Shown one piece after another: positions 1 through 64,000 of a stretch of 64,000 nucleotides of DNA (positions are counted from its first letter, which is position 1; each line of letters begins with the position of its first letter). The position numbers and the translations under genes are program-made. The stretch comes from a virus. The notes beneath the pieces are model-generated. The model was not told where the DNA came from and made no database searches. It worked only from the letters and a program-made list of their open reading frames with translations. The stretch is taken from IMG/VR virus record IMGVR_UViG_3300048606_000091; one strand, written 5' to 3'.

Positions 1-59
1 CAAAGTATTCCTGACCATCCAGAGGTCCCGCGACAAACATGGCCAGAAAGACTTGTTGT

Positions 60-293
60 CTAGGCAGCGATTTCATTGGGCATGGGAGTCTTCAGAACAT
101 GGTCAACCAAAGTCATCATGAGCTTGGCTGAACCAAGTCGATATCCGAACTCCTCCCATGCGAGAATTTCGTGTTGGATTAGCTCCCCCACCGGGCCCGG
201 ATAGACGCGCTGAGCCCGGAACGCAGCGGTCCGGAGCCGCAGGCGCTCGTGATGCTCGAATCTCTCCATACCAACGGATTCGGCCAGATGCAC
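60..293 (-). CDS. small conserved actinobacterial hypothetical protein
   Basis: ORF track; RVYPGPVGEL...LAWEEFGYRLG resembles a small actinobacterial family; start may be the ATG at 269. Confidence 0.65.
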   Translation of the reverse strand: MHLAESVGMERFEHHERLRLRTAAFRAQRVYPGPVGELIQHEILAWEEFGYRLGSAKLMMTLVDHVLKTPMPNEIAA

Positions 294-353
294 GGGGAAG
301 TTAGCGAGAACACAGCCAGCGCGCCAGAGCGGGGACTTCCTGCGCCCAGCGGC

Positions 354-1097
354 CTACTCGGCAGCGGTGATGAACGGAGAGGACGCGACCTCGGTGCCGT
401 CCTCCAGCTTCACGATGTTGAAGTCCGCGAACACGTTCTCCGCTACTTTCTGCAGCTCACGCAGCACCTGGATGGCGCACGCCCGGATCTCCACGTCCGC
501 ATGCTCGGAGGCTCGCATGGCCAGGAAGTGCCGCCAGGCCCGGTAGTTGCCAGTGATAACGATCTTCGTTTCGGTGGCGTTGGGCAGCACCGAGCGAGCG
601 GCTTGCCGGGAAGCCTTGCGCTGAGCTGTCTTCGACCAGTCCGGGTACAACCGCTCGAACTTCTCCATCAGCGCCGAGCCGATTGCCAGATACGACATCT
701 TCGCGTTGTCACACTGCCTGGTGAACAGGCTGAGCAGATCGGGGTCTTCCCCGATCACGGGCGGGACGACCATCTCCGCGTTGGCTTCGTTCACATACCG
801 CTGCGAGAGCTGCGAGTAGGAGAAGTGCCGGTGTCGCACCAGCTCGTGGGTGAACGAGCGGGACACCCCGGTGAAGTAGAACGACACCACACCGTGCTCC
901 AGCACGCTCATGTGTCCCACTTCAAGAATGTGACGCAGGTACCCGGCATTAGTCGCGGTCTCGGGGTTGGGCTTCTTCCAAGACTGATAGCACGCTCGGC
1001 CCGCCAGCTCGGCTAGTGCTTGACCCCCGACAGCATCCGTCTCCCATGGCACATCTGGTTTAACAAACTCAGTCTTGCCAACAAGTTGAACCTGCAC
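354..1097 (-). CDS. thyX: FAD-dependent thymidylate synthase
   Basis: [36 protein letters not shown] and EHADVEIR motifs; start re-set to GTG at 1097 after GAGGGG. Confidence 0.95.
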
Positions 1098-1099
1098 TA

Positions 1100-1375
1100 C
1101 TAGCCCCTCGGGAGATAAGAAGATTGTTGTCTTGCTGCCACTGAATCCAGAGCGAACTCCCTGGTCACAGCCTCTTGAAAGATGCCGAACATAAACAAAA
1201 GGTCCCCGCTCCAGGGGACCTGTACATCCACACCTTCCACCGCCGTGACGTCCACACCCTGGCGGCGCAGCGCTTCCGCAAAGTGGGCAGCGCACTGCTC
1301 GTCATAGCAGGTGACCAGGATGGGAGCGCACATCACAACCCGGATTCCTCGAAGGGTGGCCACATCGAACCACAC
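1100..1375 (-). CDS. hypothetical protein
   Basis: ORF track; fills gap in the minus-strand gene run; start uncertain. Confidence 0.45.
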
Positions 1376-1596
1376 CCCCAGCGATGGCAGCGCAGGTCAT
1401 CGGGGACGAACCGGCGGCTGATGGCCTGATACGTGTTAGTCCCGTAGATAGGACAGTGATCGACGGGAACACACGCGGGATGGCCACGATCGTCTATCAC
1501 ATGAAAGCGCGGGAGCCCGTGGAGAGGGGCAGCCATTCCAGCCTCAACCGAGACATACACGTGAGCGTGCACTAGATCACCCCTCTCGAAAGGCAC
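1333..1596 (-). CDS. hypothetical protein
   Basis: ORF track; GGGTAGTAG motif 5 nt upstream of GTG. Confidence 0.5.
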   Translation of the reverse strand: MPFERGDLVHAHVYVSVEAGMAAPLHGLPRFHVIDDRGHPACVPVDHCPIYGTNTYQAISRRFVPDDLRCHRWGCGSMWPPFEESGL

Positions 1597-1612
1597 GACA
1601 GCTACTACCCAG

Positions 1613-1927
1613 TCATTCGCCCCCGATCCGGGGCAGCTCCGACTCTTTATCTGTCTTCACTGTGTAAGGGTGATAACCAGCATTGCTGAGCGTTATCTCA
1701 TTGATATCATGAGCAGCATCACTGATCTGAGAAGTGTGGTCATCTATTCGGATCAACAAATCACGGTGATCCTTGAGAAGCTCCATCTCCGCACGATCAT
1801 GCTTACGACGCGTAAAGATGTCAAAAACAGTGACAGCAAATCCGAGAATGATCGACGGGACAGCGATCGTCTTCCACGGAATAGACTCCAGCAGCGAGAT
1901 GCCCTGCGCGAGGATCACGGCGCGCAC
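1613..1927 (-). CDS. single-pass membrane protein
   Basis: hydrophobic segment IAVPSIILGFAVTVFDIF followed by a charged region. Confidence 0.6.
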   Translation of the reverse strand: MRAVILAQGISLLESIPWKTIAVPSIILGFAVTVFDIFTRRKHDRAEMELLKDHRDLLIRIDDHTSQISDAAHDINEITLSNAGYHPYTVKTDKESELPRIGGE

Positions 1928-2388
1928 TTCCCCTCATGCCCAACTGGGTAGGCACACCGCTCCGGAGCAGATCCGTAGCCGCCATAGCAGGCGGTGTAGC
2001 ACTGCTCTACCTCAACCATCTCGAACTCACGAGCCGCCTCCTCTCGAAGCTCCCGAGCGGTCTCGATCTCCTGGGCGCCGAGCAGACCAGCCAGCACCTG
2101 CGCCCGAACACCGTCCGGGTCATAGCCACCAACGAAAGCCTCCAACACCCGGAGCGCGTCCCACGCCTTCTTCCTCTCATCGAACTCCGACTTAGAGTCC
2201 CGCGACTGCTCCAGAGCCACGTAGGCAGCGGCGAGTCGGTTGCGCATGACCCTTCGCAGGAACCACTCGGGAACGAAGTCAGGGTTGTCGATGATGCCAG
2301 AGCGTCGGCGCTCCTCCTGGTACGCAGCCCAGAACGGACCGTTCTGCTCGCGCAAGTCTATGAGATTCATGACTGTCTCTACCGCCAA
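1915..2388 (-). CDS. hypothetical protein with C-terminal Cys/His motif
   Basis: ORF track; CY..CY...C...GH..KC at C-terminus. Confidence 0.65.
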   Translation of the reverse strand: MAVETVMNLIDLREQNGPFWAAYQEERRRSGIIDNPDFVPEWFLRRVMRNRLAAAYVALEQSRDSKSEFDERKKAWDALRVLEAFVGGYDPDGVRAQVLAGLLGAQEIETARELREEAAREFEMVEVEQCYTACYGGYGSAPERCAYPVGHEGKCAP

Positions 2389-2570
2389 ACCAATTTAAAA
2401 AGAACCGCGACACACACAGGAATGACCACAATCAAGTAGATAGCCGACGCAAGCATTCCGAATTTGGTAGCAACTGTCACAAACAACCAAACCACTGCTA
2501 GGAAAACCGTCATGCCTATCATTCCGGCGCCGATAAACTTAAACATCTGAGGGGTAGTAATCTTGCTCAT
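2379..2570 (-). CDS. small two-TM membrane protein
   Basis: two hydrophobic helices; start overlaps upstream stop. Confidence 0.65.
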   Translation of the reverse strand: MSKITTPQMFKFIGAGMIGMTVFLAVVWLFVTVATKFGMLASAIYLIVVIPVCVAVLFKLVWR

Positions 2571-2842
2571 GGCTGCACCGACCCTAGAACACGGAACTCG
2601 GCCATGCAGTCCGCACAGCGATAACGCTCGTCATTGAGATACCTGGTGCGCTTGACCAACCGCAGGCTGGCACACCACTTACACCTCGGCGCGTTCAGAA
2701 GATTCAACTGATCCATGGCTGCGGTAACCAGCTCACGCGCGTCGTCACCCTGGACGATGCCGTAACAGACGTCATTCAGGCTGAGCGCCACCGCACGCAG
2801 CTCTGCCAGCAGTACCTCTACAGGAGTTTTAGTGTTCGTCAT
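2567..2842 (-). CDS. hypothetical protein with CxxC-CxxC zinc ribbon, leaderless MTNT class
   Basis: CKWC..CADC; starts ATGACGAAC 6 nt below a TAGTAT box. Confidence 0.75.
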   Translation of the reverse strand: MTNTKTPVEVLLAELRAVALSLNDVCYGIVQGDDARELVTAAMDQLNLLNAPRCKWCASLRLVKRTRYLNDERYRCADCMAEFRVLGSVQP

Positions 2843-2848
2843 GCCTGC

Positions 2849-2877
2849 ATACTACCCTAGATAGGTCAGCAAGGCAA
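2849..2877 (-). promoter_or_regulatory. sigma70-type promoter, leaderless transcript
   Basis: TTGCCT-N17-TAGTAT-N6-ATG. Confidence 0.6.
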
Positions 2878-2882
2878 GCAAC

Positions 2883-3245
2883 TTAGTCATCCAACGCCTG
2901 CCGGTCACCCTTGACGTCGAACTGGGTCCAGGCCCGCATCGGCTGCTGACGATCGATGGCGACCCGCGCCTGCGCGACCGGCAGCCCGGTCAGCGTCACC
3001 AGGCTGTCCTCGGCCCGGATGCGCTTGGTGCGCTCGTTGCCCCAGAGCATGCCGAACACCACCGCGCCGATGATGCCCAGGAACGCCACCCCGAACACCA
3101 CGGTGAGCAGCACCATGGAACCGCTGTCGCCGGTGTTGTTGATGATGACCGGCGGAGCGGCCTGCTGTGGTGCCTGCTCACACGAAGTCAGAGTGACCAA
3201 CAACAAGATGGGCACAACCAACAGTGCTGGCAAGACACGAGTCAT
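2883..3245 (-). CDS. putative lipoprotein/membrane protein
   Basis: signal-like N-terminus with LTSC, second TM segment; GGGTAGTAC-N6-ATG. Confidence 0.7.
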   Translation of the reverse strand: MTRVLPALLVVPILLLVTLTSCEQAPQQAAPPVIINNTGDSGSMVLLTVVFGVAFLGIIGAVVFGMLWGNERTKRIRAEDSLVTLTGLPVAQARVAIDRQQPMRAWTQFDVKGDRQALDD

Positions 3246-3556
3246 GACTCGGTACTACCCCACCGAATCACCCGGGCGGGCAACCAGAGCTTGACCACGG
3301 TCGACCAAGGGTGCACGCGCGGCATATCGCTCTGGTGCCAGCCGTCCTTCAGACGCTCCAGTTGAAAGGACGGCTCTTGCGACAACGACTCCAGCAGGCT
3401 GCCCAGCGGAGGCTCGGACGGCCACTTGATCAGCTTAAATGTCTTGTCAACCGTCGAAAACTCAGCCCGGTGCGTGCCCACGGCATCCTTGACCCACTGC
3501 GGAGCGGGCGGAACCACACGCTTGGGCGGCACCAGACCCTCGTAGCCGACCATCAC
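3242..3556 (-). CDS. hypothetical protein
   Basis: ORF track; GTGA overlap with upstream stop at 3553-3556. Confidence 0.6.
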   Translation of the reverse strand: MMVGYEGLVPPKRVVPPAPQWVKDAVGTHRAEFSTVDKTFKLIKWPSEPPLGSLLESLSQEPSFQLERLKDGWHQSDMPRVHPWSTVVKLWLPARVIRWGSTES

Positions 3557-4179
3557 AAGCCCTCGCGCTTCGCCTTGGCCACACCACAGTCCGGAGCACA
3601 CGTGTCAGAATCACAGCGCGGATCGTGGTCGGGAGCGAAGTGCCGAGCCAACTGTGTCACCCGGGTGGCGAGCAGCTCGTTGTGGCGGCCATTGGCGATG
3701 CTTCGAATCAAGATAGCCAGCGTCTCGGCAGCGTCTTGCTCAAGATCAGAGTCCCCTCGGTCCAGCACCAGCGTGGCACGGAACAAAAGATCCTTATCCG
3801 CATCACTCAAGAAGTAAGAGATCGGAAACTCGTCAAGGTCTGGCACAGCCCGAGTCGCGCGCACCACCTCGTTGTAGCGCTCCTCGGAGAGCTGCCACAC
3901 GTGGATATCTGGGCCACCACGCGGATCACGTATCACCGCCGTGCCCAACCGATTGGCACGGAGATTCTGTCGCAGCGACGAACTCACAGCGGCGTCCAGG
4001 TGCTTGTTCAGCGGCGAGCCGGAGGGAAGCTTCTTCCACTGCCACATCGGACGACGACCACGCATGATCCGCATGCAGATCCAACGCGCACCACAACCCG
4101 GATCGGGGCAGTCCCAGCGCCGCTCGTTCCACGAGCCCTCGGTGGTGAACGGAGGCAGGTTACACAAGTCCTTGCTCAC
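3553..4179 (-). CDS. hypothetical protein with Cys motifs
   Basis: CPDPGC and HDPRCDSDTC; GTGA overlap at 4176-4179. Confidence 0.65.
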   Translation of the reverse strand: MSKDLCNLPPFTTEGSWNERRWDCPDPGCGARWICMRIMRGRRPMWQWKKLPSGSPLNKHLDAAVSSSLRQNLRANRLGTAVIRDPRGGPDIHVWQLSEERYNEVVRATRAVPDLDEFPISYFLSDADKDLLFRATLVLDRGDSDLEQDAAETLAILIRSIANGRHNELLATRVTQLARHFAPDHDPRCDSDTCAPDCGVAKAKREGL

Positions 4180-4793
4180 AGCTCCTCCTCGACACAGTTC
4201 AGGCACAGCCGGTTCCGGTCATCCCACTCCTCCGAGCGGCACTCCCCGCACGCCAGGGCACCACAGTCCATGCAGTTATCCCGCAGCGGGTTGCACGTCG
4301 GGGGATCCGCGTTCGCATGCGCGCCACCGAACCCGCCATAGCCGGCCGGGTCCTCGCAGTTCTCCCACACCACACCGCAGTGCTCGTACTCCAGCAGCTC
4401 GCCGGTCAGAGGATCCGCGACCGTGTCAACCTCGTAGTGGGATTGTACCCACGCGGTCAGGGAGGGGTGCACCGGCTGCTCGTCAGCCTTGAGTGCGGCG
4501 GCATCGTAGAGATCGAGCCGCTCCGCGATGCGCATGGTCTGATTGGGCGCCTGCTCACGCTCCATGGTCGCCATCGCGCCCGCGCAGAACCGGTCACCCG
4601 GACCGGGGACCATGGCCCCGTCCTCAGCATCGGAGGGGACGGTGGTCTCGTGGCAGGAAAAGATCGAGCCACCGCGCAGCGCGGAGGCGATCTCGGCGGC
4701 GCGATCCGGGCGCAGGTACGGCTCGATGTCGGTCCGGAACGGACACTTCGCACACGGCTTCTTCAGCCGGTAGGTCATCTTGGTGTTCGTCAT
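4176..4793 (-). CDS. Cys-rich protein (DUF6283-like PCxxCPFR...CH...CAG), leaderless MTNT class
   Basis: PCAKCPFR, FSCHE and FCAGA motifs plus C-terminal CxxC pairs. Confidence 0.7.
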   Translation of the reverse strand: MTNTKMTYRLKKPCAKCPFRTDIEPYLRPDRAAEIASALRGGSIFSCHETTVPSDAEDGAMVPGPGDRFCAGAMATMEREQAPNQTMRIAERLDLYDAAALKADEQPVHPSLTAWVQSHYEVDTVADPLTGELLEYEHCGVVWENCEDPAGYGGFGGAHANADPPTCNPLRDNCMDCGALACGECRSEEWDDRNRLCLNCVEEEL

Positions 4794-4799
4794 GCATGC

Positions 4800-4829
4800 A
4801 TACTACCCAGCAACAGGGCAGCATGTCAA
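4800..4829 (-). promoter_or_regulatory. sigma70-type promoter, leaderless transcript
   Basis: TTGACA-N18-TAGTAT-N6-ATG. Confidence 0.7.
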
Positions 4830-4842
4830 GCAAGTCAGCAGA

Positions 4843-5076
4843 TCAACATGTCTTGTCCAGCGGAACCACAGTGATGGCACCGGTGGTGCTCTCATAGATC
4901 CGGTTCGCCGCACGCTGACCGTCCACCGTCGACGGCGAATCACACCACGTGGTGTACGGAGGCTGGGCCGCGAACGCGCCCAGCTCGTATGCAGTGATGA
5001 GACAGGCAACGATTGCAATCGCTACCATTAAGATAAGAATGGTAGTTTCGCGGCGGGTTAAGTCGACTCGTCCCAT
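4843..5076 (-). CDS. small membrane protein
   Basis: N-terminal TM helix. Confidence 0.6.
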   Translation of the reverse strand: MGRVDLTRRETTILILMVAIAIVACLITAYELGAFAAQPPYTTWCDSPSTVDGQRAANRIYESTTGAITVVPLDKTC

Positions 5077-5101
5077 GCATTAGTATTCGGGCACCAAGCC
5101 C

Positions 5102-5731
5102 TTACCAGTTGGAATCCGTGCTCGACGGCGGGTCGTAGCTCGGAGCCGGTGAGGGATCCGGTGTGTACGACGGCGGCGGGTCATAGCTGGGCGGGGGATC
5201 GTACGCGGGAGCAGGCTCGGGAACGCTCCGCTCGACGCCGGAGGACGCCGGCTGAGGGTCCGGGGCGGAAGCGGGCCAGTCATCCCGGGACTCGTCCACC
5301 GGAGAAAGATCGACCTGCTGCAGATCATCCGAAGAATCCGGCACGAAGTCAAACGCAGAATCGTACGAATTCGGGTCCACGTAGTCCGGCACGCCATCAC
5401 CATCGGTGTCCGGAGCCAGAGCCTGGCTCACCGCCAGACCCGTGACACCCACGTAGCCCTCGTTGAAGTAGTCCTCTTCCTCCTCCACCCGGCGATGGCG
5501 CGCGCTGCGCAAGCGCTGCTGCTCTGCCCGGATGGTCTTGGAGGGCGGCCCGACCGACTTGCCCGTGCGCACGGAGTCGGGGTCCTTCTCTTGATTCACA
5601 GCGACCATGCGCCTAACGGTCGCGCGAGCACGACGCTTCTTGATGGCCGCGTCCCGGCGGTTGAGACCCCAGATGGTCGCGGCAACCGCCACTACAGCAA
5701 ACGCCACGCTAGCGATAATCCAGCCCATCAT
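5102..5731 (-). CDS. membrane-anchored protein with acidic Pro/Ser/Asp-rich tail
   Basis: GAGGAG RBS before ATG 5731; TM helix then YDPPPS-type low-complexity tail. Confidence 0.75.
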   Translation of the reverse strand: MMGWIIASVAFAVVAVAATIWGLNRRDAAIKKRRARATVRRMVAVNQEKDPDSVRTGKSVGPPSKTIRAEQQRLRSARHRRVEEEEDYFNEGYVGVTGLAVSQALAPDTDGDGVPDYVDPNSYDSAFDFVPDSSDDLQQVDLSPVDESRDDWPASAPDPQPASSGVERSVPEPAPAYDPPPSYDPPPSYTPDPSPAPSYDPPSSTDSNW

Positions 5732-5767
5732 GATCTCCTCAAGAGTTTTGTCAACAGGAGAAGGTAG

Positions 5768-5842
5768 TACCCCCGACAGGATTCGAACCTGCATCGAACG
5801 ACTTAGAAGATCGTTGCCTTATCCAAATTAGACCACGAGGGC
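5768..5842 (-). tRNA. tRNA-Arg(TCT)
   Basis: acceptor GCCCTCG/CGGGGGT, anticodon loop CT-TCT-AA, T-loop TTCGAAT. Confidence 0.9.
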
Positions 5843-5847
5843 TTGCG

Positions 5848-5933
5848 TACCCCCGGCAGGATTCGAACCTGCGATGGTGCTTTCGCACGTCGGATTAAAA
5901 GTCCGGAGAGATCGGCCGCTAGTCGACGAGGGC
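5848..5933 (-). tRNA. tRNA with TTT (Lys) anticodon and long variable arm
   Basis: acceptor GCCCTCG/CGGGGGT, loop CT-TTT-AA, variable hairpin GTGC-GAAA-GCAC, canonical T-arm, weak D-stem. Confidence 0.75.
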
Positions 5934-5955
5934 ATGTCTTATTCAATTGTTGGAG

Positions 5956-6026
5956 AGCCGCAGTCAGGAATCGGACCTGAGTCGATCGTTTACGAGACGA
6001 TTGCTCGACCACTGAGCTACTGCGAC
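5956..6026 (-). tRNA. tRNA-Thr(CGT)
   Basis: acceptor GTCGCAG/CTGCGGC, stem ATCGT/ACGAT, loop CT-CGT-AA. Confidence 0.88.
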
Positions 6027-6037
6027 GAGACATCTTG

Positions 6038-6046
6038 ATTGTACCC
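6038..6046 (-). promoter_or_regulatory. extended -10 promoter element ahead of tRNA-Thr/Lys/Arg
   Basis: GGGTACAAT 12 nt upstream of the tRNA-Thr 5' end; same form as the GGGTA-N-N-A-N motif seen before many genes. Confidence 0.6.
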
Positions 6047-6057
6047 GGAGCGGCAAC

Positions 6058-7185
6058 TGGTAAGTCGTGTGGGGAGGCAAGGGACGCACAAGGGCAGGGA
6101 AGTCAAAAGGGGTAGGAGGGTACGGGGCGCAAGGGGAAGTCGGATGGATTGACGGGGGCACGATCAGGAAAGTCGGGTGGGGATGAGCCGGCGATGGCGA
6201 GGGAAGTCGGGCGGTGGGGGGTGGGATTGGCGAGGGTTGTCGGCTGGAGCGGGTGGGACCGGCGGAGACAGGGTAGTCGGGCGGGCCGGAAGGGCGTGTC
6301 ATGGCACGACCTGGGAAGTCGAACAGGGCGGGGCCGGGTCGAGTTGCGCAGGGTAGTCATACGCGGTGGGACGGTGTGGTACAGCGCGGAAGGTCGGCGG
6401 GGCAGGGTCGGAGAAGGACGGGTAGTCGTGTTGGCTGGCAGTGGGGAGGGACGCTAGGGCAAGGATTGTCATGGGGGAAGTACGGGGATGGGCCGACGCC
6501 GGATAGTCGGAAGAGAAGCCGTGGGTTATCAGGTGACGAGTTGTCGATTCGGGAAGAAAGGGACTGGCCGGAGGAGGTTCGTCGACAAGAGTGGGCCCGG
6601 ATCGCGGAGGTCCAGAGTAGTCAGACGGGGTGGGCAGGGGCGAGATAGGACAGCCAAGTCGGCGGAGTTGGGCGGGATCGCGGGGCCTCGGCTCGGGAGG
6701 TGTAGTCATTCGGGATGGGTGGGACGGGGAAACGGGGGGTTGTCGCGTGGCGAGAACTGAGAGGGCGAGGGGAGTCGGGTGGCGCGGGCTGGGAGGTGCA
6801 GGGGAGAGGGCGAGTAGTCGAAATGGGAAGGGCTGACGGTGGGTTGGGAAGTCGTGGGGATGTGGGACGGCGCGGCGATGGTGGATCTGGTCCGTCAAGC
6901 GGGCTGAGCGGGCACGCATTGGGAAGTCACGGGGATTGGCGGGATGGGGCGCGCGTTGCCACGTCGAGCGGGGAAGGCCGGGACTGAGACGGGTAGTCAC
7001 GCGGGCTGAGCGGGCACGCGGCGCGAGGGCCGGGGAAGTCGGGTGGGACGCAATAGGCGAGGGCCGGGTTGTCACAAGGACAGGCCGGATCTGGTTAGCG
7101 TTGTCGGGGCGGGATGGATCGGCATACGGCGGGAAGTCACACGGGTCGGAAAGGGATGGCACGGGACGGGTCTACTTGTCGTGCG
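6058..7185. repeat. pentamer-phased repeat array 1 (about 30 units)
   Basis: 31 anchors GGGWWGTCR on + strand; manual spacings cluster at 32-34, 37-39, 42-43 and 47 nt; intervening DNA parses as GNNNN/GGNNN pentamers. Confidence 0.9.
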
Positions 7186-7215
7186 TCGGGCTTGCCCAGC
7201 CTGTCTTCACAGGAC

Positions 7216-7419
7216 TTAGTAGGACCGGTGCCTATCCCCGGATTTGACTCCATAGTGTACTACCGGCTTCTCCATCCGGTCCGCCTTGCGGCTTTCGCGC
7301 AACTGCACCTTGAGCACACAGACCAATGCGATGGACACGATAATCAAAACCGTGGCCATCACACCCAGCACAAGCCACTGAAAGTCATCTTCATCCTGCA
7401 TGGTAATTGCGAGCAGCAT
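7216..7419 (-). CDS. small membrane protein
   Basis: TM helix; AAGGAC RBS; GGTAGGAC motif upstream. Confidence 0.65.
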   Translation of the reverse strand: MLLAITMQDEDDFQWLVLGVMATVLIIVSIALVCVLKVQLRESRKADRMEKPVVHYGVKSGDRHRSY

Positions 7420-7496
7420 TTACTGTCCTTCCAACCCGAGGGCCAGGGGTTGGCACAAGTCCTACCACCGGGCACCCGGACGCAGCTGAGAGCCGC

Positions 7497-7796
7497 TCAG
7501 GCGTAAGTGAAGTTCGCGGAGACCAGTTTGGGCGATGACGTCACAATAAATGCGATATCTACGGTCACCGAACGGTTACGAATGTAGATCTCATCACCGG
7601 TGACATCCAAAACCAGATCTTCGTTTTGGGGAATCTGATAGCCGGTAGTATCTAATGCGCTATTCACTACATGAAGTACATCATTATTGTTAATACACTG
7701 AATTCGAACCTTATAAGACCCAAGTGTAATACCAGTAGCACTAAGAATTCCTACAGTTGTGCTACCAGGAATAGTCAGTGTCTTTACAGCAAGCAT
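7497..7796 (-). CDS. AT-rich small beta-strand-rich protein
   Basis: ORF track; similar N-terminus to 7809-8075. Confidence 0.65.
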   Translation of the reverse strand: MLAVKTLTIPGSTTVGILSATGITLGSYKVRIQCINNNDVLHVVNSALDTTGYQIPQNEDLVLDVTGDEIYIRNRSVTVDIAFIVTSSPKLVSANFTYA

Positions 7797-7808
7797 CTAT
7801 GAAACGCC

Positions 7809-8075
7809 TCAATCCTTAGGAAGGAACAGCACGTCGACATCTGTTTCCGTGTCTGAAATATTCATTACGTAAATCTCTTCACTGACTGTAAATGTAGACT
7901 GAGCATTCAATCGAAACTTGACTGCAGTATCAGACGGGCCATTCACAAGTCGTAAGGGTGCAGAGTTTACAGAATTGAGGTAAATCTCATTTAAAGCTAC
8001 AGATACATCTGAAGCATCGAACAGTCCCACCACACCGTTGGCTGGTATAGTAATCCGTTTTACTGATGCAGACAT
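7809..8075 (-). CDS. AT-rich small beta-strand-rich protein
   Basis: ORF track; GGAGA RBS; similar to 7497-7796. Confidence 0.65.
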   Translation of the reverse strand: MSASVKRITIPANGVVGLFDASDVSVALNEIYLNSVNSAPLRLVNGPSDTAVKFRLNAQSTFTVSEEIYVMNISDTETDVDVLFLPKD

Positions 8076-8130
8076 AGTATCTCCATTACCAAGCTAGGAC
8101 GCGTCAAAACAATATTCGACCTAGCCAACG

Positions 8131-8201
8131 CACCCCCGCCAGGATTCGAACCTGATCTGTCAGTTTAGGAAACTGGTGTGCATCCCGTACACCACGGGGG
8201 C
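8131..8201 (-). tRNA. tRNA-Arg(CCT)
   Basis: acceptor GCCCCCG/CGGGGGT, loop TT-CCT-AA, T-loop TTCGAAT. Confidence 0.85.
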
Positions 8202-8209
8202 TAATGAAG

Positions 8210-8674
8210 TTATGTCCTACCACGCGCGAGCCGGAACGCGGCGGTCAGCGTGCGGGAGATCGACTCGAACTCCTCGCACCACAACGTCGAACCCCGAGCC
8301 CAGTTGAGAGCCTCCACCACCGGCAAGCCCCACTCTCCGTCCACGACCAGCTCGAACGTCGTCCAGTCGATCGCGCCCGAGCGGCCGGTGCGCCAGTGGC
8401 CCCGATAGTTGTACTCGTCCATGTATTCCGCGAGCTTGATGCACTCCGCCTCGGTCAGCTGGATGCGATGCTTGAACGGCTCGTCATTGTCAAGGTCCCG
8501 TGCGCGGCAACTGGCCTTCGCTGCCGCGCGGGTCCACTTGAACAGCTCGTCGTCCTCATCCTCGGCGTCGGCCAGCACGTAGAACTCCGCAGCCAGCTCA
8601 CGCAGCTGAGCAGCCGCGAACGCCTGCGCCTCGGTGGGTCGCTGCACCTTCAGATCTAAGCGTGTGTTCGTCAT
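8210..8674 (-). CDS. hypothetical protein, MTNT class
   Basis: GGGTAGGAC-N6-ATGACGAAC. Confidence 0.75.
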   Translation of the reverse strand: MTNTRLDLKVQRPTEAQAFAAAQLRELAAEFYVLADAEDEDDELFKWTRAAAKASCRARDLDNDEPFKHRIQLTEAECIKLAEYMDEYNYRGHWRTGRSGAIDWTTFELVVDGEWGLPVVEALNWARGSTLWCEEFESISRTLTAAFRLARGRT

Positions 8675-8973
8675 GGTCGTGTCCTACCCCACGCTGGGAT
8701 CTCTTCACGAAAGGACGACCGAACAGACGGATCAAATCGCTGTGCCTCCACCGCTGCCGAGACCAACCGCTGGGCCAACGCGAGCGCTTCCGCTGGAGTG
8801 AACGACTTGGAGATCTCGAAATCGTTCATGTCCTCGTCATAGTACATGAAAGTGTAGTCAATCAGCGGGTCACCCGGGCGGAGCCAGAGCGTGACGTCGC
8901 CCTCGAACCCCACGTCAATGCCCTCCAGAGACTCCGTGCCGGCCAACAGAGGGACTGTGATGTCACGATTCAT
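8671..8973 (-). CDS. hypothetical protein, paralog of N-terminal half of 8963-9568
   Basis: GGAGG RBS before ATG 8973; TPAEALALAQRL motif. Confidence 0.7.
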   Translation of the reverse strand: MNRDITVPLLAGTESLEGIDVGFEGDVTLWLRPGDPLIDYTFMYYDEDMNDFEISKSFTPAEALALAQRLVSAAVEAQRFDPSVRSSFREEIPAWGRTRP

Positions 8974-9568
8974 GATCGTGTCCTCCAAAGACGCCGAAGC
9001 CGTTCTGGACCACCCACGTCTCGACGACCAGCTTGGACAGGTACAGCCCGCGCGCATCGCCGGGTCCGTCTCCGGTCCACAAGCGGAACACCTCAGCCAG
9101 CCGCGCGTCATGCTCGCGGGCTCCCTCAGCGCCGGTAAAACGGGCCAATCGCAGAGCCTTGATCAAGTAGATCTTCAGCGATGACGTGTCCGGCTTGGAC
9201 TTCACGACGGCGCTAAGCATCAAGTCAACCGACGCCGCGTCCGAGATCACCTGCTCAGCAGCCGCCTCAGGAACGATCGGGTGCGAACCCGGAGCACGCG
9301 AGGTGCTCTCCACCGCTGAGAGCAGCCGCTGGGCCAGCGCGTACGCCTCCGATGGAGTCATGTACTTGGTGACCTGATGCTCGTAGTCATCCATATCGAT
9401 CCAAAGGAAACGCAGCTCCACCTCGGGACCGCCGCCGCGATACCAGGCGACTACATCCTCGTCGAACTGCACACGAGAATGGGAGACGTTGCCCAGACCA
9501 CGGCCACCAGAGCTGCTGGAAACGGGAAGGACTAGGGGCACTTCAACGGTGCGATGTGTGTTCGTCAT
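8963..9568 (-). CDS. hypothetical protein, leaderless MTNT class
   Basis: TTGCTA-N18-TAGTAT-N6-ATGACGAAC; TPSEAYALAQRL motif. Confidence 0.75.
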   Translation of the reverse strand: MTNTHRTVEVPLVLPVSSSSGGRGLGNVSHSRVQFDEDVVAWYRGGGPEVELRFLWIDMDDYEHQVTKYMTPSEAYALAQRLLSAVESTSRAPGSHPIVPEAAAEQVISDAASVDLMLSAVVKSKPDTSSLKIYLIKALRLARFTGAEGAREHDARLAEVFRLWTGDGPGDARGLYLSKLVVETWVVQNGFGVFGGHDHES

Positions 9569-9607
9569 GCCTACATACTACCACAAAGTCAGCAAGGATA
9601 GCAAGTG

Positions 9608-9679
9608 TGACCCCTCCAGGAATTGAACCTGGCGCCTCTGCCGTGTCGGGGCAGCGTGCAGCCGATACACCTAGGAGTC
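9608..9679 (-). tRNA. tRNA-Val(GAC)
   Basis: acceptor GACTCCT/AGGGGTC, stem CTGCC/GGCAG, loop CC-GAC-AC, T-loop TTCAATT. Confidence 0.85.
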
Positions 9680-9694
9680 GAACGCCAGAGACTT

Positions 9695-9750
9695 TGCACC
9701 GGCAGGGAGTCGAACCCAGCCTCTGACTTGGGAGCCGTCGACTGCTCCCC
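9695..9750 (-). pseudogene. 3' half tRNA-like remnant
   Basis: GGG-TTCGACT-CCC T-arm and CCGGTGC-A end, no matching 5' acceptor strand. Confidence 0.45.
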
Positions 9751-9751
9751 G

Positions 9752-9826
9752 TGTTCCTGGCTGGAATTGAACCAGCGTTCTCTTCCTTCGCAGGGAAGCG
9801 TGATATCCAGACTTCACCACAGGAAC
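9752..9826 (-). tRNA. tRNA-Arg(GCG)
   Basis: acceptor GTTCCTG/CAGGAAC, stem CTTCC/GGAAG, loop CT-GCG-AA. Confidence 0.9.
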
Positions 9827-9828
9827 AT

Positions 9829-9898
9829 TGGTGGACCTGACCGGCATGGGAGCCGGCGACCTCCCTCAATCGGGTGCTCTACCCTGAGCTACAGGCCC
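9829..9898 (-). ncRNA. tRNA-like RNA with shortened anticodon arm and encoded ACCA
   Basis: acceptor GGGCCTG/CAGGTCC-ACCA, normal D-arm, 12-nt anticodon arm, aberrant T-loop. Confidence 0.6.
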
Positions 9899-9910
9899 TT
9901 GTCTAAAGAA

Positions 9911-10005
9911 GTCAGGGTGAGCAAGGTTACCTGGCTCTGCCAGCCTTGCTCAACGTGCTGAATTACCCGCTAGAACCTGCGCTCTAGGATTCAACACTCC
10001 CTGAC
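9911..10005 (-). ncRNA. candidate 95-nt three-way-junction structured RNA
   Basis: closing GTCAGGG/CCCTGAC; arms GTGTTGAAT/ATTCAGCAC and TGAGCAAGG/CCTTGCTCA, each with a nested hairpin. Confidence 0.6.
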
Positions 10006-10008
10006 CAG

Positions 10009-10080
10009 TACCCCCGGTTGGACTTGAACCAACAACCCTTCCTTTAAGAGAGGAATGCTCTGCATTGGAGCTACGAGGGC
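10009..10080 (-). tRNA. tRNA-Lys(CTT)
   Basis: acceptor GCCCTCG/CGGGGGT, stem TTCCT/AGGAA, loop CT-CTT-AA. Confidence 0.9.
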
Positions 10081-10156
10081 TTGACTTATTTAGTTGTAAA
10101 AAGGTGCGGCAGCTGCCCGTGTTAGGGGCTTAGAGGTCCGTCACCCGCAGGTGGCC

Positions 10157-10264
10157 TCCGGAGGCGCCGTAACTCCCGGTCTTGCTGGGGTGCCTGCTCC
10201 CAGGCTACACGCACCGGGTGAGTGTCCCCAACCGATGACTTACGCCGGGCCCCGTAGCTCCGGA
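10157..10264 (-). ncRNA. candidate structured RNA at the head of the tRNA operon
   Basis: TCCGGAG/CTCCGGA closing stem, CCCGG/CCGGG inner stem, internal hairpins; no ORF; directly below two promoters. Confidence 0.4.
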
Positions 10265-10282
10265 AGTTTTTGTTGTAAAAGA

Positions 10283-10342
10283 ACAGTACCACGACTTGCT
10301 GGCCTTGTCAACACTTTGCTTGCTTGACACCTGATACTACCC
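10283..10342 (-). promoter_or_regulatory. tandem promoters of the tRNA/ncRNA operon
   Basis: TTGACA(10306-10311)-N17-TACTGT(10283-10288) and GGGTAGTAT(10334-10342). Confidence 0.65.
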
Positions 10343-10445
10343 GCTGCGGGCGGGGATGCAACCGGGTTACCAGCGTGCGCACGTCGATGACACCAGCCAG
10401 CCGAGCGCGGCCAGGTCAAACAGGAACCACAGCAACAGCTCCACG

Positions 10446-10775
10446 TCAGCCGTACTTGTTCGGTGTCGGCTCGGGGAGGTGGAACTCACGGATGTCCCAC
10501 GTCTTGCCCTGTTGCGCGGCGTAGACCATCTCCGCCTTAGTCGAGGTGCCGACGTAGCCGTGCTGATTCGTCACGACGATGACCTCTTCGGCCATGTCGA
10601 TCTTCACCCGGTGCAGCTGGTCGAGCATCCGCTTGAAATCGGATCCCTGGTGCTCCTGCGCCACCACCGAGAAGGGCGCGAGCACGATATTTCCCTTCGC
10701 GGTCTCGTCCGCCGCTACCTGCAGCATCTGCGGAAAGAACTTCATGCTCCCACACAGCGTCACGATCTTAGTCAT
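10446..10775 (-). CDS. nucleoside 2-deoxyribosyltransferase-like small protein
   Basis: VTLCGSMKF...KIDMAEEVIVV...GYVGTST..E pattern. Confidence 0.6.
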   Translation of the reverse strand: MTKIVTLCGSMKFFPQMLQVAADETAKGNIVLAPFSVVAQEHQGSDFKRMLDQLHRVKIDMAEEVIVVTNQHGYVGTSTKAEMVYAAQQGKTWDIREFHLPEPTPNKYG

Positions 10776-11061
10776 GTTGGCGGTCCAGCACGATGCTCAT
10801 CAGGTCATCCCGTACGGGCGTGGCGGCGCGTCGCTGCACCTGTCGGCGGAACTCCACCAGCGTGGCCGTGATGACCTCGGCGGTGCCCAGCCAACCGTCC
10901 ACCGGATCATAGCCGTCCCGACTGGAGTTGATCGGCACCCCGTCCAGCTCCAACATGCCATTGTCATAGGCCACCACCCGAATGGTCAGCTCCAGACCCT
11001 TGTCGCGTGGGGTCCGCTCCACGTGCATGGTCCGGCGGATGCGATCGACCGAAGCGCCCAT
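10768..11061 (-). CDS. hypothetical protein
   Basis: AAGGAG RBS before ATG 11061. Confidence 0.65.
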   Translation of the reverse strand: MGASVDRIRRTMHVERTPRDKGLELTIRVVAYDNGMLELDGVPINSSRDGYDPVDGWLGTAEVITATLVEFRRQVQRRAATPVRDDLMSIVLDRQHD

Positions 11062-11486
11062 CAGCTGTTTCTCTCCTTCTCCACAGACTTCTTCACATTG
11101 GCGGCGACCGATGGATCGGCACCGCACATATGGCAGTTGCCACGATCGACCAGAGCCTTGTCCAACTCGAACTGTCGATTCTTCTCACTACGGCGGTCAG
11201 CAGCGCGCCGCTCCTGCACGTTGTAGCGCCACACACCCAAGAGAATGAGCAGCACCACCCCCAGGCAGATGGACAAGATGACGATGGCCAACCAGCCGGA
11301 CGACGGGATCCCGAGCACGTGGGTGTTCCATTCCTCGGCGCGCGCCAGATTCTTCTGATAGACGCTTTCCGCATCTCGGTGGATCTTCTCGACATCCGCC
11401 GGGGATGAACACCCGGATAGCGCAATCAGCGCGAGCACGGCGATGACAGCGGCCAGGCGGGCACCGAGAGCGCACGCGCGGATCAC
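11061..11486 (-). CDS. putative lipoprotein/membrane protein with C-terminal CxxC
   Basis: LSGC lipobox-like motif, second TM, CHMC. Confidence 0.7.
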   Translation of the reverse strand: MIRACALGARLAAVIAVLALIALSGCSSPADVEKIHRDAESVYQKNLARAEEWNTHVLGIPSSGWLAIVILSICLGVVLLILLGVWRYNVQERRAADRRSEKNRQFELDKALVDRGNCHMCGADPSVAANVKKSVEKERNS

Positions 11487-12181
11487 TTGTCGTCCTTCTT
11501 CTCACCCAGCTTGGTGTTGATGAAGTCCAGACCGCGCTCCGCGAATCCAAAGATCTTCTCCACGATGTCATCGACGGGATCGACATTGGGCGGTGGCGGC
11601 GTAACCGGAGTCTCGGTACTGGACTTAGTCATGCGGGCAGCGGTCAGCTTCCGGTTGAGAGTACTGACCTCTTCCTGCAGCAAGGAAATACGGGACTGCA
11701 GAACACCCTCCCGGCGAGCCGCATCGGCCAGCGTAGAAAGCTCGGCGCCGCGCAGCCGCACGATCTCATCGCGCACCGCAACCACCCGAGCGGTCAGCGC
11801 GCCAATGTCCTCGCCAGTGATGGCAGGCAGCGATTTGCCTCGACTCACCTCTTGATAGAAGTCGATGATCAGCTGCGCATCAGGTAGCGGGTGCGGCAAC
11901 ACCGGAGGAGAGACCGGCTGTGTGGGCGCCAGACGCGCTACCTTGCCGGCCAGCTGGCCAAGCTCGATGGCCAGATCCGCAGCCGCTGGCAAGCGCTCAG
12001 AGGCCGGGGCTGCGGCTTGAGCAGCCTCCAAGGCACGGACCATCTTCTCCCGGAGCGCATCAGCCTGCGCAGTGGATGTCCCGGAGCGGCCGGACGGGTG
12101 AAGGAATCCCGGAGCGGACCAGATGTGCGGATGGGCGGCAGCCAGTGCCGCATCGACCATGTCAACAGTGATGTTCGTCAT
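11483..12181 (-). CDS. coiled-coil hypothetical protein, MTN class
   Basis: GGGTAGGAC-N6-ATGACGAAC; heptad region near C-terminus. Confidence 0.75.
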   Translation of the reverse strand: MTNITVDMVDAALAAAHPHIWSAPGFLHPSGRSGTSTAQADALREKMVRALEAAQAAAPASERLPAAADLAIELGQLAGKVARLAPTQPVSPPVLPHPLPDAQLIIDFYQEVSRGKSLPAITGEDIGALTARVVAVRDEIVRLRGAELSTLADAARREGVLQSRISLLQEEVSTLNRKLTAARMTKSSTETPVTPPPPNVDPVDDIVEKIFGFAERGLDFINTKLGEKKDDK

Positions 12182-12214
12182 GCCTCTGTCCTACCCTCTG
12201 AGCTGGAGATAGAA

Positions 12215-12251
12215 CAGCACCCCTCGATCATTTCAGAACCGAGGGGTGCTG
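12215..12251 (-). terminator. intrinsic terminator closing the RAMP unit
   Basis: 12-bp inverted repeat CAGCACCCCTCG/CGAGGGGTGCTG followed by TTCTAT on minus strand. Confidence 0.7.
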
Positions 12252-12267
12252 GCCTACTTGATCATCC

Positions 12268-13155
12268 CTAGGCGTTAGCCGAGACCTTGCCATTCGTTGC
12301 CGCTTTGACAGCGGCCGGCTTGCGCTGAGCTGGAACCTTGGGAGCGGCCGGAACCTTGACAGCGGCCTTGGCCTTGCGATTCGCCAGGTACGCCACCGAC
12401 GTGCCGCCGGTGACCAGTGCGCCACCCGGACCGGTCGGGATCTGCTTGAATCCGGTCACCCTGAACTTGCCGTAACTTTGTGAGCGGCTGGCCCCGATGC
12501 CCTGCTCCTCGCCGGTCAGGAAGATCATCGCCCAGTCCCGCTCGGAGATCTCCCAGTCGGTGAGGACGGTGAACTCCAGCACCGCATCGTTGACAACATC
12601 CTCGTATTGAATTCCAGTCCCTCTCCAAGTGTGCACGAACCGCTGCACGGTCTCGGAAGCCTCGTACACGCGGGCACCCTCGGGGCCCAGGAACACCACG
12701 GTGTCGTCGACCACGACGTGCTCGGCCACGAAGCTCTGGATGCCCTTGTTTGTCGTGCCCCATCCTCGTGAGACCAGCTTGTCCGCCGCGACCGCGACAT
12801 TCACGGCCTCCTTCAGCATGGCCTTGACCTGTCGACCCTCGACATAGAAACCGCGCGGCGGCAGCGGGTTGCCCTCTTCGTCCTCGCGCTTGAGTTCGCG
12901 CTTGAAGCTGTTGAGGTGCCGCTTGTCGTTGACAGCCTCGGTGGCCTCTTCGACCGAGACACCCATCTCGGCCATGACCTTTGCGACCTGGTCACGGATG
13001 ACGTCGTCGCTCTGCTCGCCCAGCTTGGTGCGCAGCCATCCCTCGGCCACGTTCTTGTTCACTGGTACGCCACCCGCGATGACCGGGACGGTCAGCTGCA
13101 CGTGGTACTTGAACGGCCACGCCTCGCCACGGAACTGCTCGAAAACCGAATCCAT
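12268..13155 (-). CDS. RAMP superfamily, Cas7/Csm3-like RNA-binding protein with Lys/Ala/Pro tail
   Basis: N-terminal YHVQLTVPVIAGG strand, FYVEGRQVKAMLKEA core, C-terminal G-rich loop GIGASRSQSYGKFRV; GGAGGAG RBS. Confidence 0.75.
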   Translation of the reverse strand: MDSVFEQFRGEAWPFKYHVQLTVPVIAGGVPVNKNVAEGWLRTKLGEQSDDVIRDQVAKVMAEMGVSVEEATEAVNDKRHLNSFKRELKREDEEGNPLPPRGFYVEGRQVKAMLKEAVNVAVAADKLVSRGWGTTNKGIQSFVAEHVVVDDTVVFLGPEGARVYEASETVQRFVHTWRGTGIQYEDVVNDAVLEFTVLTDWEISERDWAMIFLTGEEQGIGASRSQSYGKFRVTGFKQIPTGPGGALVTGGTSVAYLANRKAKAAVKVPAAPKVPAQRKPAAVKAATNGKVSANA

Positions 13156-13208
13156 TATGTTTGCTCCTCCAGGGAATCACAGAACTTGCTTCCGAAACCT
13201 CATACCCG

Positions 13209-13766
13209 CTAGGCAGAAACGTCGTTAACCGCACCGCCTCGATTAACAAGAGAGCGATACATGCGGTTGTATTGCTCTTCAGAAAAGACCTCACCGACCG
13301 TGCGATCTCCCAGTCGATCCGCCACCGCCTTGTGGAACGCAGCCTGCATGAGCGCCCGGTCCGCCGAGATGGAATAGCGCTCCGCGACGAACAGGCAATC
13401 GGTGCGATTCATGTCTCGTACTTGTCGCTGGGTGTCCAGACCGTCCACCACGTATCGGACAGAGAACGGGGACAGCACCGAGACATCTCCGGTCTGGGTG
13501 AACTCCCGGGCGGCCTTGCCGAACGCTCCGGCGGCGGCGTGCTTGCGCGCCCGGGACCGGCGCTGCCGGATGATGCTGGTGATGGCGTCCCGAACGATGG
13601 CCTCCGCGTGCTGGTCCAGCCAGGCGGCCAGCAGCTCCGGGTCCTCGGTGCGCAGCTGAGCCAACAGCCGAGCCGCCACTGAAGACGGAATGATGTCTTC
13701 GTCCACACCAATTGCTGCGTTGATGATATCGCTGAATTGGTTATCAATACGTGATGGATCGCTCAC
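13209..13766 (-). CDS. 185-aa helical protein, putative accessory of the RAMP/array unit
   Basis: lies between array 2 and the RAMP gene; GGGTAGAAC-N6-GTG; basic patch RQRRSRARKH. Confidence 0.75.
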   Translation of the reverse strand: MSDPSRIDNQFSDIINAAIGVDEDIIPSSVAARLLAQLRTEDPELLAAWLDQHAEAIVRDAITSIIRQRRSRARKHAAAGAFGKAAREFTQTGDVSVLSPFSVRYVVDGLDTQRQVRDMNRTDCLFVAERYSISADRALMQAAFHKAVADRLGDRTVGEVFSEEQYNRMYRSLVNRGGAVNDVSA

Positions 13767-13784
13767 GAAGCTGTTCTACCCAAA

Positions 13785-14605
13785 GGAGAGTCGGGTGGGG
13801 TGGCGGGGACTGTGTCTTGGGAAGTCGTGTGGAGTGGCCGGGGCTGTGGCGGGAAGCGGCGGGTGGGGAAGGGAAGTCGGATGGCGAGGGCGGGCGTGCT
13901 TCTGGTGTGGAACGTCGGTATGGCGAGGGGAGCCGAGAGCAGGCACGGATAGTCATCAGGGTTGGTGAGGCCGGACAGGACTAGGATTGTCAATCGGCTT
14001 GGCCTGAGACGTGCCGGCTTGCGAAGTCGAATGGGCTGGCCTGAGCCGAGCTGGATAGTCGGCTGGGGAGATCTGGGTCGGGGCGCGGGGGGCCGGGTAG
14101 GCGTGCGAAGTCATGAGGATCGGTCGGGGTCAATCGGGATAGTCGGCAGCGCGGATCGGGATGAGCAGGCATGGAAAGTCGAATGGCGGGGGCTGGAGTG
14201 AGCTGAAGCGGTTAGTCATCTGGCGGGGGCCGGGGAGCAAAGAGGAGGACTTGCCTAGTCAGCAGGGCAGGGTTGTCTAGGTGGAGGCATGGGAAGTCGG
14301 AGGGGGCGGGGAACGGATTGTCCTGCGGAGACCTGGGAAGTCGGGTTGACCAGGGGTGACGAAACGAAGGGAAGTCGATTGGCATGGAGAGGCAGGGGGT
14401 GAGAAGCGTAGTCATCAGGATAGGAGTGAAGGTGGGCAGCGCTGAAGCTGGGCTAGATAGTCAATAGGTGCGGATTGCCTGGTGAAGGCAAGGAAAGTCG
14501 AAATGACTGGTGTAGTAGCGGCTCGGGTCGTCGAAAGGGCCAGATATGGAAGGAAAGGGTCTGTCACGTGAGCTGGGATGGAGAGCAGATGGGAAGGAAA
14601 GTCAC
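13785..14605. repeat. pentamer-phased repeat array 2 (about 21 units)
   Basis: 22 anchors GG(G/A)WWGTCR; most spacings 32-33, 37-38, 43 or 52 nt; e.g. GGTAT GGCGA GGGGA GCCGA GAGCA GGCAC GGATA-GTC (13917-13954). Confidence 0.9.
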
Positions 14606-14677
14606 GCGAACGGAGGCGTTTAAGCGATGCCCCAGGTGGGGACTCAGACGCACCGGTACCTCAGCTCCGGCACCGAT

Positions 14678-14686
14678 GTACTACCC
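14678..14686 (-). promoter_or_regulatory. candidate promoter for array 2 / RAMP unit
   Basis: GGGTAGTAC with no start codon downstream, just below the helicase terminator. Confidence 0.5.
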
Positions 14687-14700
14687 AGCAAACAAAGGAA

Positions 14701-14730
14701 AGCCCGGCTGACCCCCACTCCAGCCGGGCT
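14701..14730 (-). terminator. intrinsic terminator after the helicase gene
   Basis: 10-bp inverted repeat AGCCCGGCTG/CAGCCGGGCT followed by TTCCTTTGTTT on minus strand. Confidence 0.75.
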
Positions 14731-14741
14731 CTTCTTATGTC

Positions 14742-17351
14742 TTACGAATACATCTCGATGCGTTCCCGAGCCTCATCACTGATTGTCAAACCGAACTGCT
14801 GAGCAACCCGGAGCACATGCTGGTTGGCGAGGACAACGCGGACCTTCGCAAAGCCAGCCCACTCACCCCGGAAGCTGGAGCCGGGCAGGTCCGAAAGAAG
14901 CTCCTTCTGTGCCGCAACCAACTCCTTGCTGTATGGAGTGCCCTGCATGATAACGCGGTTGTCTGACTCAGGATCGATCATGAGCTGCGCGATCTGGATG
15001 CGCGGCCTGACCACCACTACAGCCCGTTCCGGCAGCTCAGCGGGAGCCAGGAACGTCCGGTCCACGTCGGCCAACCAGGACAGCGCGGAAGAGTCGAGAA
15101 CCTCCTTAGCGCGTGTCACGGCCACATATGCCAGCCGCAGCTCCTCGTCTGGCATGCCTCCCAGGTCGTACTCCTCCGGATTGGGGAAATCGCCTGCTAG
15201 TTGAACTCGATCCCATTCCTTGCCCTTTGCCTTGTGTGCGGTGCTGATCAGCAGCTCGGCGCCCTGCTCCGGGACGGCCTGCGCCACCGCGTCGAGCAGC
15301 TTCTCCGCGCCATGCGTGTCTACCAGCTTGACCAGTACCTTCAGCTGGCCCGCGTCGGCGGCATCCTCCACGTACTCCTGCACCTGACGCCAGGTGTCGA
15401 AAGCGATCAGGTCCGGGTGGGTGGTGGGCCGACCAAGGGTCAGATCCAACGCTGCCTTGGCCAGATACTCCACCTGCTGCGTGCCGCCGACCAAGCCGGT
15501 CTGAACGCCCATGAGCTGACTTTCCATCAGCCGGCCGATGGCGGCAGCGTTCGTGCGGGTCAGCACGGTGTCTGGTGCGTCCAGGTGCCCGAGCACCGAG
15601 TGCACCGGGTCGTGGCCCTCCACCCGGAGCGGGGTGTCCAGCCACTCCAGGATGCGGTTGGCCTCGTCGGCGATCGCCGAGCCGAAGCGGAACGACTTGG
15701 TCAGCGGAAGACGGTGCGGGGTGTCATACATGTTGAGAGAATCGACTGCCCCTCTCCAGCTGTTGTGCGTGAGGATGCCATCAGCAAAGTAGGTGTGGCA
15801 ATCCTCCACCTCCAGGGAAATCACGTCATCGTCGTAAGGGCGACGAGTGACAATCACAGGGCGCCAACTCTGGATGGGAGCCCTACGCTCGCGGAGTCGA
15901 TCCGCTTCCACCGTCTCCCCGATGGGCAGCATGCGCATGCCGTCCATCAAATTGGCTGCAGCCGTGGTAACAACCGAACGAAGCCCAATCGGAGTTCCGG
16001 CAGCAAACAGCGGATAGTCCGCCAGCCGACCGAATGCAGACAAGCATGACTCTCCATACACAGCGTTAGAACCAAGCTGCTTCCAGAACTCTACGTTATC
16101 CAACTTTCCGGAACCGTGATAAACAAAGCAAGCATCGGGGATGTTGAACCGAGCAGAGACCAAAGCCTCTTCGAGCGCAGCCTCCTCGGCCGTGTCGTGC
16201 AGAGACAGGATCCATCCAGCATCGGCACCCTCAGCGTTGAGCCTCAGCTTCAGGCCAAAAGCGCCATTCACCGTCTCGTACACAAAAGGAACTCGGCCGA
16301 CTCGGTACTGATCACCTCGACGCATGATATACACAGCATGCTTGCCGCGAAGCTCATCACCAAATCGAACCATAACATGGTGCTTCTCAGTGTACTCAGA
16401 CTGCTGAGAAGTGTCGGTAGTAGCACGAACTAGATCACCGGTATAACGGAATCTGGTCACACTCGAAATGGGACGTCCAGTCAGAAAGACACGACGATCC
16501 TTATAAGCCACAACCTTGTCACCAACCTGCAGCTCATCAATACGACGAATTACAGTCCGCATGCCGTATGACGGAACTTCCACCATCGTGCTAATAGGTT
16601 GGCAGTAGATCTGCTGATTTGTGTCACCTATTACTAAAATCTGAGCACCACGCTCGGAATTCTGTCGGTCCACGATCAGCTTGGTGACAGGGTTAATATC
16701 CTGAGCCTCATCCATGATGATGAGATCGCCAGGCAGCCGGCAGTAGTCGGACAGGCTGAAAATCTTCAGGTACACGTCGTGGTGAAATCGAAGCTGACCC
16801 TTGTCCGACTTCAGATCCTCCCAGGCACGCTGCACGAACGGCAGCAGGAACACCCGGAACGCGTCGAGGGCCGCCGGGGTGTCCAGACCGGGGACCTTGG
16901 GGATCATCCAGCCCTGCGGCTCCGGCTCGGCGGAGTGGCAGAACCGGGTGACCGCCTCGGAGACCAGCGTCGCCAGCTTGGTGTCGCGCATACGGAACAG
17001 GCCAAACCGAAAGTCATCCGGCAGGCGCAGGATCTGAGCCTGCTTCCACGCCGGCACGAACCCGCCGGTGTCCAGGCGAGCCTTCAGCGCTGGGCGCTGG
17101 GTCATGACCGAGCGGAACGCGAACGAGTGCGAGGTCCGGGCGGTGGTGTTGTTGGGGAAGCGACGGGCCGCCTCATCGGCGATGGGCCTGTTGAAGGCGA
17201 CGTACGAAATCTGGCGGCGCGGGTCATCCTGCGCGGCCAGCAGCGCGGTGCTCGTCTTACCGGCGCCAGCCAGGGCATCGACCACGACGGTCTCCCCGGT
17301 TCGCACGGCAGATCGGATCGCATCCTGCTGAGAGGTGGGCTGGAAAGCCAC
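14742..17351 (-). CDS. SF1 (UvrD/Rep-like) helicase containing an intein
   Basis: AGAGKTS Walker A, DEAQD Walker B, GDTNQQIY/SWRGA motif III, AYVAVTRAK motif VI; GTG 17351 after AGGAG. Confidence 0.9.
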   Translation of the reverse strand: MAFQPTSQQDAIRSAVRTGETVVVDALAGAGKTSTALLAAQDDPRRQISYVAFNRPIADEAARRFPNNTTARTSHSFAFRSVMTQRPALKARLDTGGFVPAWKQAQILRLPDDFRFGLFRMRDTKLATLVSEAVTRFCHSAEPEPQGWMIPKVPGLDTPAALDAFRVFLLPFVQRAWEDLKSDKGQLRFHHDVYLKIFSLSDYCRLPGDLIIMDEAQDINPVTKLIVDRQNSERGAQILVIGDTNQQIYCQPISTMVEVPSYGMRTVIRRIDELQVGDKVVAYKDRRVFLTGRPISSVTRFRYTGDLVRATTDTSQQSEYTEKHHVMVRFGDELRGKHAVYIMRRGDQYRVGRVPFVYETVNGAFGLKLRLNAEGADAGWILSLHDTAEEAALEEALVSARFNIPDACFVYHGSGKLDNVEFWKQLGSNAVYGESCLSAFGRLADYPLFAAGTPIGLRSVVTTAAANLMDGMRMLPIGETVEADRLRERRAPIQSWRPVIVTRRPYDDDVISLEVEDCHTYFADGILTHNSWRGAVDSLNMYDTPHRLPLTKSFRFGSAIADEANRILEWLDTPLRVEGHDPVHSVLGHLDAPDTVLTRTNAAAIGRLMESQLMGVQTGLVGGTQQVEYLAKAALDLTLGRPTTHPDLIAFDTWRQVQEYVEDAADAGQLKVLVKLVDTHGAEKLLDAVAQAVPEQGAELLISTAHKAKGKEWDRVQLAGDFPNPEEYDLGGMPDEELRLAYVAVTRAKEVLDSSALSWLADVDRTFLAPAELPERAVVVVRPRIQIAQLMIDPESDNRVIMQGTPYSKELVAAQKELLSDLPGSSFRGEWAGFAKVRVVLANQHVLRVAQQFGLTISDEARERIEMYS
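15762..16604 (-). mobile_element. intein (281 aa) in helicase motif III
   Basis: begins Cys (CQP), ends THN followed by Ser; lower GC than flanks; removal restores QQIY-SWRGA. Confidence 0.9.
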
Positions 17352-17401
17352 GGTAGCTCCTGGGTTCTGGCGGATTTGCCTCCGCACTCGGTGATGAAAA
17401 G

Positions 17402-17430
17402 ATACTACCATGCTCGCATGTTGCTTGCAA
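17402..17430 (-). promoter_or_regulatory. sigma70-type promoter of helicase
   Basis: TTGCAA-N17-TAGTAT. Confidence 0.6.
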
Positions 17431-17989
17431 GCTGTACTTAGCTAGACTCTTCACGAGCGATCCTGATGGCGCGGTTCAGCTCACCCATGGGCACATAGTG
17501 CAAATGGTCATCACAGACCGCGAAGCCGTTGAGAACGGTCACCGCCTCGGCGGCAAGACCCGTCCGAACGAAGAGACACACGGCGCATCTCAGCTCGGTC
17601 ACACAGCGGTACTACCCCTGCGAGTGCTTGGGCGGGGGCTCGACCGGTGGATTGTCCGTCTTGGCATGGCGACCGGTGCTCTGGGGAGCCTCGGGGTCGG
17701 GCCATCCCCGCTCGAACGCGGTGAACGGATCCCCCAGAGACTCAACCAGGTCTAGATACAGGCTGAGTTCTTCCATGCTTTGATCTTCGTCATGGTGAGA
17801 ACACAAACCTCGTCAGCAGAATGCCCACCACGACACCCGCGACCAGAGACCAGAACACCATCTGCAGCACGATCTTGTTTTCCCACAAGACCTCAGAAGC
17901 CGGCAACAACGGTGCCTTTGTGTTAACAGGCATAGTGTCTAATCGATGGCTGGTCATACTGGGCTCCTGTCACTGAGCACCCCGCCCGC

Positions 17990-19363
17990 TTAGGTCATCC
18001 ATTCAGACCGAACTTGCGAGAGCACGGACTGAACGGTTCCGGCACCGGGCTCACCTTCTTCGAGGCCGTCTCGAACCAAAACGAAGGCTGGCCTCGACTT
18101 GGTTCGATCCTCGCCCAACATCAGTCGAACGGCGCCGCCACAATCAGAGTCGGTTGCGCCAGGTCTGGCAAGACCTGCCGAACAGATAGCAGAAGTCAGG
18201 CGCTTATGGCTGAGCACCACGGTGCGCGCGGGCGGAGCCTTGTCGGAACCTAATCTGACAAAATCAGCTTTTAGCACTTCTGTAGATAAATCGCCGTAAC
18301 GGTTTCTGGTGGCTACGGTAATCGTATTTGGCTCCGGCACACCCGGCTTCAGCGCGACCGCCAGGGTCTCCTCGTCCGAAGTAGGAGAGGCCCGCCGGAG
18401 TGCCTCGATCAGATCATCCGCGTCCACGGTCAGCTGATCGCGGTTCTCCACCAGCGGGGTCTGGATTGCATTCTTGGCCTCGGCCGGGAACTCCTCGGTG
18501 ATGTGCGCGACGATCATGCGGTCCGGAGATTCGATCGAACCGATCTCCACCACCGTGTGATACGGAGTGTCCGCCAGTCGAAATTCCTCGGCATCGTTGC
18601 GCTCCAACATCTTGATCGCCAGGTCCGCCGCCGCCGTCGACACCCGGCAGGTCAGATCGGCGGGCAGCTGCCCGGTCACCTGCGCAAAGCAAGTCTTATC
18701 GGTGGTCGTAACGGTCCCCTGCGAGATGTCCAGCTGCATGCGGCCGGGGTCGTTCTCATCCGAGGACGCGGCATAGCGCACCGCGCCCACCGCGCGCACG
18801 AAGTTGGCTCGATCGATGGTGTGCCAGGTCAGGTCGCCCAGATCCGCGAGCGAGACGTAGTCCTGGGTGCCCGCGATGCGCAGCGACCAATCCGAGCGAC
18901 TAGACGGGGTCGGGCTGCTGATGTGCAGCATCTGGTCTTGGGCGCGCAGCGACACCTCAGAGCCGGACGCGAGGCGGATGACGTTGGAGAACTTGGTCGC
19001 GCCGATGAGCACCCGACCGGGGTGGGTCACCCGAACGGTGGTGGAGTGGCAGATCACCGTCGACGTCGAGTCCGAGCCGGTGATGGCCAACCGGTCCTCG
19101 GTCACGTCCAGGACCAGCGACTTCAGCGCGGGCACGAAGTCCCGCGTCGGCACCACCAGCATGCACTGCTCCACCATGCGGACCAGCACGGCGCGGGGCA
19201 CGGAGAACTCCGGCGGGTTGGAGACGGTGACCGTTTCCTGCACTAGCGGAATGGTCTCGTATTCCTCACCAGACGCGTTGTCCGTGTCAGTGTTCAACTC
19301 GATGCCCAATGACGACAACATGTCCACGCCGGCTTGGGTTGTCTCTTCAGAGACCTCAGACAT
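17990..19363 (-). CDS. dnaN: DNA polymerase III beta sliding clamp-like protein
   Basis: three-domain pattern: VPTRDFVPALKSLVL..RLAITGSD, VRYAASSD...TTTDK, EEFP...LTVDADDLIEALRR. Confidence 0.75.
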   Translation of the reverse strand: MSEVSEETTQAGVDMLSSLGIELNTDTDNASGEEYETIPLVQETVTVSNPPEFSVPRAVLVRMVEQCMLVVPTRDFVPALKSLVLDVTEDRLAITGSDSTSTVICHSTTVRVTHPGRVLIGATKFSNVIRLASGSEVSLRAQDQMLHISSPTPSSRSDWSLRIAGTQDYVSLADLGDLTWHTIDRANFVRAVGAVRYAASSDENDPGRMQLDISQGTVTTTDKTCFAQVTGQLPADLTCRVSTAAADLAIKMLERNDAEEFRLADTPYHTVVEIGSIESPDRMIVAHITEEFPAEAKNAIQTPLVENRDQLTVDADDLIEALRRASPTSDEETLAVALKPGVPEPNTITVATRNRYGDLSTEVLKADFVRLGSDKAPPARTVVLSHKRLTSAICSAGLARPGATDSDCGGAVRLMLGEDRTKSRPAFVLVRDGLEEGEPGAGTVQSVLSQVRSEWMT

Positions 19364-19898
19364 CGTTCTCCTTCAGATCATCCAGCCACTCGCCGGCTAC
19401 ATCTAGGTCATTTTGAGTCAATCCGATCTTCGGGTCGACCCAGTGCAGCCGGCCCGGAGCCCTGCCGCGCTTGCCTTCAAACCAATGTCTTTCCATTGGA
19501 AAGCATCCGAAGTCATCATCAAACCAAACAAATGGTCTAGTACCAACATAGTCCAAGACACCATCAAACTTCCAATGGTGTGCCTTGAATCCCCATTCGA
19601 TGACCGGAAGCTCTGGTAGACCAATTACTGGTCCGATGTGAATGTTGGCATCGTGCTCCCAGGTGGTTGCCCACACCAACTCAGCGTCATGCTTCTCCGC
19701 AAACGCGAGCAGCATCGGACCATGCTCGGGATTCAGCCACACCCGGAGCGTGCGTCTTTCAGCGCTCGGTACCCGAGCCACGATAGCCATAGGAAGCTGA
19801 ACACGGATGGTGGTGTAGCCTTCTGGTCGCCTTGTCGGCTTTGCTCCATACGGATTGAGTGGTCCGTCCACATCAATAAGTACTAAAGGCTTATCCAC
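19356..19898 (-). CDS. HAD-family phosphatase (RNA-repair-associated HAD_SAK type)
   Basis: LIDVDGPLN, LVWATTW and FVWFDDD motifs. Confidence 0.8.
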   Translation of the reverse strand: MDKPLVLIDVDGPLNPYGAKPTRRPEGYTTIRVQLPMAIVARVPSAERRTLRVWLNPEHGPMLLAFAEKHDAELVWATTWEHDANIHIGPVIGLPELPVIEWGFKAHHWKFDGVLDYVGTRPFVWFDDDFGCFPMERHWFEGKRGRAPGRLHWVDPKIGLTQNDLDVAGEWLDDLKENDV

Positions 19899-20609
19899 TC
19901 AAGAGTCATACCCAGCGGGGTAGTGGAACTTCAACCAGTGCCGCTGTGCGCCCAGCACAGCACCCGGGAAGCCCAACCGATGCGAGCGGCCGGTGACCGT
20001 AGCCGGGCCCTTACGATTGGCGTGAGAGGGGTGCGTACACTCCCATACCCACCCGTAGTTGATGCCGTCGTTCCATCCGTAGTGGTCACCATTAAGCAAA
20101 TCGTTGGGGTGTCGCTTCCAGATCTTCAGGGTGTGTCCACGGCCCTCGGGAGGCTCCCGATATCGAACGCCGCCAGCCTGGCGGAGCTGCTCCTTCTCGA
20201 ACACCGCCGCCTTGACGCGGAACTCATCGGCAAGCCTCTTCAGGCGAGCGCGGTGCTCCTCCACCTCAGGATTGATGGCGACAACCTTGGACCTAACCTT
20301 CTTCCGGCGAGGTTCACCGCGCAAGTCAGCTAGGGTATCAAGCAAACTGTCAATGACTTTACTAGCTTCTCGCTTGCTAGTCTTAGAACTATCGATGACG
20401 GTATCGAGTTTCTCAATAGTCGCGCCGTCATCGAACAAATCATTCAGCTGATCTCTGAGATCGCACAAAAAGTCCAGCTGCTTATCCGTTGCGGGAGGCT
20501 GCTCCCGACGCTGCGGTGTCACGACTGAGCCTCCGTCCTCTGCGTGGCTTTCAGCATGGCGTTGAGCCAGGGCCCAGTAGGCAGCCTGCAACGACTGCAC
20601 ACCCACCAC
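19899..20609 (-). CDS. hypothetical protein
   Basis: ORF track; ATDKQLDFL motif common in phage proteins. Confidence 0.65.
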   Translation of the reverse strand: MVGVQSLQAAYWALAQRHAESHAEDGGSVVTPQRREQPPATDKQLDFLCDLRDQLNDLFDDGATIEKLDTVIDSSKTSKREASKVIDSLLDTLADLRGEPRRKKVRSKVVAINPEVEEHRARLKRLADEFRVKAAVFEKEQLRQAGGVRYREPPEGRGHTLKIWKRHPNDLLNGDHYGWNDGINYGWVWECTHPSHANRKGPATVTGRSHRLGFPGAVLGAQRHWLKFHYPAGYDS

Positions 20610-20691
20610 AAGCTGCCATCCGGCTGAACCACCGAGGTGAACCCATCCTTGCGGTGGCTGCTATCACACTGACAAGTCTTCTGCTCTTCCA

Positions 20692-20874
20692 TCAGAGAGC
20701 CCTGTCAACTTCTTCACGGAGATCACAGTCCATGCAACGGCGGTAATACTTGGTGGACCACAGCTTCCACCACACACCAGTACGGAACCACCTCAACGAA
20801 TAAGTGAGCATACAAGAATGTGGCAGTTGCTTGTTATACGAGCCAGGACAAATGTCTTTTAGTTCGTTGGCCAC
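20692..20874 (-). CDS. small Cys-containing hypothetical protein
   Basis: ORF track; CP..HSC..RRCMDC. Confidence 0.5.
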   Translation of the reverse strand: MANELKDICPGSYNKQLPHSCMLTYSLRWFRTGVWWKLWSTKYYRRCMDCDLREEVDRAL

Positions 20875-21113
20875 AACACCACCGCCCGCACCGAACCCTC
20901 GGGAGCCTCGTCCTCTTCGGTGTACTGATCCGACTCAGCGATCTCCTCAGAGAGCGGGTGCACCGTTCCGCACCAGGTCTGTTCAGCGAAATACATGCTC
21001 TCCCAAACCTCAGCAAGGGGAGAGTGGCCATTGCCCTCAGCGTCCTCACTCATGATCACCGGGAAATCCGGATCGAGCTTCTGCAGCTCGATGATCAGCT
21101 CACCAACAGTCAT
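20859..21113 (-). CDS. conserved phage hypothetical protein
   Basis: MTVGELIIELQKLDPDFPV..DAEGN pattern. Confidence 0.75.
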   Translation of the reverse strand: MTVGELIIELQKLDPDFPVIMSEDAEGNGHSPLAEVWESMYFAEQTWCGTVHPLSEEIAESDQYTEEDEAPEGSVRAVVLWPTN

Positions 21114-21373
21114 GATTCCTCCGGCTTGTGCGCGGCAGCGAGGGACTCCCGGACGGCCTGCATCTCGGTCAGCAGCTGCGCGTCGATCTTCTGCGCCAAC
21201 TCCTCGGCCTCTTCCAGCGAACCCACACTGAACTCTTCGCGCAGCTTGGCCAGCACACGCTGGGTCTCCGCCTCAGCGGACTCCAGCTGCGCCTGCAGCC
21301 GGTTCTGATTCGTCCGCGCCGTCTCTGCCTCAGCCTTCAGCGCGGCGACGTCCGTCTCAATTTGATCAGCCAC
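21110..21373 (-). CDS. small coiled-coil protein
   Basis: heptad pattern; GGTAGGAC-N6-GTG. Confidence 0.7.
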   Translation of the reverse strand: MADQIETDVAALKAEAETARTNQNRLQAQLESAEAETQRVLAKLREEFSVGSLEEAEELAQKIDAQLLTEMQAVRESLAAAHKPEES

Positions 21374-21375
21374 GG

Positions 21376-21648
21376 CTACGTCCTACCGCCTGGTCGATAC
21401 GGAACAGGATTCTCGCCTGACTCTCTGACAAGAACATCTATAGAGGTCAAAACAAGATTGCTGTCGGGACCATCCTCAAAATCAAAAAAATGCTCTCGAT
21501 ACTCATAGAGGAAAAATTCCAGATAGCCGTCTAAATGCGCTATCACAAAGCTCGAATTCTCGCCAATAACAGGGAGCATTGGAACATAAACAGTTACATG
21601 CAGCACACTAGAATCAAAGTCTACAAGATTCAACTTGATGTTCGCCAT
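21376..21648 (-). CDS. hypothetical protein
   Basis: GGGTAGTAT-N6-ATG. Confidence 0.65.
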   Translation of the reverse strand: MANIKLNLVDFDSSVLHVTVYVPMLPVIGENSSFVIAHLDGYLEFFLYEYREHFFDFEDGPDSNLVLTSIDVLVRESGENPVPYRPGGRT

Positions 21649-21657
21649 ACTCGCATA

Positions 21658-22524
21658 CTACCCAGCTAGGGAAGACCTAGCCTTGGGCGCGAACATACCG
21701 CCACCGCCCGGCTTGAACCGCGAGCAACCCGGCTTGACGGGACACCAGGCACAGCCCGAATCCAGCTTCTTCGGTGTGATGTCATTGCGCCACATGTCGT
21801 GCGCCATCTTCTGGATACGCGACAGCATGGAAGACAAGTCCTCTTGCGTGATGTCAATCCACACGAAAGGATTGTCCTCCACCATCGGCTGCAGGAACGC
21901 AAACCGGCTGAACGGGGCGCCCTTCTCCGCGAAGTGCGCCAGTGAGTAGAAGATGCCCTGACCCAGTGTCTTACGAATGTAGTCCGGACTCGCGGTGGCC
22001 TTCAGGTCGAAGCCAACCCACACCGGCTCCGGGACCAGCGTCTCCCGAACCCGGATATCCATCCCGCCCACCAGATCGATCTGTGCATCGTTGCCATCGG
22101 GATCCTTGAGGCGTAACGGCACGCGAAACTTGTACTCCGGGTCATAGTCGAACGGCAGCACGTGGCGCTGCAGGAACGGCTCCAGGCGAGTGAGCAGCAC
22201 CTTCACCCACTCGATCATCTCCGCCCGGTCGGTGCGCGACTTCCACTGCACCACACCAGATTCACGTTCCCGGGCCCGCTGCATCTCCCGCTCGACGGTG
22301 TCCTCGACAGACCGGACCATCTCACCAGAGCGCGGGTTAGGCGATTCCAGCCAACATCTCATGCAACGGTCAGCAACGATGCCGTGGAAGAACGGGCGGA
22401 GATTCTGGCCAGGAGTCTTACGCTTACCTTGCATAAGATATGCACGTTGCCGGCATTGCTCATGATTCTGAAGAGACGTCCAAGAAATCCGAAGATGTCT
22501 AGGACCCTCACACACATCAGTCAT
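21658..22524 (-). CDS. Cas4-like/RecB-like PD-(D/E)XK nuclease with Fe-S cysteines
   Basis: N-terminal QCRQ, GGMD..FDLKAT, C-terminal CAWCPVKPGC. Confidence 0.8.
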   Translation of the reverse strand: MTDVCEGPRHLRISWTSLQNHEQCRQRAYLMQGKRKTPGQNLRPFFHGIVADRCMRCWLESPNPRSGEMVRSVEDTVEREMQRARERESGVVQWKSRTDRAEMIEWVKVLLTRLEPFLQRHVLPFDYDPEYKFRVPLRLKDPDGNDAQIDLVGGMDIRVRETLVPEPVWVGFDLKATASPDYIRKTLGQGIFYSLAHFAEKGAPFSRFAFLQPMVEDNPFVWIDITQEDLSSMLSRIQKMAHDMWRNDITPKKLDSGCAWCPVKPGCSRFKPGGGGMFAPKARSSLAG

Positions 22525-22588
22525 GGTTTCCTCAGATCAGCTATTAGCTTCTACCCAAAGTGAACCACGACCCGCCGACAAGAATTGC

Positions 22589-23131
22589 CTACCCAGCAAA
22601 GGAAGCTCGCAATTTCTTAAGTTCCTGATAGCAAGCAACGGTGACAGACACATCACCTAGTGCGGTGTGATCCCCCAGAGAGATCGAGAGCAGCCGGCAG
22701 ATGTCATTCAACCCCGGGACGTAGTCCAAGTTCAGGATGCCCTTGGCGTAGGACTCCACGTCCAGCATCCGGTAGTGCCACATCTCGGGAAGCTTGAATC
22801 CATTGACTGCAAACATCTTACCGAACATGTTTCCATCGAACCTGGTGTTACACGCGACAACTGTAGAATCAGTGAGAGCTTCGGCTAACAACTGAATCTC
22901 TTGTTGAACGTTCTGAGTGCTCTTGCCATAGAGACGCTCCATGTAACCGTTGATCTCCAGAGCCTTTGGCTCCGCGTTGGCTACGATCTCATCCCAGTCC
23001 TGCGGCGGCATGAAGGAACGACGCTCACCGGTCTCCAGGCAATGCCAGGCAACCTCTACAGCCTCGTGTCTGACCCAGTCGAGACCATTGGTCTCGCAAT
23101 CTACAACTAATTCTCTCCTTGCAGTGCCCAC
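22589..23131 (-). CDS. DEDDh 3'-5' exonuclease (DnaQ-like)
   Basis: VVDCETNGL, CNTRFD and HTALGDV motifs. Confidence 0.85.
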   Translation of the reverse strand: MGTARRELVVDCETNGLDWVRHEAVEVAWHCLETGERRSFMPPQDWDEIVANAEPKALEINGYMERLYGKSTQNVQQEIQLLAEALTDSTVVACNTRFDGNMFGKMFAVNGFKLPEMWHYRMLDVESYAKGILNLDYVPGLNDICRLLSISLGDHTALGDVSVTVACYQELKKLRASFAG

Positions 23132-23239
23132 ATCTCCCCCTCAGGATTGTCGGAAGAAACAAATTCCAGAAGTCTCTGTCCGACTCGTCGAATCAAAGGG
23201 GTAAGTGCAGCAATAACTAAGAGACACAGAATAATCTTC

Positions 23240-24400
23240 TTACTCCGAGACATAACATCCTTGCCTTCTAAGTCGTACACGAGTCAATTCAATAGAAGAG
23301 AGATCCCGCTCTACAGCCACCACCTCACGTCCCTCCAGGACGCAGGCTTCCACAGTGCTGCCCGACCCGGAGAACGGCTCCAAAACCCGGTCACCCGGCA
23401 GAGTCAGCAGGCGGACGAGCCACCGCATCAGACCTAATGGCTTAACCGTATTGTGTGCAATGACAGACGAGAAGTTCTCCGTCAACGGCTCATACGAATC
23501 ATGCGAGCACACCGGGTGCGGACGATTCGAGTACTTGCTACCAGACTTCATGTAAGACTGGGTGATAACTCCACACACCGAGCACTTCCATGCTCGGATC
23601 TGCCCGAGCGTGGTCAGCCGCTTGGTGCCCTCGCCGGCCTCCACCTGCACGCGGGGGCGCTCGTCCTTGGAAGGCTTGCCCTCGAAGCGGAACGTCGGGA
23701 AGTACTCCAGGTTCGCGCCCATCCACGGCACCGGGCAGCCTTCCACACACTCCAGGCCGTCCTCGGTGCCGCCACAGAACGGAGAGTGGCTCACGAGCAC
23801 GTTCGGTGGGTCGCTGCCATTGGGGAGCCGGCAGTCATCCAGGCCCAGGGTAGCGGTGCTGTGCTCGGCGACAGTAGACACCAGACCACCCTTGAGCGGG
23901 GCCCGAGCGAAGATGGCGGGTTCATGCCGGGAGTGCAGGGCCGTCCCGCGTCCGCGCATCTGAGCGGCTCGCTCCGGGCTTCCGGCGGCAGCCAGGCGAG
24001 CGGGGATATCCACACCGCGCATGAACCCTGACGGGTAGTGCCAAATGATCGAGTCGAGGATGTCCCAGCCGGCCTTGTCCAGACCGGTCGCCAGATCATG
24101 CCAAGTTTTGCCAGAACCGAATGCGATGATCCAACCACCAGGCTTTGTCACCCGGAGCGCTTCGCTGCCCCAGAGTTCGCACCACTGCGGGAAGTTCTTG
24201 ATCGCATCCCAACCCTCGGTGCCGCCGCCCATGGCCAGGTTGTACGGAGGATCTGTCAAAACAGCAGATACCGAGTTGTCCGGGATCAGCTGCAGGGCAT
24301 CCTCCACCGCGCCGTGCATCAGCGTCACCGGATGCTTGAGGTCAATCACTAGTCCTCCGAATGCGCGGGCGGGTACGCCTTGTTCGTAACGGTGCTCCAT
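23240..24400 (-). CDS. N6-adenine/N4-cytosine DNA methyltransferase (beta order)
   Basis: TDPPY near N-terminus, HNTVKP, VLEPFSGSGST near C-terminus. Confidence 0.88.
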   Translation of the reverse strand: MEHRYEQGVPARAFGGLVIDLKHPVTLMHGAVEDALQLIPDNSVSAVLTDPPYNLAMGGGTEGWDAIKNFPQWCELWGSEALRVTKPGGWIIAFGSGKTWHDLATGLDKAGWDILDSIIWHYPSGFMRGVDIPARLAAAGSPERAAQMRGRGTALHSRHEPAIFARAPLKGGLVSTVAEHSTATLGLDDCRLPNGSDPPNVLVSHSPFCGGTEDGLECVEGCPVPWMGANLEYFPTFRFEGKPSKDERPRVQVEAGEGTKRLTTLGQIRAWKCSVCGVITQSYMKSGSKYSNRPHPVCSHDSYEPLTENFSSVIAHNTVKPLGLMRWLVRLLTLPGDRVLEPFSGSGSTVEACVLEGREVVAVERDLSSIELTRVRLRRQGCYVSE

Positions 24401-24624
24401 ACATAGCCATTGCCCGCAGCCATGCCGAGTCCGATCACATCATGAATGTCCACATCAAACGGACCACCGGCACCACTACCAGAGATGGTCTGGGGCAACC
24501 CCATCCGCTGCGAGATCAGCTGACGGACCGCGAGCATCAAACCAGACTCGGCATCGCTCTGGTCGTAAGCTTCCATCTCGCCAAACACCACCACGGCCAC
24601 ACGGAATCTCTTCTGCTCGATCAC
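24349..24624 (-). CDS. hypothetical protein
   Basis: ORF track; start overlaps upstream stop. Confidence 0.6.
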   Translation of the reverse strand: MIEQKRFRVAVVVFGEMEAYDQSDAESGLMLAVRQLISQRMGLPQTISGSGAGGPFDVDIHDVIGLGMAAGNGYVWSTVTNKAYPPAHSED

Positions 24625-25592
24625 GTGATCTCTCCCGACGCGGCTGCGGTCAACACCTCCACCGCCAGGTCCACTTCCGGCTTCGGGAGACCCAGGCCAC
24701 GCACGTGATGCATGACCGATTCAACGTTGGTCAGTTCTACCCGCGAGCCAGACACAGCGGACAAGAACGCGTCCAACCGATGACGATAGTCGACCTTGGC
24801 GACATGCTCTTCCACCCGGAAGACTTCGCTGCCCGGCTTCGCGGTCTTCAGCTCGATGCGCTCGAACGCGTCGGGTCCCTGCACGCCGGAGTGCCAGATG
24901 GTCACAGCGGGCCGGCGGTTGAAATCCGACTCCTGCAGCGAGCCGCGAGACAGTGCGCCCTGGTTGCAAAACGTCACGCCATCGACCTCGAACGCGCCAT
25001 GCAAGTCATGTACATGCCCGTAGTATAGATGGCCCCCGTTGCCCATCCACTCCGCAACGTCAGACGCCGGAATGTTCTCCCACGGCAGCTCCAGGCCCGG
25101 TGGGTACAGCGGCGCATGCGTCACGATTAGAGACTCGGTGCGGCGCGACCGGTACACCTCAGACCACGCATTGAACGCGGGCTGGCCCTCCGACCAGTGC
25201 TGCTGCCACGGCACCCCGTACAGCGGAAGGTCACCAGCCCAACCGTCGAGCAAATTCATACCAGCCTGCAGCAGCACACCGAATGGTTGCGTCTCGAAGA
25301 TGGAAGCAATGCGATCATTAAGGATGTCATGATTTCCCACCACCCCGTACACCGTGCAAGGATAACACTGGATGGTGTCAATCATTCGCTGCACAGTCTT
25401 GTGTGACGTGCGAGACGGAGTCTTGATGTGGAAGATGTCACCAGCGAAAACAACAGCATCCACCGAACGCTCAGCAGCAATCAGACCTACTTCACCCAAC
25501 AAAGTGAACAAGTCATCGTTGTAAGCTGGAGTGCAAGAACTAGGTTCCTTATCGGAAAGATGGACGTCGCCTACACAAAGGATGTCAACCAC
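24621..25592 (-). CDS. SbcD/Mre11-like metallophosphoesterase nuclease
   Basis: GDVHL, GDIFH, GNHD and GHVH motifs. Confidence 0.88.
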   Translation of the reverse strand: MVDILCVGDVHLSDKEPSSCTPAYNDDLFTLLGEVGLIAAERSVDAVVFAGDIFHIKTPSRTSHKTVQRMIDTIQCYPCTVYGVVGNHDILNDRIASIFETQPFGVLLQAGMNLLDGWAGDLPLYGVPWQQHWSEGQPAFNAWSEVYRSRRTESLIVTHAPLYPPGLELPWENIPASDVAEWMGNGGHLYYGHVHDLHGAFEVDGVTFCNQGALSRGSLQESDFNRRPAVTIWHSGVQGPDAFERIELKTAKPGSEVFRVEEHVAKVDYRHRLDAFLSAVSGSRVELTNVESVMHHVRGLGLPKPEVDLAVEVLTAAASGEIT

Positions 25593-25612
25593 AACTAGTT
25601 CTACCCCCAGAG

Positions 25613-26857
25613 CTAAGACTTCCGACCGACCCGGACCACGGTCACACCGTCTTGATCCGCGATATAGCCGAACGGGTCGATGACCACCGAGCGGGGAGCG
25701 AACTTCAAGTCTTGCCAGACACGGTGCTTAGTAGCGATCACGAACACCGAAGGATTCGTGAAGTCCGGAAGCTCGTCACCGGTGTGTGGATCGAGACTGC
25801 CCACCGCGTGCGTGCGGGACAGGTCGTCGAGCAGCAGCAGACCACACGAGCCTGACAAGATCGAACTTTCAGGCTTGTATGACCGGCCGAGGATCGTGAT
25901 TCCCATACCTGTTAGATCGGACCAATGCCGGACCAGCGAGGCGAGCCAGCTGTTCTGGTCTTCGCGGGCCCGAACCAGATAGCCCATGAAGTCAGTCGAC
26001 AGGCCCAGACGCTCAGCCAGCCAGGACATGGCGATCAGATCGCGCGGGTGACAGGCGCCGGAGTCGCCCATGCCGCCGCGCAGGTACGCCGGGGAGACGA
26101 TGCGGTCCGTGGCCAAGGAGAGCGCGTCGATCACGCTGTCACAATCCGCACCGGTCTTCTGCGAAATCTCCATGATGAGATTAGCGAACACGATCTTACT
26201 GCTGATGAACGTGTTGTACGCAACCTTGGTCAGCTCGGCGGATTCGATCGACATGACCTGCAAAGGCTTGTCGTGGATCTCCGCGTAAATCTCCCGGAGC
26301 GGGTCCGCATCCTCGGGACGGTCCACCCCGATCAACACGAACTCCGGGGTGCGCACGTCGTTAATCGTCGTTCCCATGGCAATAAAGAATGGGTTGTAGA
26401 CCAGAGTTACGTACTGATTGTCAAGTGAGCGAAGATACTTGTTGAACGAGCCTGGCAGCGCGGTGGACACGACCACCACGGTGACCCGCTTCTCCGCCTT
26501 GCGCGCCGCGTCGCACACGTCCCGGACCGCCTGCACCAGGAAGCCATACTCGAAGTCCTTGCGGTCCTCTGGTGCCGGGGTCTCGCCGCCGTACATCTTC
26601 GAGTGCGGGGTCTGCACCGCCACGTAGATCACATCGGTCTGAGCCACAACCTCCGCGATGGAATCCACGACATCGAACTGACTGTCAGCATAAACGAGAG
26701 TCTCGGCGAACTTGTCTTCGTTTAATTCACGATCACCAGACAAGTAAGACTTGTAATCATCCGATACATCATAACCAACCATATCGTGACCAGCTGCTGC
26801 AAAAGCAAGGAAACATGGCAGCCCAAGCTTCCCAAGACCTAGCCAGCCCACGCGCAT
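25613..26857 (-). CDS. UDP-glucose/GDP-mannose dehydrogenase family
   Basis: GLGKLG Rossmann motif, VAVQTP, VVSTALPG, AELTKVAYN, GGMGDSGACHPRD. Confidence 0.9.
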   Translation of the reverse strand: MRVGWLGLGKLGLPCFLAFAAAGHDMVGYDVSDDYKSYLSGDRELNEDKFAETLVYADSQFDVVDSIAEVVAQTDVIYVAVQTPHSKMYGGETPAPEDRKDFEYGFLVQAVRDVCDAARKAEKRVTVVVVSTALPGSFNKYLRSLDNQYVTLVYNPFFIAMGTTINDVRTPEFVLIGVDRPEDADPLREIYAEIHDKPLQVMSIESAELTKVAYNTFISSKIVFANLIMEISQKTGADCDSVIDALSLATDRIVSPAYLRGGMGDSGACHPRDLIAMSWLAERLGLSTDFMGYLVRAREDQNSWLASLVRHWSDLTGMGITILGRSYKPESSILSGSCGLLLLDDLSRTHAVGSLDPHTGDELPDFTNPSVFVIATKHRVWQDLKFAPRSVVIDPFGYIADQDGVTVVRVGRKS

Positions 26858-26861
26858 AAGA

Positions 26862-27611
26862 TCAACTCTTTCTATTCAGAACAGCAGCCAGGTAGATCTT
26901 CGAATCTGTCAGATATGAACATTTCGTTACTTCAAATAAATTACCAAAACTCGATTTCAGCTTTTCTTCATTGTACCAATCAGCATAATCACCCACAGCA
27001 TCGAAGTGTCGTACAAACTTCTCGAACTTAGGGTGTGTAGTGACATCATCGGGTGGCGCGGTGTTCGTCGCCTGGCGCCACCCGATGTCGCTATAGACCA
27101 TCAGACGCGCCTCTCCATCAACCCGGAGCGCTTCGTGCGCAGCTTCCATGAGTGAATACGCCCACGGGATGTGGTGCAGGACTCCGTTGCAATAGAAAAC
27201 GTCGAAAGATGCTGGTGTGAAATCAAAGTACGGATGCCGGTTTGACACCTGCATCACAGCAACCGGCTCGCATCCATACAGGCCCAAGACACGCTGCGCT
27301 ACCTGCAGATTCGCCAAGGACAGATCCGCCAGCGAGACCCGGTTACCTGCGAGCGCAAACTCCAAAGCCTCGATGCCCAGGCCACAACCAAAGTCTAAAA
27401 TGTCCTTATCAGTAGTGGAGTCTAAGCCCAGTACCTCACGCCACAAGCCCTGGTAGTTGCGCCAACCGCCATACCGAACGGCGCGCATCTGATCAACTAG
27501 ATCGAACAGCGATGTATCTGACAGCTCCATCAGATCGAACGCAGAGAAATAGCCCACATCGTCAACCGGTACATGCGTCCACGCGTGCACGCGATCAGCC
27601 CAGCTCAGCAC
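26862..27611 (-). CDS. class I SAM-dependent methyltransferase
   Basis: ILDFGCGLG and SFDVFYCNGVLHHI. Confidence 0.85.
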   Translation of the reverse strand: MLSWADRVHAWTHVPVDDVGYFSAFDLMELSDTSLFDLVDQMRAVRYGGWRNYQGLWREVLGLDSTTDKDILDFGCGLGIEALEFALAGNRVSLADLSLANLQVAQRVLGLYGCEPVAVMQVSNRHPYFDFTPASFDVFYCNGVLHHIPWAYSLMEAAHEALRVDGEARLMVYSDIGWRQATNTAPPDDVTTHPKFEKFVRHFDAVGDYADWYNEEKLKSSFGNLFEVTKCSYLTDSKIYLAAVLNRKS

Positions 27612-28267
27612 GACAGCACGCGGGCGATGTCACGACGGAGCAGCCGCTGCATGGGCTCGGAGTAAAACTCCGACGTTCGATACCCGGAGCGGGACTCCGA
27701 CCAGGTCTCGTCGTCGTGCCCACCGGTCAGGTCAAAGCGGTCATGCAGAATGCTCACATTGATGTTGTGCAGGATCCGTGCTTGGTTGCCCAGATCCTGC
27801 AGCCACGAATCGATGTGCGGACTCAGAGACATGTGTCCGAGCCGGTCATACAGTGCACGGGACACGATGGGAAAACAGCACATGGTGTGCCCTACCCCCG
27901 TGCTAGAGGGGCTCAGCACCGCCGGGGCAAGGGAGTTGAATCTGTCGAGAAACAGATCCCAGTTGTCTGTCTCCATGAAAGCGTCGTCATTCCACAGAAA
28001 CAACCACGGACCAGTCGACTGCTCGGCCAGGTCATTAACATACAGATGCAGTTTGTCATAACCATGCCGGCGGAAGGCTACCGAGCGATACCCCAACTCA
28101 TCCGCCACGGCTGCGGTCTCGGGGTCATCGTCGTCATAGCCGACCAACACCTCAATCCGAGCAGCGTCTGACGCGCGAGACATCAAGGACTCACACGAGC
28201 GCTCCAAGGACTGTGGGCGACCACGCGAGGGCAGAAGGACACTGCAGGCCGTCTCACTCACACACAA
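27605..28267 (-). CDS. GT2-family glycosyltransferase
   Basis: CSVLLPSRGR, VGYDDDD, FLWNDD (DxD-like). Confidence 0.85.
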   Translation of the reverse strand: MCVSETACSVLLPSRGRPQSLERSCESLMSRASDAARIEVLVGYDDDDPETAAVADELGYRSVAFRRHGYDKLHLYVNDLAEQSTGPWLFLWNDDAFMETDNWDLFLDRFNSLAPAVLSPSSTGVGHTMCCFPIVSRALYDRLGHMSLSPHIDSWLQDLGNQARILHNINVSILHDRFDLTGGHDDETWSESRSGYRTSEFYSEPMQRLLRRDIARVLSC

Positions 28268-28276
28268 CTATTCGGT

Positions 28277-28307
28277 GCCTACCTGGCAGCGGAAGTGCCA
28301 GGTAGGC
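28277..28307. terminator. hairpin, probable terminator
   Basis: 12-bp inverted repeat GCCTACCTGGCA/TGCCAGGTAGGC in an intergenic gap. Confidence 0.5.
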
Positions 28308-28316
28308 GTACACAAA

Positions 28317-28799
28317 TCAGGCTACCGCTGCTTCACGACTTTCATGACGTGGGCGTGGAAGATGATGATGGCTAGATGCTGGTGGTGTAACAAAAACTAG
28401 CGTCAAGGAACTCTGCTGGGGAAGCTGCAACATCCAGCGAGCCACATTCGCGGCCAGCAGTGCCTCCTCCTCGTCCACCCGGAGCAGCGCGGCTATGCCG
28501 GGGTCGTCTCCATCAGCGGCGTGCATGACAGCCCGTTTATACAGCGAAGGCTGTATGCGGCCACCAGACAACACGGGCCAGCGGCGCGATGCGGGGTGCA
28601 ACTCCAGCACTTCATGGAAGATGCGGGCCGTCACCGCCACGTCTGAGTCCGAATCGCCGGGGTCATCGGGAGCTGCTACTTGCACTAGGCGTAGCGCTCG
28701 CAGCAGCTCCCGACAATGGTCATCAGTCCAGGCAGAACCGACAACCGCCCCGTCCACTTGTACTGCCTCACTCAGCTGGAACACAGTTGCTGTCCCCAT
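28317..28799 (-). CDS. hypothetical protein
   Basis: ORF track. Confidence 0.6.
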   Translation of the reverse strand: MGTATVFQLSEAVQVDGAVVGSAWTDDHCRELLRALRLVQVAAPDDPGDSDSDVAVTARIFHEVLELHPASRRWPVLSGGRIQPSLYKRAVMHAADGDDPGIAALLRVDEEEALLAANVARWMLQLPQQSSLTLVFVTPPASSHHHLPRPRHESREAAVA

Positions 28800-28815
28800 T
28801 TGGAATCCTGTTCTC

Positions 28816-29913
28816 TTAGAGGACGTTGTCTAACTGTGCGTGGTCTGACGAGGCCCCACACAGCGGACAGTTACCAGCACGGTGCAATGCGTCCATGAAT
28901 GTCTTCCTAGCCGTTTCCGCTGAAATACGAGCGGTTGCCAGGGAGTCAGCCAATCGAGACTGCACCGAACTTGCTTGTGTGACGCGATCGATCTCCTCTC
29001 GCAACCTAGCACGTTGGGCGATTAGCAGATCAAAACTTTGAGTGTCAGGGACGTGTCGGATCCCGGCAGACGCCACCGCGTATCGGCCCCGAGCCTCTGA
29101 CAGTTCAGCCAAACGACCTGCCAACCTAGTACGCCCCATGGAGAGCCGGGTTAAACGAGAAACGTCCGGAACTACCCGCAGAGACGAACGGGCTTGATCC
29201 GCACGCGTCCGTGCCTCACCCAGCTCGACCATACGCTCGCGAAGGGAAATAAAGCTAGACGAAAGGGCCTCTGACCTGCTGAGAGACTCCTCAGCAGCCT
29301 TGCCGGCCTTCAAGCGTGCGGGCAGGGTCACATACTGCTGAAGATCAGCTTGGGCTTGAGTCAATTCAGAGTTCTTCATAGTGTAATAACGCTTTGCTTC
29401 ACTTGCGCGTCTGTTAGTCTCACGCACAGCGGAATAGATCATATTGACATTGGTTAACTTGCCTAGAACACGAGCTACCTCAGAACCTGTGTCTTCCAAA
29501 AGAAATGGACTATCGAACTGCCCGGCAATCCAAAGCTTTGAATCACCCAGCCCCAAGACTTCGGCGATTGCATCGGGCACGTTGGACGCACACTTAGTGA
29601 ACTCCACCGGAGATCCGTGCGCACCCGCAACCGCCAATGTGTAGGCGGAAACACTCTTTCCCCGCTCCACGGTTACGACAGTCGAGTCATTCAACACATC
29701 TTCGGGGCCAGAAATTTCCAAGGCGACCTTCGTTCGCGGCGCGCCCTGACGCACGTACGTCACCCCACGAGCGTTCTCCGCAACCAGCTTGAGCGCACGG
29801 ACGAACGCGGTCTTACCACTGCTTGAGCTACCTACAATGACAGTGAAAGGACCGAAAGCTAGGTGTGTACTTTGATGAGATTGGTAGTCAGTTAAAGTGA
29901 TGGACCTGAACAT
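28816..29913 (-). CDS. SbcC/Rad50-like ATPase, N-terminal half ending at zinc hook
   Basis: FRSITLTDYQSH, GSSSSGKT Walker A, GQFDSPF Q-loop, coiled coil, terminal CPLC. Confidence 0.8.
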   Translation of the reverse strand: MFRSITLTDYQSHQSTHLAFGPFTVIVGSSSSGKTAFVRALKLVAENARGVTYVRQGAPRTKVALEISGPEDVLNDSTVVTVERGKSVSAYTLAVAGAHGSPVEFTKCASNVPDAIAEVLGLGDSKLWIAGQFDSPFLLEDTGSEVARVLGKLTNVNMIYSAVRETNRRASEAKRYYTMKNSELTQAQADLQQYVTLPARLKAGKAAEESLSRSEALSSSFISLRERMVELGEARTRADQARSSLRVVPDVSRLTRLSMGRTRLAGRLAELSEARGRYAVASAGIRHVPDTQSFDLLIAQRARLREEIDRVTQASSVQSRLADSLATARISAETARKTFMDALHRAGNCPLCGASSDHAQLDNVL

Positions 29914-30052
29914 GAAGGGACCTTTCAGCACCATAGAAAAAACAGTGTCCCGAAAGGAAAGATCGCAGGGTCTAGGCGCATGGCTTGGGGCAAAACCGCG
30001 CACCGCTACCATGCTCTCAAACAGCGATCATCTCAGCGCCCAAACGGCCGAA

Positions 30053-30535
30053 CTAGGCTGAGTGGTCTGCCACAGAATCCAAGATTCGAGACAAAGCTAT
30101 ACCGCCTGTGTCATACCCTCTCGAAGCTGCAAGTGCGATAACTGTGTCTCGATCCGCTCGCGCAATAGCTCGACAGGCACGGAGAGACTCGCCGGGGGTC
30201 ATAGACAGCTCGATGGATTCCAGGTCGTCCAGCGGGCCAAGAGCGGACGCCTTGACCTTGGACTTGGAAGACTTCAGCTTCTCCCACGCGGCAACCGCTG
30301 CGCAGGCTTCTGCTTGTGAACCAGCGTTCTCTTTCTGAATTCCTGGGTAGTTAAGATCTCCAGTTGCACATGCCTTTTTCACGACGTTAATAGCTGTCGC
30401 AATTGCGTGACTTATTGTCATTCCCTTATTATTTAAATGAACTGCAATTCGTTCAATGTATGAAGGTAGACCTCCACGGTTCTCAATCCAATTCTTCTTG
30501 GGAGATCTATCTAATGCTCCTGGCATTGGCATCAC
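30053..30535 (-). CDS. actinophage hypothetical protein
   Basis: NWIENRGGLPSYIERIA motif; GGAGG RBS. Confidence 0.7.
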   Translation of the reverse strand: MMPMPGALDRSPKKNWIENRGGLPSYIERIAVHLNNKGMTISHAIATAINVVKKACATGDLNYPGIQKENAGSQAEACAAVAAWEKLKSSKSKVKASALGPLDDLESIELSMTPGESLRACRAIARADRDTVIALAASRGYDTGGIALSRILDSVADHSA

Positions 30536-30547
30536 CTCCCCAAGAAC

Positions 30548-30754
30548 TCAGGGGCTAGTAGCGCCCACGCGGTCCAATTCCTCCTCATAATTCGACCCAG
30601 CGGAGAGAGACTCCGCCATGTCATAGCTGTAGCCGCCACCCAGCTCCGCCGCTGACATGCGGTCGTACAGCTCGCTCACCGACCACCCGGCAGCAATGCG
30701 GGCCTTCATGTCAGCAACAGCAATGGGACCTCGCCCCTGCTTGTAGTTCGTCAT
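30548..30754 (-). CDS. small hypothetical protein, MTN class
   Basis: GGGTATGAC-N6-ATGACGAAC sets start at 30754. Confidence 0.65.
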   Translation of the reverse strand: MTNYKQGRGPIAVADMKARIAAGWSVSELYDRMSAAELGGGYSYDMAESLSAGSNYEEELDRVGATSP

Positions 30755-30822
30755 GATGCTGTCATACCCCCCACAATAGAAATGACCTCTCACTGAGTAA
30801 GAGGTCATTTCTAGTCTTCGGT

Positions 30823-30947
30823 TGGTCGCCTGGCGAGGACTCGAACCTCGCATTACCAGCCCCAACGGCTGGCGGGCTTGAAGCCTCGCGGAACTGACGC
30901 TGCCCAGGGCCCTTGGGTCTGCCGTTGCCGCCACGCTGATCAGGCTG
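30823..30947 (-). ncRNA. tRNA-like RNA with canonical T-arm, encoded CCA and TCA-containing loop
   Basis: GCGAGG-TTCGAGT-CCTCGC-CAGGCG-A-CCA 3' end; loop CT-TCA-AG; CAGCC/GGCTG arm; 5' boundary uncertain. Confidence 0.5.
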
Positions 30948-30990
30948 AGCCTGTCACCTTTACCCCACAAGCGATGTCCAGAGCATAGAA

Positions 30991-31020
30991 CAGCCCGCTT
31001 CTCCGGTGAGAAGCGGGCTG
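30991..31020 (-). terminator. intrinsic terminator
   Basis: 13-bp perfect inverted repeat with CGGT loop right after the 31026 stop. Confidence 0.75.
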
Positions 31021-31025
31021 AACTA

Positions 31026-32255
31026 CTAGTGGTGGTGCCCGTCGACGCCGTCCGGCAACATCCGGTGGCAGCCATCGCAGCGCTCAGCGTGGCGGATCAC
31101 GTCGCCGCCGGTACGCATGAGCACCTGCTGCTCAGCCGAACCGACATCCAACCCGTTGGCTGCTGCCGTGACCGCGTTTGTCAACGCGTACATCGTCAGC
31201 TGGTCCGACTCGACCAGGTTGGTGATGATGCGACGCCGCGCTGCGGTGGGGATCCGGAACTGCTCGAACAGATCCTCGGCCGTCGCGCTGACGGTGTTCG
31301 GGTCCAACCGGAGTCCGACCAGTCCCTGCACCCGCTCGAAGATCCCGTCGAAAGATCCGAGAGCCTCCTCGACCGCTGTCTCGGCCCACGCGAGCACCGA
31401 CTCCATGTCCTGCCCGGATGACTTACGGGACCAGACACCGCTGTCACGTCGGACATCGATCATGCCGTTGGTGCACCGCTGCCTGAACATGAATGCGTCG
31501 AATGCTGACTGCTTCTCGGCGGTCATCGAGTTCGTCCACTGGATGCCACCCCACCACGAGTCATCCACCTCGCCGGTGTCGGTGATGATCCGTGACACCT
31601 CGGGCAGGACCAGCTGCAGATGTGTCAACCGCAGGCTGTGAGTCAGCTTATTGCGATCCACGAACACCGACGAGCCGGGGTGCAGGCGTTCGATGACCGC
31701 GAGCACCCGGTCCAGAACCGCCAGGTTGCTGAACGGCTCCACCGACTCGCGAGTGATGCCCGCAGCCTTCTGCCTTTCACCCACCACCATGAGCTGCAGG
31801 CTCTTGTCCAAGCCAGCCCGGAACCAGTAGTTGAGCTGGTCCTCGGCCAACTCAGCAGGGCACCTGTCGATGTAGCCCTTGCCGATCGAGGGCACCGATG
31901 CGGCCTGGTGCACCGCGTCCAAGCTGAGCTGGTACTCGTGGCTGGCACCTGTCGGACCGATCGACATGTACACGTCGAGCGCCTCGGTGCCGTGGGTGGT
32001 GGCGATGTTCTCGTTCCATCCATCCTCGAACCGGAACCGGACGTTCTCGCCGGTCTCGAAAGGCACGAAGGCGAGCGGCTCGGTCTGGGCCAACACCTCA
32101 CGGCCCTGGTCCAGCGTGATCAGCTTGTCTCGCGCGATCATCTGCTCGACGGTGATTGGCGGATCGTTGGGACCGAAGGACATCACATCGCCGGTAACAG
32201 CGGGAGCCAGAATGTCGGCCGTAGGGGCAGTCATGTCAAACCTTTCGAGAGACAA
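31026..32255 (-). CDS. DUF932-like protein
   Basis: WWGGIQWTNS and FRQRCTNGM motifs. Confidence 0.65.
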   Translation of the reverse strand: MSLERFDMTAPTADILAPAVTGDVMSFGPNDPPITVEQMIARDKLITLDQGREVLAQTEPLAFVPFETGENVRFRFEDGWNENIATTHGTEALDVYMSIGPTGASHEYQLSLDAVHQAASVPSIGKGYIDRCPAELAEDQLNYWFRAGLDKSLQLMVVGERQKAAGITRESVEPFSNLAVLDRVLAVIERLHPGSSVFVDRNKLTHSLRLTHLQLVLPEVSRIITDTGEVDDSWWGGIQWTNSMTAEKQSAFDAFMFRQRCTNGMIDVRRDSGVWSRKSSGQDMESVLAWAETAVEEALGSFDGIFERVQGLVGLRLDPNTVSATAEDLFEQFRIPTAARRRIITNLVESDQLTMYALTNAVTAAANGLDVGSAEQQVLMRTGGDVIRHAERCDGCHRMLPDGVDGHHH

Positions 32256-32339
32256 TCAAAACCTTCACCAGAGTCCTACCCACCGACGCCAAAAACTGAC
32301 AGACACGGTCAGGTAAAGACCATATCTGTCAGATTCGGG

Positions 32340-33677
32340 TTACGGAACCAACCGGTGTATCACCGCACCCGGAGGCGGGCCATCCCTGCGAGTGGTTTGC
32401 GCCGACACCGCCGGGGCTCGGTCGACCAGAGCGGGCGTGGGAGCCGGCTTGACGGGCGCGACTACCTCCGCCACCGGAGCGGCCGGTGCGACCACCTCAG
32501 GGGCTGCGACAGGCTCTGGAGTCTCCACGGGAACCTCAGCCACGACAGGATCGGGCTCCGGAGCAGTACCGCCAGTCTCCGGATCGTCGACCTGCTTACG
32601 GGTCACAGTCGGATCTGCTGCGGTGGGCTTGAGGATCTCCCACGCCCGATCTCGAAGCTTGCGTCCCCACTCCAGATCGAAATCAGCCAGATCCAGGATC
32701 GACTGCAGACCCTGCAGCTGCGCTCCCTTATCGCCTGTCTTCATCTGTGGGTGATACAGATCCTCAGGGAAGTAATAGAACGAGCTGGTCTTCTTGACCA
32801 CCTTGGAAGCGACCAACACACCCATCGCTGCGTGCGCTTCGTTGAATCCACGACCCAACACCAGATACAGCGCTGCCACCTGCATAGGTGGCGCCAGCTT
32901 GTTCTTGGTCACCGTTGCCTGAGACATCATCGAATGAGCTTCGTTGATCTTCTCACCGGTCAACGGGTCAATACGCTCACCCTTGAATGTCTTGATGAGC
33001 TTGAAAGCAACTCGCTGCGACGAGTAATACTTCAGAGCCGTGCCGCCCGGAGTGGTGGTCCGCTTAGGCATGCCGGGACGGGCGGGCGCCATGTCGATGA
33101 CGTCACGTTCATGATTGATGAAGATCGCAGCCGTCCGAGTGCGGGCGAGAATTGGATTCAACTTGCCCAGCTCGTTGGACAGGATACGGGCCCGCTCCAT
33201 AGCTGAGGTCCGGGACTCGCCGTCCTCTTCCAAGAGCTTCTGCAACGTCATCGCCGGCACCGAGTCAAAAATGATGCAGCCGATGTCACCGGTCCGGGCG
33301 GCCTTGGACGCCACGGCCATACCTTGCTGCAAGCTAGCGGCCGGGTACGGATGGAACAGCGAACGATCTTCGGTGTTCACACCGAGCTGGTTCATGTACG
33401 GCTTGTCCAATGCTTGCTCAAAGTCAAGATAAAGAACCGGCAGCCCCATCTTCTGACACTGGGCTGCTACCTGACACGCAGTAGTGGTCTTGCCTGATTG
33501 ACTCGGTCCATAGAGTTCCGTGATTCGACCGCGCGCAATGCCGCCGCCCAGCACATAGTCTAAAGCAAGATTTCCTGTGGAAATGAATCCCTTGTCTTCG
33601 ATCACACTATCGAAAGACAGGTTTTCCTCGGCGTAAGCCTGGTCAAGAATGTCATTCAACGTAGCTAGTTCAGCCAC
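32340..33677 (-). CDS. recA: recombinase RecA with Pro/Ala/Val-rich C-terminal extension
   Basis: GGGIARGRITELYGPSQSGKTT, IIFDSV, FINHER, TPGGTALKYYSSQR, KNKLAPP. Confidence 0.95.
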   Translation of the reverse strand: MAELATLNDILDQAYAEENLSFDSVIEDKGFISTGNLALDYVLGGGIARGRITELYGPSQSGKTTTACQVAAQCQKMGLPVLYLDFEQALDKPYMNQLGVNTEDRSLFHPYPAASLQQGMAVASKAARTGDIGCIIFDSVPAMTLQKLLEEDGESRTSAMERARILSNELGKLNPILARTRTAAIFINHERDVIDMAPARPGMPKRTTTPGGTALKYYSSQRVAFKLIKTFKGERIDPLTGEKINEAHSMMSQATVTKNKLAPPMQVAALYLVLGRGFNEAHAAMGVLVASKVVKKTSSFYYFPEDLYHPQMKTGDKGAQLQGLQSILDLADFDLEWGRKLRDRAWEILKPTAADPTVTRKQVDDPETGGTAPEPDPVVAEVPVETPEPVAAPEVVAPAAPVAEVVAPVKPAPTPALVDRAPAVSAQTTRRDGPPPGAVIHRLVP

Positions 33678-33791
33678 CGATGCTCCTCAAAATGGCGCGG
33701 TCCGGGAGCAAAGCCAGTTCGCCGGGATCAGACGAAAGCGCTCAACCGGACCGCGCTTCGTCATTCTACCCGCCATTTAAAGAAAAAACAC

Positions 33792-34319
33792 CTAAGCAGA
33801 TGCAGCTAACAATCCACGGGCCGGAGGGTTCTCCAGATAGTCAATCGCACGCTGCAGTGCTTCAATGTCATCTCTCAAATGACCAAGTACATCTCGGTTA
33901 CAGAGCTTGCATAGCAAGCCTCTGACTTCCCCAGTTTCATGATCGTGATCAACAGCAAGCCGCTTGCTAGCCCCAGTAGCACGCTGGCAAATATAACACT
34001 TGCCGTTCTGCATTGCATACAACCGGTCATAGTCTCCAGGAGACAAACCGTAAACCTTCACGACTCGATTATCGTGAACTTGCTTCCGTACTTCCGCCCG
34101 TCGTACCCGATGGTGCGTCGTACATCTCGGACCCGGATGGGGGCAGGGGCGGGGAATCTTTGGTCGATACTCCGCGTCCTCCACAACATCCAGCAGGCTC
34201 ACCGGACGATATGGTAATGCGCGACAGACCTTGCATTCCTTGACTTTCTCTGTCGCCACGTACCGATCCTTCGTCAGAAGACGACGATGGCCTGGTACCC
34301 AGAACCGATACCAGGCCAT
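33792..34319 (-). CDS. recombination endonuclease VII family Holliday junction resolvase
   Basis: CYICQ..LAVDHDHETGEVRGLLCKLCN. Confidence 0.88.
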   Translation of the reverse strand: MAWYRFWVPGHRRLLTKDRYVATEKVKECKVCRALPYRPVSLLDVVEDAEYRPKIPRPCPHPGPRCTTHHRVRRAEVRKQVHDNRVVKVYGLSPGDYDRLYAMQNGKCYICQRATGASKRLAVDHDHETGEVRGLLCKLCNRDVLGHLRDDIEALQRAIDYLENPPARGLLAASA

Positions 34320-34332
34320 CGCCTCGGACAGA

Positions 34333-35337
34333 CTACGTCAGCCCGTCCATCAAGGACTCGAAGCTGAACTTCTCCTTGGCGGGAGCACCCGACGTTGCCG
34401 GCACCTGCTCCTTCGCTGGCGGAGCCTCCTCGGTGGTAGTGCCCACCGTGTCATCCAGCTCAGTCAGGGGAGCCGCCGGGGCCTCCTCCTTCGCCGGAGT
34501 CGAGGACTCCAGCAAAGCTGACCCGGAGTCGGCCAGCGTGCCCTCGAAGTCGGGCTCCTCGACCGGAGCACCACCCGAGTTGGCCTGAGCCCACTTGGCC
34601 TGGATCTCCTCGATGTCGGACTTCAGGTACCGAGGATCCGCCTTCCTGCCACAGTACGGGGCGAGATCCCCCGCGTTGTTGGTCTCGAACTGACGGGTAG
34701 CGCGCTCCCGATCCTTCGGGTCCTGGTTCAGGAAACAGAGCTTGCCGCCCTCGATGTTGTAGTTCTGGAAACCCACGTTGTCACACGGACCGAGCACCAG
34801 ATCCACGCTCATCGGGTCGCCGTTCTGGGCGAACTCCTCCAGAACGCTGACCACCTTGGCGTAGCGCTTCTCGGAGAGACGCCACACCAACACCGAGACG
34901 TTGCCCGAACCATCGGGCTGCGGAGTGTTGCCCTTGACCGCGTACCTGAAAACGTGCACCGCGAACTTCCGGTCCGGCTTGGAGAAGGCATCCGGGTCCG
35001 CCAGCGCGGCCTTGCAGATGGGGCAGTGCGCCGCATCCACGCCGGTCTCTTCCAGCGTGTCCAGATCACCCAGACAGATGGGCTGCCCCACGAAGTCCAG
35101 GTCCGGGACTTCCTTCTTCTCCTTGTTGCCAGTCGGACCGATCTCGATGGTCTTGTAGACCAGCTTGCCGGTAACGGCGGACAACTTCGGCTTGCGCAGC
35201 TGGTGGACCCACTCGAAGGAGGGCTCCGGCTCCGCCAGCGTCAGACGGATGTACTCGCCCAACTTCTGCATCTTCACCATCGGGAAGTCGGTCCCGCTGC
35301 TTCGTACATTCTTCACGTCGAACGTCATCTTAGGCAC
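34333..35337 (-). CDS. gp32-like single-stranded DNA-binding protein
   Basis: H...C..CPIC zinc motif, acidic flexible tail ending FSFESLMDGLT, position in replication block. Confidence 0.65.
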   Translation of the reverse strand: MPKMTFDVKNVRSSGTDFPMVKMQKLGEYIRLTLAEPEPSFEWVHQLRKPKLSAVTGKLVYKTIEIGPTGNKEKKEVPDLDFVGQPICLGDLDTLEETGVDAAHCPICKAALADPDAFSKPDRKFAVHVFRYAVKGNTPQPDGSGNVSVLVWRLSEKRYAKVVSVLEEFAQNGDPMSVDLVLGPCDNVGFQNYNIEGGKLCFLNQDPKDRERATRQFETNNAGDLAPYCGRKADPRYLKSDIEEIQAKWAQANSGGAPVEEPDFEGTLADSGSALLESSTPAKEEAPAAPLTELDDTVGTTTEEAPPAKEQVPATSGAPAKEKFSFESLMDGLT

Positions 35338-35474
35338 TTGTTATCTCCTGCTCTGTTTAACCGCCTGCTCGCGTCGGCAAGGCCGACAGCACAGTTATAC
35401 CCACAACCCCCGACAAGAATGACGAAGGAACAACCGTGCACTAACGGGCTTCGGCTCATTAGTTTTGTCTATTA

Positions 35475-36155
35475 TTAACTAGGACAAGTACGCAGCACGT
35501 TAGACAACGCCGTCTGCTCCGCTGGTGTAACCCACAACTTATACTTCTGCTTGACTTGGATCTGACCTAACACATACGTACACTGGAAAGATGCACGGGG
35601 GAGCCACGCACTTGCATTCTTGTCTCCCTTAGACTCGTTAGTAGGGCCGTCCACCGCTAACAAATTGAGCGGGTCATTCGCCAGCGCCAACCGCTCACCC
35701 GGAGAGAGCACAGCGGCGCCGGTACGCCAGGCATCCGCGAGCGCCACCACATGGTCGATCTGCACTCGGGTGGACTGCGGGCCTCGTACCCACACGATCG
35801 TCTTACCCGTGTAGGGATCAGCCAGCGTTCCCGACGTCACCTGACAACCTCGCGGGCGCACCACCTGGGTCATGTCCCGAGCGAGGATGTCGTTGCGGGT
35901 GTCGCAACCATTGTGATCCACATCCTGCCAGGCGGGCCCGAACTGATCACGGGAGTAGCCGAGCAGCGTGCCGGCCGGATGGACCGGCAGAGAGCGCAAC
36001 ACTTCCAGGCCCAGCTGCCCCGCTACGGAGACCTGAGCGGTAGGGGGAGGCAGTGGCTTACCGGTGGGCTCCCCGACCAGCACCAGACCAACCAGGGAGC
36101 CCACCGAGACCAACGCAACGGTCACCCAGGCGAGCACCCGGACGCGTGGCCTCAC
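35475..36155 (-). CDS. secreted/membrane-anchored HNH nuclease (DUF1524-like)
   Basis: N-terminal TM; GCDTRNDILARD, IDHVVAL, NDPLNLLAVDG. Confidence 0.85.
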   Translation of the reverse strand: MRPRVRVLAWVTVALVSVGSLVGLVLVGEPTGKPLPPPTAQVSVAGQLGLEVLRSLPVHPAGTLLGYSRDQFGPAWQDVDHNGCDTRNDILARDMTQVVRPRGCQVTSGTLADPYTGKTIVWVRGPQSTRVQIDHVVALADAWRTGAAVLSPGERLALANDPLNLLAVDGPTNESKGDKNASAWLPRASFQCTYVLGQIQVKQKYKLWVTPAEQTALSNVLRTCPS

Positions 36156-36442
36156 TCTTGATCACCAAAGAACTGCTCCTCCACCTCCGCGTAGGCAGCC
36201 CGCACCCGAGCACCCAGGGTGGCCAGCACAAACAGCTCTCGCAGGTCACCCATCGACATCCCGGTCACCTCGCCACGCCCGTACACGTTCGACGTAGCCC
36301 GCAGGATGATCGTGTCAGCATCAGACTCCTGATACACCGCCAGCACATGCGCGACATCGCCCAGCGGAGTGCCATCCGGACGGGGGATTCCAGCGGCGTC
36401 CAGCTCTTGCGCGCTGCGGGGAGAGAAGACTGATTTTGTCAT
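36152..36442 (-). CDS. hypothetical protein
   Basis: ORF track; overlaps both neighbours by 4 nt. Confidence 0.65.
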   Translation of the reverse strand: MTKSVFSPRSAQELDAAGIPRPDGTPLGDVAHVLAVYQESDADTIILRATSNVYGRGEVTGMSMGDLRELFVLATLGARVRAAYAEVEEQFFGDQE

Positions 36443-37008
36443 GACCAGATAGTACCGGCGTCGGTGCGGTCCAAACGATGCTCCGGGATAGACATGATGC
36501 GCAGCAGGGCATGCAGATCGTATCTAGTTGAATCCAACCCTCGACGAATGCCATCGATAAAGTCATACGTATCGTTGACCGCATCGAATACGCGTTGACG
36601 ATTCCGCGCATTGATACGCAAGCCCAGCACCGCTACATCGGCACGGGCATAACGCTCGCGGGGAGCGTCTTCGAAGCCGCCAAACGACGCGCGATTCCCT
36701 CGGCTACCGCCACCGGTGCCGGCTACCTTCTCCGCCCACGCATCGTCTACAGACGCAACAGATGATTTCAGCGCCACCCGGAGACCGGTGCGGAATCGGC
36801 CCAGCTCTGAGAGCAGCACCTCCGCCTGATCGAGGTTGCGGCGCACATCAGCCAGGCGAGCGAGCACCTCGACCGCGCCCTCTTCCAGCGAAGGCAAGCC
36901 GCGATGGATGCGCAGCGCCTTCGCTTCGTCTATGTCGTGAGCAAAGCGGGCCTCCGCCATGGCGACCCACTCGTCAGTTACTTCTTTACTGGCTGATGCT
37001 TCAGTCAT
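36439..37008 (-). CDS. coiled-coil hypothetical protein
   Basis: ATGA overlap with upstream stop at 37005-37008. Confidence 0.7.
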   Translation of the reverse strand: MTEASASKEVTDEWVAMAEARFAHDIDEAKALRIHRGLPSLEEGAVEVLARLADVRRNLDQAEVLLSELGRFRTGLRVALKSSVASVDDAWAEKVAGTGGGSRGNRASFGGFEDAPRERYARADVAVLGLRINARNRQRVFDAVNDTYDFIDGIRRGLDSTRYDLHALLRIMSIPEHRLDRTDAGTIWS

Positions 37009-37307
37009 GAAATCTTTTCTCTGACTTCCCGCACGGCTTGCATGGCACTCTTCATCATCGGATCGCCAGCCGATGTCACCCACGCCTCGTCGTTGGCACG
37101 GGCCTGGCGTTGGTTGGCCGCGATCAGCAGCTGCGCCATCCGCGACAGGATCATGTAGCGCAGCTGCAGCGGGATTGCCTCTACCTTCTCTCGGGGGATC
37201 TTCCAATCCACCATGAGCCGGTCGAAGTCAGAATCACCCAACTCCACCACCGGCCTACTCCATGTGCTGTCCGGCATCTCAAAGCTCGTACCCTCAGAAA
37301 CCTGCAT
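37005..37307 (-). CDS. hypothetical protein
   Basis: ORF track. Confidence 0.65.
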   Translation of the reverse strand: MQVSEGTSFEMPDSTWSRPVVELGDSDFDRLMVDWKIPREKVEAIPLQLRYMILSRMAQLLIAANQRQARANDEAWVTSAGDPMMKSAMQAVREVREKIS

Positions 37308-37316
37308 GAATCCGTA

Positions 37317-39371
37317 CTACCCTACGGAAGCAAGCTCAGGCTCAGCGACAGCCGGCTGATCTTTCTTAACTGGCAACACGATCTGATTGTTCTCGTCAAG
37401 CTTCAATTTCTGCATCGAACCCCAGCGGACGCCTACCTCCCAGTCCGCGCGCAGCTGTGGCCAGCCCGGAATGGGGAACACAACCTCCGGCTGCACCACA
37501 TCGATCACCTCTTGCGGGTGCACCGACGTCTCCACCTCGAAGACCAGCGCGTCGTGGATGTTCATGATCAGGTGCACGCGTCCCCGCAACGGCGACTTCT
37601 TCAGCGCATTGGTGCATCGGATCATGGCGATCCGCATGATGTCCGCCGCGCCGCCCTGCACGGGAGCGTTCACGCACAACCGCTCACCGTTGGCACGGAT
37701 CGCCGGCTTGTCCGACTCCAGCGCCCAGATGGGGTGGATGCGTCCGAACTTCGACATGGTCCGACCGTGCGCTACTCCATCCTTTGTCTGCTTGTCTACC
37801 CAACTCTTTACCGAAGAGTAGATAGCGAAGTACTTCTGCAAGAACGCCTTAGCTTCGTCGATCGAGATGCCCATGCGTTCGGACATGCCCTTTGGTCCTT
37901 GTCCGTATAACAAACTGAAGTTGATCGTCTTACCAATGGAACGTTGTTCCTCAGTTACTTGGTCGAACGGAATGCTGAACATCAGAGCAGCAGTCATCTG
38001 GTGAACATCATCGTTATTGTTGAACGCCTTCACCAGAGCCGGCTCGCCAGACAGGCCCGCGAGCACGCGCAACTCCACCTGGCTGTAGTCAAACCCGATC
38101 AAGTAATGCTTATCCGCAGCCATGACAATGTCACGGAACTTCAAGCTGAACTCAATACCATTGTCTAGCTTGTAATAGTACTTCTTGGGAAGCTGCTGGT
38201 ACGCGGGGTCCGACACCGCAAACCGACCCGAGACAATCGCGCACGCCTGATGGCTGGGATGTCCTCGTCCATCATCAGCATAGTTGAAGTCGCGCGGGTA
38301 CTTGGTCAGATAGGACCCGGAGAGCTTGCGCAGCTCCCGCCAGTTCAGGATCTTCTGCACCACCGGATGCTTCTTCGCCAGGCCGGACAGTGCCTTAGCG
38401 TCGGTGCTCATCTCACCTTTCTCGGTGAGCTTGGTCGTCTTCAATCCCAACTTCTGATACAGCACACCACCGACCTGCGGGGCGGACCCGAGGTTGATGT
38501 CGATCACCTCACCGACCAGCTCGCTCAAGTCATGCATGATCTCCGAGCGGAGCGCGGCGTTGAATTCGAGGGCGCGCTGATCCCACCGGGACATGGTCGC
38601 CCAGTCCATCGCGATGCCCCGGTCCTCCATGCTCGCCAGGATCGGCACCTGGCCCATGTCGACCTTGTACATCAGCCGGTCCTTGACGATCGGCCGGTGC
38701 TTGCGAGACAGCGCCAGACACCACGCCGAGTCCTCGCAGGCATAGGAGATGGTGCGCGCGTCCAGCTCCAGAGTGTTGAATCGCTGGCTCTTAGCTTGCT
38801 TGGCCGTAGCCTCTGGGAACAGGTCCGCGAACTCGGTCATCCGGTGCTGGAAGACATTCCAGGTGACCGACTTCAAACCGACCTCGATGAACTTGCCCAT
38901 CTCGAAACACTCGATCATGGAGTCCGAGAAGATCGGGAAATACCCGTTGGGCTCCAGACCGGCCTGGCGGAGTTCATCCTGGGTCAAATATTGACGAAAA
39001 AAGCTAGCAAGATGTCTTAACTCGAACAGACTGTTATGAGCAATTCCCTTACCGGAACCTAACAAGACCGCAAGTAATCTAGCGAACTCAGTGTTGTCTA
39101 CGTTATTCCCCACATCGTGACGCAGCGGAGTGTAGCGAGCCCAGGTCGGATGCCCGGAGAAGGACACTCCGACCACGAAGGAAGTCTCCGGGTGCAGCGC
39201 GTACTTCTCTTTGGGTGGTCCGCTATAGCCTGTTTCGATGTCAAACCCGAAACCGTCTTCAATGCCAGCTAGCTTGCTAAAGAGAACCTCAATTTGCGAG
39301 AGATCCGTGAGCAGACCAAAATCTACAGCCACGCTGGATTGCTCCACTTCCTTAACGAGACCGCACCGCAT
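37317..39371 (-). CDS. polA: family A DNA polymerase (3'-5' exonuclease plus polymerase)
   Basis: FDIET exo I, YACED exo III, DYSQVELRVLA motif A, RSIGKTINFSLLYG motif B, NIHDALV motif C. Confidence 0.93.
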   Translation of the reverse strand: MRCGLVKEVEQSSVAVDFGLLTDLSQIEVLFSKLAGIEDGFGFDIETGYSGPPKEKYALHPETSFVVGVSFSGHPTWARYTPLRHDVGNNVDNTEFARLLAVLLGSGKGIAHNSLFELRHLASFFRQYLTQDELRQAGLEPNGYFPIFSDSMIECFEMGKFIEVGLKSVTWNVFQHRMTEFADLFPEATAKQAKSQRFNTLELDARTISYACEDSAWCLALSRKHRPIVKDRLMYKVDMGQVPILASMEDRGIAMDWATMSRWDQRALEFNAALRSEIMHDLSELVGEVIDINLGSAPQVGGVLYQKLGLKTTKLTEKGEMSTDAKALSGLAKKHPVVQKILNWRELRKLSGSYLTKYPRDFNYADDGRGHPSHQACAIVSGRFAVSDPAYQQLPKKYYYKLDNGIEFSLKFRDIVMAADKHYLIGFDYSQVELRVLAGLSGEPALVKAFNNNDDVHQMTAALMFSIPFDQVTEEQRSIGKTINFSLLYGQGPKGMSERMGISIDEAKAFLQKYFAIYSSVKSWVDKQTKDGVAHGRTMSKFGRIHPIWALESDKPAIRANGERLCVNAPVQGGAADIMRIAMIRCTNALKKSPLRGRVHLIMNIHDALVFEVETSVHPQEVIDVVQPEVVFPIPGWPQLRADWEVGVRWGSMQKLKLDENNQIVLPVKKDQPAVAEPELASVG

Positions 39372-39491
39372 TGGGACTGGACAAACGGCCCACCTATGCG
39401 ATCAAGTCTCACCAAATTCTGAGAACTGATGTAATCCCGTCGAACGCTAATAACTACTTCGAACGCGGGAATCAGTACTACCCATCGGTGA

Positions 39492-40577
39492 TCACCAAGC
39501 CGCCACAAGTGCGGGGCCGAAACCAGGTGGGACTCCGCGACCGGAGCTAAGAACAGCGTCAAAATCCGCTAATAGTTTGCGGCACCTGCTGACCCGAGCA
39601 GCGTCAAACTTACGCGCAATGTTATGTCTCGGATCTTCTCGGTGAGCATAGTAGAGAATCATGTGCCGGGGAATGTTGAGTCGTCGCATAACGGTATCAA
39701 GCTTCTCCGCCGTGGCCAACGCTCCGTGCAGACCACCCAGCCAGTCCAGGCGTTGCCCGAGCAGCCCGAGCGTGCGGGACCACTCGATGCTGTCGAAGTC
39801 TTGCAGCGTCACCGACGCGAGCGCTTCCGCGCGCCGCTCGAACAGGATGTGATCGACCAGGTCTTCAGCGCCGTGCTTGCCCACCACCGCGTCCACCAGA
39901 CCGGTGAACTGGGAGTGCCCCAGGTTGCTGGCATCGGTTACACCCAGTAGACGCAGCGATCTGACCGCGTCACGAGCACGCAGAGAAGATCCTCCGACTC
40001 TCCGCCAGAGGTACTCAGCCTGGGATTGCGTGACTGGCAGACGCAAGCTGAGCCACCGTACAACCGGTGAGGGTCTGGTGCGATCAGATTGATCCACTGA
40101 CAGTGGTGTGCAGGTGATGACAGCGGACGACGAGTAGTCCTTGAGCCACTGCTCCCAGTCCGCGTAACTCGTCTCCCACACGGCAGAACCGGGAAGCGAC
40201 TTCTTGATGTTCCTCACGCGCTTTCCCATGGAAGGGCGATCAAGAATGAGCGCGAGGACGGTCTCGGGGTACACGGCAGCGCCGTCGATGAACACGCGCA
40301 GCTGCGCCCAACTACGGATCTTGTCCGCGTGGTGCACCACTACCAGCCGGCGGGTGATACCCGGCATCGGCTGCGTCGTCACGGAGTCCCAGACGCGGGC
40401 AGCGGTGGTCTCGCCATCCCCGACGTGGTGAAACGCCTGCTCTTGAGCCTGGGTCAGCGCGATGACTCGGTCCAGAGCGTCCGCGCGCAGCGCTGCGTCC
40501 TCACCGAGGATGACGTAAATCCGGTACTTCTTGGGCTTATCAGCGGCTGCCCACTGCAGAAACGACGGCACCCTCAC
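39492..40577 (-). CDS. clamp loader delta (HolA)-like subunit
   Basis: YVILGEDAALRADALDRV, RRLVVVHHAD; position in replication block. Confidence 0.6.
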   Translation of the reverse strand: MRVPSFLQWAAADKPKKYRIYVILGEDAALRADALDRVIALTQAQEQAFHHVGDGETTAARVWDSVTTQPMPGITRRLVVVHHADKIRSWAQLRVFIDGAAVYPETVLALILDRPSMGKRVRNIKKSLPGSAVWETSYADWEQWLKDYSSSAVITCTPLSVDQSDRTRPSPVVRWLSLRLPVTQSQAEYLWRRVGGSSLRARDAVRSLRLLGVTDASNLGHSQFTGLVDAVVGKHGAEDLVDHILFERRAEALASVTLQDFDSIEWSRTLGLLGQRLDWLGGLHGALATAEKLDTVMRRLNIPRHMILYYAHREDPRHNIARKFDAARVSRCRKLLADFDAVLSSGRGVPPGFGPALVAAW

Positions 40578-40618
40578 CTCCTACCGGGGCAGAGGATGAG
40601 GGTGACGGAGCTTGCATA

Positions 40619-40906
40619 TCAGTCAGCGTGGTTATTCACTGAGTTCATGTCAATCAGTGACTGGACCACGATCCACTCCAGATCCTTCTTGTGGTCGATC
40701 TGCAGAGCGACCCAACGGAACCGGCGCTGCCAGCGGCCGAAGTCCTGGCGGGCCAGCATCGGGCCCTCGGTACGGATCCGCTCCAGCACGTGCAGGAACA
40801 CGCCGCTGGTCGGCATGGGCCCGGAGAGCTGATCGGTCAGCTCTTGCAGCCACTCCTGGCGGACAACCTGGGCGGGCTTGGTCTCTTCAACGGTGCTCGT
40901 CATCAT
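40619..40906 (-). CDS. hypothetical protein
   Basis: ORF track; TATGTT box and GCAAG-repeat element upstream. Confidence 0.6.
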   Translation of the reverse strand: MMTSTVEETKPAQVVRQEWLQELTDQLSGPMPTSGVFLHVLERIRTEGPMLARQDFGRWQRRFRWVALQIDHKKDLEWIVVQSLIDMNSVNNHAD

Positions 40907-40956
40907 GGCTTAACCCTAACATACCAGCAACAGGCAAGCAAGTCAGCAACACAAGA

Positions 40957-41142
40957 TTATCTATCGAACCGCAGGAACAACCGGCGGAGCAACGGTTGGT
41001 CAGCTTCCCACTCCTCGGCGTGCCGAGTGCACCGACCATCCACACCCGGACGGGCCATAGACCAGTCGATCTCTTCCGGACAAGTGTCATCGTTACCGAC
41101 GCACATGTCTCGGCCGAAGCGGGAAAGCGGTGTGTTCGTCAT
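40957..41142 (-). CDS. small Cys-rich protein, leaderless MTNT class
   Basis: TTGACT-N17-TAGGAT-N6-ATGACGAAC. Confidence 0.7.
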   Translation of the reverse strand: MTNTPLSRFGRDMCVGNDDTCPEEIDWSMARPGVDGRCTRHAEEWEADQPLLRRLFLRFDR

Positions 41143-41173
41143 ACAATTATCCTACCCAAGCAAGGCGAGCAAG

Positions 41174-41407
41174 TCAAGATTCCTGTTGCTCCAACGCGAG
41201 CGCGTACCCGATCGGCATGTCATCCGCGTCGGCTGGCGCCCACTTCGTGTCCGCCACTTCGAATACCTCCTTGCGAGGCTCCACCCCGGATTGACCTGGG
41301 ACGGAAACCGGCGGGGCTGGTGGGCCCAGTGGCTTGACAACGGTCCGCCGACCACGCGAGCGCGGGGGAGGTGGAACGATCGGCTTCTTATCCTCAGAAT
41401 CCGTCAC
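41174..41407 (-). CDS. Pro-rich small protein
   Basis: GGGTAGGAG-N7-GTG at 41407. Confidence 0.55.
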   Translation of the reverse strand: MTDSEDKKPIVPPPPRSRGRRTVVKPLGPPAPPVSVPGQSGVEPRKEVFEVADTKWAPADADDMPIGYALALEQQES

Positions 41408-41472
41408 AAGATCTCTCCTACCCACACGACAGAGCCCCTGATCTTTCCAGATCAGGGGCCGTCGATGGACTA

Positions 41473-41994
41473 CTAGTGTTCGTCGAACCAGATATCCACG
41501 GCTCGGCCGTCCAGACGCACGGTCTGGTTCAGCACGAACCCGGGAGAACAGCCACAGGAGCAGCCCGCCACCTTGCTGAACTTCACGGTGAGCGGCCCCG
41601 AAGTGGAAAGTCGCACGTCCACACCGGACTGGCGCAGCACCGACATCAGCAACGGCAGCTCCCGCTCCAGGCCAACCCGTGCCCCGACAACACCCTTGCG
41701 CTGGTGCGCGGCGAGCACCGGGCACTTGCCGGTCAGCGAGCCAGCCCCCTCTCGACGCATCGCATCGAGCACCAGCCGGGTCTCCTCAGGCGACCAGCTG
41801 GGCTCGTTGAACACCTCCAGCGCGCCGTACGCCCGAGCCTTGGAGTTGGACGCAACAGAACGCGTGTTGGAGCGCTGGGTCAACCACACACGGAAATCGA
41901 GCGTGTCCAGCGTCCACCTCTTGTAGAGGCGGTGCTCCTCCACGGAGACCAAGACGGGACCTTCGGAGGTGGTGAGTGTCTGTGTGTTCGTCAT
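41473..41994 (-). CDS. hypothetical protein with GCSCGCSPGF motif, leaderless MTNT class
   Basis: TTGACA-N17-TACTGT-N7-ATGACGAAC. Confidence 0.75.
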   Translation of the reverse strand: MTNTQTLTTSEGPVLVSVEEHRLYKRWTLDTLDFRVWLTQRSNTRSVASNSKARAYGALEVFNEPSWSPEETRLVLDAMRREGAGSLTGKCPVLAAHQRKGVVGARVGLERELPLLMSVLRQSGVDVRLSTSGPLTVKFSKVAGCSCGCSPGFVLNQTVRLDGRAVDIWFDEH

Positions 41995-42026
41995 GTCAGC
42001 AACAGTACAGCAAGTCAGACATGTTG

Positions 42027-42320
42027 TCAACGACCAGCAAGATATACCTGCCAAGCTCGCTCCGGATCCACGCCGGCACCCTCCGCCGCGATGATGATCC
42101 ACTTAGCGGTCTCCACCGCTCCCGAGAGCAGTGCCAGGTCCCGCTCGGAGTCAGCGGACATGCCTAGAGATTCGAAGATCTCCCCATACTTTTCACGAAA
42201 AAAATGAGGGTCAATGTCTTCTTCAGACTTCACCACAATGGGGAGCACGGCAGAAACCACCACGAATAAATCGTCACGAATATTCAGAGCACGGAGAATA
42301 GTAGACATCTTCGAATTCAT
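42027..42320 (-). CDS. hypothetical protein
   Basis: GAGGAG RBS before ATG 42320. Confidence 0.6.
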   Translation of the reverse strand: MNSKMSTILRALNIRDDLFVVVSAVLPIVVKSEEDIDPHFFREKYGEIFESLGMSADSERDLALLSGAVETAKWIIIAAEGAGVDPERAWQVYLAGR

Positions 42321-42382
42321 CTCCTCGTTATCCCCGCTGCTCTGCACAGCACACTTCCCAGTCAATTCACACACGTAACGCT

Positions 42383-43297
42383 TCACTTTCCAACAAGAGC
42401 GGCTACCGCTCCTAGCACCAGGCGAGGACGCGCTCCCCGCACGGCACTGACAGCCCGCAAGACCCGCTGTGCCGCGAATGATGACACCTCCGGAGCGCCT
42501 GAGCCAGCAAAGATTAACCAATCGCCAGTCAACTTCTCATGGGCCCATCTCACCAACATCTCTGTGTCTTGTTCAGTCCAGATACGAGCTTTCTCTGTCA
42601 GCGCGATTTGATCACCGGCCGCGAGACTGGTCAACACGTCTACAACGGCCTGCACAGAGCCTTCAGTTCCCCGGGTGACCAAAGCCAACGACGGTGCCAC
42701 CCGTCCGCCACCCAGCGCTGACGCTCGCTTAGCTTCGCTCTCCGACAGATCAGAAACACAGAACAGGATCTCCGCGACCTGCTCGGGCTCTAGCAGCCCG
42801 GCGATCAGCTCCTGCGATCGTGATTTTATCATCGGCATCGTGGGGTGAGTGGCCAGCAGGATGAACCGAGTCGTAGGCGGTGGCTCCTCCAACAGCTTGA
42901 GCATCGCCGCCAGCGTGCGAGACGACGCGCTCCACTCGGTGCCGTCCGTCCGGACATTGTCCAACCGAAGGATGGCGACCTTGAACTCCGATGCCTGCGG
43001 GGCCGTCCGGGACCAGCTGATGATTCCACGCACCATGCCGATCCCAAGCTCCGGCTCATAAGTCGAAGCCACGATCTGTCGATCATCATTGCGGTCCACC
43101 GGGCGGCCGTACTCGTCTCGGTACTCCAGCTCCGGGAACACCCGGACGTCCGAAGGCGAGACGCCAGCACGCTTCACGGCATTCAATGCAACCGTTCGCT
43201 TACCAGTGGACGCTGGTGCTCGTAACAAAGTCACCAAAGGAAGCGGGACCAGTAGCCGCAGCCACCGGTCCCGTCCCAGAACTTCCCCGACTCTCAC
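42383..43297 (-). CDS. clamp loader delta-prime (HolB)-like subunit
   Basis: APASTGKR degenerate Walker A, FKVAIL, MLKLLEEPPPTTRFILLA. Confidence 0.8.
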   Translation of the reverse strand: MRVGEVLGRDRWLRLLVPLPLVTLLRAPASTGKRTVALNAVKRAGVSPSDVRVFPELEYRDEYGRPVDRNDDRQIVASTYEPELGIGMVRGIISWSRTAPQASEFKVAILRLDNVRTDGTEWSASSRTLAAMLKLLEEPPPTTRFILLATHPTMPMIKSRSQELIAGLLEPEQVAEILFCVSDLSESEAKRASALGGGRVAPSLALVTRGTEGSVQAVVDVLTSLAAGDQIALTEKARIWTEQDTEMLVRWAHEKLTGDWLIFAGSGAPEVSSFAAQRVLRAVSAVRGARPRLVLGAVAALVGK

Positions 43298-43306
43298 TTC
43301 ATGCTC

Positions 43307-43504
43307 CTACCCGCGATCTCTCAGACCCGCTATCAGATAGGCCGAAAGGGCGAGAGCCACAAGCGCAAGCCAGAGCCAGGGAAGCGCCAGCCAACCGTCT
43401 GCCGCTGAACCGCTGTTCAGAAATAACCACGACACTACTGAAAATGTAGCTGCCATAGATACTACAAAAACAGTTAGACACAACAGCATGCGGTCGACTG
43501 ACAT
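43307..43504 (-). CDS. small two-TM membrane protein
   Basis: two hydrophobic helices. Confidence 0.6.
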   Translation of the reverse strand: MSVDRMLLCLTVFVVSMAATFSVVSWLFLNSGSAADGWLALPWLWLALVALALSAYLIAGLRDRG

Positions 43505-43509
43505 CACTG

Positions 43510-43815
43510 CTACCCCTCACCTATGATCGCTCGCTGCAGCGGGAAGATCCCGTGCGGCCCGAGCTGCGAAACCTTGTCCGCACGTATTAGTCCGTTCAAC
43601 GTGTTGACCAAGAGAATGTTACGGTCCCGCACGGAAAGGGTCAGAAGGTTGGGGTAGAGGACTAGCGCGGCTGCGTTCACGGCCTGCACCGGAGGCAGCC
43701 CGTTGTCCAGAGCTTCCACCGCTACGTTGATCGACTTTCGGACCGTGGTGGCGGGGAACCCCGGGAGTGCCTTGGTGAAGGCATCCACCTGCTGGTCAGT
43801 CGCTGTGTTCGTCAT
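43510..43815 (-). CDS. hypothetical protein, leaderless MTNT class
   Basis: TTGACA-N17-TATGTT-N6-ATGACGAAC. Confidence 0.75.
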   Translation of the reverse strand: MTNTATDQQVDAFTKALPGFPATTVRKSINVAVEALDNGLPPVQAVNAAALVLYPNLLTLSVRDRNILLVNTLNGLIRADKVSQLGPHGIFPLQRAIIGEG

Positions 43816-43979
43816 GACCCCAACATACCAGCAAGGCCAGCACTTGTCAACTGTGCTGGCCTTGCTAGACGAGAGATGAAAGACGGTAGATGTTGAGGAT
43901 GGCGGGAAAACTAGGATCTCTACCATTAGAAGGGTTAGAAGGAAGCGCTCCCATTGCCTCAACTACATACTACCCAGAG

Positions 43980-46169
43980 CTAGCCCGGAATCAACTCAGT
44001 TAGCCGATCCCCAGCGAAAACTTCCGAGCCTTCCGGCAGACCTTCCGGAGCCTCGCGGCCCACGAACGTCACCGGACCGTCCAGCTTCATGCCCGGGGTC
44101 CACAGCTCGGCCTTGGCTGCCACGCGGCTCCGCAGCGCCAGCAAGTACTCCATGTTCAGGTACCGCCGACCCACGATGCCCTGAGCGAGCAAGCCCGTAG
44201 ACAGCCGGTTGCCTTCCACTCGGTTGAAGCCGGTCTGGCCCTGCAGGTACAGGTGCGTCCACACCGCCGACCAGGTGCCATCGTCGTTGCGCGCGAACAC
44301 GATCGGCAGTGCGACCTGACCCGTGCCGCGCATCTCCGAGCGAGTGCGAACCGTCCGAGCTTCGAACGGCATGCCCCGCTGCTCCTCGTTGCGCAGCATC
44401 CATCCGAACATCGACTCCGCTACCTCTTCGAAGCTCTCACCGCAGTAGATGTTGACCTGCGGCACCAGGTAGTGCACTTCCGGACGAACCATGTCCAGTC
44501 GGACGTCGATGAACTCCGTCGCCCCATTCGGCGACGCAACGATGTCACCGGAATAGAACACTCCCTCGTCTGAGTAGTTGGTCCAGGACACGAACCCAGC
44601 GTGGCTGAAGTCCTCACCCAACATCAGCAGAGACAAGTCATAGTCGGTCCGACGTGCCTCCTCCCGCCAGTAGGTGAAGAAACGCAGCGAGTCCCCCGGC
44701 TCCGCCACGATGTGCGAGCGCGAGCCGCGTGGCAGCACCTCGAAGCCGGCCGCCGACGCCTTGCCCGAGAGCGGCAGCGCCATGTCGAGCACAGCGGGAT
44801 CCACCACCAGGTGCGACGACACCGGCATGCGGTCGATCAGCTCACCGTCGATCGCATCCGCCAGACGGGAGACCGGGCCCATCTGCAACGGCGCCCGCTC
44901 GTCCGGGGTCACCCAGGCTCGCTTGGTGCGGCCCACGAACACCCGAGCAGCATCCGGGGTGAACCGGTTCATCAGGTGCTCGCGCAGCGAGAGCAGCACC
45001 CGACCCGAGGCAGACTTCATCGCCACCGTAGCCAGCGTGACGATCTCCTCCTGCTGGGCACCCGTCGCACCACGGAGCATGCGGTCCAGAGCGCGCAGGA
45101 ACGCACCCGGAGCCGCTGACAGCACGCGGGCGGCTCGAACGTAGTCCTCCGCACGGAAGGCATCCTCGGCGCGCGATGCGATCGAGGGGAACCGCAGGTC
45201 GCCCCGGGCCACCCCAAACACCGCCGTCGCTCCGGAGTACTGCGGGTAGTCCGCCGGGTGCAACGCCTTGGACAACCGCTTCCACGGCTCGGCGTACCGA
45301 CGCACGTCACAGAGCTTGTTGTCATTGACCACGTTGTGCAGTGCACTCAGCAGCGCCCGACGCTCACGGCGCTTGAAGTTGATGAACCGGGTTGGCTCCA
45401 CCAGCGAGACGTCGCCATGGGACAGCGCCGCCGCCAGGCGCAGCACGTCGGTCACCGTGTCCACGGCCACCAATGGCGCACCCTGGTCCAGGCGAACCAT
45501 GTTGATCACCGCACGGTTCTCCCGGACCGGGATGGTCTCCGGCTGCGGGCCGTCCAGGCAATCAGCCGACAACAGCCCCAGCAGCTCCAGGTCGGACTCT
45601 CCCAGCGGCGTGGTGGAGCCAGCCAGCTGGAAGTACAGAGCCCGAGTCTCCTGCTCGAACGTGCCGCCCAGCTGCAACAGAGTGATCCGGTCCTTGCGGG
45701 ACTCGATCAGCTCGTCGTGCACAGCCAGCAGGTCCGCGAACGAGTGCTGGTAGCGGCCATACCGTGGCAGCGACAGAAGATCAAAACTAGTACCGGTCAC
45801 GATCTGACGCAGCGCCTCGTCCAGCTCAGCGTTCTCCAACAGAGGCGAACCGACTGGCACCAAGGCAGCGCGCATCGACTCCACCCAGAAGCCCATCGTG
45901 TCCGGCACACCCTCGGGGAACCGGATGAAGTAGCTGTTGTGCTGGACGTGGTCTCCGACCAGCTGGCGCACCGCCACGACGGTGCTCACGGCCAGGTCCA
46001 TCGCATCGCCCGGGTTCAGCTCGGCAACGTGGGATAGCAGGTTGGCCGAAGCGGAGAACCCCACCGAGAGCAGCACGGCGTCCAGCTGCCGCGCGACCGC
46101 CGAGCCGTCACCAGCCGCACCGAAGCTGCGTGGCACGCGGTGTGTCTTCTGCACGATTGTGGTGAACAT
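43980..46169 (-). CDS. large stress-associated protein with C-terminal TerD-like domain
   Basis: HNSYFIRFPEGVPDT; C-terminal DYDLSLLM..YSGDIVASPNGATEFIDV typical of TerD; GGGAG RBS before ATG 46169. Confidence 0.7.
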   Translation of the reverse strand: MFTTIVQKTHRVPRSFGAAGDGSAVARQLDAVLLSVGFSASANLLSHVAELNPGDAMDLAVSTVVAVRQLVGDHVQHNSYFIRFPEGVPDTMGFWVESMRAALVPVGSPLLENAELDEALRQIVTGTSFDLLSLPRYGRYQHSFADLLAVHDELIESRKDRITLLQLGGTFEQETRALYFQLAGSTTPLGESDLELLGLLSADCLDGPQPETIPVRENRAVINMVRLDQGAPLVAVDTVTDVLRLAAALSHGDVSLVEPTRFINFKRRERRALLSALHNVVNDNKLCDVRRYAEPWKRLSKALHPADYPQYSGATAVFGVARGDLRFPSIASRAEDAFRAEDYVRAARVLSAAPGAFLRALDRMLRGATGAQQEEIVTLATVAMKSASGRVLLSLREHLMNRFTPDAARVFVGRTKRAWVTPDERAPLQMGPVSRLADAIDGELIDRMPVSSHLVVDPAVLDMALPLSGKASAAGFEVLPRGSRSHIVAEPGDSLRFFTYWREEARRTDYDLSLLMLGEDFSHAGFVSWTNYSDEGVFYSGDIVASPNGATEFIDVRLDMVRPEVHYLVPQVNIYCGESFEEVAESMFGWMLRNEEQRGMPFEARTVRTRSEMRGTGQVALPIVFARNDDGTWSAVWTHLYLQGQTGFNRVEGNRLSTGLLAQGIVGRRYLNMEYLLALRSRVAAKAELWTPGMKLDGPVTFVGREAPEGLPEGSEVFAGDRLTELIPG

Positions 46170-46260
46170 AGCAACTCCCAGCGTTCGTCTGTGGGCATAG
46201 CAACGGAAGAGAAGATCTTGTGCAACCGAGTTACGAGGGCGGGGTAGTTGTCCTACCCAA

Positions 46261-46419
46261 CTAACGATCACCCAACAACGAATCCAGGATGGCAGCGGCG
46301 GTCTCGCTTGCTTCTCGTCGCTGCCTGCGGGTCTGGCGATTCGGGTCCCGAGGACGGGTCAGCCACCACAACAACGCGAACACGGCCAGCGCCGACACGA
46401 TCCATAACAAGCCGGCCAT
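46261..46419 (-). CDS. small membrane protein
   Basis: GAGGAG RBS, TM helix, basic tail. Confidence 0.65.
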   Translation of the reverse strand: MAGLLWIVSALAVFALLWWLTRPRDPNRQTRRQRREASETAAAILDSLLGDR

Positions 46420-46697
46420 CACCGACCACTCCTCTCGCACTTGTTGTAGCAACCGGCGTGACGGGGCATGCGCGGCAGCGAGGCCACCAGCGCCCAGCCG
46501 GCCTCGGTCAGCTGACGGTCCGGGCCGCTGCCGTCCTCGCGCTCCGGGTTGGCAAAGCCGCGACGGACCAGACAGCGGTTGATCTGAATCGCGTGAGAAT
46601 GCGGGACCGGGACACACGGGTCGGTGCCCAAGTCCACCTCACGCAGGAAGCGCAGGTAGTCCAGTTCGAACTTGGTGGGGTTTCCGGTGTTCGTCAT
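46419..46697 (-). CDS. hypothetical protein, leaderless MTNT class
   Basis: TTGCTT-N17-TACAGT-N6-ATGACGAAC. Confidence 0.7.
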   Translation of the reverse strand: MTNTGNPTKFELDYLRFLREVDLGTDPCVPVPHSHAIQINRCLVRRGFANPEREDGSGPDRQLTEAGWALVASLPRMPRHAGCYNKCERSGR

Positions 46698-46900
46698 ACA
46701 AGAACTGTAACACAGGTCAGCAAGGCAAGCAAGTCAAAGTTTCACGGATCGGATACGCATCTGGCTGCACGCGTCCTTCGCCCGGATCTCGGAGAACTTC
46801 CTCTCGATCAGACTCCGTCTCTCGGGGCCAGCCACCTTGGACCACGGCGACCCCTGGCAACGGCTCTCTAGCACCCACCGATCAGCTATCATGACTCTCC

Positions 46901-47179
46901 TTAGAAGGTGTTGGTCTGGGTGTTGTTGTCACCGATCTGGATTCCTCGGCGAGCCTCGCGGGAGTCCGCCTGGTTCACCCCGTGCGCCGCGTGGTGATGC
47001 CCGGACGGGAAGGCCGTCAGCGCGTAGCAGCCTGGGCAGAGGTGCACCAGCATCCTTCCCTCCGCGCGGGGCGGGCCGGTGTAGGGCACGGGGTTGGGCT
47101 GAATCAAGAACCCGATGAACGGATAGACCGTGCCATCGGCTAGTCGGATGTCCAGTGTCTCGTCAGCAGAAGCGCTCAT
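46901..47179 (-). CDS. hypothetical protein with HLCPGC motif
   Basis: GGAG RBS; ORF track. Confidence 0.65.
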   Translation of the reverse strand: MSASADETLDIRLADGTVYPFIGFLIQPNPVPYTGPPRAEGRMLVHLCPGCYALTAFPSGHHHAAHGVNQADSREARRGIQIGDNNTQTNTF

Positions 47180-47199
47180 GTCTTACTCCAAAGATAGAA

Positions 47200-47228
47200 G
47201 TGGTCCTGGGTGTCATACCCAGGACCAC
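47200..47228 (-). terminator. intrinsic terminator
   Basis: 12-bp inverted repeat GTGGTCCTGGGT/ACCCAGGACCAC followed by TTCTATCTTT. Confidence 0.75.
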
Positions 47229-47236
47229 CAGAACGG

Positions 47237-47644
47237 TCAGGCGGTTACTGGCACCAGCTCGGGGTCATGTCCGGAGCGGCCACGACTGTCGTCGATGCGG
47301 AAGGCGACCCCACGGATGACCACCAGATCGCCCTCGGACAGCTCCTGCAGCCCGGGGTTATCCCCCGCGAAGCGACGGGCGGAGATGCACACGGAGTCCG
47401 GGATGAGAGCGGCATACGGACCAGGCAGGACCGGGCCATTCTGCACGCGACGGCAGGCGCCCTCCGGGCCGACGTACAGAATCGACCAGGTGAGCACGTG
47501 CCCCTGGTGCCGGCCGTAGAGACGGATCTTGGTGACGTCATCCCTGAAGCTGGGAGTGCCCCAGCTGTCCGGGCCGTAGCTGGAACGAGCCTCTACCTCG
47601 GCGATGTGGACTCGGGCGATGCGGGTGGTCTGTGTGTTCGTCAT
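47237..47644 (-). CDS. hypothetical protein, leaderless MTNT class
   Basis: TTGACT-N18-TACTGT-N6-ATGACGAAC. Confidence 0.75.
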   Translation of the reverse strand: MTNTQTTRIARVHIAEVEARSSYGPDSWGTPSFRDDVTKIRLYGRHQGHVLTWSILYVGPEGACRRVQNGPVLPGPYAALIPDSVCISARRFAGDNPGLQELSEGDLVVIRGVAFRIDDSRGRSGHDPELVPVTA

Positions 47645-47689
47645 GCAAGTACAGTAGCATGGCTAAGGCAAGCAAGTCAACAAATAAAA

Positions 47690-47723
47690 GTGGGCTCCCA
47701 GATCCGAAGACCTAGGAGCCCAC
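47690..47723 (-). terminator. intrinsic terminator after sigma-like gene
   Basis: GTGGGCTCC/GGAGCCCAC stem followed by TTTTATTTG. Confidence 0.75.
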
Positions 47724-47743
47724 CGTGTCGGGGAACGGTCAGA

Positions 47744-48511
47744 TCAATCCAGCATCCCGGCAGCCTGGAGAGACCTCAATGCGGTCCGTACCTTCTCCAG
47801 CCCGCTCTTGGCCGCGCCGTGGGACAAGCCCAGATCCCTGCGCAGCTCGCTCAGCTTGATCGGTTGGCTGTCCCGAGCCAGCTCCAGCACCACATCCACC
47901 AGCCGGTCGTCCTTGACCTCGCGGCGCAGCCGGGCGGCCAGGTCGTTGAACTCCGCCGAGACGGTGTCCGCGTCCACCACCGGAGCCTTGACCTCGCCCC
48001 ACTCCTTGCCGTCATCCCCAACCGGTGCGTTGAAGATCAGGCACTGGCGCTTGCGCATCCTGGTGTAGTTGCGTCGCTGGCTGATCACGTAGGTCAGGAT
48101 GAACCGCGAGTAGTAGCTCCGGAAGTTGGACTTCCCGGTGTTGGACTGCGAACCCCACTCCGGGGTGAACACGCCCAGCGAGTCACGCTCCGCGAACCGA
48201 GCCATGATCGTCTGTACGATGTCTTCGATCTCATCCCACGCACCGAAGTGACGCACCCGGTTCTCGGTGTAGCTCAGGTACTGCCGCGCCCAGGTGTCGT
48301 AGTCCGGTGGGCAGTTCACCCAGTCGGACATGCCCGACCACTCGGTGACGATCGGCAGCCGATCCTCGGGCAACACAACGTGCCCGGTCTTGCGGCCGAG
48401 CACATCCTCGGCCGCCGCGTGGTCTTCCTTCCACCCCACTCGCAGCGCTTCGTCGGTCACGGTGACCGGGGCCATCTTGGACTGCACAACCCTCGGGGTT
48501 GGTGCGCTCAT
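47744..48511 (-). CDS. RNA polymerase sigma-factor-like protein
   Basis: region-2-like EIEDIVQTIM...FRSYY...YVISQRR; C-terminal HTH LSELRRDLGLSHGAAKSGLEKVR. Confidence 0.65.
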   Translation of the reverse strand: MSAPTPRVVQSKMAPVTVTDEALRVGWKEDHAAAEDVLGRKTGHVVLPEDRLPIVTEWSGMSDWVNCPPDYDTWARQYLSYTENRVRHFGAWDEIEDIVQTIMARFAERDSLGVFTPEWGSQSNTGKSNFRSYYSRFILTYVISQRRNYTRMRKRQCLIFNAPVGDDGKEWGEVKAPVVDADTVSAEFNDLAARLRREVKDDRLVDVVLELARDSQPIKLSELRRDLGLSHGAAKSGLEKVRTALRSLQAAGMLD

Positions 48512-48639
48512 CCGATTCTCCTGTGATTAGGGTCAGTGATCCCTACTGACCTGCGGTTAGCGAGATGATCCCTCTCCCGCTTGCCTTGCCAGACTAGCAT
48601 GTACTTGACTAACAAGCAACAACTTTGCTGACCTTTTGG

Positions 48640-48969
48640 CTACAGAGGTGTCGGTACTTCCCAGCACTCAACCGTGACAGGTCCAGCGGTGCGGGGATCC
48701 GCAGCCCCAGCTGCAGCACGTCGCTCCGACCTCTTCGGCGGGGCAACCCTAGCGCTGGGCTCCGACACTTTCGGGACCGCCACGCGCGGCGCGCGAGCAA
48801 CGGGGGCCGGCTTGCGCTCAGCGAGCGCCCGCTGATACGCGGCGCCCGGGTCCAGCAGATCCTCACCAGCTTGATACCGCTCGGCGTACCGGGGGCACCG
48901 CCCGATGTGGGCCACAACAGCCTTCAGCGAGCCCTCGAAGTCACAACCGACACAGATCCCGTATGACAT
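48640..48969 (-). CDS. zinc-finger protein (CxxC...HxxxC)
   Basis: CVGC..HIGRC; start set to ATG 48969. Confidence 0.6.
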   Translation of the reverse strand: MSYGICVGCDFEGSLKAVVAHIGRCPRYAERYQAGEDLLDPGAAYQRALAERKPAPVARAPRVAVPKVSEPSARVAPPKRSERRAAAGAADPRTAGPVTVECWEVPTPL

Positions 48970-49084
48970 GAAGATCCTTAACTCTTCGCATTCCCCGCCT
49001 GAGCGTCTTCGAACGACAGCGGCGGGGGAGTCCCTACTACCCACGGGGGGCTCAACTGTACAGCCCCCCTGCACGATTGGGAAA

Positions 49085-49402
49085 TCAGACCCAAACCAAC
49101 CAGGGGTGACCGAGCTTCTGGGCCTCATCACAGAGGTCCAGCACGTCCTGGAACCGACCCGGGAGGTAGTGCACGCCGCGATACTCGCGGTCATACCTGT
49201 CAGGCTTGTAATCCATCATCGCTTCTTCAGCGGCAACGCGCGCAACAGCAACATGCACCTGCCCACCGTCGCCACCCCAGTCATTCGGGAGCAGGCCGAG
49301 CCAGCGCAGCAGACCACCGTTGTTCGTGCCGGACAGGTTGAACCCGTTGTCCTCGATACACGAACCCTTGACGCCGTCCCACGATCCCCAAGTGAAGCTC
49401 AT
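49085..49402 (-). CDS. hypothetical protein, probably leaderless
   Basis: TTGCTT-N18-TAGGAT-N7-ATG. Confidence 0.7.
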   Translation of the reverse strand: MSFTWGSWDGVKGSCIEDNGFNLSGTNNGGLLRWLGLLPNDWGGDGGQVHVAVARVAAEEAMMDYKPDRYDREYRGVHYLPGRFQDVLDLCDEAQKLGHPWLVWV

Positions 49403-49440
49403 GTCAACAATCCTAGCATGAAGTCAGCAAGGCAAGCAAG

Positions 49441-50334
49441 TCACATATTCGAGGGCCACGGGATGAGTTCCCAGAGTGTGTCCCACAGACCCGGCACCCA
49501 GCCCACCACGAACAGCCCGAACAGGATCCACGAGCAGAGCCGGAACCGGCGCTCCACCGGTGAATCCTTCCCTGTCTTGGTGAGTCGTTCCTTCGGTCGT
49601 ATGTGCACTGGGTAGTACCGCTGGCCTTTGATCTTCAACGGTGCCCAGAACGGTACGCCCGCGAGGGTGGCCGCATCGCCTAAATCGTGTGTCACCATCC
49701 CAGTGAACACAGCTAGCCCGACCCCTGTGCCAAGCGCGATGCCCACCAGCGACCAGTCCACCGTCGCCGGCAGCGGGACCCACAGCGACAGCGTCACGAC
49801 CAGCAGCGGGCACACCAGCACCCGTGCCCATTCCAACCGTCTCCGCGTCTGGCGTCTGATCAGGTCGATCTTGATGATCAGCTTGATGCTCATCCACATC
49901 AGCCAGGCGAGCAGCACGCCGACCACGAAGCCGGGACGGTCCACCGTCACCCACCACACTCCCGAGCCCAACGCTCCGGCGATGAGCACCGCCGTCACGC
50001 ACCAGTGCGTCAGCCCGCGATGCCCTCTGAAATCGCCGGCCTTGCGATCGGCGTCGGTGGCGATGAGATCAAAAACGTAGCAGGACAGATCGTGCACGAA
50101 CGTCGACAGCACCTCGGTGATCAGCCCACCCGAGCGCGCGGCGGTCGCACTCTCATGATCGAGGTCGGGCCACCACGCGGCGTTGCCGGCCAGCTGGGTC
50201 AGCAGCACCGAGGCCACCACCGAGGCCGCCACGAGCAGCGCCGGGGGCGGGGCCGGCAGCACGACCAGCCGCAGCGCCCAGGCCACGCCGGCACCCGCCG
50301 CGATGCCCATCCGGTGGTGCGTGTTACCCATCAT
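49441..50334 (-). CDS. membrane-bound metal-dependent hydrolase (YdjM/DUF457-like)
   Basis: MGNTH, PDLDH, HRGLTH, HDLGD...GVP motifs; multiple TM segments. Confidence 0.85.
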   Translation of the reverse strand: MMGNTHHRMGIAAGAGVAWALRLVVLPAPPPALLVAASVVASVLLTQLAGNAAWWPDLDHESATAARSGGLITEVLSTFVHDLSCYVFDLIATDADRKAGDFRGHRGLTHWCVTAVLIAGALGSGVWWVTVDRPGFVVGVLLAWLMWMSIKLIIKIDLIRRQTRRRLEWARVLVCPLLVVTLSLWVPLPATVDWSLVGIALGTGVGLAVFTGMVTHDLGDAATLAGVPFWAPLKIKGQRYYPVHIRPKERLTKTGKDSPVERRFRLCSWILFGLFVVGWVPGLWDTLWELIPWPSNM

Positions 50335-50411
50335 ATATACGTCATACCCGTAACGTTATATGCGTGCGCATATGCGATTTCGGCGCAACGGCTCAGCCAG
50401 CATGTCACGCT

Positions 50412-50523
50412 GTGATACCGGACAGTCCGAAAGGGGTCTGGGGATAGTCATGAAAGACCAGGAGACAGCGGAGGACTCCGGTGGATACCAAATGGATACC
50501 CACCGGAGTCCTGTCCGGATACC
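50412..50523. repeat. imperfect 8-bp repeats (YGGATACC) plus inverted repeat downstream of the TraB-like gene
   Basis: TGGATACC at 50482 and 50493, CGGATACC at 50516, GTGATACC at 50412; GGACTCCGGTG/CACCGGAGTCC 50473-50511. Confidence 0.5.
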
Positions 50524-50557
50524 TTCGATTGTCACGCAGCGCAATTAGCGAGTCTCA

Positions 50558-52609
50558 CTACGCATCCCGGCGATCCGAGTACTCGGGAAGGAAGTACAGA
50601 CCGCCACGGCCCTCCGGCTGCACGACCCGACCCTGCTCCAGCCAACCCGGAACGAGATCGTGGAACCAGCTCTTCTTGCGCTCCGCCGCTTGCCATAGCT
50701 CCTGGGCTGATGCTCCCAGAGTCTTGCGGTTGGCCAGCACCAGGAACACCGCTTCCTCGCCTTCGGGCACCTCCTCCGGCACACGTCGGCGCGACGTAGT
50801 GATGCGCGCCTCCAGCTCGTCCTCGACGGACGGATCCCCGACGCGTTCCCGCTCCAGCACCTGACCCGTACTACCCTCGCGCAGATTCCGAACGATCCGG
50901 TTGAGGTCCGCCAACCGGAAGTCCGGACCGTCCAGGCGTAGCGGCGGAACCACCTGCTGACTGAAGTCCGCGACGGTCACGTTGCCGCCGTCCACCGGGG
51001 TCGGCTGGGGGGTGTCTCCGTTCACCGTGCCTCCTCCCTCGATGTCGTCACCGTATCGGGCCGCGCAGCGTGCCGCATAGCGCGGGGACACCGCCATGGC
51101 CGCGCGACGCGAGCCCTCGTCCAACGGAAGGCCAGGCGTCCGGATAGATAGCACCATCTCGATCATCTCATCTGTTACAAAGTAATAGCGCACTGGAAGT
51201 CCAGTCCACTTGTCTCGGTCTTGAATGAAGCACGTACCTGGTTGCGATGACTGAATTAGATGTGCGTCCACCTTACGGTTTGGCACAATGTAATTCTCAT
51301 GCGATGCAGACTCAGTACGGAAACAGATACGCTGGTTCAGCCGGTCACGGAACTGCGACGTAGCTGTCGCTTCCAACGTCGGGTTCTGGGTAGCACCGTT
51401 GATACTCATGCCCAGCGCACGACCAGTAGTAGCGATGCGCACCATGACCTCTTGGCAACGGCGCTGCGCCTTGCCATCGCGCCCGGAGGCCGCGCCCATC
51501 ACCCGGTGCAGCTCGTCCATCCAGACGAACAGCAGCGGCTGTGTCGGGGAGACCGGCCATGCCTTGCGGCCACACCGGGTGTTCTCCTCACCTCGGTAGG
51601 TCATGATGGCGTCCAGAGCTTCCACCAGCTCGGTTAGCTCTTCACCGTTGCACGCCAGGTTGTCCATGACCCGCTCCAGCGGAGCGATCTCCATGCCGTC
51701 CTTCATGTCGATACCCCACTGGGTACCGTCTGAACGGCACGCGATGTCCAACACGTGCAGGGTCAGGGCGCCGGACTTGCCGGAGCCCTGCGAGCCCGCG
51801 AACAGCTTGTTGACGACCGCGTTGATGTCACGGTCGTAGTACGGGATGGTGGCGACCTTCTTGTCCTCTTGCGGACCCACCGGGCATGGCACGTCCACCG
51901 ACAGGTCTCCGCCGTTGGCAGCCTGGGCCGGGCCAGGCCATTCGATCGCCTCAGTCAACGGGTCATCACAGAAGCTGACGTAGTCCACCCGGTCGGTCTG
52001 CCGGCCGTGCTTCATCAGACGCAGGGTGCCCTCGGGCAGCCCCATGGCGCCTTCCAGCTGCTCGCGCTTGTCCAGCACGTTCGCCACGGTCGTGGTGCCC
52101 CGGGGCCAGACCAGGAACCCGGACTCGTTGCCGTTGGCGTCCTTCTTGGTGATGTTCCGGCTGGTCATGCCCAGCCCGAAGTTCTTCGCAATCTCCTGCC
52201 AGCCGCGCAGGTCATCCTCCAGGTGCACCCGGTTGCGCATCAGCTTGGAGGACCACCAGCCCATGCCGAGCACGTGCACCCCGACCAGCCAGTAAAACCA
52301 CACCGTCGCGTAGTCCGGATACAGCGACTGGACCTGGAACAGCTGATACACCCAGCCGCACGCCGCGCCCAGGCACATCAGCGCGTAACCGATATGCAGC
52401 CACCCGTCCAGTCGAGTGAGGATCCACATCAGCGCCAGCAAGACAATGATGGCCAGGCAGACCTGCACCTGAGAAATCTCGCGGACCGGCCACGAAGCAT
52501 GACCGATCGCCAGCAGAGCGACGCCAGCATAGTAGGGACCCAGCCCTAAACGCTGTGCTTGTCGTCGCTCGAACCACGACATATCCTCACGTGCAAGCTG
52601 CCTGGTCAC
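50558..52609 (-). CDS. FtsK/SpoIIIE-family DNA translocase, TraB-like
   Basis: N-terminal TM segments, AGSQGSGKS Walker A, WMDELH Walker B, ATQNP, C-terminal wHTH-like region. Confidence 0.85.
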   Translation of the reverse strand: MTRQLAREDMSWFERRQAQRLGLGPYYAGVALLAIGHASWPVREISQVQVCLAIIVLLALMWILTRLDGWLHIGYALMCLGAACGWVYQLFQVQSLYPDYATVWFYWLVGVHVLGMGWWSSKLMRNRVHLEDDLRGWQEIAKNFGLGMTSRNITKKDANGNESGFLVWPRGTTTVANVLDKREQLEGAMGLPEGTLRLMKHGRQTDRVDYVSFCDDPLTEAIEWPGPAQAANGGDLSVDVPCPVGPQEDKKVATIPYYDRDINAVVNKLFAGSQGSGKSGALTLHVLDIACRSDGTQWGIDMKDGMEIAPLERVMDNLACNGEELTELVEALDAIMTYRGEENTRCGRKAWPVSPTQPLLFVWMDELHRVMGAASGRDGKAQRRCQEVMVRIATTGRALGMSINGATQNPTLEATATSQFRDRLNQRICFRTESASHENYIVPNRKVDAHLIQSSQPGTCFIQDRDKWTGLPVRYYFVTDEMIEMVLSIRTPGLPLDEGSRRAAMAVSPRYAARCAARYGDDIEGGGTVNGDTPQPTPVDGGNVTVADFSQQVVPPLRLDGPDFRLADLNRIVRNLREGSTGQVLERERVGDPSVEDELEARITTSRRRVPEEVPEGEEAVFLVLANRKTLGASAQELWQAAERKKSWFHDLVPGWLEQGRVVQPEGRGGLYFLPEYSDRRDA

Positions 52610-52621
52610 TGCAAACTCCTC

Positions 52622-53686
52622 TTAGTTAATCAGAGCTTGCTTGCTCGGTACATACTCATCCCGAGCAACCGCGAGCGCTGCCGTCATGCGGTCTTCCCAC
52701 GCCGCCAGCGTCTCCTGCGAACACCGTTCGATGGTGGCTCCCACGTCACTGAGCGGGGCAAGGTGGTTGAGCACCTCCGGCGGCAAGCCGGGGTTGTCCT
52801 CGCCCTTGCCAGCCGCCAGCGTCGCCCGAAGCTGCTCCATCGCCGCCGAGTATGACTTGCCAAACTCAGCCAACTTGCCCAGGTGCTCGTGTAACTGAGT
52901 CCGGGTCTCCGGGAACTGCTCCGCGAACGAGTGAAGCGAAGCCACCGCGCCACTCAGGTTGCTGTCTGCTGCCATTGCACTTCTCGCATTCTCTGTCATC
53001 TGTGGTCCCCATGCCTTAACAAGCGTGGAGACGTGTTTCTTCCGCTTACGGACAATTGTTTGACGTGGTTGCGGTTGCCACGTTGGAGAGTTTGTCTTCT
53101 TTGGATTGTGACGTGGTGTGGGCGGCCGGAACCCCACGTGCTGAACCTTGCCCACGCCCTGCTTCACCGAATACACCATGGTCAACGGGCCGTATTTCGT
53201 GTCACGATTACGAGCTTGCTGAATTCGATAGAACTCCTTTCGTTTGGCGAGCATGTCAATACGCCACTCTTCTTGACTATCGTAATTTTCTAGCTGGTCT
53301 AACTCATCGGACGTGATGATACCGTTCCGAAGATCACGACCATCTATAAACGAATGCGCAACACGAGCGATGCCATCCTTGCCACCAGCAATACGGTGGT
53401 GCTTGCCAAGAAACTTGCCGCGCTGCTTACGATGACGACTATTCGAAAACGCGAGCGGCGAAGGCGGTACCTTCGCGGCCACCCCAGCGGCGGCCGGTCC
53501 AGAAGCCTTGGTGGTAGCCACCGTGCGTCGAGCCGCACGAGCAACCTTGCGCGCGGTCTGCCGGTTCTTACGTCTGACCTTCTTGTTCTTCTTGTGGTTA
53601 GCCCAAATCTTCTTGCGCTTGGCCACAGTCTTGCGCTTGATGCCAGCCCACAGCTTTGACTTCTTAGGCGCCGCCTTCTTAGCCAT
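52622..53686 (-). CDS. highly basic protein with helical C-terminal domain
   Basis: K/R-rich N-terminus; located in the tra/spd block. Confidence 0.7.
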   Translation of the reverse strand: MAKKAAPKKSKLWAGIKRKTVAKRKKIWANHKKNKKVRRKNRQTARKVARAARRTVATTKASGPAAAGVAAKVPPSPLAFSNSRHRKQRGKFLGKHHRIAGGKDGIARVAHSFIDGRDLRNGIITSDELDQLENYDSQEEWRIDMLAKRKEFYRIQQARNRDTKYGPLTMVYSVKQGVGKVQHVGFRPPTPRHNPKKTNSPTWQPQPRQTIVRKRKKHVSTLVKAWGPQMTENARSAMAADSNLSGAVASLHSFAEQFPETRTQLHEHLGKLAEFGKSYSAAMEQLRATLAAGKGEDNPGLPPEVLNHLAPLSDVGATIERCSQETLAAWEDRMTAALAVARDEYVPSKQALIN

Positions 53687-54365
53687 CTACACTCACCTGC
53701 TTACGCTTCTGCTTCCATGTCGCCTTAGAGGTGCGTCCGTAATTGTCATTCACCTCATGGCCAGCTGCTCGGACTGCCTCGGTTAGCTCCGGACCTGTGG
53801 GCTCATCCCACCCCTTCGCGTAAGCCTCGTTCATCATCCGAGAGACAATCTCAAACGGCCTAACTGCTAATACCGTCTCGACCTTCAACTTTTTCACTGG
53901 AGAAGGAATTGGAGTGTCTATTACAACTGGAAGCTCAACAACAGAAGCTGGTACTTCAACTACAGGGAGTGCATCCTCAGTGGCGGCCAACTGGGCATGC
54001 GCGCGCAGGGTCACGCCCACCAGGTGGATCAGCAACCCGGCGATTAGCGGCGGCCAGACTCCGAGCGCGCCTGTCTGGTCATAGTTAATCTTCATAGATC
54101 CGGCCAATGCTGCTATACAGATCAGCGCGGCGTAGTTCCGTACGCGCAAAGGCAGGACCGTGGACAGCCAGATCGGAGTAGTCACGATGACCGTGCCGTC
54201 TAATGCGGCTACCAGCGTCCACGCCACGCCGCCCGGGACCTTGGGTCCCGCCGCGTGATGAAACGTAGCGAAGCCACTCCAGATGAGAGAGGCAACTATG
54301 ACCGCGATCAGCGGTACGACAGCACCGAAGATGCGTACCGCTCGCCTGGTCTTAATCGACGCCAT
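53679..54365 (-). CDS. Spd/DUF2637-like membrane protein
   Basis: four TM segments, ALDG motif, C-terminal small helical domain; GGAGG RBS before ATG 54365. Confidence 0.65.
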   Translation of the reverse strand: MASIKTRRAVRIFGAVVPLIAVIVASLIWSGFATFHHAAGPKVPGGVAWTLVAALDGTVIVTTPIWLSTVLPLRVRNYAALICIAALAGSMKINYDQTGALGVWPPLIAGLLIHLVGVTLRAHAQLAATEDALPVVEVPASVVELPVVIDTPIPSPVKKLKVETVLAVRPFEIVSRMMNEAYAKGWDEPTGPELTEAVRAAGHEVNDNYGRTSKATWKQKRKQVSVDG

Positions 54366-54507
54366 CGATTCAACCTCCCTCGTCAAGAGCAGAAAGCAGA
54401 AACATAACAGGCCAGCATGAAAACCACATAAACATCTGAAGATGTTCACCGAAATGGCGGACAGATCCCCCTGCACGACTATGAACCTCGACTGGTAAGG
54501 TACGATA

Positions 54508-54828
54508 GTGCCCCAGCCTGATGCCGCAAATCACCTGCAGGAATGCAATGAGCTGCAGGCACGGCTCACCCAGACAGCGCTCGAAGCGCACGCCGCGATA
54601 GAGCGCGTATCAGACTTGATCGAAAGATTGCACATCGCTTCTCATGCTGCAATTACACTGCACAGAGCTGCCGATGAGCTATCTACTCTGCGCGCGGAGA
54701 TAATCAGTCAGATCGCAGAAGACGAAGACTTGTCTTTGTCCAAGCTAGCTGCCCGCATTGGCGTCTCGAAGACCAGAGCGAACCAGCTACGGCAAGCCGG
54801 GGACCGCATCCGCCGGCTGCGCGCATAA
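54508..54828 (+). CDS. HTH DNA-binding protein, divergent from the transfer module
   Basis: LSLSKLAARIGVSKTRANQL; only convincing plus-strand gene; GGTAAGGT-N6-GTG. Confidence 0.75.
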   Translation: MPQPDAANHLQECNELQARLTQTALEAHAAIERVSDLIERLHIASHAAITLHRAADELSTLRAEIISQIAEDEDLSLSKLAARIGVSKTRANQLRQAGDRIRRLRA

Positions 54829-54829
54829 C

Positions 54830-54866
54830 AAAGCCCCCAGGCCGGGGGGGTTTGTCTGGGGGCTTT
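54830..54866. terminator. bidirectional terminator between convergent genes
   Basis: AAAGCCCCCAG/CTGGGGGCTTT inverted repeat. Confidence 0.75.
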
Positions 54867-54880
54867 GTCTGGTCGGGAGT

Positions 54881-55369
54881 TTAGAAGGTTGGATCCTCCA
54901 ACTCCTCCCCACGTGATATAACCACACGCGCCCCGTGTGGCCTAGCCATTGCCTCGCGTCGCTGAGTGAGACAGAGCATGCCCGGGGCTGCTGTACACAT
55001 CCGAACGGGACAGGACACAGCCAATACCTCGCTGGTGTAGTAACCGAGCGAGCCGAGTTGACGCAAAAGCTCCTGCACCGCCTCCTGCGGACACACATGT
55101 TTACGGTGCAGCTGAGGCTCAATCACCGAGGCTTCACCAGTACTAGAAATCAACAATGGAACTAGAACAGTGCTAGTATGTTCCTCTTCAACAATTGTTG
55201 GTTCTAATGGTGCATACCAGGTGGAACCATCAAGATTCTGGGTGCGGTTGTATGCCCACAACACCTTCGCCGCGCAAATCGGACAGCTGCCGTTGAACAG
55301 CGCCCGGTCCGGTACGGACTCGCGGGGAGCGGAACCCGGGATGGGGCGGGCACGGCGTACGGGAGGCAT
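54881..55369 (-). CDS. zinc-finger protein
   Basis: CPIC, HVC and CPVRMC...C...HGAR motifs. Confidence 0.7.
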   Translation of the reverse strand: MPPVRRARPIPGSAPRESVPDRALFNGSCPICAAKVLWAYNRTQNLDGSTWYAPLEPTIVEEEHTSTVLVPLLISSTGEASVIEPQLHRKHVCPQEAVQELLRQLGSLGYYTSEVLAVSCPVRMCTAAPGMLCLTQRREAMARPHGARVVISRGEELEDPTF

Positions 55370-55378
55370 AGGGAAGTT

Positions 55379-55828
55379 CTACCTCGCCACGCTGCCGGGA
55401 AGGTGATGGTTGTGGTCCAACGCCTCGGCGACGGCGCCCACCACGCCCCAGCGGCGCTCCAGGGACGCGGACGCGAGGGACCTGATGTAGGACTGGGAGA
55501 AGCCCAGCCGACCGCACGCCTGGGCGAGGGACTGGTCATCGCCCCAGCTGCCCAGATCGGTGATGCGCTCGGCTTGCGCCTCGGTCAGCCCGTGCTCGAT
55601 GAAGAACCGGACCTGGGCCAGGGAGCCGGCCGCGATGCCCACACACCAGCCACGCATGTTGTCTTCGATGTCACCTGGAATTACCAAACCGCGCGTCTCG
55701 AAGGTGAACAGACCGGACTTCCACACATCGATAGTCTCTACGTCGATGTCAGAATCCCACCACACCACCGCGTGAGCGGCTTCATGACAACGGATGCTGT
55801 CGAAGTAAAAGTCCTCACTGATCTCCAC
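55379..55828 (-). CDS. HExxH metallopeptidase-like protein (M41/M50B-like)
   Basis: RCHEAAHAV, GIAAGSLAQ; GGGTAGTAT-N6-GTG. Confidence 0.7.
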   Translation of the reverse strand: MEISEDFYFDSIRCHEAAHAVVWWDSDIDVETIDVWKSGLFTFETRGLVIPGDIEDNMRGWCVGIAAGSLAQVRFFIEHGLTEAQAERITDLGSWGDDQSLAQACGRLGFSQSYIRSLASASLERRWGVVGAVAEALDHNHHLPGSVAR

Positions 55829-55906
55829 GTACCAATACTACCCAGACAAACCAAAGGCACGGTCCTCACCATCACAGGACCGTGCCGTTGATCAGGAAAC
55901 TATCTC

Positions 55907-56278
55907 TCAGTGCCGACCACCACGGTGGTCGCAGAAGCGGTTGAACGCCCACTCAAACCCGGAGTCAAACCCGCGTGCGACACCATCCGCGTAGCCTCTG
56001 TCGAAGTCACCGCCGTTCTTGCGATTGTCGAAGCTGCGGTGTCGGTTCTCGCGGCGACACTGCTGGCGAGCCTCGCGCACCCCGTCCCCACGGCCGTCTG
56101 AGAAGCCCTTCCGGAAGCCACGCTGGTAATCCCGGGAGCCCCGGTCCGCGAGCACTCTCGTGCTCGCGGAGACATGTGCCGCCGGAACGACGGTTACCGC
56201 CGACGCTGTGGCTGGAACAACCAGTAGCGCGGCTGCCGCGACACCGGCAACTAGAAGGGAATTGAAGGCACTGCGCAT
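55907..56278 (-). CDS. secreted protein with Y/F-x-x-G-F repeats
   Basis: signal peptide; YQRGFRKGFSDG and FDRGYADG repeats. Confidence 0.7.
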   Translation of the reverse strand: MRSAFNSLLVAGVAAAALLVVPATASAVTVVPAAHVSASTRVLADRGSRDYQRGFRKGFSDGRGDGVREARQQCRRENRHRSFDNRKNGGDFDRGYADGVARGFDSGFEWAFNRFCDHRGGRH

Positions 56279-56375
56279 GAGTTTCTCCTATTCAACACGG
56301 GCAAAATAGCCGAGAATGATGTAGATCAAGTAACGTAACCACAACAACCACTCTCGGACTACTTATACCCAGACA

Positions 56376-56419
56376 CAACAAAGGGGTGATGATTGTCTAA
56401 ACTCATCGCCCCTTTGTTG
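56376..56419 (-). terminator. long hairpin, probable terminator
   Basis: 17-bp inverted repeat CAACAAAGGGGTGATGA/TCATCGCCCCTTTGTTG with one wobble. Confidence 0.65.
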
Positions 56420-56430
56420 GAATGCTGAAC

Positions 56431-56829
56431 TTACTCAGCCTCGGCCTCTTCGACCGGCTTCGCGTGGTCCTCGCCGAGGTACACCGCGTACACCCGGATG
56501 ACCTTGACGCCGTCGTCGCTGACCTCCGAGCGGCTCACCGCGTTGAAGGCACCGGCCGTGCCGATCTTCGACTTGAATGCGGCGACGCGGCCCTGCTTGA
56601 TCAGAGATGCTCGGCTGCTCGCCTTCGCCCGAACCTTCTTGCTCTCGGCCCGAACGACTTCCTTCTCTTCTTCCGTGGCGTTCGCTGGATACACTGGGAC
56701 TTCATGCTCCTCGATGATGGCCCAGTCGCCCTGCTTGGCTCGAAGTGCGTCAGCAATACTGGCCGCAGCGCCAGCCTGCTGACGACCCGCAGGGGTCTTC
56801 CACGTTAGTGAATCAGTTGGTGCTGTCAT
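56431..56829 (-). CDS. hypothetical protein
   Basis: GAGGAG RBS; GC-biased codon pattern. Confidence 0.75.
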   Translation of the reverse strand: MTAPTDSLTWKTPAGRQQAGAAASIADALRAKQGDWAIIEEHEVPVYPANATEEEKEVVRAESKKVRAKASSRASLIKQGRVAAFKSKIGTAGAFNAVSRSEVSDDGVKVIRVYAVYLGEDHAKPVEEAEAE

Positions 56830-56982
56830 AACTTTGTCTTACTCCTCAGTCATTTGCATTTAGTTTCGCGCGGATCCAGTTTGATCCCGTGGGTGTTATA
56901 CCCAAAGAAAGGGAATACCGCCCAACAACCTGATCTTAGCTCAACTAAGCCGACTAGTGTCAACGAAAACCGAACTTTATCG

Positions 56983-57300
56983 CTAGCGATGCACGCCACT
57001 AGCACACTCCGAACAGGCAATACTTCCCTGCGGGATCTCCTGTTCCTGGGCCAGAGCTAAATCCTCAGGAGTAAGCCAATTGGGGCAACGAACGCAACGT
57101 GTCACACCTATAGCTTTTTGTCCATGTCTTGCTTTCATGTGCTTGCAGAACTGTCCAGAAGGGCCGGCACGATGCTCAAAGGATGGACAAGTGCACCACT
57201 GCGGCATTCTGCCTAGCATGGTCACGACATACTCGTTATTGCCTGAACCCTTAACAAGTATACGAGTAATTCTCGTGTCAAAGATATTAATCTTAGGCAT
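56983..57300 (-). CDS. SWIM zinc-finger protein
   Basis: WCTCPSF...CKHM plus C-terminal CxxC pairs. Confidence 0.75.
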   Translation of the reverse strand: MPKINIFDTRITRILVKGSGNNEYVVTMLGRMPQWCTCPSFEHRAGPSGQFCKHMKARHGQKAIGVTRCVRCPNWLTPEDLALAQEQEIPQGSIACSECASGVHR

Positions 57301-57838
57301 GACTCTGCGCCTCCAGAAACTTCTTGCATGCCGAGAGCCAGGCATCCACATGATGCGGCTCGATGATCTGATCAGCCAGCTCCAGACAGCGGCCATAACC
57401 GGAGCCAAAGCGGTCGATAGACCGTGCGTCAGCCCACACCGCGAGCGCGGCCAGGGCACCCGGACGCAGCTGCTGCGGCGTTGGTTTGGCCAGCAGGGAG
57501 GACAACTCCTCGTCCTCGGACAACTCCAGCCCGGAGCGGGCGAGCACCATACGGGCGGCCTCAGGCAGCGTTAACGACCAGATCTGCGAGGCCAATCGGA
57601 CCGAGTCCCACTGCTGGGCACAGAGGTGGCAGAAGCCCTTACCATCCGAATAGATACGCATGTCTTTCTCGCCGGAGCGTTCCTGCGGGTGTGTGTCCTG
57701 AAACGGACACAGGCACTTGATGGACACACCTTCCGGTGGGGTGCCGGGGTTCGGAATGCCGAGCCAGTCCAGCACGTCACAGATCGGGACGCGGCGCGCG
57801 GCGCGATCGACAATGCTGCCTCGGTGCAATCGTCTCAT
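57293..57838 (-). CDS. CHC2 zinc-finger protein (DnaG primase N-terminal-like)
   Basis: CLCPFQDTH...GFCHLC; no TOPRIM domain seen. Confidence 0.75.
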   Translation of the reverse strand: MRRLHRGSIVDRAARRVPICDVLDWLGIPNPGTPPEGVSIKCLCPFQDTHPQERSGEKDMRIYSDGKGFCHLCAQQWDSVRLASQIWSLTLPEAARMVLARSGLELSEDEELSSLLAKPTPQQLRPGALAALAVWADARSIDRFGSGYGRCLELADQIIEPHHVDAWLSACKKFLEAQSHA

Positions 57839-58102
57839 GTCAATTCTTGAATTCACCAGTCAGTGCGTAATGCAAAGCCTGCTCGTGCGTAAAGCACGGG
57901 GTAGCCCGGTGGGAGGGCTTGCCAGAACGGGTGATCTTGAAGACCAGCCAGGGGCAGCGTCGATCCTCAGTACTGCCCCACCCCAAATCGCCCTTGCGGA
58001 TCTTCCGCACTAGGCATCTCTGTGCAGTCACACTTACTCCTACCAAAACACAGACAGGCCCCGGCAAGTATCACTCACCAGGGCCCGCGTGCCGAACGGA
58101 CA

Positions 58103-58561
58103 TTACTCGTCCTTCGAGTTGATTCCCACCGAAGCCAGGAACTCCTCGGCCGGAGCATCGCCGGCATCCTTCTTCTCCAGGAAGTCCACGGTCGACTGCA
58201 GCGCCTCGACGTTGAGCAGCAGCTGCGAAACCTGCTCCTCCAGAACCCGGACCCGCTCGGAGACCTCTCCGATCGAGGTGGAGTCCTCCGAGATCCAGCG
58301 AATCGTCTTCTTGTCATCACTGTAGGACGCCTTGCCGAATCGAACCATCCCGTTGATCGCCATCTTGGCGACGTTCTTGCGCCCCGACTTGAGCCGATCC
58401 TCCTCGGAGCGACCAGACGCCTTGGAGCCCATCTCCTGTGCCGCCCGCTCAGCGGTGACCACAGCGGCTCCAGCCGCAATGGCATCCGCCGTCAGGTGAT
58501 CCTCACCATCCGAGAGAAACTCCCGGATTGCCGTAGTCCACGGCTTCTCACTTTGTCCCAT
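58103..58561 (-). CDS. hypothetical protein with coiled-coil C-terminus
   Basis: ORF track; codon pattern. Confidence 0.7.
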   Translation of the reverse strand: MGQSEKPWTTAIREFLSDGEDHLTADAIAAGAAVVTAERAAQEMGSKASGRSEEDRLKSGRKNVAKMAINGMVRFGKASYSDDKKTIRWISEDSTSIGEVSERVRVLEEQVSQLLLNVEALQSTVDFLEKKDAGDAPAEEFLASVGINSKDE

Positions 58562-58610
58562 GATCCCTTGATCCCTTCGACTCAGCTACTGAGCAGCTGC
58601 TAATCATGTC

Positions 58611-59060
58611 CTACCCCGAAGCGGCGAGGTCTGTGTCAGAACCAGCCGCCAGCAGATGTCTGAGGTCCATGCGATGGGTCAACGGAGTCTCGCGCTGCAG
58701 CCTGCGCCGGTAGGCCCGCCCACGCCGCCCACCGAGCCTGCGATTCACGTGCCGCACGTGCCACCAGGACACGTCACTGAGTGGCTGTGGCGGGCAGATA
58801 CGGCACCGGTAGGGCTCGGTGTGCTCCCCGACGACCAGCAGCAGCTCCAACGACATCGCGGCAGCCGCCGGCTCCGAGGACAGTCGAATCTTGCGGCACT
58901 CGGGATCGGTGGGCTCGATCAGCTTACGGATGAGACTGCGCTCAAGAATCAATGCTTCTCGTAACTGTTCAATCTCTTCTTCTAGTTCCATAATTCTTTT
59001 GTCCGCAGCTACTAGATCTGGATTACCTATCCACTTACGAGCAAGATCCAACAGACTCAT
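58611..59060 (-). CDS. C2H2-type zinc-finger protein
   Basis: PYRCRIC...WWHVRH. Confidence 0.65.
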   Translation of the reverse strand: MSLLDLARKWIGNPDLVAADKRIMELEEEIEQLREALILERSLIRKLIEPTDPECRKIRLSSEPAAAAMSLELLLVVGEHTEPYRCRICPPQPLSDVSWWHVRHVNRRLGGRRGRAYRRRLQRETPLTHRMDLRHLLAAGSDTDLAASG

Positions 59061-59092
59061 GTTAATCCTACCCAGAGGGGAGCTGAGTGAAA

Positions 59093-60613
59093 TCAGATAG
59101 TGCTGAACAGCCCCGAGGCATCGCTATCTGACAACATGCCGTTGTTGTTCATGTCAAACGGATCTCCACCGTCACCGGCTCCCACCCGCTGCTGGAAATA
59201 GCTAGCCGCGTAGTCAACGGTCATGGGGATTCCGTGCTCACCGAGGAGTACCAGTCCATCTCGGTTCTTCAACACATTCAAGCGTAGACCGGCGAGCCGA
59301 CCGTCCCGAGCGCCATCCGGGGACAACGCCACCACCAGGTGCGCGGAGTTCACCGCCTCGGCTGTCTCGGCCAGGCCAGAGGTGTCCAGCATGCCTGTGC
59401 GGACCATCTCCTTCTGGCTCTCCCGGTTCAGCTGCCAGGGGGACACGGTGGGCACGCCCTCGCCCTTGTTGAAGTCCACCGAGAAATGGGCGGCGGCCTG
59501 CACCAGCGACGACAGCTCCTGGCGCTTATCGGCCAACCGACGCCCGGAGGCCATCAGCGCGATGTAATCGATGATCACCAAGTCTGGCTTACGCACCCGA
59601 GCGCGGGTGTTGATCTGCGCGGCCAGCGTCTCCATGGTCATCCCGTGGGGCATCTGGGCCACGAAGCATGAGCCCTCCGACTCGGTCGGACCCTGCGCTC
59701 CCCAGTCGATGGCCACCCGAGCCAGGAACGGGATGTGCTCGTCTTTCAGTGTGCCTCGGTCGATCTTCTGTGAGTCCAATCCGTAGGGGAGATCGAACTG
59801 CTCCCGAAGCTCCTCGAACTTCTCGTGCCGGGAATGGCGGGCGACCAGCCGGGCCCGCACGGTCACACGCACCGTTTCCGATGTCGCAAAGTAAACATGC
59901 AGTCCCTGCATCTGCGATGCATGATAGCCAAGATGCACTGCTAGCTGAGTCTTACCTAGACCTGATGGCGCTGCCACCATTATCAGACCCTTGCCAAGAC
60001 CGCCAGTTAGCTCATCGAAAGCTGGGATGCCAGACATAGGACGACGGGTCTTGTCTTCATTCTTGGCTTTGAGAAAGTCCTCGATGATGGCTCGACCTTC
60101 GATGAGCACATCGGCGGCCGGGGCATCCGAGACCTGCATCTCGGTGTTGATCTCCGAGAGCCGAGCGGACAACCACTCCCGAGCATCCACCGCGCCGGCC
60201 CACGTTCGACCGGGTTGGCCGTTGCGCCCCTCCTCGGTGATAGACCCGGAGAGGATCTCGGCGGAGTCCCGGAAGGCGATCTGGGTCAGGCGCCGCTCGT
60301 GCTGGCCCCGAAGCTCATGTGCGGCCCAGCGGGTCAGATCGGGAGCCACAGGCAGCGCGACCAGCGAGTCGTACAGCTCGCGGAGCAGGGCGGCGGAGCC
60401 GGTGTCCACGCTCTTGGCGGTGAACTGCTCCACGGCCTCCGGGCGCAACACACCCTGGCCCAAAGAACGGTATGTCAAAACAAGGTTGTACAGAGAACGC
60501 AGCGTGGGATCTGTAAAATAGTCCTCGTTGATTGACCGAGCTATGTCATCGATCAATACCACGTCATTGGTCAACAGGCCAGAGAGCACCTGCGCTGCCG
60601 CTTCTCGGGACAC
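59093..60613 (-). CDS. dnaB: replicative DnaB-like helicase
   Basis: AAPSGLGKT, TSET, VIIDYI, QLNRE, VLKNRDG; start set to GTG 60613 after GGAG. Confidence 0.88.
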   Translation of the reverse strand: MSREAAAQVLSGLLTNDVVLIDDIARSINEDYFTDPTLRSLYNLVLTYRSLGQGVLRPEAVEQFTAKSVDTGSAALLRELYDSLVALPVAPDLTRWAAHELRGQHERRLTQIAFRDSAEILSGSITEEGRNGQPGRTWAGAVDAREWLSARLSEINTEMQVSDAPAADVLIEGRAIIEDFLKAKNEDKTRRPMSGIPAFDELTGGLGKGLIMVAAPSGLGKTQLAVHLGYHASQMQGLHVYFATSETVRVTVRARLVARHSRHEKFEELREQFDLPYGLDSQKIDRGTLKDEHIPFLARVAIDWGAQGPTESEGSCFVAQMPHGMTMETLAAQINTRARVRKPDLVIIDYIALMASGRRLADKRQELSSLVQAAAHFSVDFNKGEGVPTVSPWQLNRESQKEMVRTGMLDTSGLAETAEAVNSAHLVVALSPDGARDGRLAGLRLNVLKNRDGLVLLGEHGIPMTVDYAASYFQQRVGAGDGGDPFDMNNNGMLSDSDASGLFSTI

Positions 60614-60718
60614 CTTACTCCATTCGAGCGAACTTCCAGATTCGGCGTGGGGTATCGAGGCAACCCACACATATGAGGGGAATGGAAGCTCATCCCCTAC
60701 AACCGCCGGGCCTGACTC

Positions 60719-61093
60719 CTACCCAGCGGTGAGATAAGGACTAGCCTCGTTACTGGTGTCTACACCGAAGTCAAAAGTGGGAATCCCTGACAGCCGCGCA
60801 TGGCGAGCACAATGCCCCGTGCCTGATGCCCACCCCAAAGCGAACGCCAGACACTTGTCAACGTTGAGTGAAATCATATACAAGTTACGTGGCTTTGGTC
60901 CGCCGTGCTGCCATGCGGGATACGACTCCACCGGACCAAACGGAGCCCACATCTGACCACCGAGTGTATCCAGTCCGTCCGCATCACCTTCGATGATGGT
61001 GTCACCCGGGAGGGCATGCTTCAACAGGGCCCTTGCCAGGGTGTGGACGTCCGTCCACTCACGCGAGCCGGTGAGAAGAATCCGCTGAGCCAT
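60719..61093 (-). CDS. SLOG family (DUF2493/YspA-like) protein
   Basis: ILLTGSREWTD, IIEGDADGLD, GPKPRN. Confidence 0.8.
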   Translation of the reverse strand: MAQRILLTGSREWTDVHTLARALLKHALPGDTIIEGDADGLDTLGGQMWAPFGPVESYPAWQHGGPKPRNLYMISLNVDKCLAFALGWASGTGHCARHARLSGIPTFDFGVDTSNEASPYLTAG

Positions 61094-61298
61094 ACCAGTT
61101 CCCTCGGCTAAACCGCACGCACTCCACGCCTATAAAACTGTCTTCATCTTTCAGCAACATCTCAGGCCACTCACCCAGGTACGCGGGAGTGAACTCGTCG
61201 CACGGGTCATTCTCCACCGTGCGGTGAACGCATGCGACACACCTATTGCAGATGAACAACTCACACGACGTGTATCCGCTGAATGGTCCTGACATCAC
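61059..61298 (-). CDS. small Cys-rich hypothetical protein
   Basis: CNRCVAC..C..C pattern. Confidence 0.55.
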   Translation of the reverse strand: MMSGPFSGYTSCELFICNRCVACVHRTVENDPCDEFTPAYLGEWPEMLLKDEDSFIGVECVRFSRGNWYGSADSSHRLA

Positions 61299-61304
61299 CG
61301 AGTC

Positions 61305-61499
61305 CTAGTCACTGAGTAATTCCATCAGGACAAGGATCACGAACAGCGCAGCGACCTCGAAAAACACCAGAGGCAGCAGGTTCATGTACCCGACAGGGAT
61401 CACGGCGTGCAGGATCTGCGCGTGCACCACACCGATGCTAATCATCTCGACCCAGGTCAGTAAGACGGTGAGGCCGAGGAACGAGAGGATGAATTTCAT
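61305..61499 (-). CDS. small membrane protein
   Basis: two hydrophobic segments. Confidence 0.65.
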   Translation of the reverse strand: MKFILSFLGLTVLLTWVEMISIGVVHAQILHAVIPVGYMNLLPLVFFEVAALFVILVLMELLSD

Positions 61500-61508
61500 G
61501 TCCGTGTA

Positions 61509-61721
61509 CTACCCTGAACGATTCTTGTCTCGATGATCTGTGTGTACGTCTAGGCTCAGCCTGAGCAACGTCACGAGCACCATGACGATGGTTCCCAAGA
61601 ACCAGCCGGCCCACCATGGAAAAGTAAGATCTGACACGTAAAGTACTAAATAAGAGATAGCAACTACACCAACGTATAAAGACAGCAATATCGTAATCCA
61701 AAAGAAAAGTGGATTACGCAT
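61509..61721 (-). CDS. small membrane protein
   Basis: two hydrophobic segments. Confidence 0.65.
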   Translation of the reverse strand: MRNPLFFWITILLSLYVGVVAISYLVLYVSDLTFPWWAGWFLGTIVMVLVTLLRLSLDVHTDHRDKNRSG

Positions 61722-61801
61722 GGTTGCCCTCTAAGTCGAATGACCTTAAGAAGGTCTACGACTTCCCATGCAAGTGTCATACCGCACAACATGATCAATG
61801 A

Positions 61802-61845
61802 CAGAGCTGAGGCTCCTAGCGTGGGGTCTGGGAGCCTCAGCTCTG
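61802..61845. terminator. long hairpin
   Basis: 15-bp inverted repeat CAGAGCTGAGGCTCC/GGAGCCTCAGCTCTG. Confidence 0.55.
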
Positions 61846-62022
61846 CCGGTAGGAGCGCCTAGTGGCTGGGGACACTCGTGACGCTCGTGAATGCCAGACG
61901 AACACGACCGGGTCACGACACCGACCGCGATCCGCCCTTACCTCACTCTTCGGACATGAACTGAGAGTGTCTTCACCCACAGGGACAACCCGAGCAACTA
62001 GCGCGGAAACGGTGCGTAACCA

Positions 62023-62421
62023 TCACCCGGACGCCACGCGCGGGGACAGCATGGGCAGGATGAGACCGGGGGATCCGTCCAGCCGGTCGCGCTTATCCAT
62101 GAACCACTGATTTGCCTCAGCGCGCGTCGGGAACAGTCCGACACCGAACGACACTTCTTCAGTAACGACTACTAACAAGATGAAGCCGTTAGCTTGGTCG
62201 TCTGAATCTGTATTCTGGTGATGCAACTTACCGGGTAGCTTCGGGGAGGCTGGCTCTGCGAGCTTGTCCACGGGGGAGAACAGCAACACTCCCACCGCAC
62301 GATTCAGATTTTGATCGATGAACGCTGACTTAGCTCGCCACCAGCCGAACGCCTCTACCTTGTCCTCAAACGGACCGTAGGCGTGAATGCCGGAGGGGGA
62401 GTCCCACACAAGGATGTACAC
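62023..62421 (-). CDS. hypothetical protein with internal duplication
   Basis: YGPF..K.EAFGWW and VGLFPTRAEANQWF halves; GGGTATGAC-N6-GTG. Confidence 0.65.
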   Translation of the reverse strand: MYILVWDSPSGIHAYGPFEDKVEAFGWWRAKSAFIDQNLNRAVGVLLFSPVDKLAEPASPKLPGKLHHQNTDSDDQANGFILLVVVTEEVSFGVGLFPTRAEANQWFMDKRDRLDGSPGLILPMLSPRVASG

Positions 62422-62428
62422 AAACGTG

Positions 62429-62713
62429 TCATACCCTACGGAGGTGCGGATTGTGCCGGTAGATCATGCCGAGCAACCAACCGCGTCCAGTCGGGGCGGC
62501 GCAGTGCACCCGTACTATCGGGGGCCAGTGCAGCACGTTCTCACACAGCCACTCCACGATCGGGCGGGTGGTGTCTGAGCCGCCCAGGTCATGGTCGAGA
62601 CTCATCTCCATGACCTGGGCGGACGACAGGACCGCGATAGCTGCGGAACTTGATGACGCCCACTGCCAAGTAGGGTCGGGTGGACGACGAATATCGTCTA
62701 CCCATAACCTCAC
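62429..62713 (-). CDS. cyclic-phosphate-processing receiver-like domain protein
   Basis: LWVDDIR, SLDHDLGG and VHC..P.G motifs. Confidence 0.8.
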   Translation of the reverse strand: MRLWVDDIRRPPDPTWQWASSSSAAIAVLSSAQVMEMSLDHDLGGSDTTRPIVEWLCENVLHWPPIVRVHCAAPTGRGWLLGMIYRHNPHLRRV

Positions 62714-63186
62714 TTGATCTCCGTCAACCGCTGCACGTAGTCCGGTACCTCACCCAGCGGTTGCGAAGAGTACAGCTCCGCTGCCCAGTCCGGCAGAGCC
62801 CTTCGCAGGGCTCTCGCTTGACCCCTTCGGGTGCGTGGCGGTTGCTCCCGACACCATGGGCCACCCGGCGGAACGGCGGGGACCAGCTGCAGGCTCCACC
62901 GACGTCTGCGCGGCGCCTCTCGCTCTTCCTGCCACAACGAGACCGAGTAGATGGCGGGACCGTCCGCCTTCTTGGTGTTGCATGTCACGCACAAGATGGT
63001 GGCGTTTTCCATTTGCGAGGTGCCGCCCCGCGAGCGCGGCCAGATGTGGTCCAGGGTCAGCTGGGCGGCCGTGCCCCATTCGTTGACACAGCCGCACACA
63101 CGACACCGCTCAAGACCCAACCTGATGCGCGCTCGGTACACACGCACCCAGTGGGCTTCTTTGTCCCAACTTGGATACGTCATCAT
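62710..63186 (-). CDS. HNH endonuclease
   Basis: CRVCG, LTLDHIWPRSRGG, N...LCVTCNTKK. Confidence 0.85.
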   Translation of the reverse strand: MMTYPSWDKEAHWVRVYRARIRLGLERCRVCGCVNEWGTAAQLTLDHIWPRSRGGTSQMENATILCVTCNTKKADGPAIYSVSLWQEEREAPRRRRWSLQLVPAVPPGGPWCREQPPRTRRGQARALRRALPDWAAELYSSQPLGEVPDYVQRLTEIK

Positions 63187-63304
63187 GACACAGTTCTACC
63201 GTATGAATTGATGATCTGTCGTCTGAGTTACTCGCACAAGGGAGCGGAGAGACAGACCACGGACAAAGCGAGATTACCGCAGCCAGGAGACAATCCGGAA
63301 ACGC

Positions 63305-64000
63305 CTAAAACAGCCTGATGATGTCATTAGCTGTGACCGCGACGACCAGCATGATGATCAAGGCGAACGACACACTCTTGGCCGCCATGACCGCACGAAA
63401 CGAGAGCGCGCGGCCCCGGGCGTACTCGAACGAGGTCATCAGCCACTGCCCACCGTCCAGCACCGGCAGCGGCAACAAGTTCAGCACCGCCAGGCCCATG
63501 GAGAGCAGCGAGATCAGCAGGAACAGGATGGGGAGCGAGCTGACCATCTTCGAGCCCAGGTCGGCCACACCGATGGGACCGACCAGCGCTTCATCCGACC
63601 CGTGGAAGGCGAACGTGCTCGCCATGCCGGCCGGGATGCTGGTGGTCACCAAAAAGATCATCCGGCCGAACGCGATGAAGCTGCCGACGAACGAGTCCAG
63701 GAAGTCCTGTCCACGGGCCAACTGTGCGAACAGCATGAACACCCAGCTCACCACGATGTTGACCGCCACCCCGGACAGCAGCACCGATGTCATTCTCCAC
63801 CAAGATGTCTTGCCGTACAAGCTGCCCGTTCCCTCGCTGCCATCGGGGTTCTTGTCCACCGCGAACTGGCAGTAGCCGCCCAGCGGAAGCAACGACACCC
63901 GGTACTCCGTGCCACCCCGCGTACGCCCCCACAGGCGCCGTCCGAAGCCCACGGAGAACACCGTGACCTCCACGCCCGCGCGCTTGGCGGCGACCAGGTG
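63305..64000 (-). CDS. site-2 (M50/RseP-like) intramembrane protease, 5' end outside window
   Basis: FSVGFG, LLPLGGYC, GVAVN, NLLPLPVLDGG; no PDZ-sized insert visible. Confidence 0.85.
   Translation of the reverse strand, partial: HLVAAKRAGVEVTVFSVGFGRRLWGRTRGGTEYRVSLLPLGGYCQFAVDKNPDGSEGTGSLYGKTSWWRMTSVLLSGVAVNIVVSWVFMLFAQLARGQDFLDSFVGSFIAFGRMIFLVTTSIPAGMASTFAFHGSDEALVGPIGVADLGSKMVSSLPILFLLISLLSMGLAVLNLLPLPVLDGGQWLMTSFEYARGRALSFRAVMAAKSVSFALIIMLVVAVTANDIIRLF

Follow-up and report, generated by a model that had tools for sequence, protein, structure and literature searches.

Leaderless promoters have been predicted in Cluster O mycobacteriophages (PMC4351075). Those of the SigA type, known from actinobacteria and their phages, place a TANNNT box ~6–7 nt before the start codon, lack a Shine-Dalgarno sequence, optionally carry a TTGACA-like -35 box 17–18 nt upstream and, in phages of high-GC hosts, serve divergent or early units. 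The same layout recurs in the 64,000-nt stretch of DNA analysed here (the window), which makes up the early and replication arm of a large uncultured phage (~186 kb in a close relative), probably infecting an actinobacterium. However, whereas the known promoters are followed by no fixed coding sequence, here conservation is stronger in the 9–11 bases after +1 than in the promoter, at ~11 genes of the window and ~40 genes of a complete 186-kb relative (G001).

The SAS/ESAS repeats of Cluster K mycobacteriophages (PMC3203893) are likewise short, asymmetric and gene-oriented, mark where numerous non-structural genes unrelated to one another begin, are missing from the host, prefer ATG starts and are suspected of a role in translation initiation. 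Nevertheless, the sequences are unrelated: SAS (GGGATAGGAGCCC) lies 3–7 bp upstream of the start, has a Shine-Dalgarno core and precedes leadered genes inside operons, whereas the block described here forms the extreme 5′ end of a predicted leaderless message, within the reading frame itself, and is joined to a promoter. PeSL cassettes of T4-type phages (PMC2839356) place strong early promoters of host type, together with terminator stem-loops, ahead of orphan genes in hyperplastic regions; as here, close relatives keep the cassettes but differ in the genes. Unlike PeSLs, which end in a Shine-Dalgarno sequence and stop short of the gene, the present cassette includes the first codons; the host phylum also differs, and recombination between cassettes is here only putative. 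Finally, the downstream CA-repeat and A-rich enhancers of Escherichia coli (Martin-Farmer & Janssen 1999, as cited in PMC9031893) are A/C-rich, unstructured post-AUG sequences that act in leaderless and leadered translation and are compositional. Many window genes read ATGACGAACACACA, but the block is one exact word in which the G at +6 never varies, A/C-rich synonyms are not used, and the enhancer effect is one known from E. coli.

A nine-base block at eleven gene starts

A sequence-only reading had singled out eleven unrelated genes that begin with identical codons, ATG ACG AAC (ATGACGAAC), and our analysis confirms that they share this nine-base block at the predicted start of the message. 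It occurs 11 times in the window against 0.59 copies expected by chance (0 of 100 dinucleotide shuffles reached 11), always on the minus strand and at the start of an open reading frame, the A of ATG falling on each position originally listed: 2842, 4793, 8674, 9568, 12181, 30754, 41142, 41994, 43815, 46697 and 47644. Nine of the 11 copies extend to ATGACGAACAC. The TANNN(T/C) box, described as lying 6–7 nt above the start, spans -12 to -7 at ten sites (6-nt spacing) and is separated by 7 nt at 41994; the TTG -35 box ascribed to eight genes is indeed present in 8/11, 17–18 nt upstream of the -10 box; and the shared upstream element proves real, being TTGC-rich (2.2 TTGC words per promoter against 0.13 expected). 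At all 11 sites the base at -1, adjoining the +1 purine, is a pyrimidine (P=4e-4). In-frame start codons also occur further upstream at 30754, 41994 and 43815, so that their MTN starts rest on promoter geometry and, for 30754, additionally on the length of its homologues.

The encoded proteins are as dissimilar as they had seemed: 1275 comparisons among 51 MTN proteins of the window and G001 yielded two true related pairs, and paralogy thus fails as an explanation. The synonymous positions, also said to be identical, indicate conservation at the nucleotide level, since codon 2 is ACG in 11/11 block genes against 26.7% of Thr codons (P=5e-7); where codon 4 encodes Thr, it is ACA in six of nine cases (10.5% usage; P=8e-5). 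By calculation, nucleotides 1–15 open more easily in window MTN genes (1.7 kcal/mol) than at other leaderless starts (3.7) or in internal coding sequence (6.2). Structure avoidance fails to explain the block, the native version being no better for 5′ accessibility than its synonyms (rank 16.7 among 32 synonymous versions), and so does 16S pairing, as no complementarity to the block was found; hence, no physical reason for the exact word is known.

Two classes of predicted leaderless promoters

Judging by sequence, ~28 window genes look leaderless and fall into two promoter classes, of which class 1 has a TTG -35 box, a TTGC-rich spacer and a TANNNT -10 box, and class 2 has GGGTAGNAC and no -35 box. 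The block is found at 11/28 leaderless starts versus 0/41 Shine-Dalgarno-led genes (P=1e-5) and, within leaderless starts, at 9/11 of class 1 versus 3/17 of class 2 (P=0.0015). The earlier picture of a leaderless MTN(T) regulon therefore holds in part: the distance from -10 box to ATG and the pyrimidine at -1 in 11/11 fit leaderless mRNAs, with transcription predicted to start on the A of ATG, but two promoter classes do not make one uniform regulon, sites 8674, 12181 and 30754 having a different, -35-less promoter. Nor is the leaderless layout particular to the 11 block genes, as ~17 more window genes have it with other first codons; these starts, the gene starting at 49402 and the tRNA-array promoters of G001 indicate that the block is dispensable for both the layout and the class 1 promoter.

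Class 1 looks like a host primary-sigma promoter in its sequence elements, sits on small, fast-changing orphan genes and nearly always carries the fixed first 11 bases of the predicted message, AUGACGAACAC, and its -35, spacer and -10 parts vary more than +1 to +11. Position and promoter type suggest early expression of the block genes. On the minus strand, class 1 promoters with the block lie at 2832–2884 (TTGCTTGCCTTGCTG, TAGTAT, block ATGACGAACAC; gene 2567–2842, 91 aa, an ORFan without a match in a family search), 4783–4835 (TTGACA, 18 nt, TAGTAT, also picked up by a consensus scan; gene 4176–4793, 205 aa, phrog_5443 of unknown function), 9558–9606 (TTGCTA..CTTGCTG, TAGTAT, directly after tRNA-Val; gene 8963–9568, 201 aa), 41132–41184 (TTGACT, 17 nt, TAGGAT; gene 40957–41142, 61 aa), 41984–42036 (TTGACA, 17 nt, TACTGT, 7-nt spacing; gene 41473–41994, 173 aa, phrog_26333 of unknown function), 43805–43860 (TTGACA, 17 nt, TATGTT, a stem overlapping the -35; gene 43510–43815, 101 aa) and 46687–46740 (TTGACTTGCTTGCCTTGCTG, TACAGT; gene 46419–46697, 92 aa). 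A complete cassette at 47199–47724 (minus strand) comprises a terminator (47689–47724), a class 1 promoter, the block, gene 47237–47644 (135 aa) and a second terminator (47199–47229); its promoter and block are kept in the G001 orthologue (51% protein identity). The class 2 sites, on the same strand, are 8664–8700 (GGGTAGGAC, no -35; gene 8210–8674, 154 aa), 12171–12251 (terminator hairpin at 12215–12251, GGGTAGGAC, block variant ATGACGAACAT; gene 11483–12181, 232 aa) and 30744–30812 (hairpin, GGGTATGAC, block ATGACGAAC-TAC; gene 30548–30754, 68 aa).

Relatives, other phages and hosts

G001 contains 41 block copies (reversed-word control, 0 and 4), all with ACG and 37 with the promoter geometry. 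Among its class 1 promoters, 31/34 of those ahead of open reading frames carry the block, and the two that lie 9–11 nt ahead of tRNA arrays are both without it; the block is thus tied to translated starts. The proposal of a portable cassette is borne out. A G001 homologue is present for 2/11 block genes versus 33/57 other genes (P=0.02), terminators flank several units, and the conserved 30754 protein begins MTNYKQG in the window and MAFDP in G001, and has a short Shine-Dalgarno leader in the sister phage G005. Because the 5′ ends of sister-phage orthologues are different, the block amounts to an exchangeable module of ~four codons.

The same 9-mer recurs in at least four phage groups essentially without shared proteins. 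Loci with at least three copies in the promoter geometry number nine for ATGACGAAC, one for the synonymous ATGACCAAC and none for the permuted ATGAACACG; four lineages versus one and none in the two controls are suggestive, not conclusive. A shared phage protein fails as an explanation, no protein family being common to the block-bearing lineages (BLASTP, 1e-4). The block is absent from G005, Magritte and Huwbert, cultured relatives do not use the 9-mer, and none is present in an unbiased sample of 133 strong leaderless-type phage promoters, mostly of low-GC phages. The G001 contig was binned in a ‘Candidatus Nanopelagicales’ MAG, binning being weak evidence for the host. Across 301 Actinomycetes genomes, we found 84 strict block matches (at most five per genome) and 57 of the ACC sibling, without enrichment beyond a rough expectation; some host use might be expected if the block were a strong host optimum.

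Possible roles of the block

We give about an even chance to the following reading: mobile promoter cassettes carry the block as a standardised initiation region at the 5′ end of leaderless early mRNAs. In most transcription units, the start codon would also be where the message begins, and in a leaderless mRNA the first codons themselves serve as the ribosome-binding region. The block would then be a pre-optimised initiation region travelling with the promoter cassette, setting +1 on the A of AUG and presenting an open, A/C-rich 5′ end, and a newly captured gene would gain reliable 70S initiation for ~four extra N-terminal residues (M-T-N-T). Its reader would probably be the host translation machinery rather than a phage protein, because four phage groups with essentially no common proteins use the same 9-mer. 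Promoters of the same family also drive tRNA arrays, if at two sites only, and there lack the block, which argues for an action in translation rather than transcription; enhanced 70S initiation appears to be the surviving option among those first proposed, and we infer an enhancer function.

CA-rich sequence after the AUG boosts leaderless translation in E. coli, according to a source citing Martin-Farmer & Janssen 1999 (PMC9031893); in Mycobacterium smegmatis, the first 18 nt of leaderless mRNAs matter most (PMC11532794), and in Corynebacterium glutamicum, the post-AUG sequence of leaderless genes tunes expression over a wide range (PMC10367133). Recurring as an exchangeable start module in at least four phage groups unrelated to each other, the block could help to explain how messages that lack a ribosome-binding leader are translated efficiently.

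Rather improbable, in our judgement, is a regulatory operator, namely a block through whose binding a protein or small RNA would jointly shut off (or turn on) the early genes, acting either on DNA at +1 to +11 or at the mRNA 5′ end, the latter as a translational operator resembling that of T4 RegA, whose targets are early mRNAs at their start regions. Strand-specific, gene-independent conservation of nucleotides would fit an operator, as would confinement to one temporal-looking promoter class and to phage rather than host DNA, and an exact word that RNA structure does not explain; moreover, the TTGC-rich spacer is conserved beyond promoter needs and may therefore be bound by a factor. The SAS repeats, an analogous case, are themselves suspected binding sites (PMC3203893). 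Yet lineages sharing no protein family have the identical word, our search of the window yielded no candidate regulator and the block has no dyad symmetry. The class 1 promoters that run without it before tRNAs count against a DNA operator, although not against an mRNA operator, and make the promoter or operator role initially suggested for +1 to +9 a disfavoured one.

Unlikely, too, is that promoter and block form a PeSL-like recombination linker (PMC2839356 provides the precedent), in which homologous recombination would shuffle orphan genes and gene conversion, rather than a direct role in expression, would keep the hitch-hiking block uniform. The genes behind the block are indeed the hypervariable fraction, it is precisely in the 5′ module that orthologues differ, terminators flank several units, the G001 cassettes are packed ~300–450 bp apart at the genome ends and the phage encodes a RecA-like recombinase. 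Gene conversion should, however, homogenise the whole cassette, whereas +1 to +11 vary less than its promoter elements; nor can it account for one 9-mer being common to unrelated phage groups whose promoters differ, and an 11-bp patch is short for homologous exchange. A linker is also compatible with the standardised initiation region, as its consequence rather than a true alternative.

We consider it quite improbable that the peptide M-T-N-(T) itself matters, through Met removal, Thr acetylation, stability or targeting, even though the Thr of codon 4 is retained with one codon in the window (ACA) and another in G001 (ACC), one lineage (L355) uses ATGACCAAC, ATGACCACA and ATGACAACC, giving MTN or MTT, and a codon-2-encoded N-terminal acetyl-Thr is documented for mycobacteriophage proteins (PMC4351075). 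The invariant synonymous positions speak against the MTNT tag that had been envisaged: codon 2 is ACG in 11/11 window and 41/41 G001 genes against 27% usage, AAC is never AAT, and at motif-selected loci Thr at codon 2 is ACG 44 times and one of its other three codons 8 times. Codon 4 of group C frequently reads AAC (Asn), which makes the bases A-M-C, rather than the residue, the common feature, and a general N-terminal tag would not be expected on leaderless genes only, yet the exact 9-mer is at 0/41 Shine-Dalgarno-led genes. As to a tag for virion packaging, nothing points to packaging, the block genes being early-region ORFans.

Least probable is a transcription-level element, whereby the initially transcribed ATGACGAAC would help host RNA polymerase to select the start site at, or to escape from, very strong promoters. 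In its favour, the distance to the -10 box is constant, the -1 pyrimidine always adjoins the +1 purine and the block accompanies the stronger-looking class. Against it, tRNA arrays and a few open reading frames have promoters of this family but no block, only 3/17 class 2 promoters have it and, to our knowledge, actinobacterial RNA polymerase has no such sequence-specific initial-transcript requirement.

Variant and block-less sites

Several minus-strand sites depart from the standard arrangement. The class 1 promoter at 40892–40950 is followed by a decayed, shifted block (ATG-ATGACGAGCAC; gene 40619–40906), which is intact in the G001 orthologue, and that at 49388–49445 has a perfect TTGCTTGCCTTGCTG element and no block (ATGAGCTTC, 7-nt spacing; gene 49085–49402). 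At 21637–21665, a GGGTAGTAT box precedes a near-block, ATGGCGAACATC, with one mismatch to the 12181 version (gene 21376–21648). The predicted class 2 leaderless promoter at 37296–37325 (GGGTAGTAC-N6-ATGCAGGTT), without block, belongs to a gene kept in G001 and G005. At 14660–14690, the class 2 box GGGTAGTAC is followed by a non-start (GCC...) and apparently drives a non-coding repeat region, which marks the box as a promoter element.

A large actinophage-type virus and its relatives

Nearly all genes of the window lie on the minus strand, and they include those for a family A DNA polymerase, a DnaB-like helicase, a RecA-like protein, the beta subunit of the sliding clamp, a UvrD-type helicase with a weak intein match and an FtsK-like ATPase, as well as seven tRNAs. 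A megablast search with the window recovered no near-identical deposited phage and no close cultured relative; the nearest match of its polymerase (PolA) is that of Microbacterium phage Magritte, at 38.6% identity. Two uncultured relatives have complete genomes, namely the sister phage G005 (153 kb), whose polymerase is 60% identical to that of the window, and G001 (IMG/VR 3300014205_005221; 186,050 bp), which has many ORFs and the same promoter element in common with it. A scaffold with the motif context of G001 sits in a 'Candidatus Nanopelagicales' MAG, in which a complete 186-kb phage genome was deposited as scaffold 1 (locus L203, contig C1 of G007; JBAYVO010000001.1). This filing is either a binning artefact or a hint at the host, and weakly suggests a freshwater actinobacterium. 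Gene content, the relatives and this host hint identify the window as part of a novel, large virus of actinophage type, namely the arm with its early and replication genes.

A fixed word at eleven gene starts

The sequence-only reading had described eleven unrelated genes with identical starts, and the count holds: ATGACGAAC occurs 11 times in the window, always on the minus strand, against 0.59 copies expected, and a chance origin is ruled out, no shuffle having reached 11. All copies of this block open ORFs, of 61-232 codons, and nine of the 11 extend to the longer form ATGACGAACAC. The -10 box said to lie just upstream was likewise recovered, with TA-NNN-(T/C) exactly at -12 to -7 in ten cases and one nucleotide off at 41994 (genes are named by the position of the A of their start ATG); its last base is T at eight sites and C at three (8674, 12181 and 30754). 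As also claimed, a TTG -35 element stands 17-18 nt from the -10 box at eight sites; it is absent from the remaining three, and a strict scanner using an E. coli-type consensus calls three of the eight. TTGC words are 17-fold enriched upstream, the -1 base is a pyrimidine at all 11 sites (P=4e-4), and information content is maximal at +1 to +10, exceeding that of the -10 box. The latter takes up the Shine-Dalgarno position, there is no Shine-Dalgarno sequence or predicted leader, and the few GGAG-like matches before the block starts are the GGGTAGGA box itself. In -10 spacing, in their TTGACA-like -35 (8/11 sites) and in the absence of a Shine-Dalgarno sequence, the block genes match leaderless units of the sigma-70/SigA type, with a predicted message start on the A of the ATG. 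This predicted start has indirect support from the pyrimidine at -1, the constant spacing and the terminators just 5' of some promoters.

The codons of the block depart from the usage of the long genes of the window, in which ACG and ACA make up 26.7% and 10.5% of Thr codons and AAC 74.6% of Asn codons. Codon 2 is ACG in all 11 block genes (P=5e-7), and codon 4, where it encodes Thr, is ACA in six of nine (P=8e-5). All 41 copies in G001 keep ACG-AAC, yet codon 4 there is mostly ACC, so that ATGACGAACAC is the invariant core. Even at positions outside those used for site selection, the pooled logo retains 2.1 bits (A at +10) and 1.5 bits (C at +11). The constraint on the block acts at the nucleotide level.

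Two classes of leaderless promoters

When the window was searched for boxes of -10 type located 6 nt upstream of an ATG or GTG, it gave about 28 credible minus-strand gene starts of leaderless type, which fall into two promoter classes. Class 1 (11 sites) combines a TTG -35, a TTGC-rich spacer (the best being TTGACTTGCTTGCCTTGCTG) and a canonical TANNNT box, whereas class 2 (about 17 sites) has the form GGG-TA(G/T)NAC, in which the -10 box ends in C, and lacks a -35. Nine class 1 sites but only three class 2 sites carry the block (P=0.0015), which is found at none of the 41 starts of Shine-Dalgarno-led genes (P=1e-5). The class 1 site 40906, which has no intact block, reads ATG-ATGACGAGCAC, a shifted copy with one mismatch, and 49402, without the block, reads ATGAGCTTC.

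Class 2 boxes lie exactly 6 nt 5' of ATG or GTG, mostly of conserved genes, with minus-strand sites at, for example, 63186, 62421, 61499, 55369, 50334 and 37307, and further ones at 21373, 19898, 17602, 13766 and 3245; the class 2 start at 21648 is ATGGCGAACATC. Downstream of another such box, at 14686-14678 (minus strand), there is no start codon but a repeat region that is non-coding, so that the class 2 box is a promoter element by itself. The class 2 family is common to the window, G001 and G005, the last of which has at least ten such promoters (GGGTAG(G/T)AC-TGAGAC-ATG), with no conserved start word behind them and 0 copies of ATGACGAAC. Given G005 and the blockless leaderless starts, the block is neither required for leaderless expression nor common to the whole phage group. 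Class 2 promoters may depend on an alternative sigma or on a factor made by the phage, and could constitute a middle or late class.

Orphan genes behind exchangeable 5' ends

Among the block proteins of the window and G001 (51 MTN proteins), 1275 comparisons yielded only two truly related pairs, which rules out paralogy of the MTN genes. Pfam and PHROG provided no family for nine of the 11 window block proteins and families of unknown function for the other two. Homologues in G001 were found for 2/11 block genes vs 33/57 other window genes (P=0.02); 11 of the 16 class 2 leaderless genes are conserved. In G001, block copies crowd both genome ends, where one occurs roughly every 300-450 bp; further copies lie at 21-29 and 55-65 kb.

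Three sets of orthologues show the block to be a swappable 5' module. Proteins of the 30754 family keep the same body (..RG-P/A-I/V-A..DMK..) in the window, G001 and G005, but their 5' ends are composed of a class 2 promoter and MTNYKQG in the window, a class 2-like box and leaderless MAFDP in G001, and a class 2 box followed by a short leader of Shine-Dalgarno type in G005. The 40906 family has an intact block in G001 and a decayed copy in the window, and members of the 47644 family retain both promoter and block in the two phages, the proteins being 51% identical.

This cassette organisation is like that of PeSL of T4-type phages (PMC2839356), with which, as judged from sequence comparison, the block genes share their variable orphan character and the exchange of 5' modules between orthologues. 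PeSL pair a strong early promoter with a neighbouring terminator stem-loop within one conserved intergenic cassette, and for this trait the block sites give a mixed picture: terminator hairpins lie directly 5' of the 47644 and 12181 promoters, gene 47644 having a terminator directly downstream as well, a strong hairpin precedes the 30754 promoter, and at 43815 a stem covers the -35; the remaining block sites have no hairpin within 60 nt. The hairpin-flanked block units appear to be self-contained. Unlike PeSL, which places a Shine-Dalgarno sequence before the ATG, the block cassette is leaderless and extends into the coding sequence.

Recurrence in other phages and in host genomes

Scanning 2.9 million viral contigs for GGTA-N10-ATGACGAACAC returned 54 loci, nine of which contain at least three further copies of the same geometry. 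By shared ORFs, these nine form at least four groups, between which almost no proteins are shared, namely the window with G001 (group A), G002 (group B; 105 kb, 72% GC), G003, G004, L030, L031 and L033 (group C; 52-60 kb) and L038 with L047 (group D; 71% GC), among which the -35 and spacer sequences vary. With the locus-selecting starts left out, ACGAAC is present in 35 of 109 putative leaderless starts vs 0.39% of control ORFs, and Thr at codon 2 is encoded by ACG in 44 cases vs eight for the other codons. To check for an ascertainment artefact of the motif search, two control words were put through the same scan; the synonymous ATGACCAAC and the composition-matched ATGAACACG gave one multi-copy locus (lineage L355) and none, respectively, vs nine such loci for the block word. 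The block word recurs across unrelated phages more than the control words do, in few independent lineages.

In L355 (IMG/VR 3300001097_000004, 74.7 kb), about ten strong promoters of the form TTGACA-N17-TANNNT follow one another, each of them 6 nt upstream of a leaderless gene that opens with ATGACCAAC, ATGACCACA or ATGACAACC (MTN or MTT). These starts loosely fit ATGAC plus a stretch rich in A and C, and represent a less strict form of the block habit in a phage that is unrelated.

Among 133 strong phage promoters of leaderless type, sampled without regard to the motif, there were 0 block copies, which rules out the block as a universal feature of such promoters, and the cultured relatives Huwbert and Magritte carry 0 and two copies, respectively. 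Across 301 Actinomycetes genomes, the strict pattern had 84 matches (one of them from the unpublished genome G269), or about 0.28 per genome with a maximum of five, vs about 15 for the reversed control and 57 for the ACC sibling; in the MAG containing G001, 23/23 strict matches are on the phage contig and none elsewhere. The comparison with the ACC sibling and the MAG result rule out a general host convention, and the density of the block word is more than 2000 times higher in block-bearing phages than in host chromosomes.

What reads the block

The predicted cost of opening nucleotides 1-15 is 1.7 kcal/mol for the block mRNAs of the window and 2.9 for those of G001, compared with 3.7 at other leaderless starts and 6.2 in internal coding sequence. 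Despite these open ends, avoidance of 5' structure is ruled out as the reason for the exact codons, since the native codons have a mean accessibility rank of 16.7 against 32 synonymous versions (null, 15.5). Pairing with 16S rRNA, the downstream-box idea, was assessed on Microbacterium 16S because the copy in the host bin is partial, and is also ruled out, the longest run (8, including G-U) being typical of shuffled words. BLASTP found no phage protein common to all block-bearing lineages, and an RNA family search found tRNAs only. G001 has 40 tRNA genes (loci L174, L175 and L318), four of them tRNA-Met(CAT). A tRNA-Thr(CGU), which decodes only ACG, is located at 5955-6026 (minus strand) in the window and at L175:6287-6358 in G001, and is missing from the block-free G005; the essentially block-free Magritte has it too, so that its link to the ACG at codon 2 is weak.

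In G001, 31 of 40 class 1-type promoter matches have the block, and two of those that lack it stand just before the two tRNA arrays, at 9-11 nt from the first tRNA, where the predicted transcripts open with unrelated sequence. Together with site 49402, these tRNA promoters indicate that class 1 promoters fire without the block, which accompanies translated starts. Taken together, the results on structure, 16S pairing, shared proteins and transcription favour a role at the level of RNA or translation, exerted through host machinery.

A candidate initiation region for leaderless messages

We give about an even chance to the block being the standard initiation region for leaderless mRNAs on promoter cassettes. 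The ribosome-binding region of such an mRNA consists of the 5' AUG and the first codons, and a cassette for arbitrary captured genes would have to carry these codons because they form that region. The block would set +1 precisely on the A of the AUG, supply an open, A/C-rich 5' end and offer a fixed word well handled by the 70S initiation complex; the protein would in return be extended by a short MTNT. This reading builds on the observed geometry, class association, nucleotide-level constraint, swapping and recurrence, and supposes the transcription start site, early timing and an enhancer effect. It fits the literature, in which CA-rich sequence after the AUG boosts the translation of leaderless mRNAs in E. 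coli (review PMC9031893), leaderless mRNAs of M. smegmatis depend above all on their first 18 nt (PMC11532794) and output in C. glutamicum is tuned widely by the sequence after a leaderless AUG (PMC10367133). Set against the CA-repeat downstream enhancer, in which CA multimers just after the start codon raise translation, the block is A/C-rich, with ACGAACACACA in six genes and 5' ends that are predicted to be open, but accessibility fails to explain its exact word.

A more specific and rather unlikely proposal is that AUGACGAAC at the 5' end is a specific recognition word, by which some actinobacteria would have a kind of 'Kozak or IRES equivalent' for messages without a leader. Its dedicated reader could be an initiation factor, some feature of the ribosome or an RNA-binding protein widespread in hosts or phages; it would license a whole set of phage early genes, or silence them later, and unrelated phages would have converged on or exchanged the word because this reader recognises it.

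Operation of the block as an mRNA or DNA operator is similarly doubtful. The stoperators of Cluster A phages are asymmetric 13-bp sites bound by the phage repressor, distributed genome-wide and oriented along transcription. The block resembles them in orientation bias only, and differs in being situated at promoter +1 to +11 and absent from tRNA promoters. Somewhat less probable is a recombination linker with hitch-hiking, with the exchanged 5' ends on its side and the recurrence of the word in unrelated phage groups with differing promoters against it. A peptide signal, akin to the N-terminal tag offered by the sequence-only reading, would suit the common MTN start and is, beside the frozen synonymous positions, very improbable. 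A pure transcription element, suggested by the position at +1, is marginally weaker still, class 1 promoters being found without the block before tRNAs.

Relation to known systems and implications

Taken singly, leaderless actinophage promoters, repeats associated with gene starts and mobile cassettes of early promoters have all been described before. Like the SAS of Cluster K mycobacteriophages, the block is a gene-start repeat of unknown function; the SAS is the 13-bp GGGATAGGAGCCC, located 3-7 bp upstream of the start codon and including the Shine-Dalgarno core (PMC3203893), whereas the conserved word here, ATGACGAACAC, begins at +1 and has no such core. A literature search on the block word returned unrelated primer sequences only, and in the open-access literature, where absence is no proof, we found no frozen 5' coding word on leaderless phage mRNAs that is promoter-fused, orthologue-swappable and common to unrelated phages.

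Leaderless genes account for about a quarter of transcripts in mycobacteria (PMC11532794), and the basis of ribosome selectivity for leaderless mRNAs is not understood, according to a recent review (PMC9031893). Here, dozens of unrelated genes in several unrelated phages begin with one exact 5' word, its synonymous positions frozen. The block is a concrete, easily mutated candidate determinant of a good leaderless mRNA, for which Mycobacterium, Corynebacterium, Microbacterium and Streptomyces are suitable test genera. If it acts as a start module whatever its context, it would be of use in building expression constructs for high-GC bacteria and would explain how phages with leaderless genes express newly captured ones. 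The block also helps annotators to decide where the small early genes of such phages truly begin.

Other features of the window

The UvrD-type helicase (14742-17411, minus strand; 889 aa) has a weak match to an intein-splicing domain at residues 290-550, interrupting the ATPase motifs, and the 683-aa protein at 50558-52609 (minus strand), in the phage replication region, has a weak FtsK/SpoIIIE match. The segment 6100-7200 (minus strand), amid the tRNA genes, looks non-coding despite a 287-codon ORF there; its G+C content is equal across the three codon positions, and it contains a 32-nt tandem repeat at 6742-6806.

Follow-up and report, generated by a model that had tools for sequence, protein, structure and literature searches.

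A phage VIPR locus with two pentamer-phased arrays whose guide RNAs are probably C-rich

VIPR, a CRISPR-related system of RNA-guided DNA silencing, was described in 2026 (10.64898/2026.04.26.720920, 10.64898/2026.04.26.720927). Its code has been worked out in one family only, GGY/NN. VIPR types with degenerate triplets (NNNGG, NNNNG) and staggered vrRNA arrays also occur (10.64898/2026.04.26.720920); the non-canonical repeat units GAC/NN, CAC/NN, WGT/NN, and TGH/NN are given in a further report (10.64898/2026.10.21.760802). The type II VIPR system of Escherichia phage SUSP1 has a minimal single-RRM RAMP protein with a helix 1, a thumb, and a G-loop, a small adjoining accessory gene (vap1), and long non-coding arrays with a 5-nt rhythm, in which a constrained triplet is followed by two free bases. 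It is phage-borne, has no cas genes, and carries its arrays on the strand transcribed with the operon. All of these traits are shared by the locus described here, but the guides differ. Those of SUSP1 are ~100 nt long, with 9–16 GGY/NN repeats, a structured 40-nt tail, and a promoter each, whereas the present units have 5–9 repeats, lack a structured tail, are divided by 7–8-nt GTC/GAC anchors alone, and stand, about 50 in all, under two predicted promoters. Altered triplets, and the staggered arrangement in which the last part of a guide also serves as the first part of the following one, are shared with other VIPR types, as is the pairing of a Vipr-like fold with a period-5 array of non-GGY motif with the non-canonical ones. 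The backbone proteins of class 1 CRISPR systems (Cas7, Csm3, and Cmr4 of types III, IV, and VII) share the RAMP fold and, presumably, the filament along a guide RNA, but the present step is 5 nt, not 6; no CRISPR repeats or spacers were seen, and no Cas5, Cas6, Cas10, Cas11, or adaptation genes among the proteins scanned. This kind of system is thus already known, and the new part is the strand and the architecture; the main text of the VIPR preprints mentions no C-rich sense arrays, no GTC/GAC punctuation, and no arrays filling the spacer between vap and vipr.

The window, which is the entire 64-kb stretch of DNA analysed, comes from an uncultivated soil actinophage. It carries a PHROG helicase, seven tRNAs, and a leaderless promoter regulon, and megablast found no match to it among cultured phages. 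The locus forms an array-vap-vipr unit that lies entirely on the minus strand and runs from a terminator through a promoter box, array 2, a 185-aa ORF, and a 295-aa ORF to a second terminator; every one of these parts had been listed in the first-pass annotation and all were recovered in place (Table 1). No CRISPR-like tandem-repeat array was found in the window. The lack of cas genes noted at first reading was borne out by Pfam on the 14 proteins encoded between 4.2 and 17.6 kb and by NCBIfam and PADLOC on the four proteins of the locus itself, none of which gave a Cas family. Searches of Rfam returned only tRNAs in the window and four relatives, with neither hammerhead nor any other RNA family on the arrays.

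Table 1. Positions of the locus features within the window
Feature	Position	Strand	Basis
Terminator hairpin, end of upstream helicase gene	about 14699-14732	-	Terminator-like hairpin
Predicted promoter box GGTAGTAC directed into array 2, C-rich strand	14678-14685	-	No ORF start downstream
Non-coding leader, ~68 nt, from array 2 promoter to first anchor	14604-14671	-	Read from sequence; homologue in L073
Array 2, ~22 units of 5–9 pentamers	13785-14603	-	Lag-5 signal, unit lengths, anchor spacing
-10-type promoter box GGTAGAAC, 6 nt 5' of the accessory gene GTG	13773-13780	-	Box motif
vap-like accessory gene, 185 aa, all-helical, leaderless GTG start	13209-13766	-	Homologues upstream of vipr in relatives
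vipr, 295-aa Vipr-family RAMP	12268-13155	-	AF2 model, AFDB/PDB matches, profile-profile match
Terminator hairpin closing the array-vap-vipr unit	12215-12251	-	Hairpin
Predicted promoter box GGTAGTAC directed into array 1, C-rich strand; leader ~75 nt	7257-7264	-	Box motif
Array 1, ~30 units, designed as array 2, 5 kb from vipr, adjoining the tRNA cluster	6060-7172	-	Lag-5 signal
Separate -10 box GGTACAAT, just past array 1, 5–6 nt before tRNA-Thr	6038-6045	-	Read from sequence

On its predicted structure, the 295-aa protein has a RAMP fold and belongs to the Vipr family. The AF2 model (pLDDT 87.3, pTM 0.79) comprises an RRM core, a three-helix insertion (residues 34–77), a long beta-hairpin thumb (168–199), and a glycine-rich loop (219–233), with a basic, Ala/Pro/Lys-rich C-terminal tail (240–295); the three motifs from which a RAMP protein had been proposed were located at residues 17–29, 104–117, and 219–233. 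When the model was used for structural searches, the five top-ranking AFDB clusters were A0A2D6XG06, A0A1F4YLN4, X1U2U4, A0A0F9A1L0, and A0A661D0E2, in this order (E-values 8e-13 to 3.5e-6). These are exactly the five Vipr seeds named in the methods of the VIPR paper (10.64898/2026.04.26.720920), a published system to which a resemblance had been noted at first reading, and they outrank Cmr6, Csm3, and every CRISPR RAMP in that search. The top PDB matches were Csm3/Cas7 of types III and VII, and Pfam, PHROGs, NCBIfam, and PADLOC hold no family for either Vipr or the accessory protein. Sequence kinship to the SUSP1 Vipr family is marginal; a profile-profile comparison aligned helix 1 and the G-loop (hhalign E 2.4e-4) and placed the guanine-reading residues of SUSP1, R138 and D177, opposite different residues (Glu/Asp and Ala, respectively), with only the Arg after these positions kept in the Vipr proteins of the present clade. 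R138, D177, and H17 are invariant in the SUSP1 family, and H17 falls outside the aligned region.

The accessory protein was modelled with a pLDDT of 83. Foldseek returned no PDB match for it and only weak, DUF222-like best matches in AFDB (E 0.03–0.05), and a protein atlas search gave nothing. No DNA-binding fold was recognisable in it by Foldseek against PDB and AFDB, which counts against the explanation preferred below. In 30 of 73 related loci a homologue of it lies directly upstream of vipr, in the same orientation.

On the plus strand, G makes up 44% of array 2 and C 18%. The autocorrelation of G at lag 5, for which a peak had been predicted, was 0.238 as against 0.00 ± 0.035 in 2000 dinucleotide-preserving shuffles (maximum shuffle 0.133; z = 6.8). 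Global period-5 power in array 2 was not significant, and is weak because the phase resets at every anchor. Across the 64-kb window the lag-5 signal was found in two places only, array 2 and array 1. When every GTC was taken as an anchor and spacings of 25–80 nt were counted, 12 of 17 spacings in array 2 and 22 of 27 in array 1 were 2 or 3 mod 5, in agreement with the rule first proposed from a manual count. Units between GTC anchors accordingly measure 32/33, 37/38, 42/43, 47, or 52 nt, in steps of 5 nt, and G stands at positions -5, -10, -15, -20, and -25 from GTC in 95, 82, 77, 85, and 92% of units.

Phased in this way, the plus-strand pentamer reads G(88%) G(64%) V N N, with positional entropies of 0.65, 1.43, 1.78, 1.99, and 1.94 bits for positions 1–5; the third position is G in 44% of cases and T in only 7%. 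The constrained triplet is hence not GGY but GGV on the plus strand or BCC on the sense strand. A plus-strand unit consists of GGVNN pentamers ending in GGRWA-GTC, and its minus (sense) counterpart of GAC-WW, YCC-NN, and then (BCC-NN)n with a 2–3-nt linker, the last C of the B-C-C triplet being the most fixed. A similarity of the anchors to -10 boxes (GGGTAGTC resembles GGGTAGTAC) was considered and dropped, as distant relatives keep only GTCG, which is 3.2-fold enriched in their arrays. The locus was assigned to VIPR because the protein is closest to the Vipr seeds, the pentamer array is real, and a second array has the same design; the match to the Vipr family also supports the original proposal that a stand-alone RAMP protein and a pentamer-phased, non-CRISPR array make up an RNA-guided phage system.

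The architecture was followed through 70 related loci on IMG/VR viral contigs, in 62 of which a period-5 array lies within 1.5 kb of vipr. It is conserved across the clade: the degenerate G-initiated pentamer and the separate GTC anchor, both singled out at first reading, hold throughout, arrays are found on either side of vipr, and array units differ both from each other and between close relatives. In 74 of 78 arrays the vipr strand is the C-rich one, as had been noted for the transcribed strand of array 2. SUSP1 is the opposite in this respect, with all 19 arrays of SUSP1 and eight relatives G-rich on the vipr strand in the same scan. In at least 22 loci the spacer between vap and vipr (212–1923 nt) is array throughout. 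Such arrays start a few to ~50 nt past the vap stop codon, and most end ~4–35 nt before the vipr start, right at the Shine-Dalgarno sequence; transcription of vipr must therefore run through the array.

Predicted promoters and the operon layout would likewise put the C-rich strand into RNA. Against an expectation of 4, the window contains 25 copies of the phage -10 box GGTAGNAC; 22 of these are on the minus strand, and the box usually lies 6 nt upstream of an ATG or GTG. Each array has such a box of its own on the C-rich strand, and the genes that follow the two arrays have separate promoters; the tRNA cluster, for example, needs no array promoter, since its own -10 box precedes tRNA-Thr. The succession of terminator, promoter, leader, and array is repeated in two relatives, L073 (GGTATTAC) and L001 (GGTAGAAT). 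Inverted arrays are rare (L031 and L033), and the extended -10 boxes found there (TGCTAGGCT and TGCTAAGTT) also point into the C-rich strand. In calculated folding per 120 nt, the C-rich RNA reached -17 kcal/mol, the G-rich strand -35, and coding RNA of the genome about -40. Around 88 arrays, neither strand was favoured by terminators, by generic promoter motifs, or by a CCGGRG leader motif, and leader folding gave similar energies on both strands. Among sequencing runs searched for DNA of this phage and its relatives, matches came from soil or unlabelled DNA runs and from one unrelated marine oligo-dT run, and from no RNA run of the phage or a relative.

From the orientation of arrays in the clade, the spacer-filling layout, and the array promoters, the guide is probably the RNA of the C-rich strand, with BCC/NN pentamers headed by GAC. 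As a whole, the locus is explained best, and with moderate confidence, as a VIPR locus made up of vipr, a helical accessory gene, and two guide arrays with C-rich guides. From a phage promoter of its own, each array would give a long, C-rich, almost unstructured RNA of the gene-sense strand. A unit of this RNA would start with GAC-WW, continue through 5–9 pentamers, in each of which two free bases follow a constrained triplet, and end in the 2–3-nt linker. In analogy to the solved SUSP1 complex, each pentamer may be occupied by one Vipr protomer, and the filament, also as in SUSP1, would hide the constrained triplet and expose the free dinucleotides. The anchors might set the ends of the filament or serve as cutting sites; the scheme put forward at first reading, in which 32–52-nt RNAs are cut out at the anchors, each pentamer seats one protomer, and targets are read with gaps, is plausible on the same analogy. 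Such a short filament could then silence a competing phage or mobile element by reading its dsDNA in a gapped register, and we infer that a 1-nt-skip rule and the silencing of competitors may extend from SUSP1 to the present system. On balance, this branch of the Vipr family seems to read the complement of the canonical code, using C-rich sense guides of (B-C-C)(N-N), and its guides would, as part of the same reading, be short units starting with GAC that are transcribed within the vap-vipr operon.

It is possible, though rather unlikely, that the guides are instead the G-rich strand. They would consist of GGV-NN pentamers, end in GGRWA-GUC, and be made against the direction of vipr and of the main transcription, from promoters, perhaps of an unusual type, that were not recognised; the C-rich sense transcript would then serve only as the leader or spacer of an operon, or regulate the guides as an antisense RNA. 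All vrRNAs studied by experiment are G-based (GGY/NN), and the variants NNNGG, YNNNG, and NNNNG are reported as well (10.64898/2026.04.26.720920); on their G-rich strand the present arrays read as the NNNGG type. The gradient of 88, 64, and 44% G followed by two free positions also has the polarity of GGY/NN, which is reversed on the C-rich strand; an upstream array in L029 and L031 is G-rich on the vipr strand, like that of SUSP1, and on the plus strand, too, the hairpin at about 14695-14736 leads into a T-rich stretch. Guides of this sense would, however, require dozens of loci to have an antisense promoter within the coding sequence of vipr or vap, and -10-like hexamers are not enriched in the antisense direction in the first 160 nt of vipr (23% of array-abutted loci as against 28% elsewhere). 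They would also leave unexplained why arrays are oriented 74 to 4, the reverse of the bias in the validated family, and would give the two array-directed promoters no role; the G-reading residues of SUSP1 Vipr are not retained. Searches for targets do not bear on this choice, as the free positions are identical on either strand and a target search cannot settle which strand is the guide.

Those searches found no target, which counts against the preferred explanation and would suit arrays that are not guides at all but a cis-acting leader or spacer RNA, bound by Vipr and regulating the operon and the tRNA cluster, or DNA iterons. In a local gapped search of 285 guides against 2.4 Mb under eight rules, no excess over shuffled guides was found, and a scan of IMG/VR for exact gapped matches to two 13-pentamer guides from relatives, with 26 specified bases, gave none; the guides are short, and soil phages are few in the databases. 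The position of the arrays within operons, and the shortness of units with only 5–9 variable dinucleotides, fit a cis element as well. Such an element is nevertheless improbable: the free positions are at maximal entropy and the units vary within an array and between close relatives, which is the signature of guides that bear specificity rather than of one binding site in many copies. A one-strand period of 5 nt and the extreme strand asymmetry are ill-suited to a site in dsDNA, and array 1 lies 5 kb from vipr, with arrays on either side of vipr in relatives. Least probable of all is an orphan CRISPR Cas7/Csm3 captured by the phage as a decoy or anti-CRISPR, with the repeats unrelated to it. 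Csm3/Cas7 subunits do head the PDB matches, but the named Vipr seeds stand above all CRISPR RAMPs in AFDB, 62 of 70 homologous loci have a period-5 array beside the gene, and neither CRISPR arrays in the window nor cas genes among the proteins scanned were seen.

If guides in this branch are indeed C-based, the fixed part of the VIPR code can be re-specified by the protein, with the base-reading pockets of Vipr changed from G to C, which matters for the design of orthogonal Vipr-guide pairs, and guides can be as short as 5–9 dinucleotides. Guide and target prediction in the branch would then have to start from the other strand, and arrays annotated by analogy as NNNGG would have been read on the wrong one. 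Should the guides prove G-rich after all, the locus would simply add to the known VIPR loci, its antisense layout being unusual. The array-vap-vipr unit is in itself a compact cassette that can be tested, with 2.5 kb, one promoter, and ~22 guides, and comes from a high-GC host range, in which such tools are scarce. The branch numbers at least 1,100 proteins, most of them encoded by actinobacterial phages, and includes one cultured cyanophage, the Microcystis phage Mae-JY09, which carries a relative of the present locus.

The 295-aa protein, read as a Cas7-like RAMP in the first-pass annotation, had no family match in the sequence libraries searched (Pfam, PHROGs, NCBIfam, and PADLOC). A word-indexed search returned 1,141 homologues at E <= 1e-3 and an exhaustive search 419 cluster representatives; these are mostly metagenomic proteins of ~220-250 aa, and the few with a name are actinobacterial. 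An AlphaFold model built from 72 homologues was confident (pLDDT 87.3); besides an RRM core it shows a three-helix insertion and a long beta-hairpin, with a glycine-rich loop on the C-terminal side. Structural searches bore out the RAMP reading, with Csm3/Cas7 subunits of type III and VII complexes as the best PDB matches. Ranks 1-5 among AlphaFold DB clusters were A0A2D6XG06, A0A1F4YLN4, X1U2U4, A0A0F9A1L0, and A0A661D0E2, the same five accessions given as founding Vipr proteins in the paper that first reported VIPR (bioRxiv 10.64898/2026.04.26.720920). Profile-profile comparison with the Vipr family of Escherichia phage SUSP1 aligned helix 1 and the G-loop (E 2.4e-4). Together these matches identify the protein, on predicted structure and sequence profile, as a Vipr. 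R138 and D177, which are described as reading the two guanines in SUSP1 Vipr and are invariant throughout its family, have Glu/Asp and an Ala that hardly varies opposite them in this alignment; the Arg following these positions (R224) is the sole one kept. The C-terminal tail (residues 240-295, window 12268-12435) is basic, low-complexity, and Ala/Pro/Lys-rich, with 9 K/R and no D/E. This extension is limited to the closest relatives (267-286 aa), most family members ending at ~222 aa, and may add non-specific DNA affinity.

VIPR is described in four 2026 preprints (including bioRxiv 10.64898/2026.04.26.720920 and 10.64898/2026.04.26.720927). In these accounts Vipr, a small RAMP, polymerises along a guide RNA whose GGY/NN pentamers each take up one protomer, with GGY hidden and NN exposed; double-stranded DNA is read with one base skipped per repeat, and competing phages and satellites are silenced. 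The likeness to VIPR, raised in the first-pass annotation, therefore holds: the window locus is a genuine VIPR system, and its kind is thus already known. It belongs to a large branch marked by short punctuated units, in-operon arrays, and a C-rich sense strand. These traits are not described in the text of the preprints, although their figures and tables might cover them; the repeat forms NNNGG, YNNNG, and NNNNG and "staggered" arrays are mentioned (10.64898/2026.04.26.720920), as are other fixed triplets, e.g. GAC/NN and CAC/NN, in a later preprint (10.64898/2026.10.21.760802).

All parts of the proposed minus-strand arrangement (terminator, promoter, array, two ORFs, terminator) were located as a single unit in 14732-12215. 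The box GGTAGNAC occurs 25 times in the window against 4 expected, 22 of them on the minus (gene) strand, typically 6 nt 5' of a leaderless ATG or GTG, and serves the whole phage as a -10-type promoter of leaderless mRNAs. Three relatives (L001, L073, and L074) carry the same box, confined to the gene strand.

Features of the VIPR locus and promoter boxes in the window
Feature	Position	Strand	Basis
Terminator hairpin of UvrD-like helicase gene	14732-14699	-	sequence
Promoter box GGTAGTAC, points into array 2	14685-14678	-	
Leader, ~68 nt, between GGTAGTAC box and array 2		-	
Array 2, non-coding, 820 nt	14603-13785	-	
Second box GGTAGAAC, belongs to accessory gene	13780-13773	-	
185-aa (accessory) ORF, then 295-aa (vipr) ORF, 3' of GGTAGAAC box		-	
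Closing terminator	12251-12215	-	
Second array (array 1)	6060-7172		
GGTAGNAC, example positions	3252, 8681, 12188, 13773, 14678, 21380, 37314, 61506	-	

On the plus strand, array 2 is 44% G and 18% C. Autocorrelation of G peaks at lag 5 (0.238; z = 6.8 against dinucleotide-preserving shuffles, 0.00 +/- 0.035, maximum 0.133); global period-5 power in array 2 was not significant, because the phase resets at each GTC. Anchor-to-anchor units measure 32/33, 37/38, 42/43, 47, or 52 nt, and a remainder of 2 or 3 modulo 5 is found for 12 of the 17 spacings in array 2 and 22 of the 27 in array 1. Counting backwards from the anchor, each fifth position is G in 77-95% of units, and the phased pentamer reads G(88%) G(64%) V N N, its final two positions at maximal entropy. 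The earlier observation of GTC anchors separated by whole numbers of G-initiated pentamers, with spacings mostly 2 or 3 mod 5, is thereby confirmed.

Among 70 related loci from IMG/VR (Vipr identity 25-55%), 62 carry an array with period 5 and strand asymmetry no more than 1.5 kb from vipr. The GTC(G) anchor persists at protein identities as low as 25%, and GTCG is enriched 3.2-fold in clade arrays. Homologues of the 185-aa gene lie immediately upstream of vipr in 30 loci; its protein is modelled as all-helical, and searching the model against structures gave no confident relative. A single cultured carrier was found, Microcystis phage Mae-JY09 (L076, PP395641.1), whose unannotated locus lies at 5956-7150, at the far right of the genome as deposited. 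There vipr, labelled "hypothetical protein," is followed by a C-rich array of 380 nt, whose anchors read CGAC-WW-CCC, and then by a hairpin (stem ~12 bp).

The guide RNA is probably the C-rich strand, which the first-pass annotation had read as the apparent transcribed strand. Each window array has one phage promoter box directed into it on that strand, and the downstream accessory gene and tRNA cluster have separate boxes; two relatives (L001 and L073) retain the terminator-promoter-leader-array order. The array scan found 74 clade arrays C-rich on the vipr strand and 4 G-rich; applied to SUSP1 and to eight relatives with identities down to 37%, the same scan found 19 of 19 arrays G-rich in sense. 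In at least 22 loci the spacer between the accessory gene and vipr is wholly array (212-1923 nt, 45-57% C), beginning a few to ~50 nt past the accessory stop and in most stopping right at a Shine-Dalgarno, ~4-35 nt short of the vipr start. No room is left for a vipr promoter, so that, judging from the sequence, vipr must be transcribed through the array. In the rare inverted arrays (L031 and L033), a conserved extended -10 box is aimed into the C-rich strand. C-rich array RNA is also unusually unstructured by computed folding energy (-17 kcal/mol per 120 nt, versus -35 for the G-rich strand and ~-40 for coding RNA). The different residues aligned with R138 and D177 of SUSP1 Vipr likewise favour the C-rich strand.

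A guide from the G-rich strand is the less likely reading. In its favour, every characterised VIPR guide is G-based, including SUSP1 vrRNAs, described as validated by small-RNA sequencing and G-rich on the vipr-encoding strand, and the triplet conservation gradient (strong, medium, weak), read on the G-rich strand, shares the polarity of GGY. Unusual promoters may drive the G-rich strand; where the array abuts vipr, -10-like hexamers were not enriched antisense to the gene's first 160 nt. Generic terminator and promoter scans across the clade gave no information on strand.

With the C-rich strand as guide, transcription from the array promoter would give a long, C-rich precursor RNA, with an in-phase GAC-WW pentamer and a 2-3-nt linker marking off its units. 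Vipr would coat each unit, one protomer per pentamer and 6-10 protomers per unit, and the free dinucleotides would define a gapped stretch of ~15-30 bp in the DNA of a competitor, followed by silencing. Help would come from the accessory protein, as is described for vap1 in SUSP1 (10.64898/2026.04.26.720920). Every step after transcription is drawn by analogy. The gapped target search that had been suggested, made with 285 guides under eight rules on 2.4 Mb of array-masked DNA from related phages, gave no excess over shuffled guides, and a scan of IMG/VR with two 13-pentamer guides of relatives returned no exact gapped match; these results say little, because the guides are short and soil phages are few in databases.

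Array organisation varies among relatives. A distant one (L069, 25% identity) has two very large arrays, at 7900-10050 (2.1 kb) and 11750-13150 (1.4 kb). Their period-5 signal of 0.54-0.59 surpasses all others seen, and the anchor is longer, GTCGTGACGG on the G-rich strand. In the L029 and L031 subclade, the vipr-accessory cassette lies between two inverted arrays whose C-rich strands are directed away from it, with a hairpin between the accessory stop and the downstream array. In the window, the UvrD/PcrA-like helicase gene (889 aa, 14742-17411, minus strand) lies directly upstream of the array 2 unit and is interrupted at ~residues 265-551 by an intein-like insert with weak matches to Intein_splicing, Hint, and the NCBIfam intein C-terminal motif. 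Seven tRNA genes (Arg-TCT, Lys-TTT with a long variable arm, Thr-CGT, Arg-CCT, Val-GAC, Arg-GCG, and Lys-CTT) form three minus-strand groups (5767-6026, 8130-8201, and 9607-10080), the first with array 1 directly upstream.
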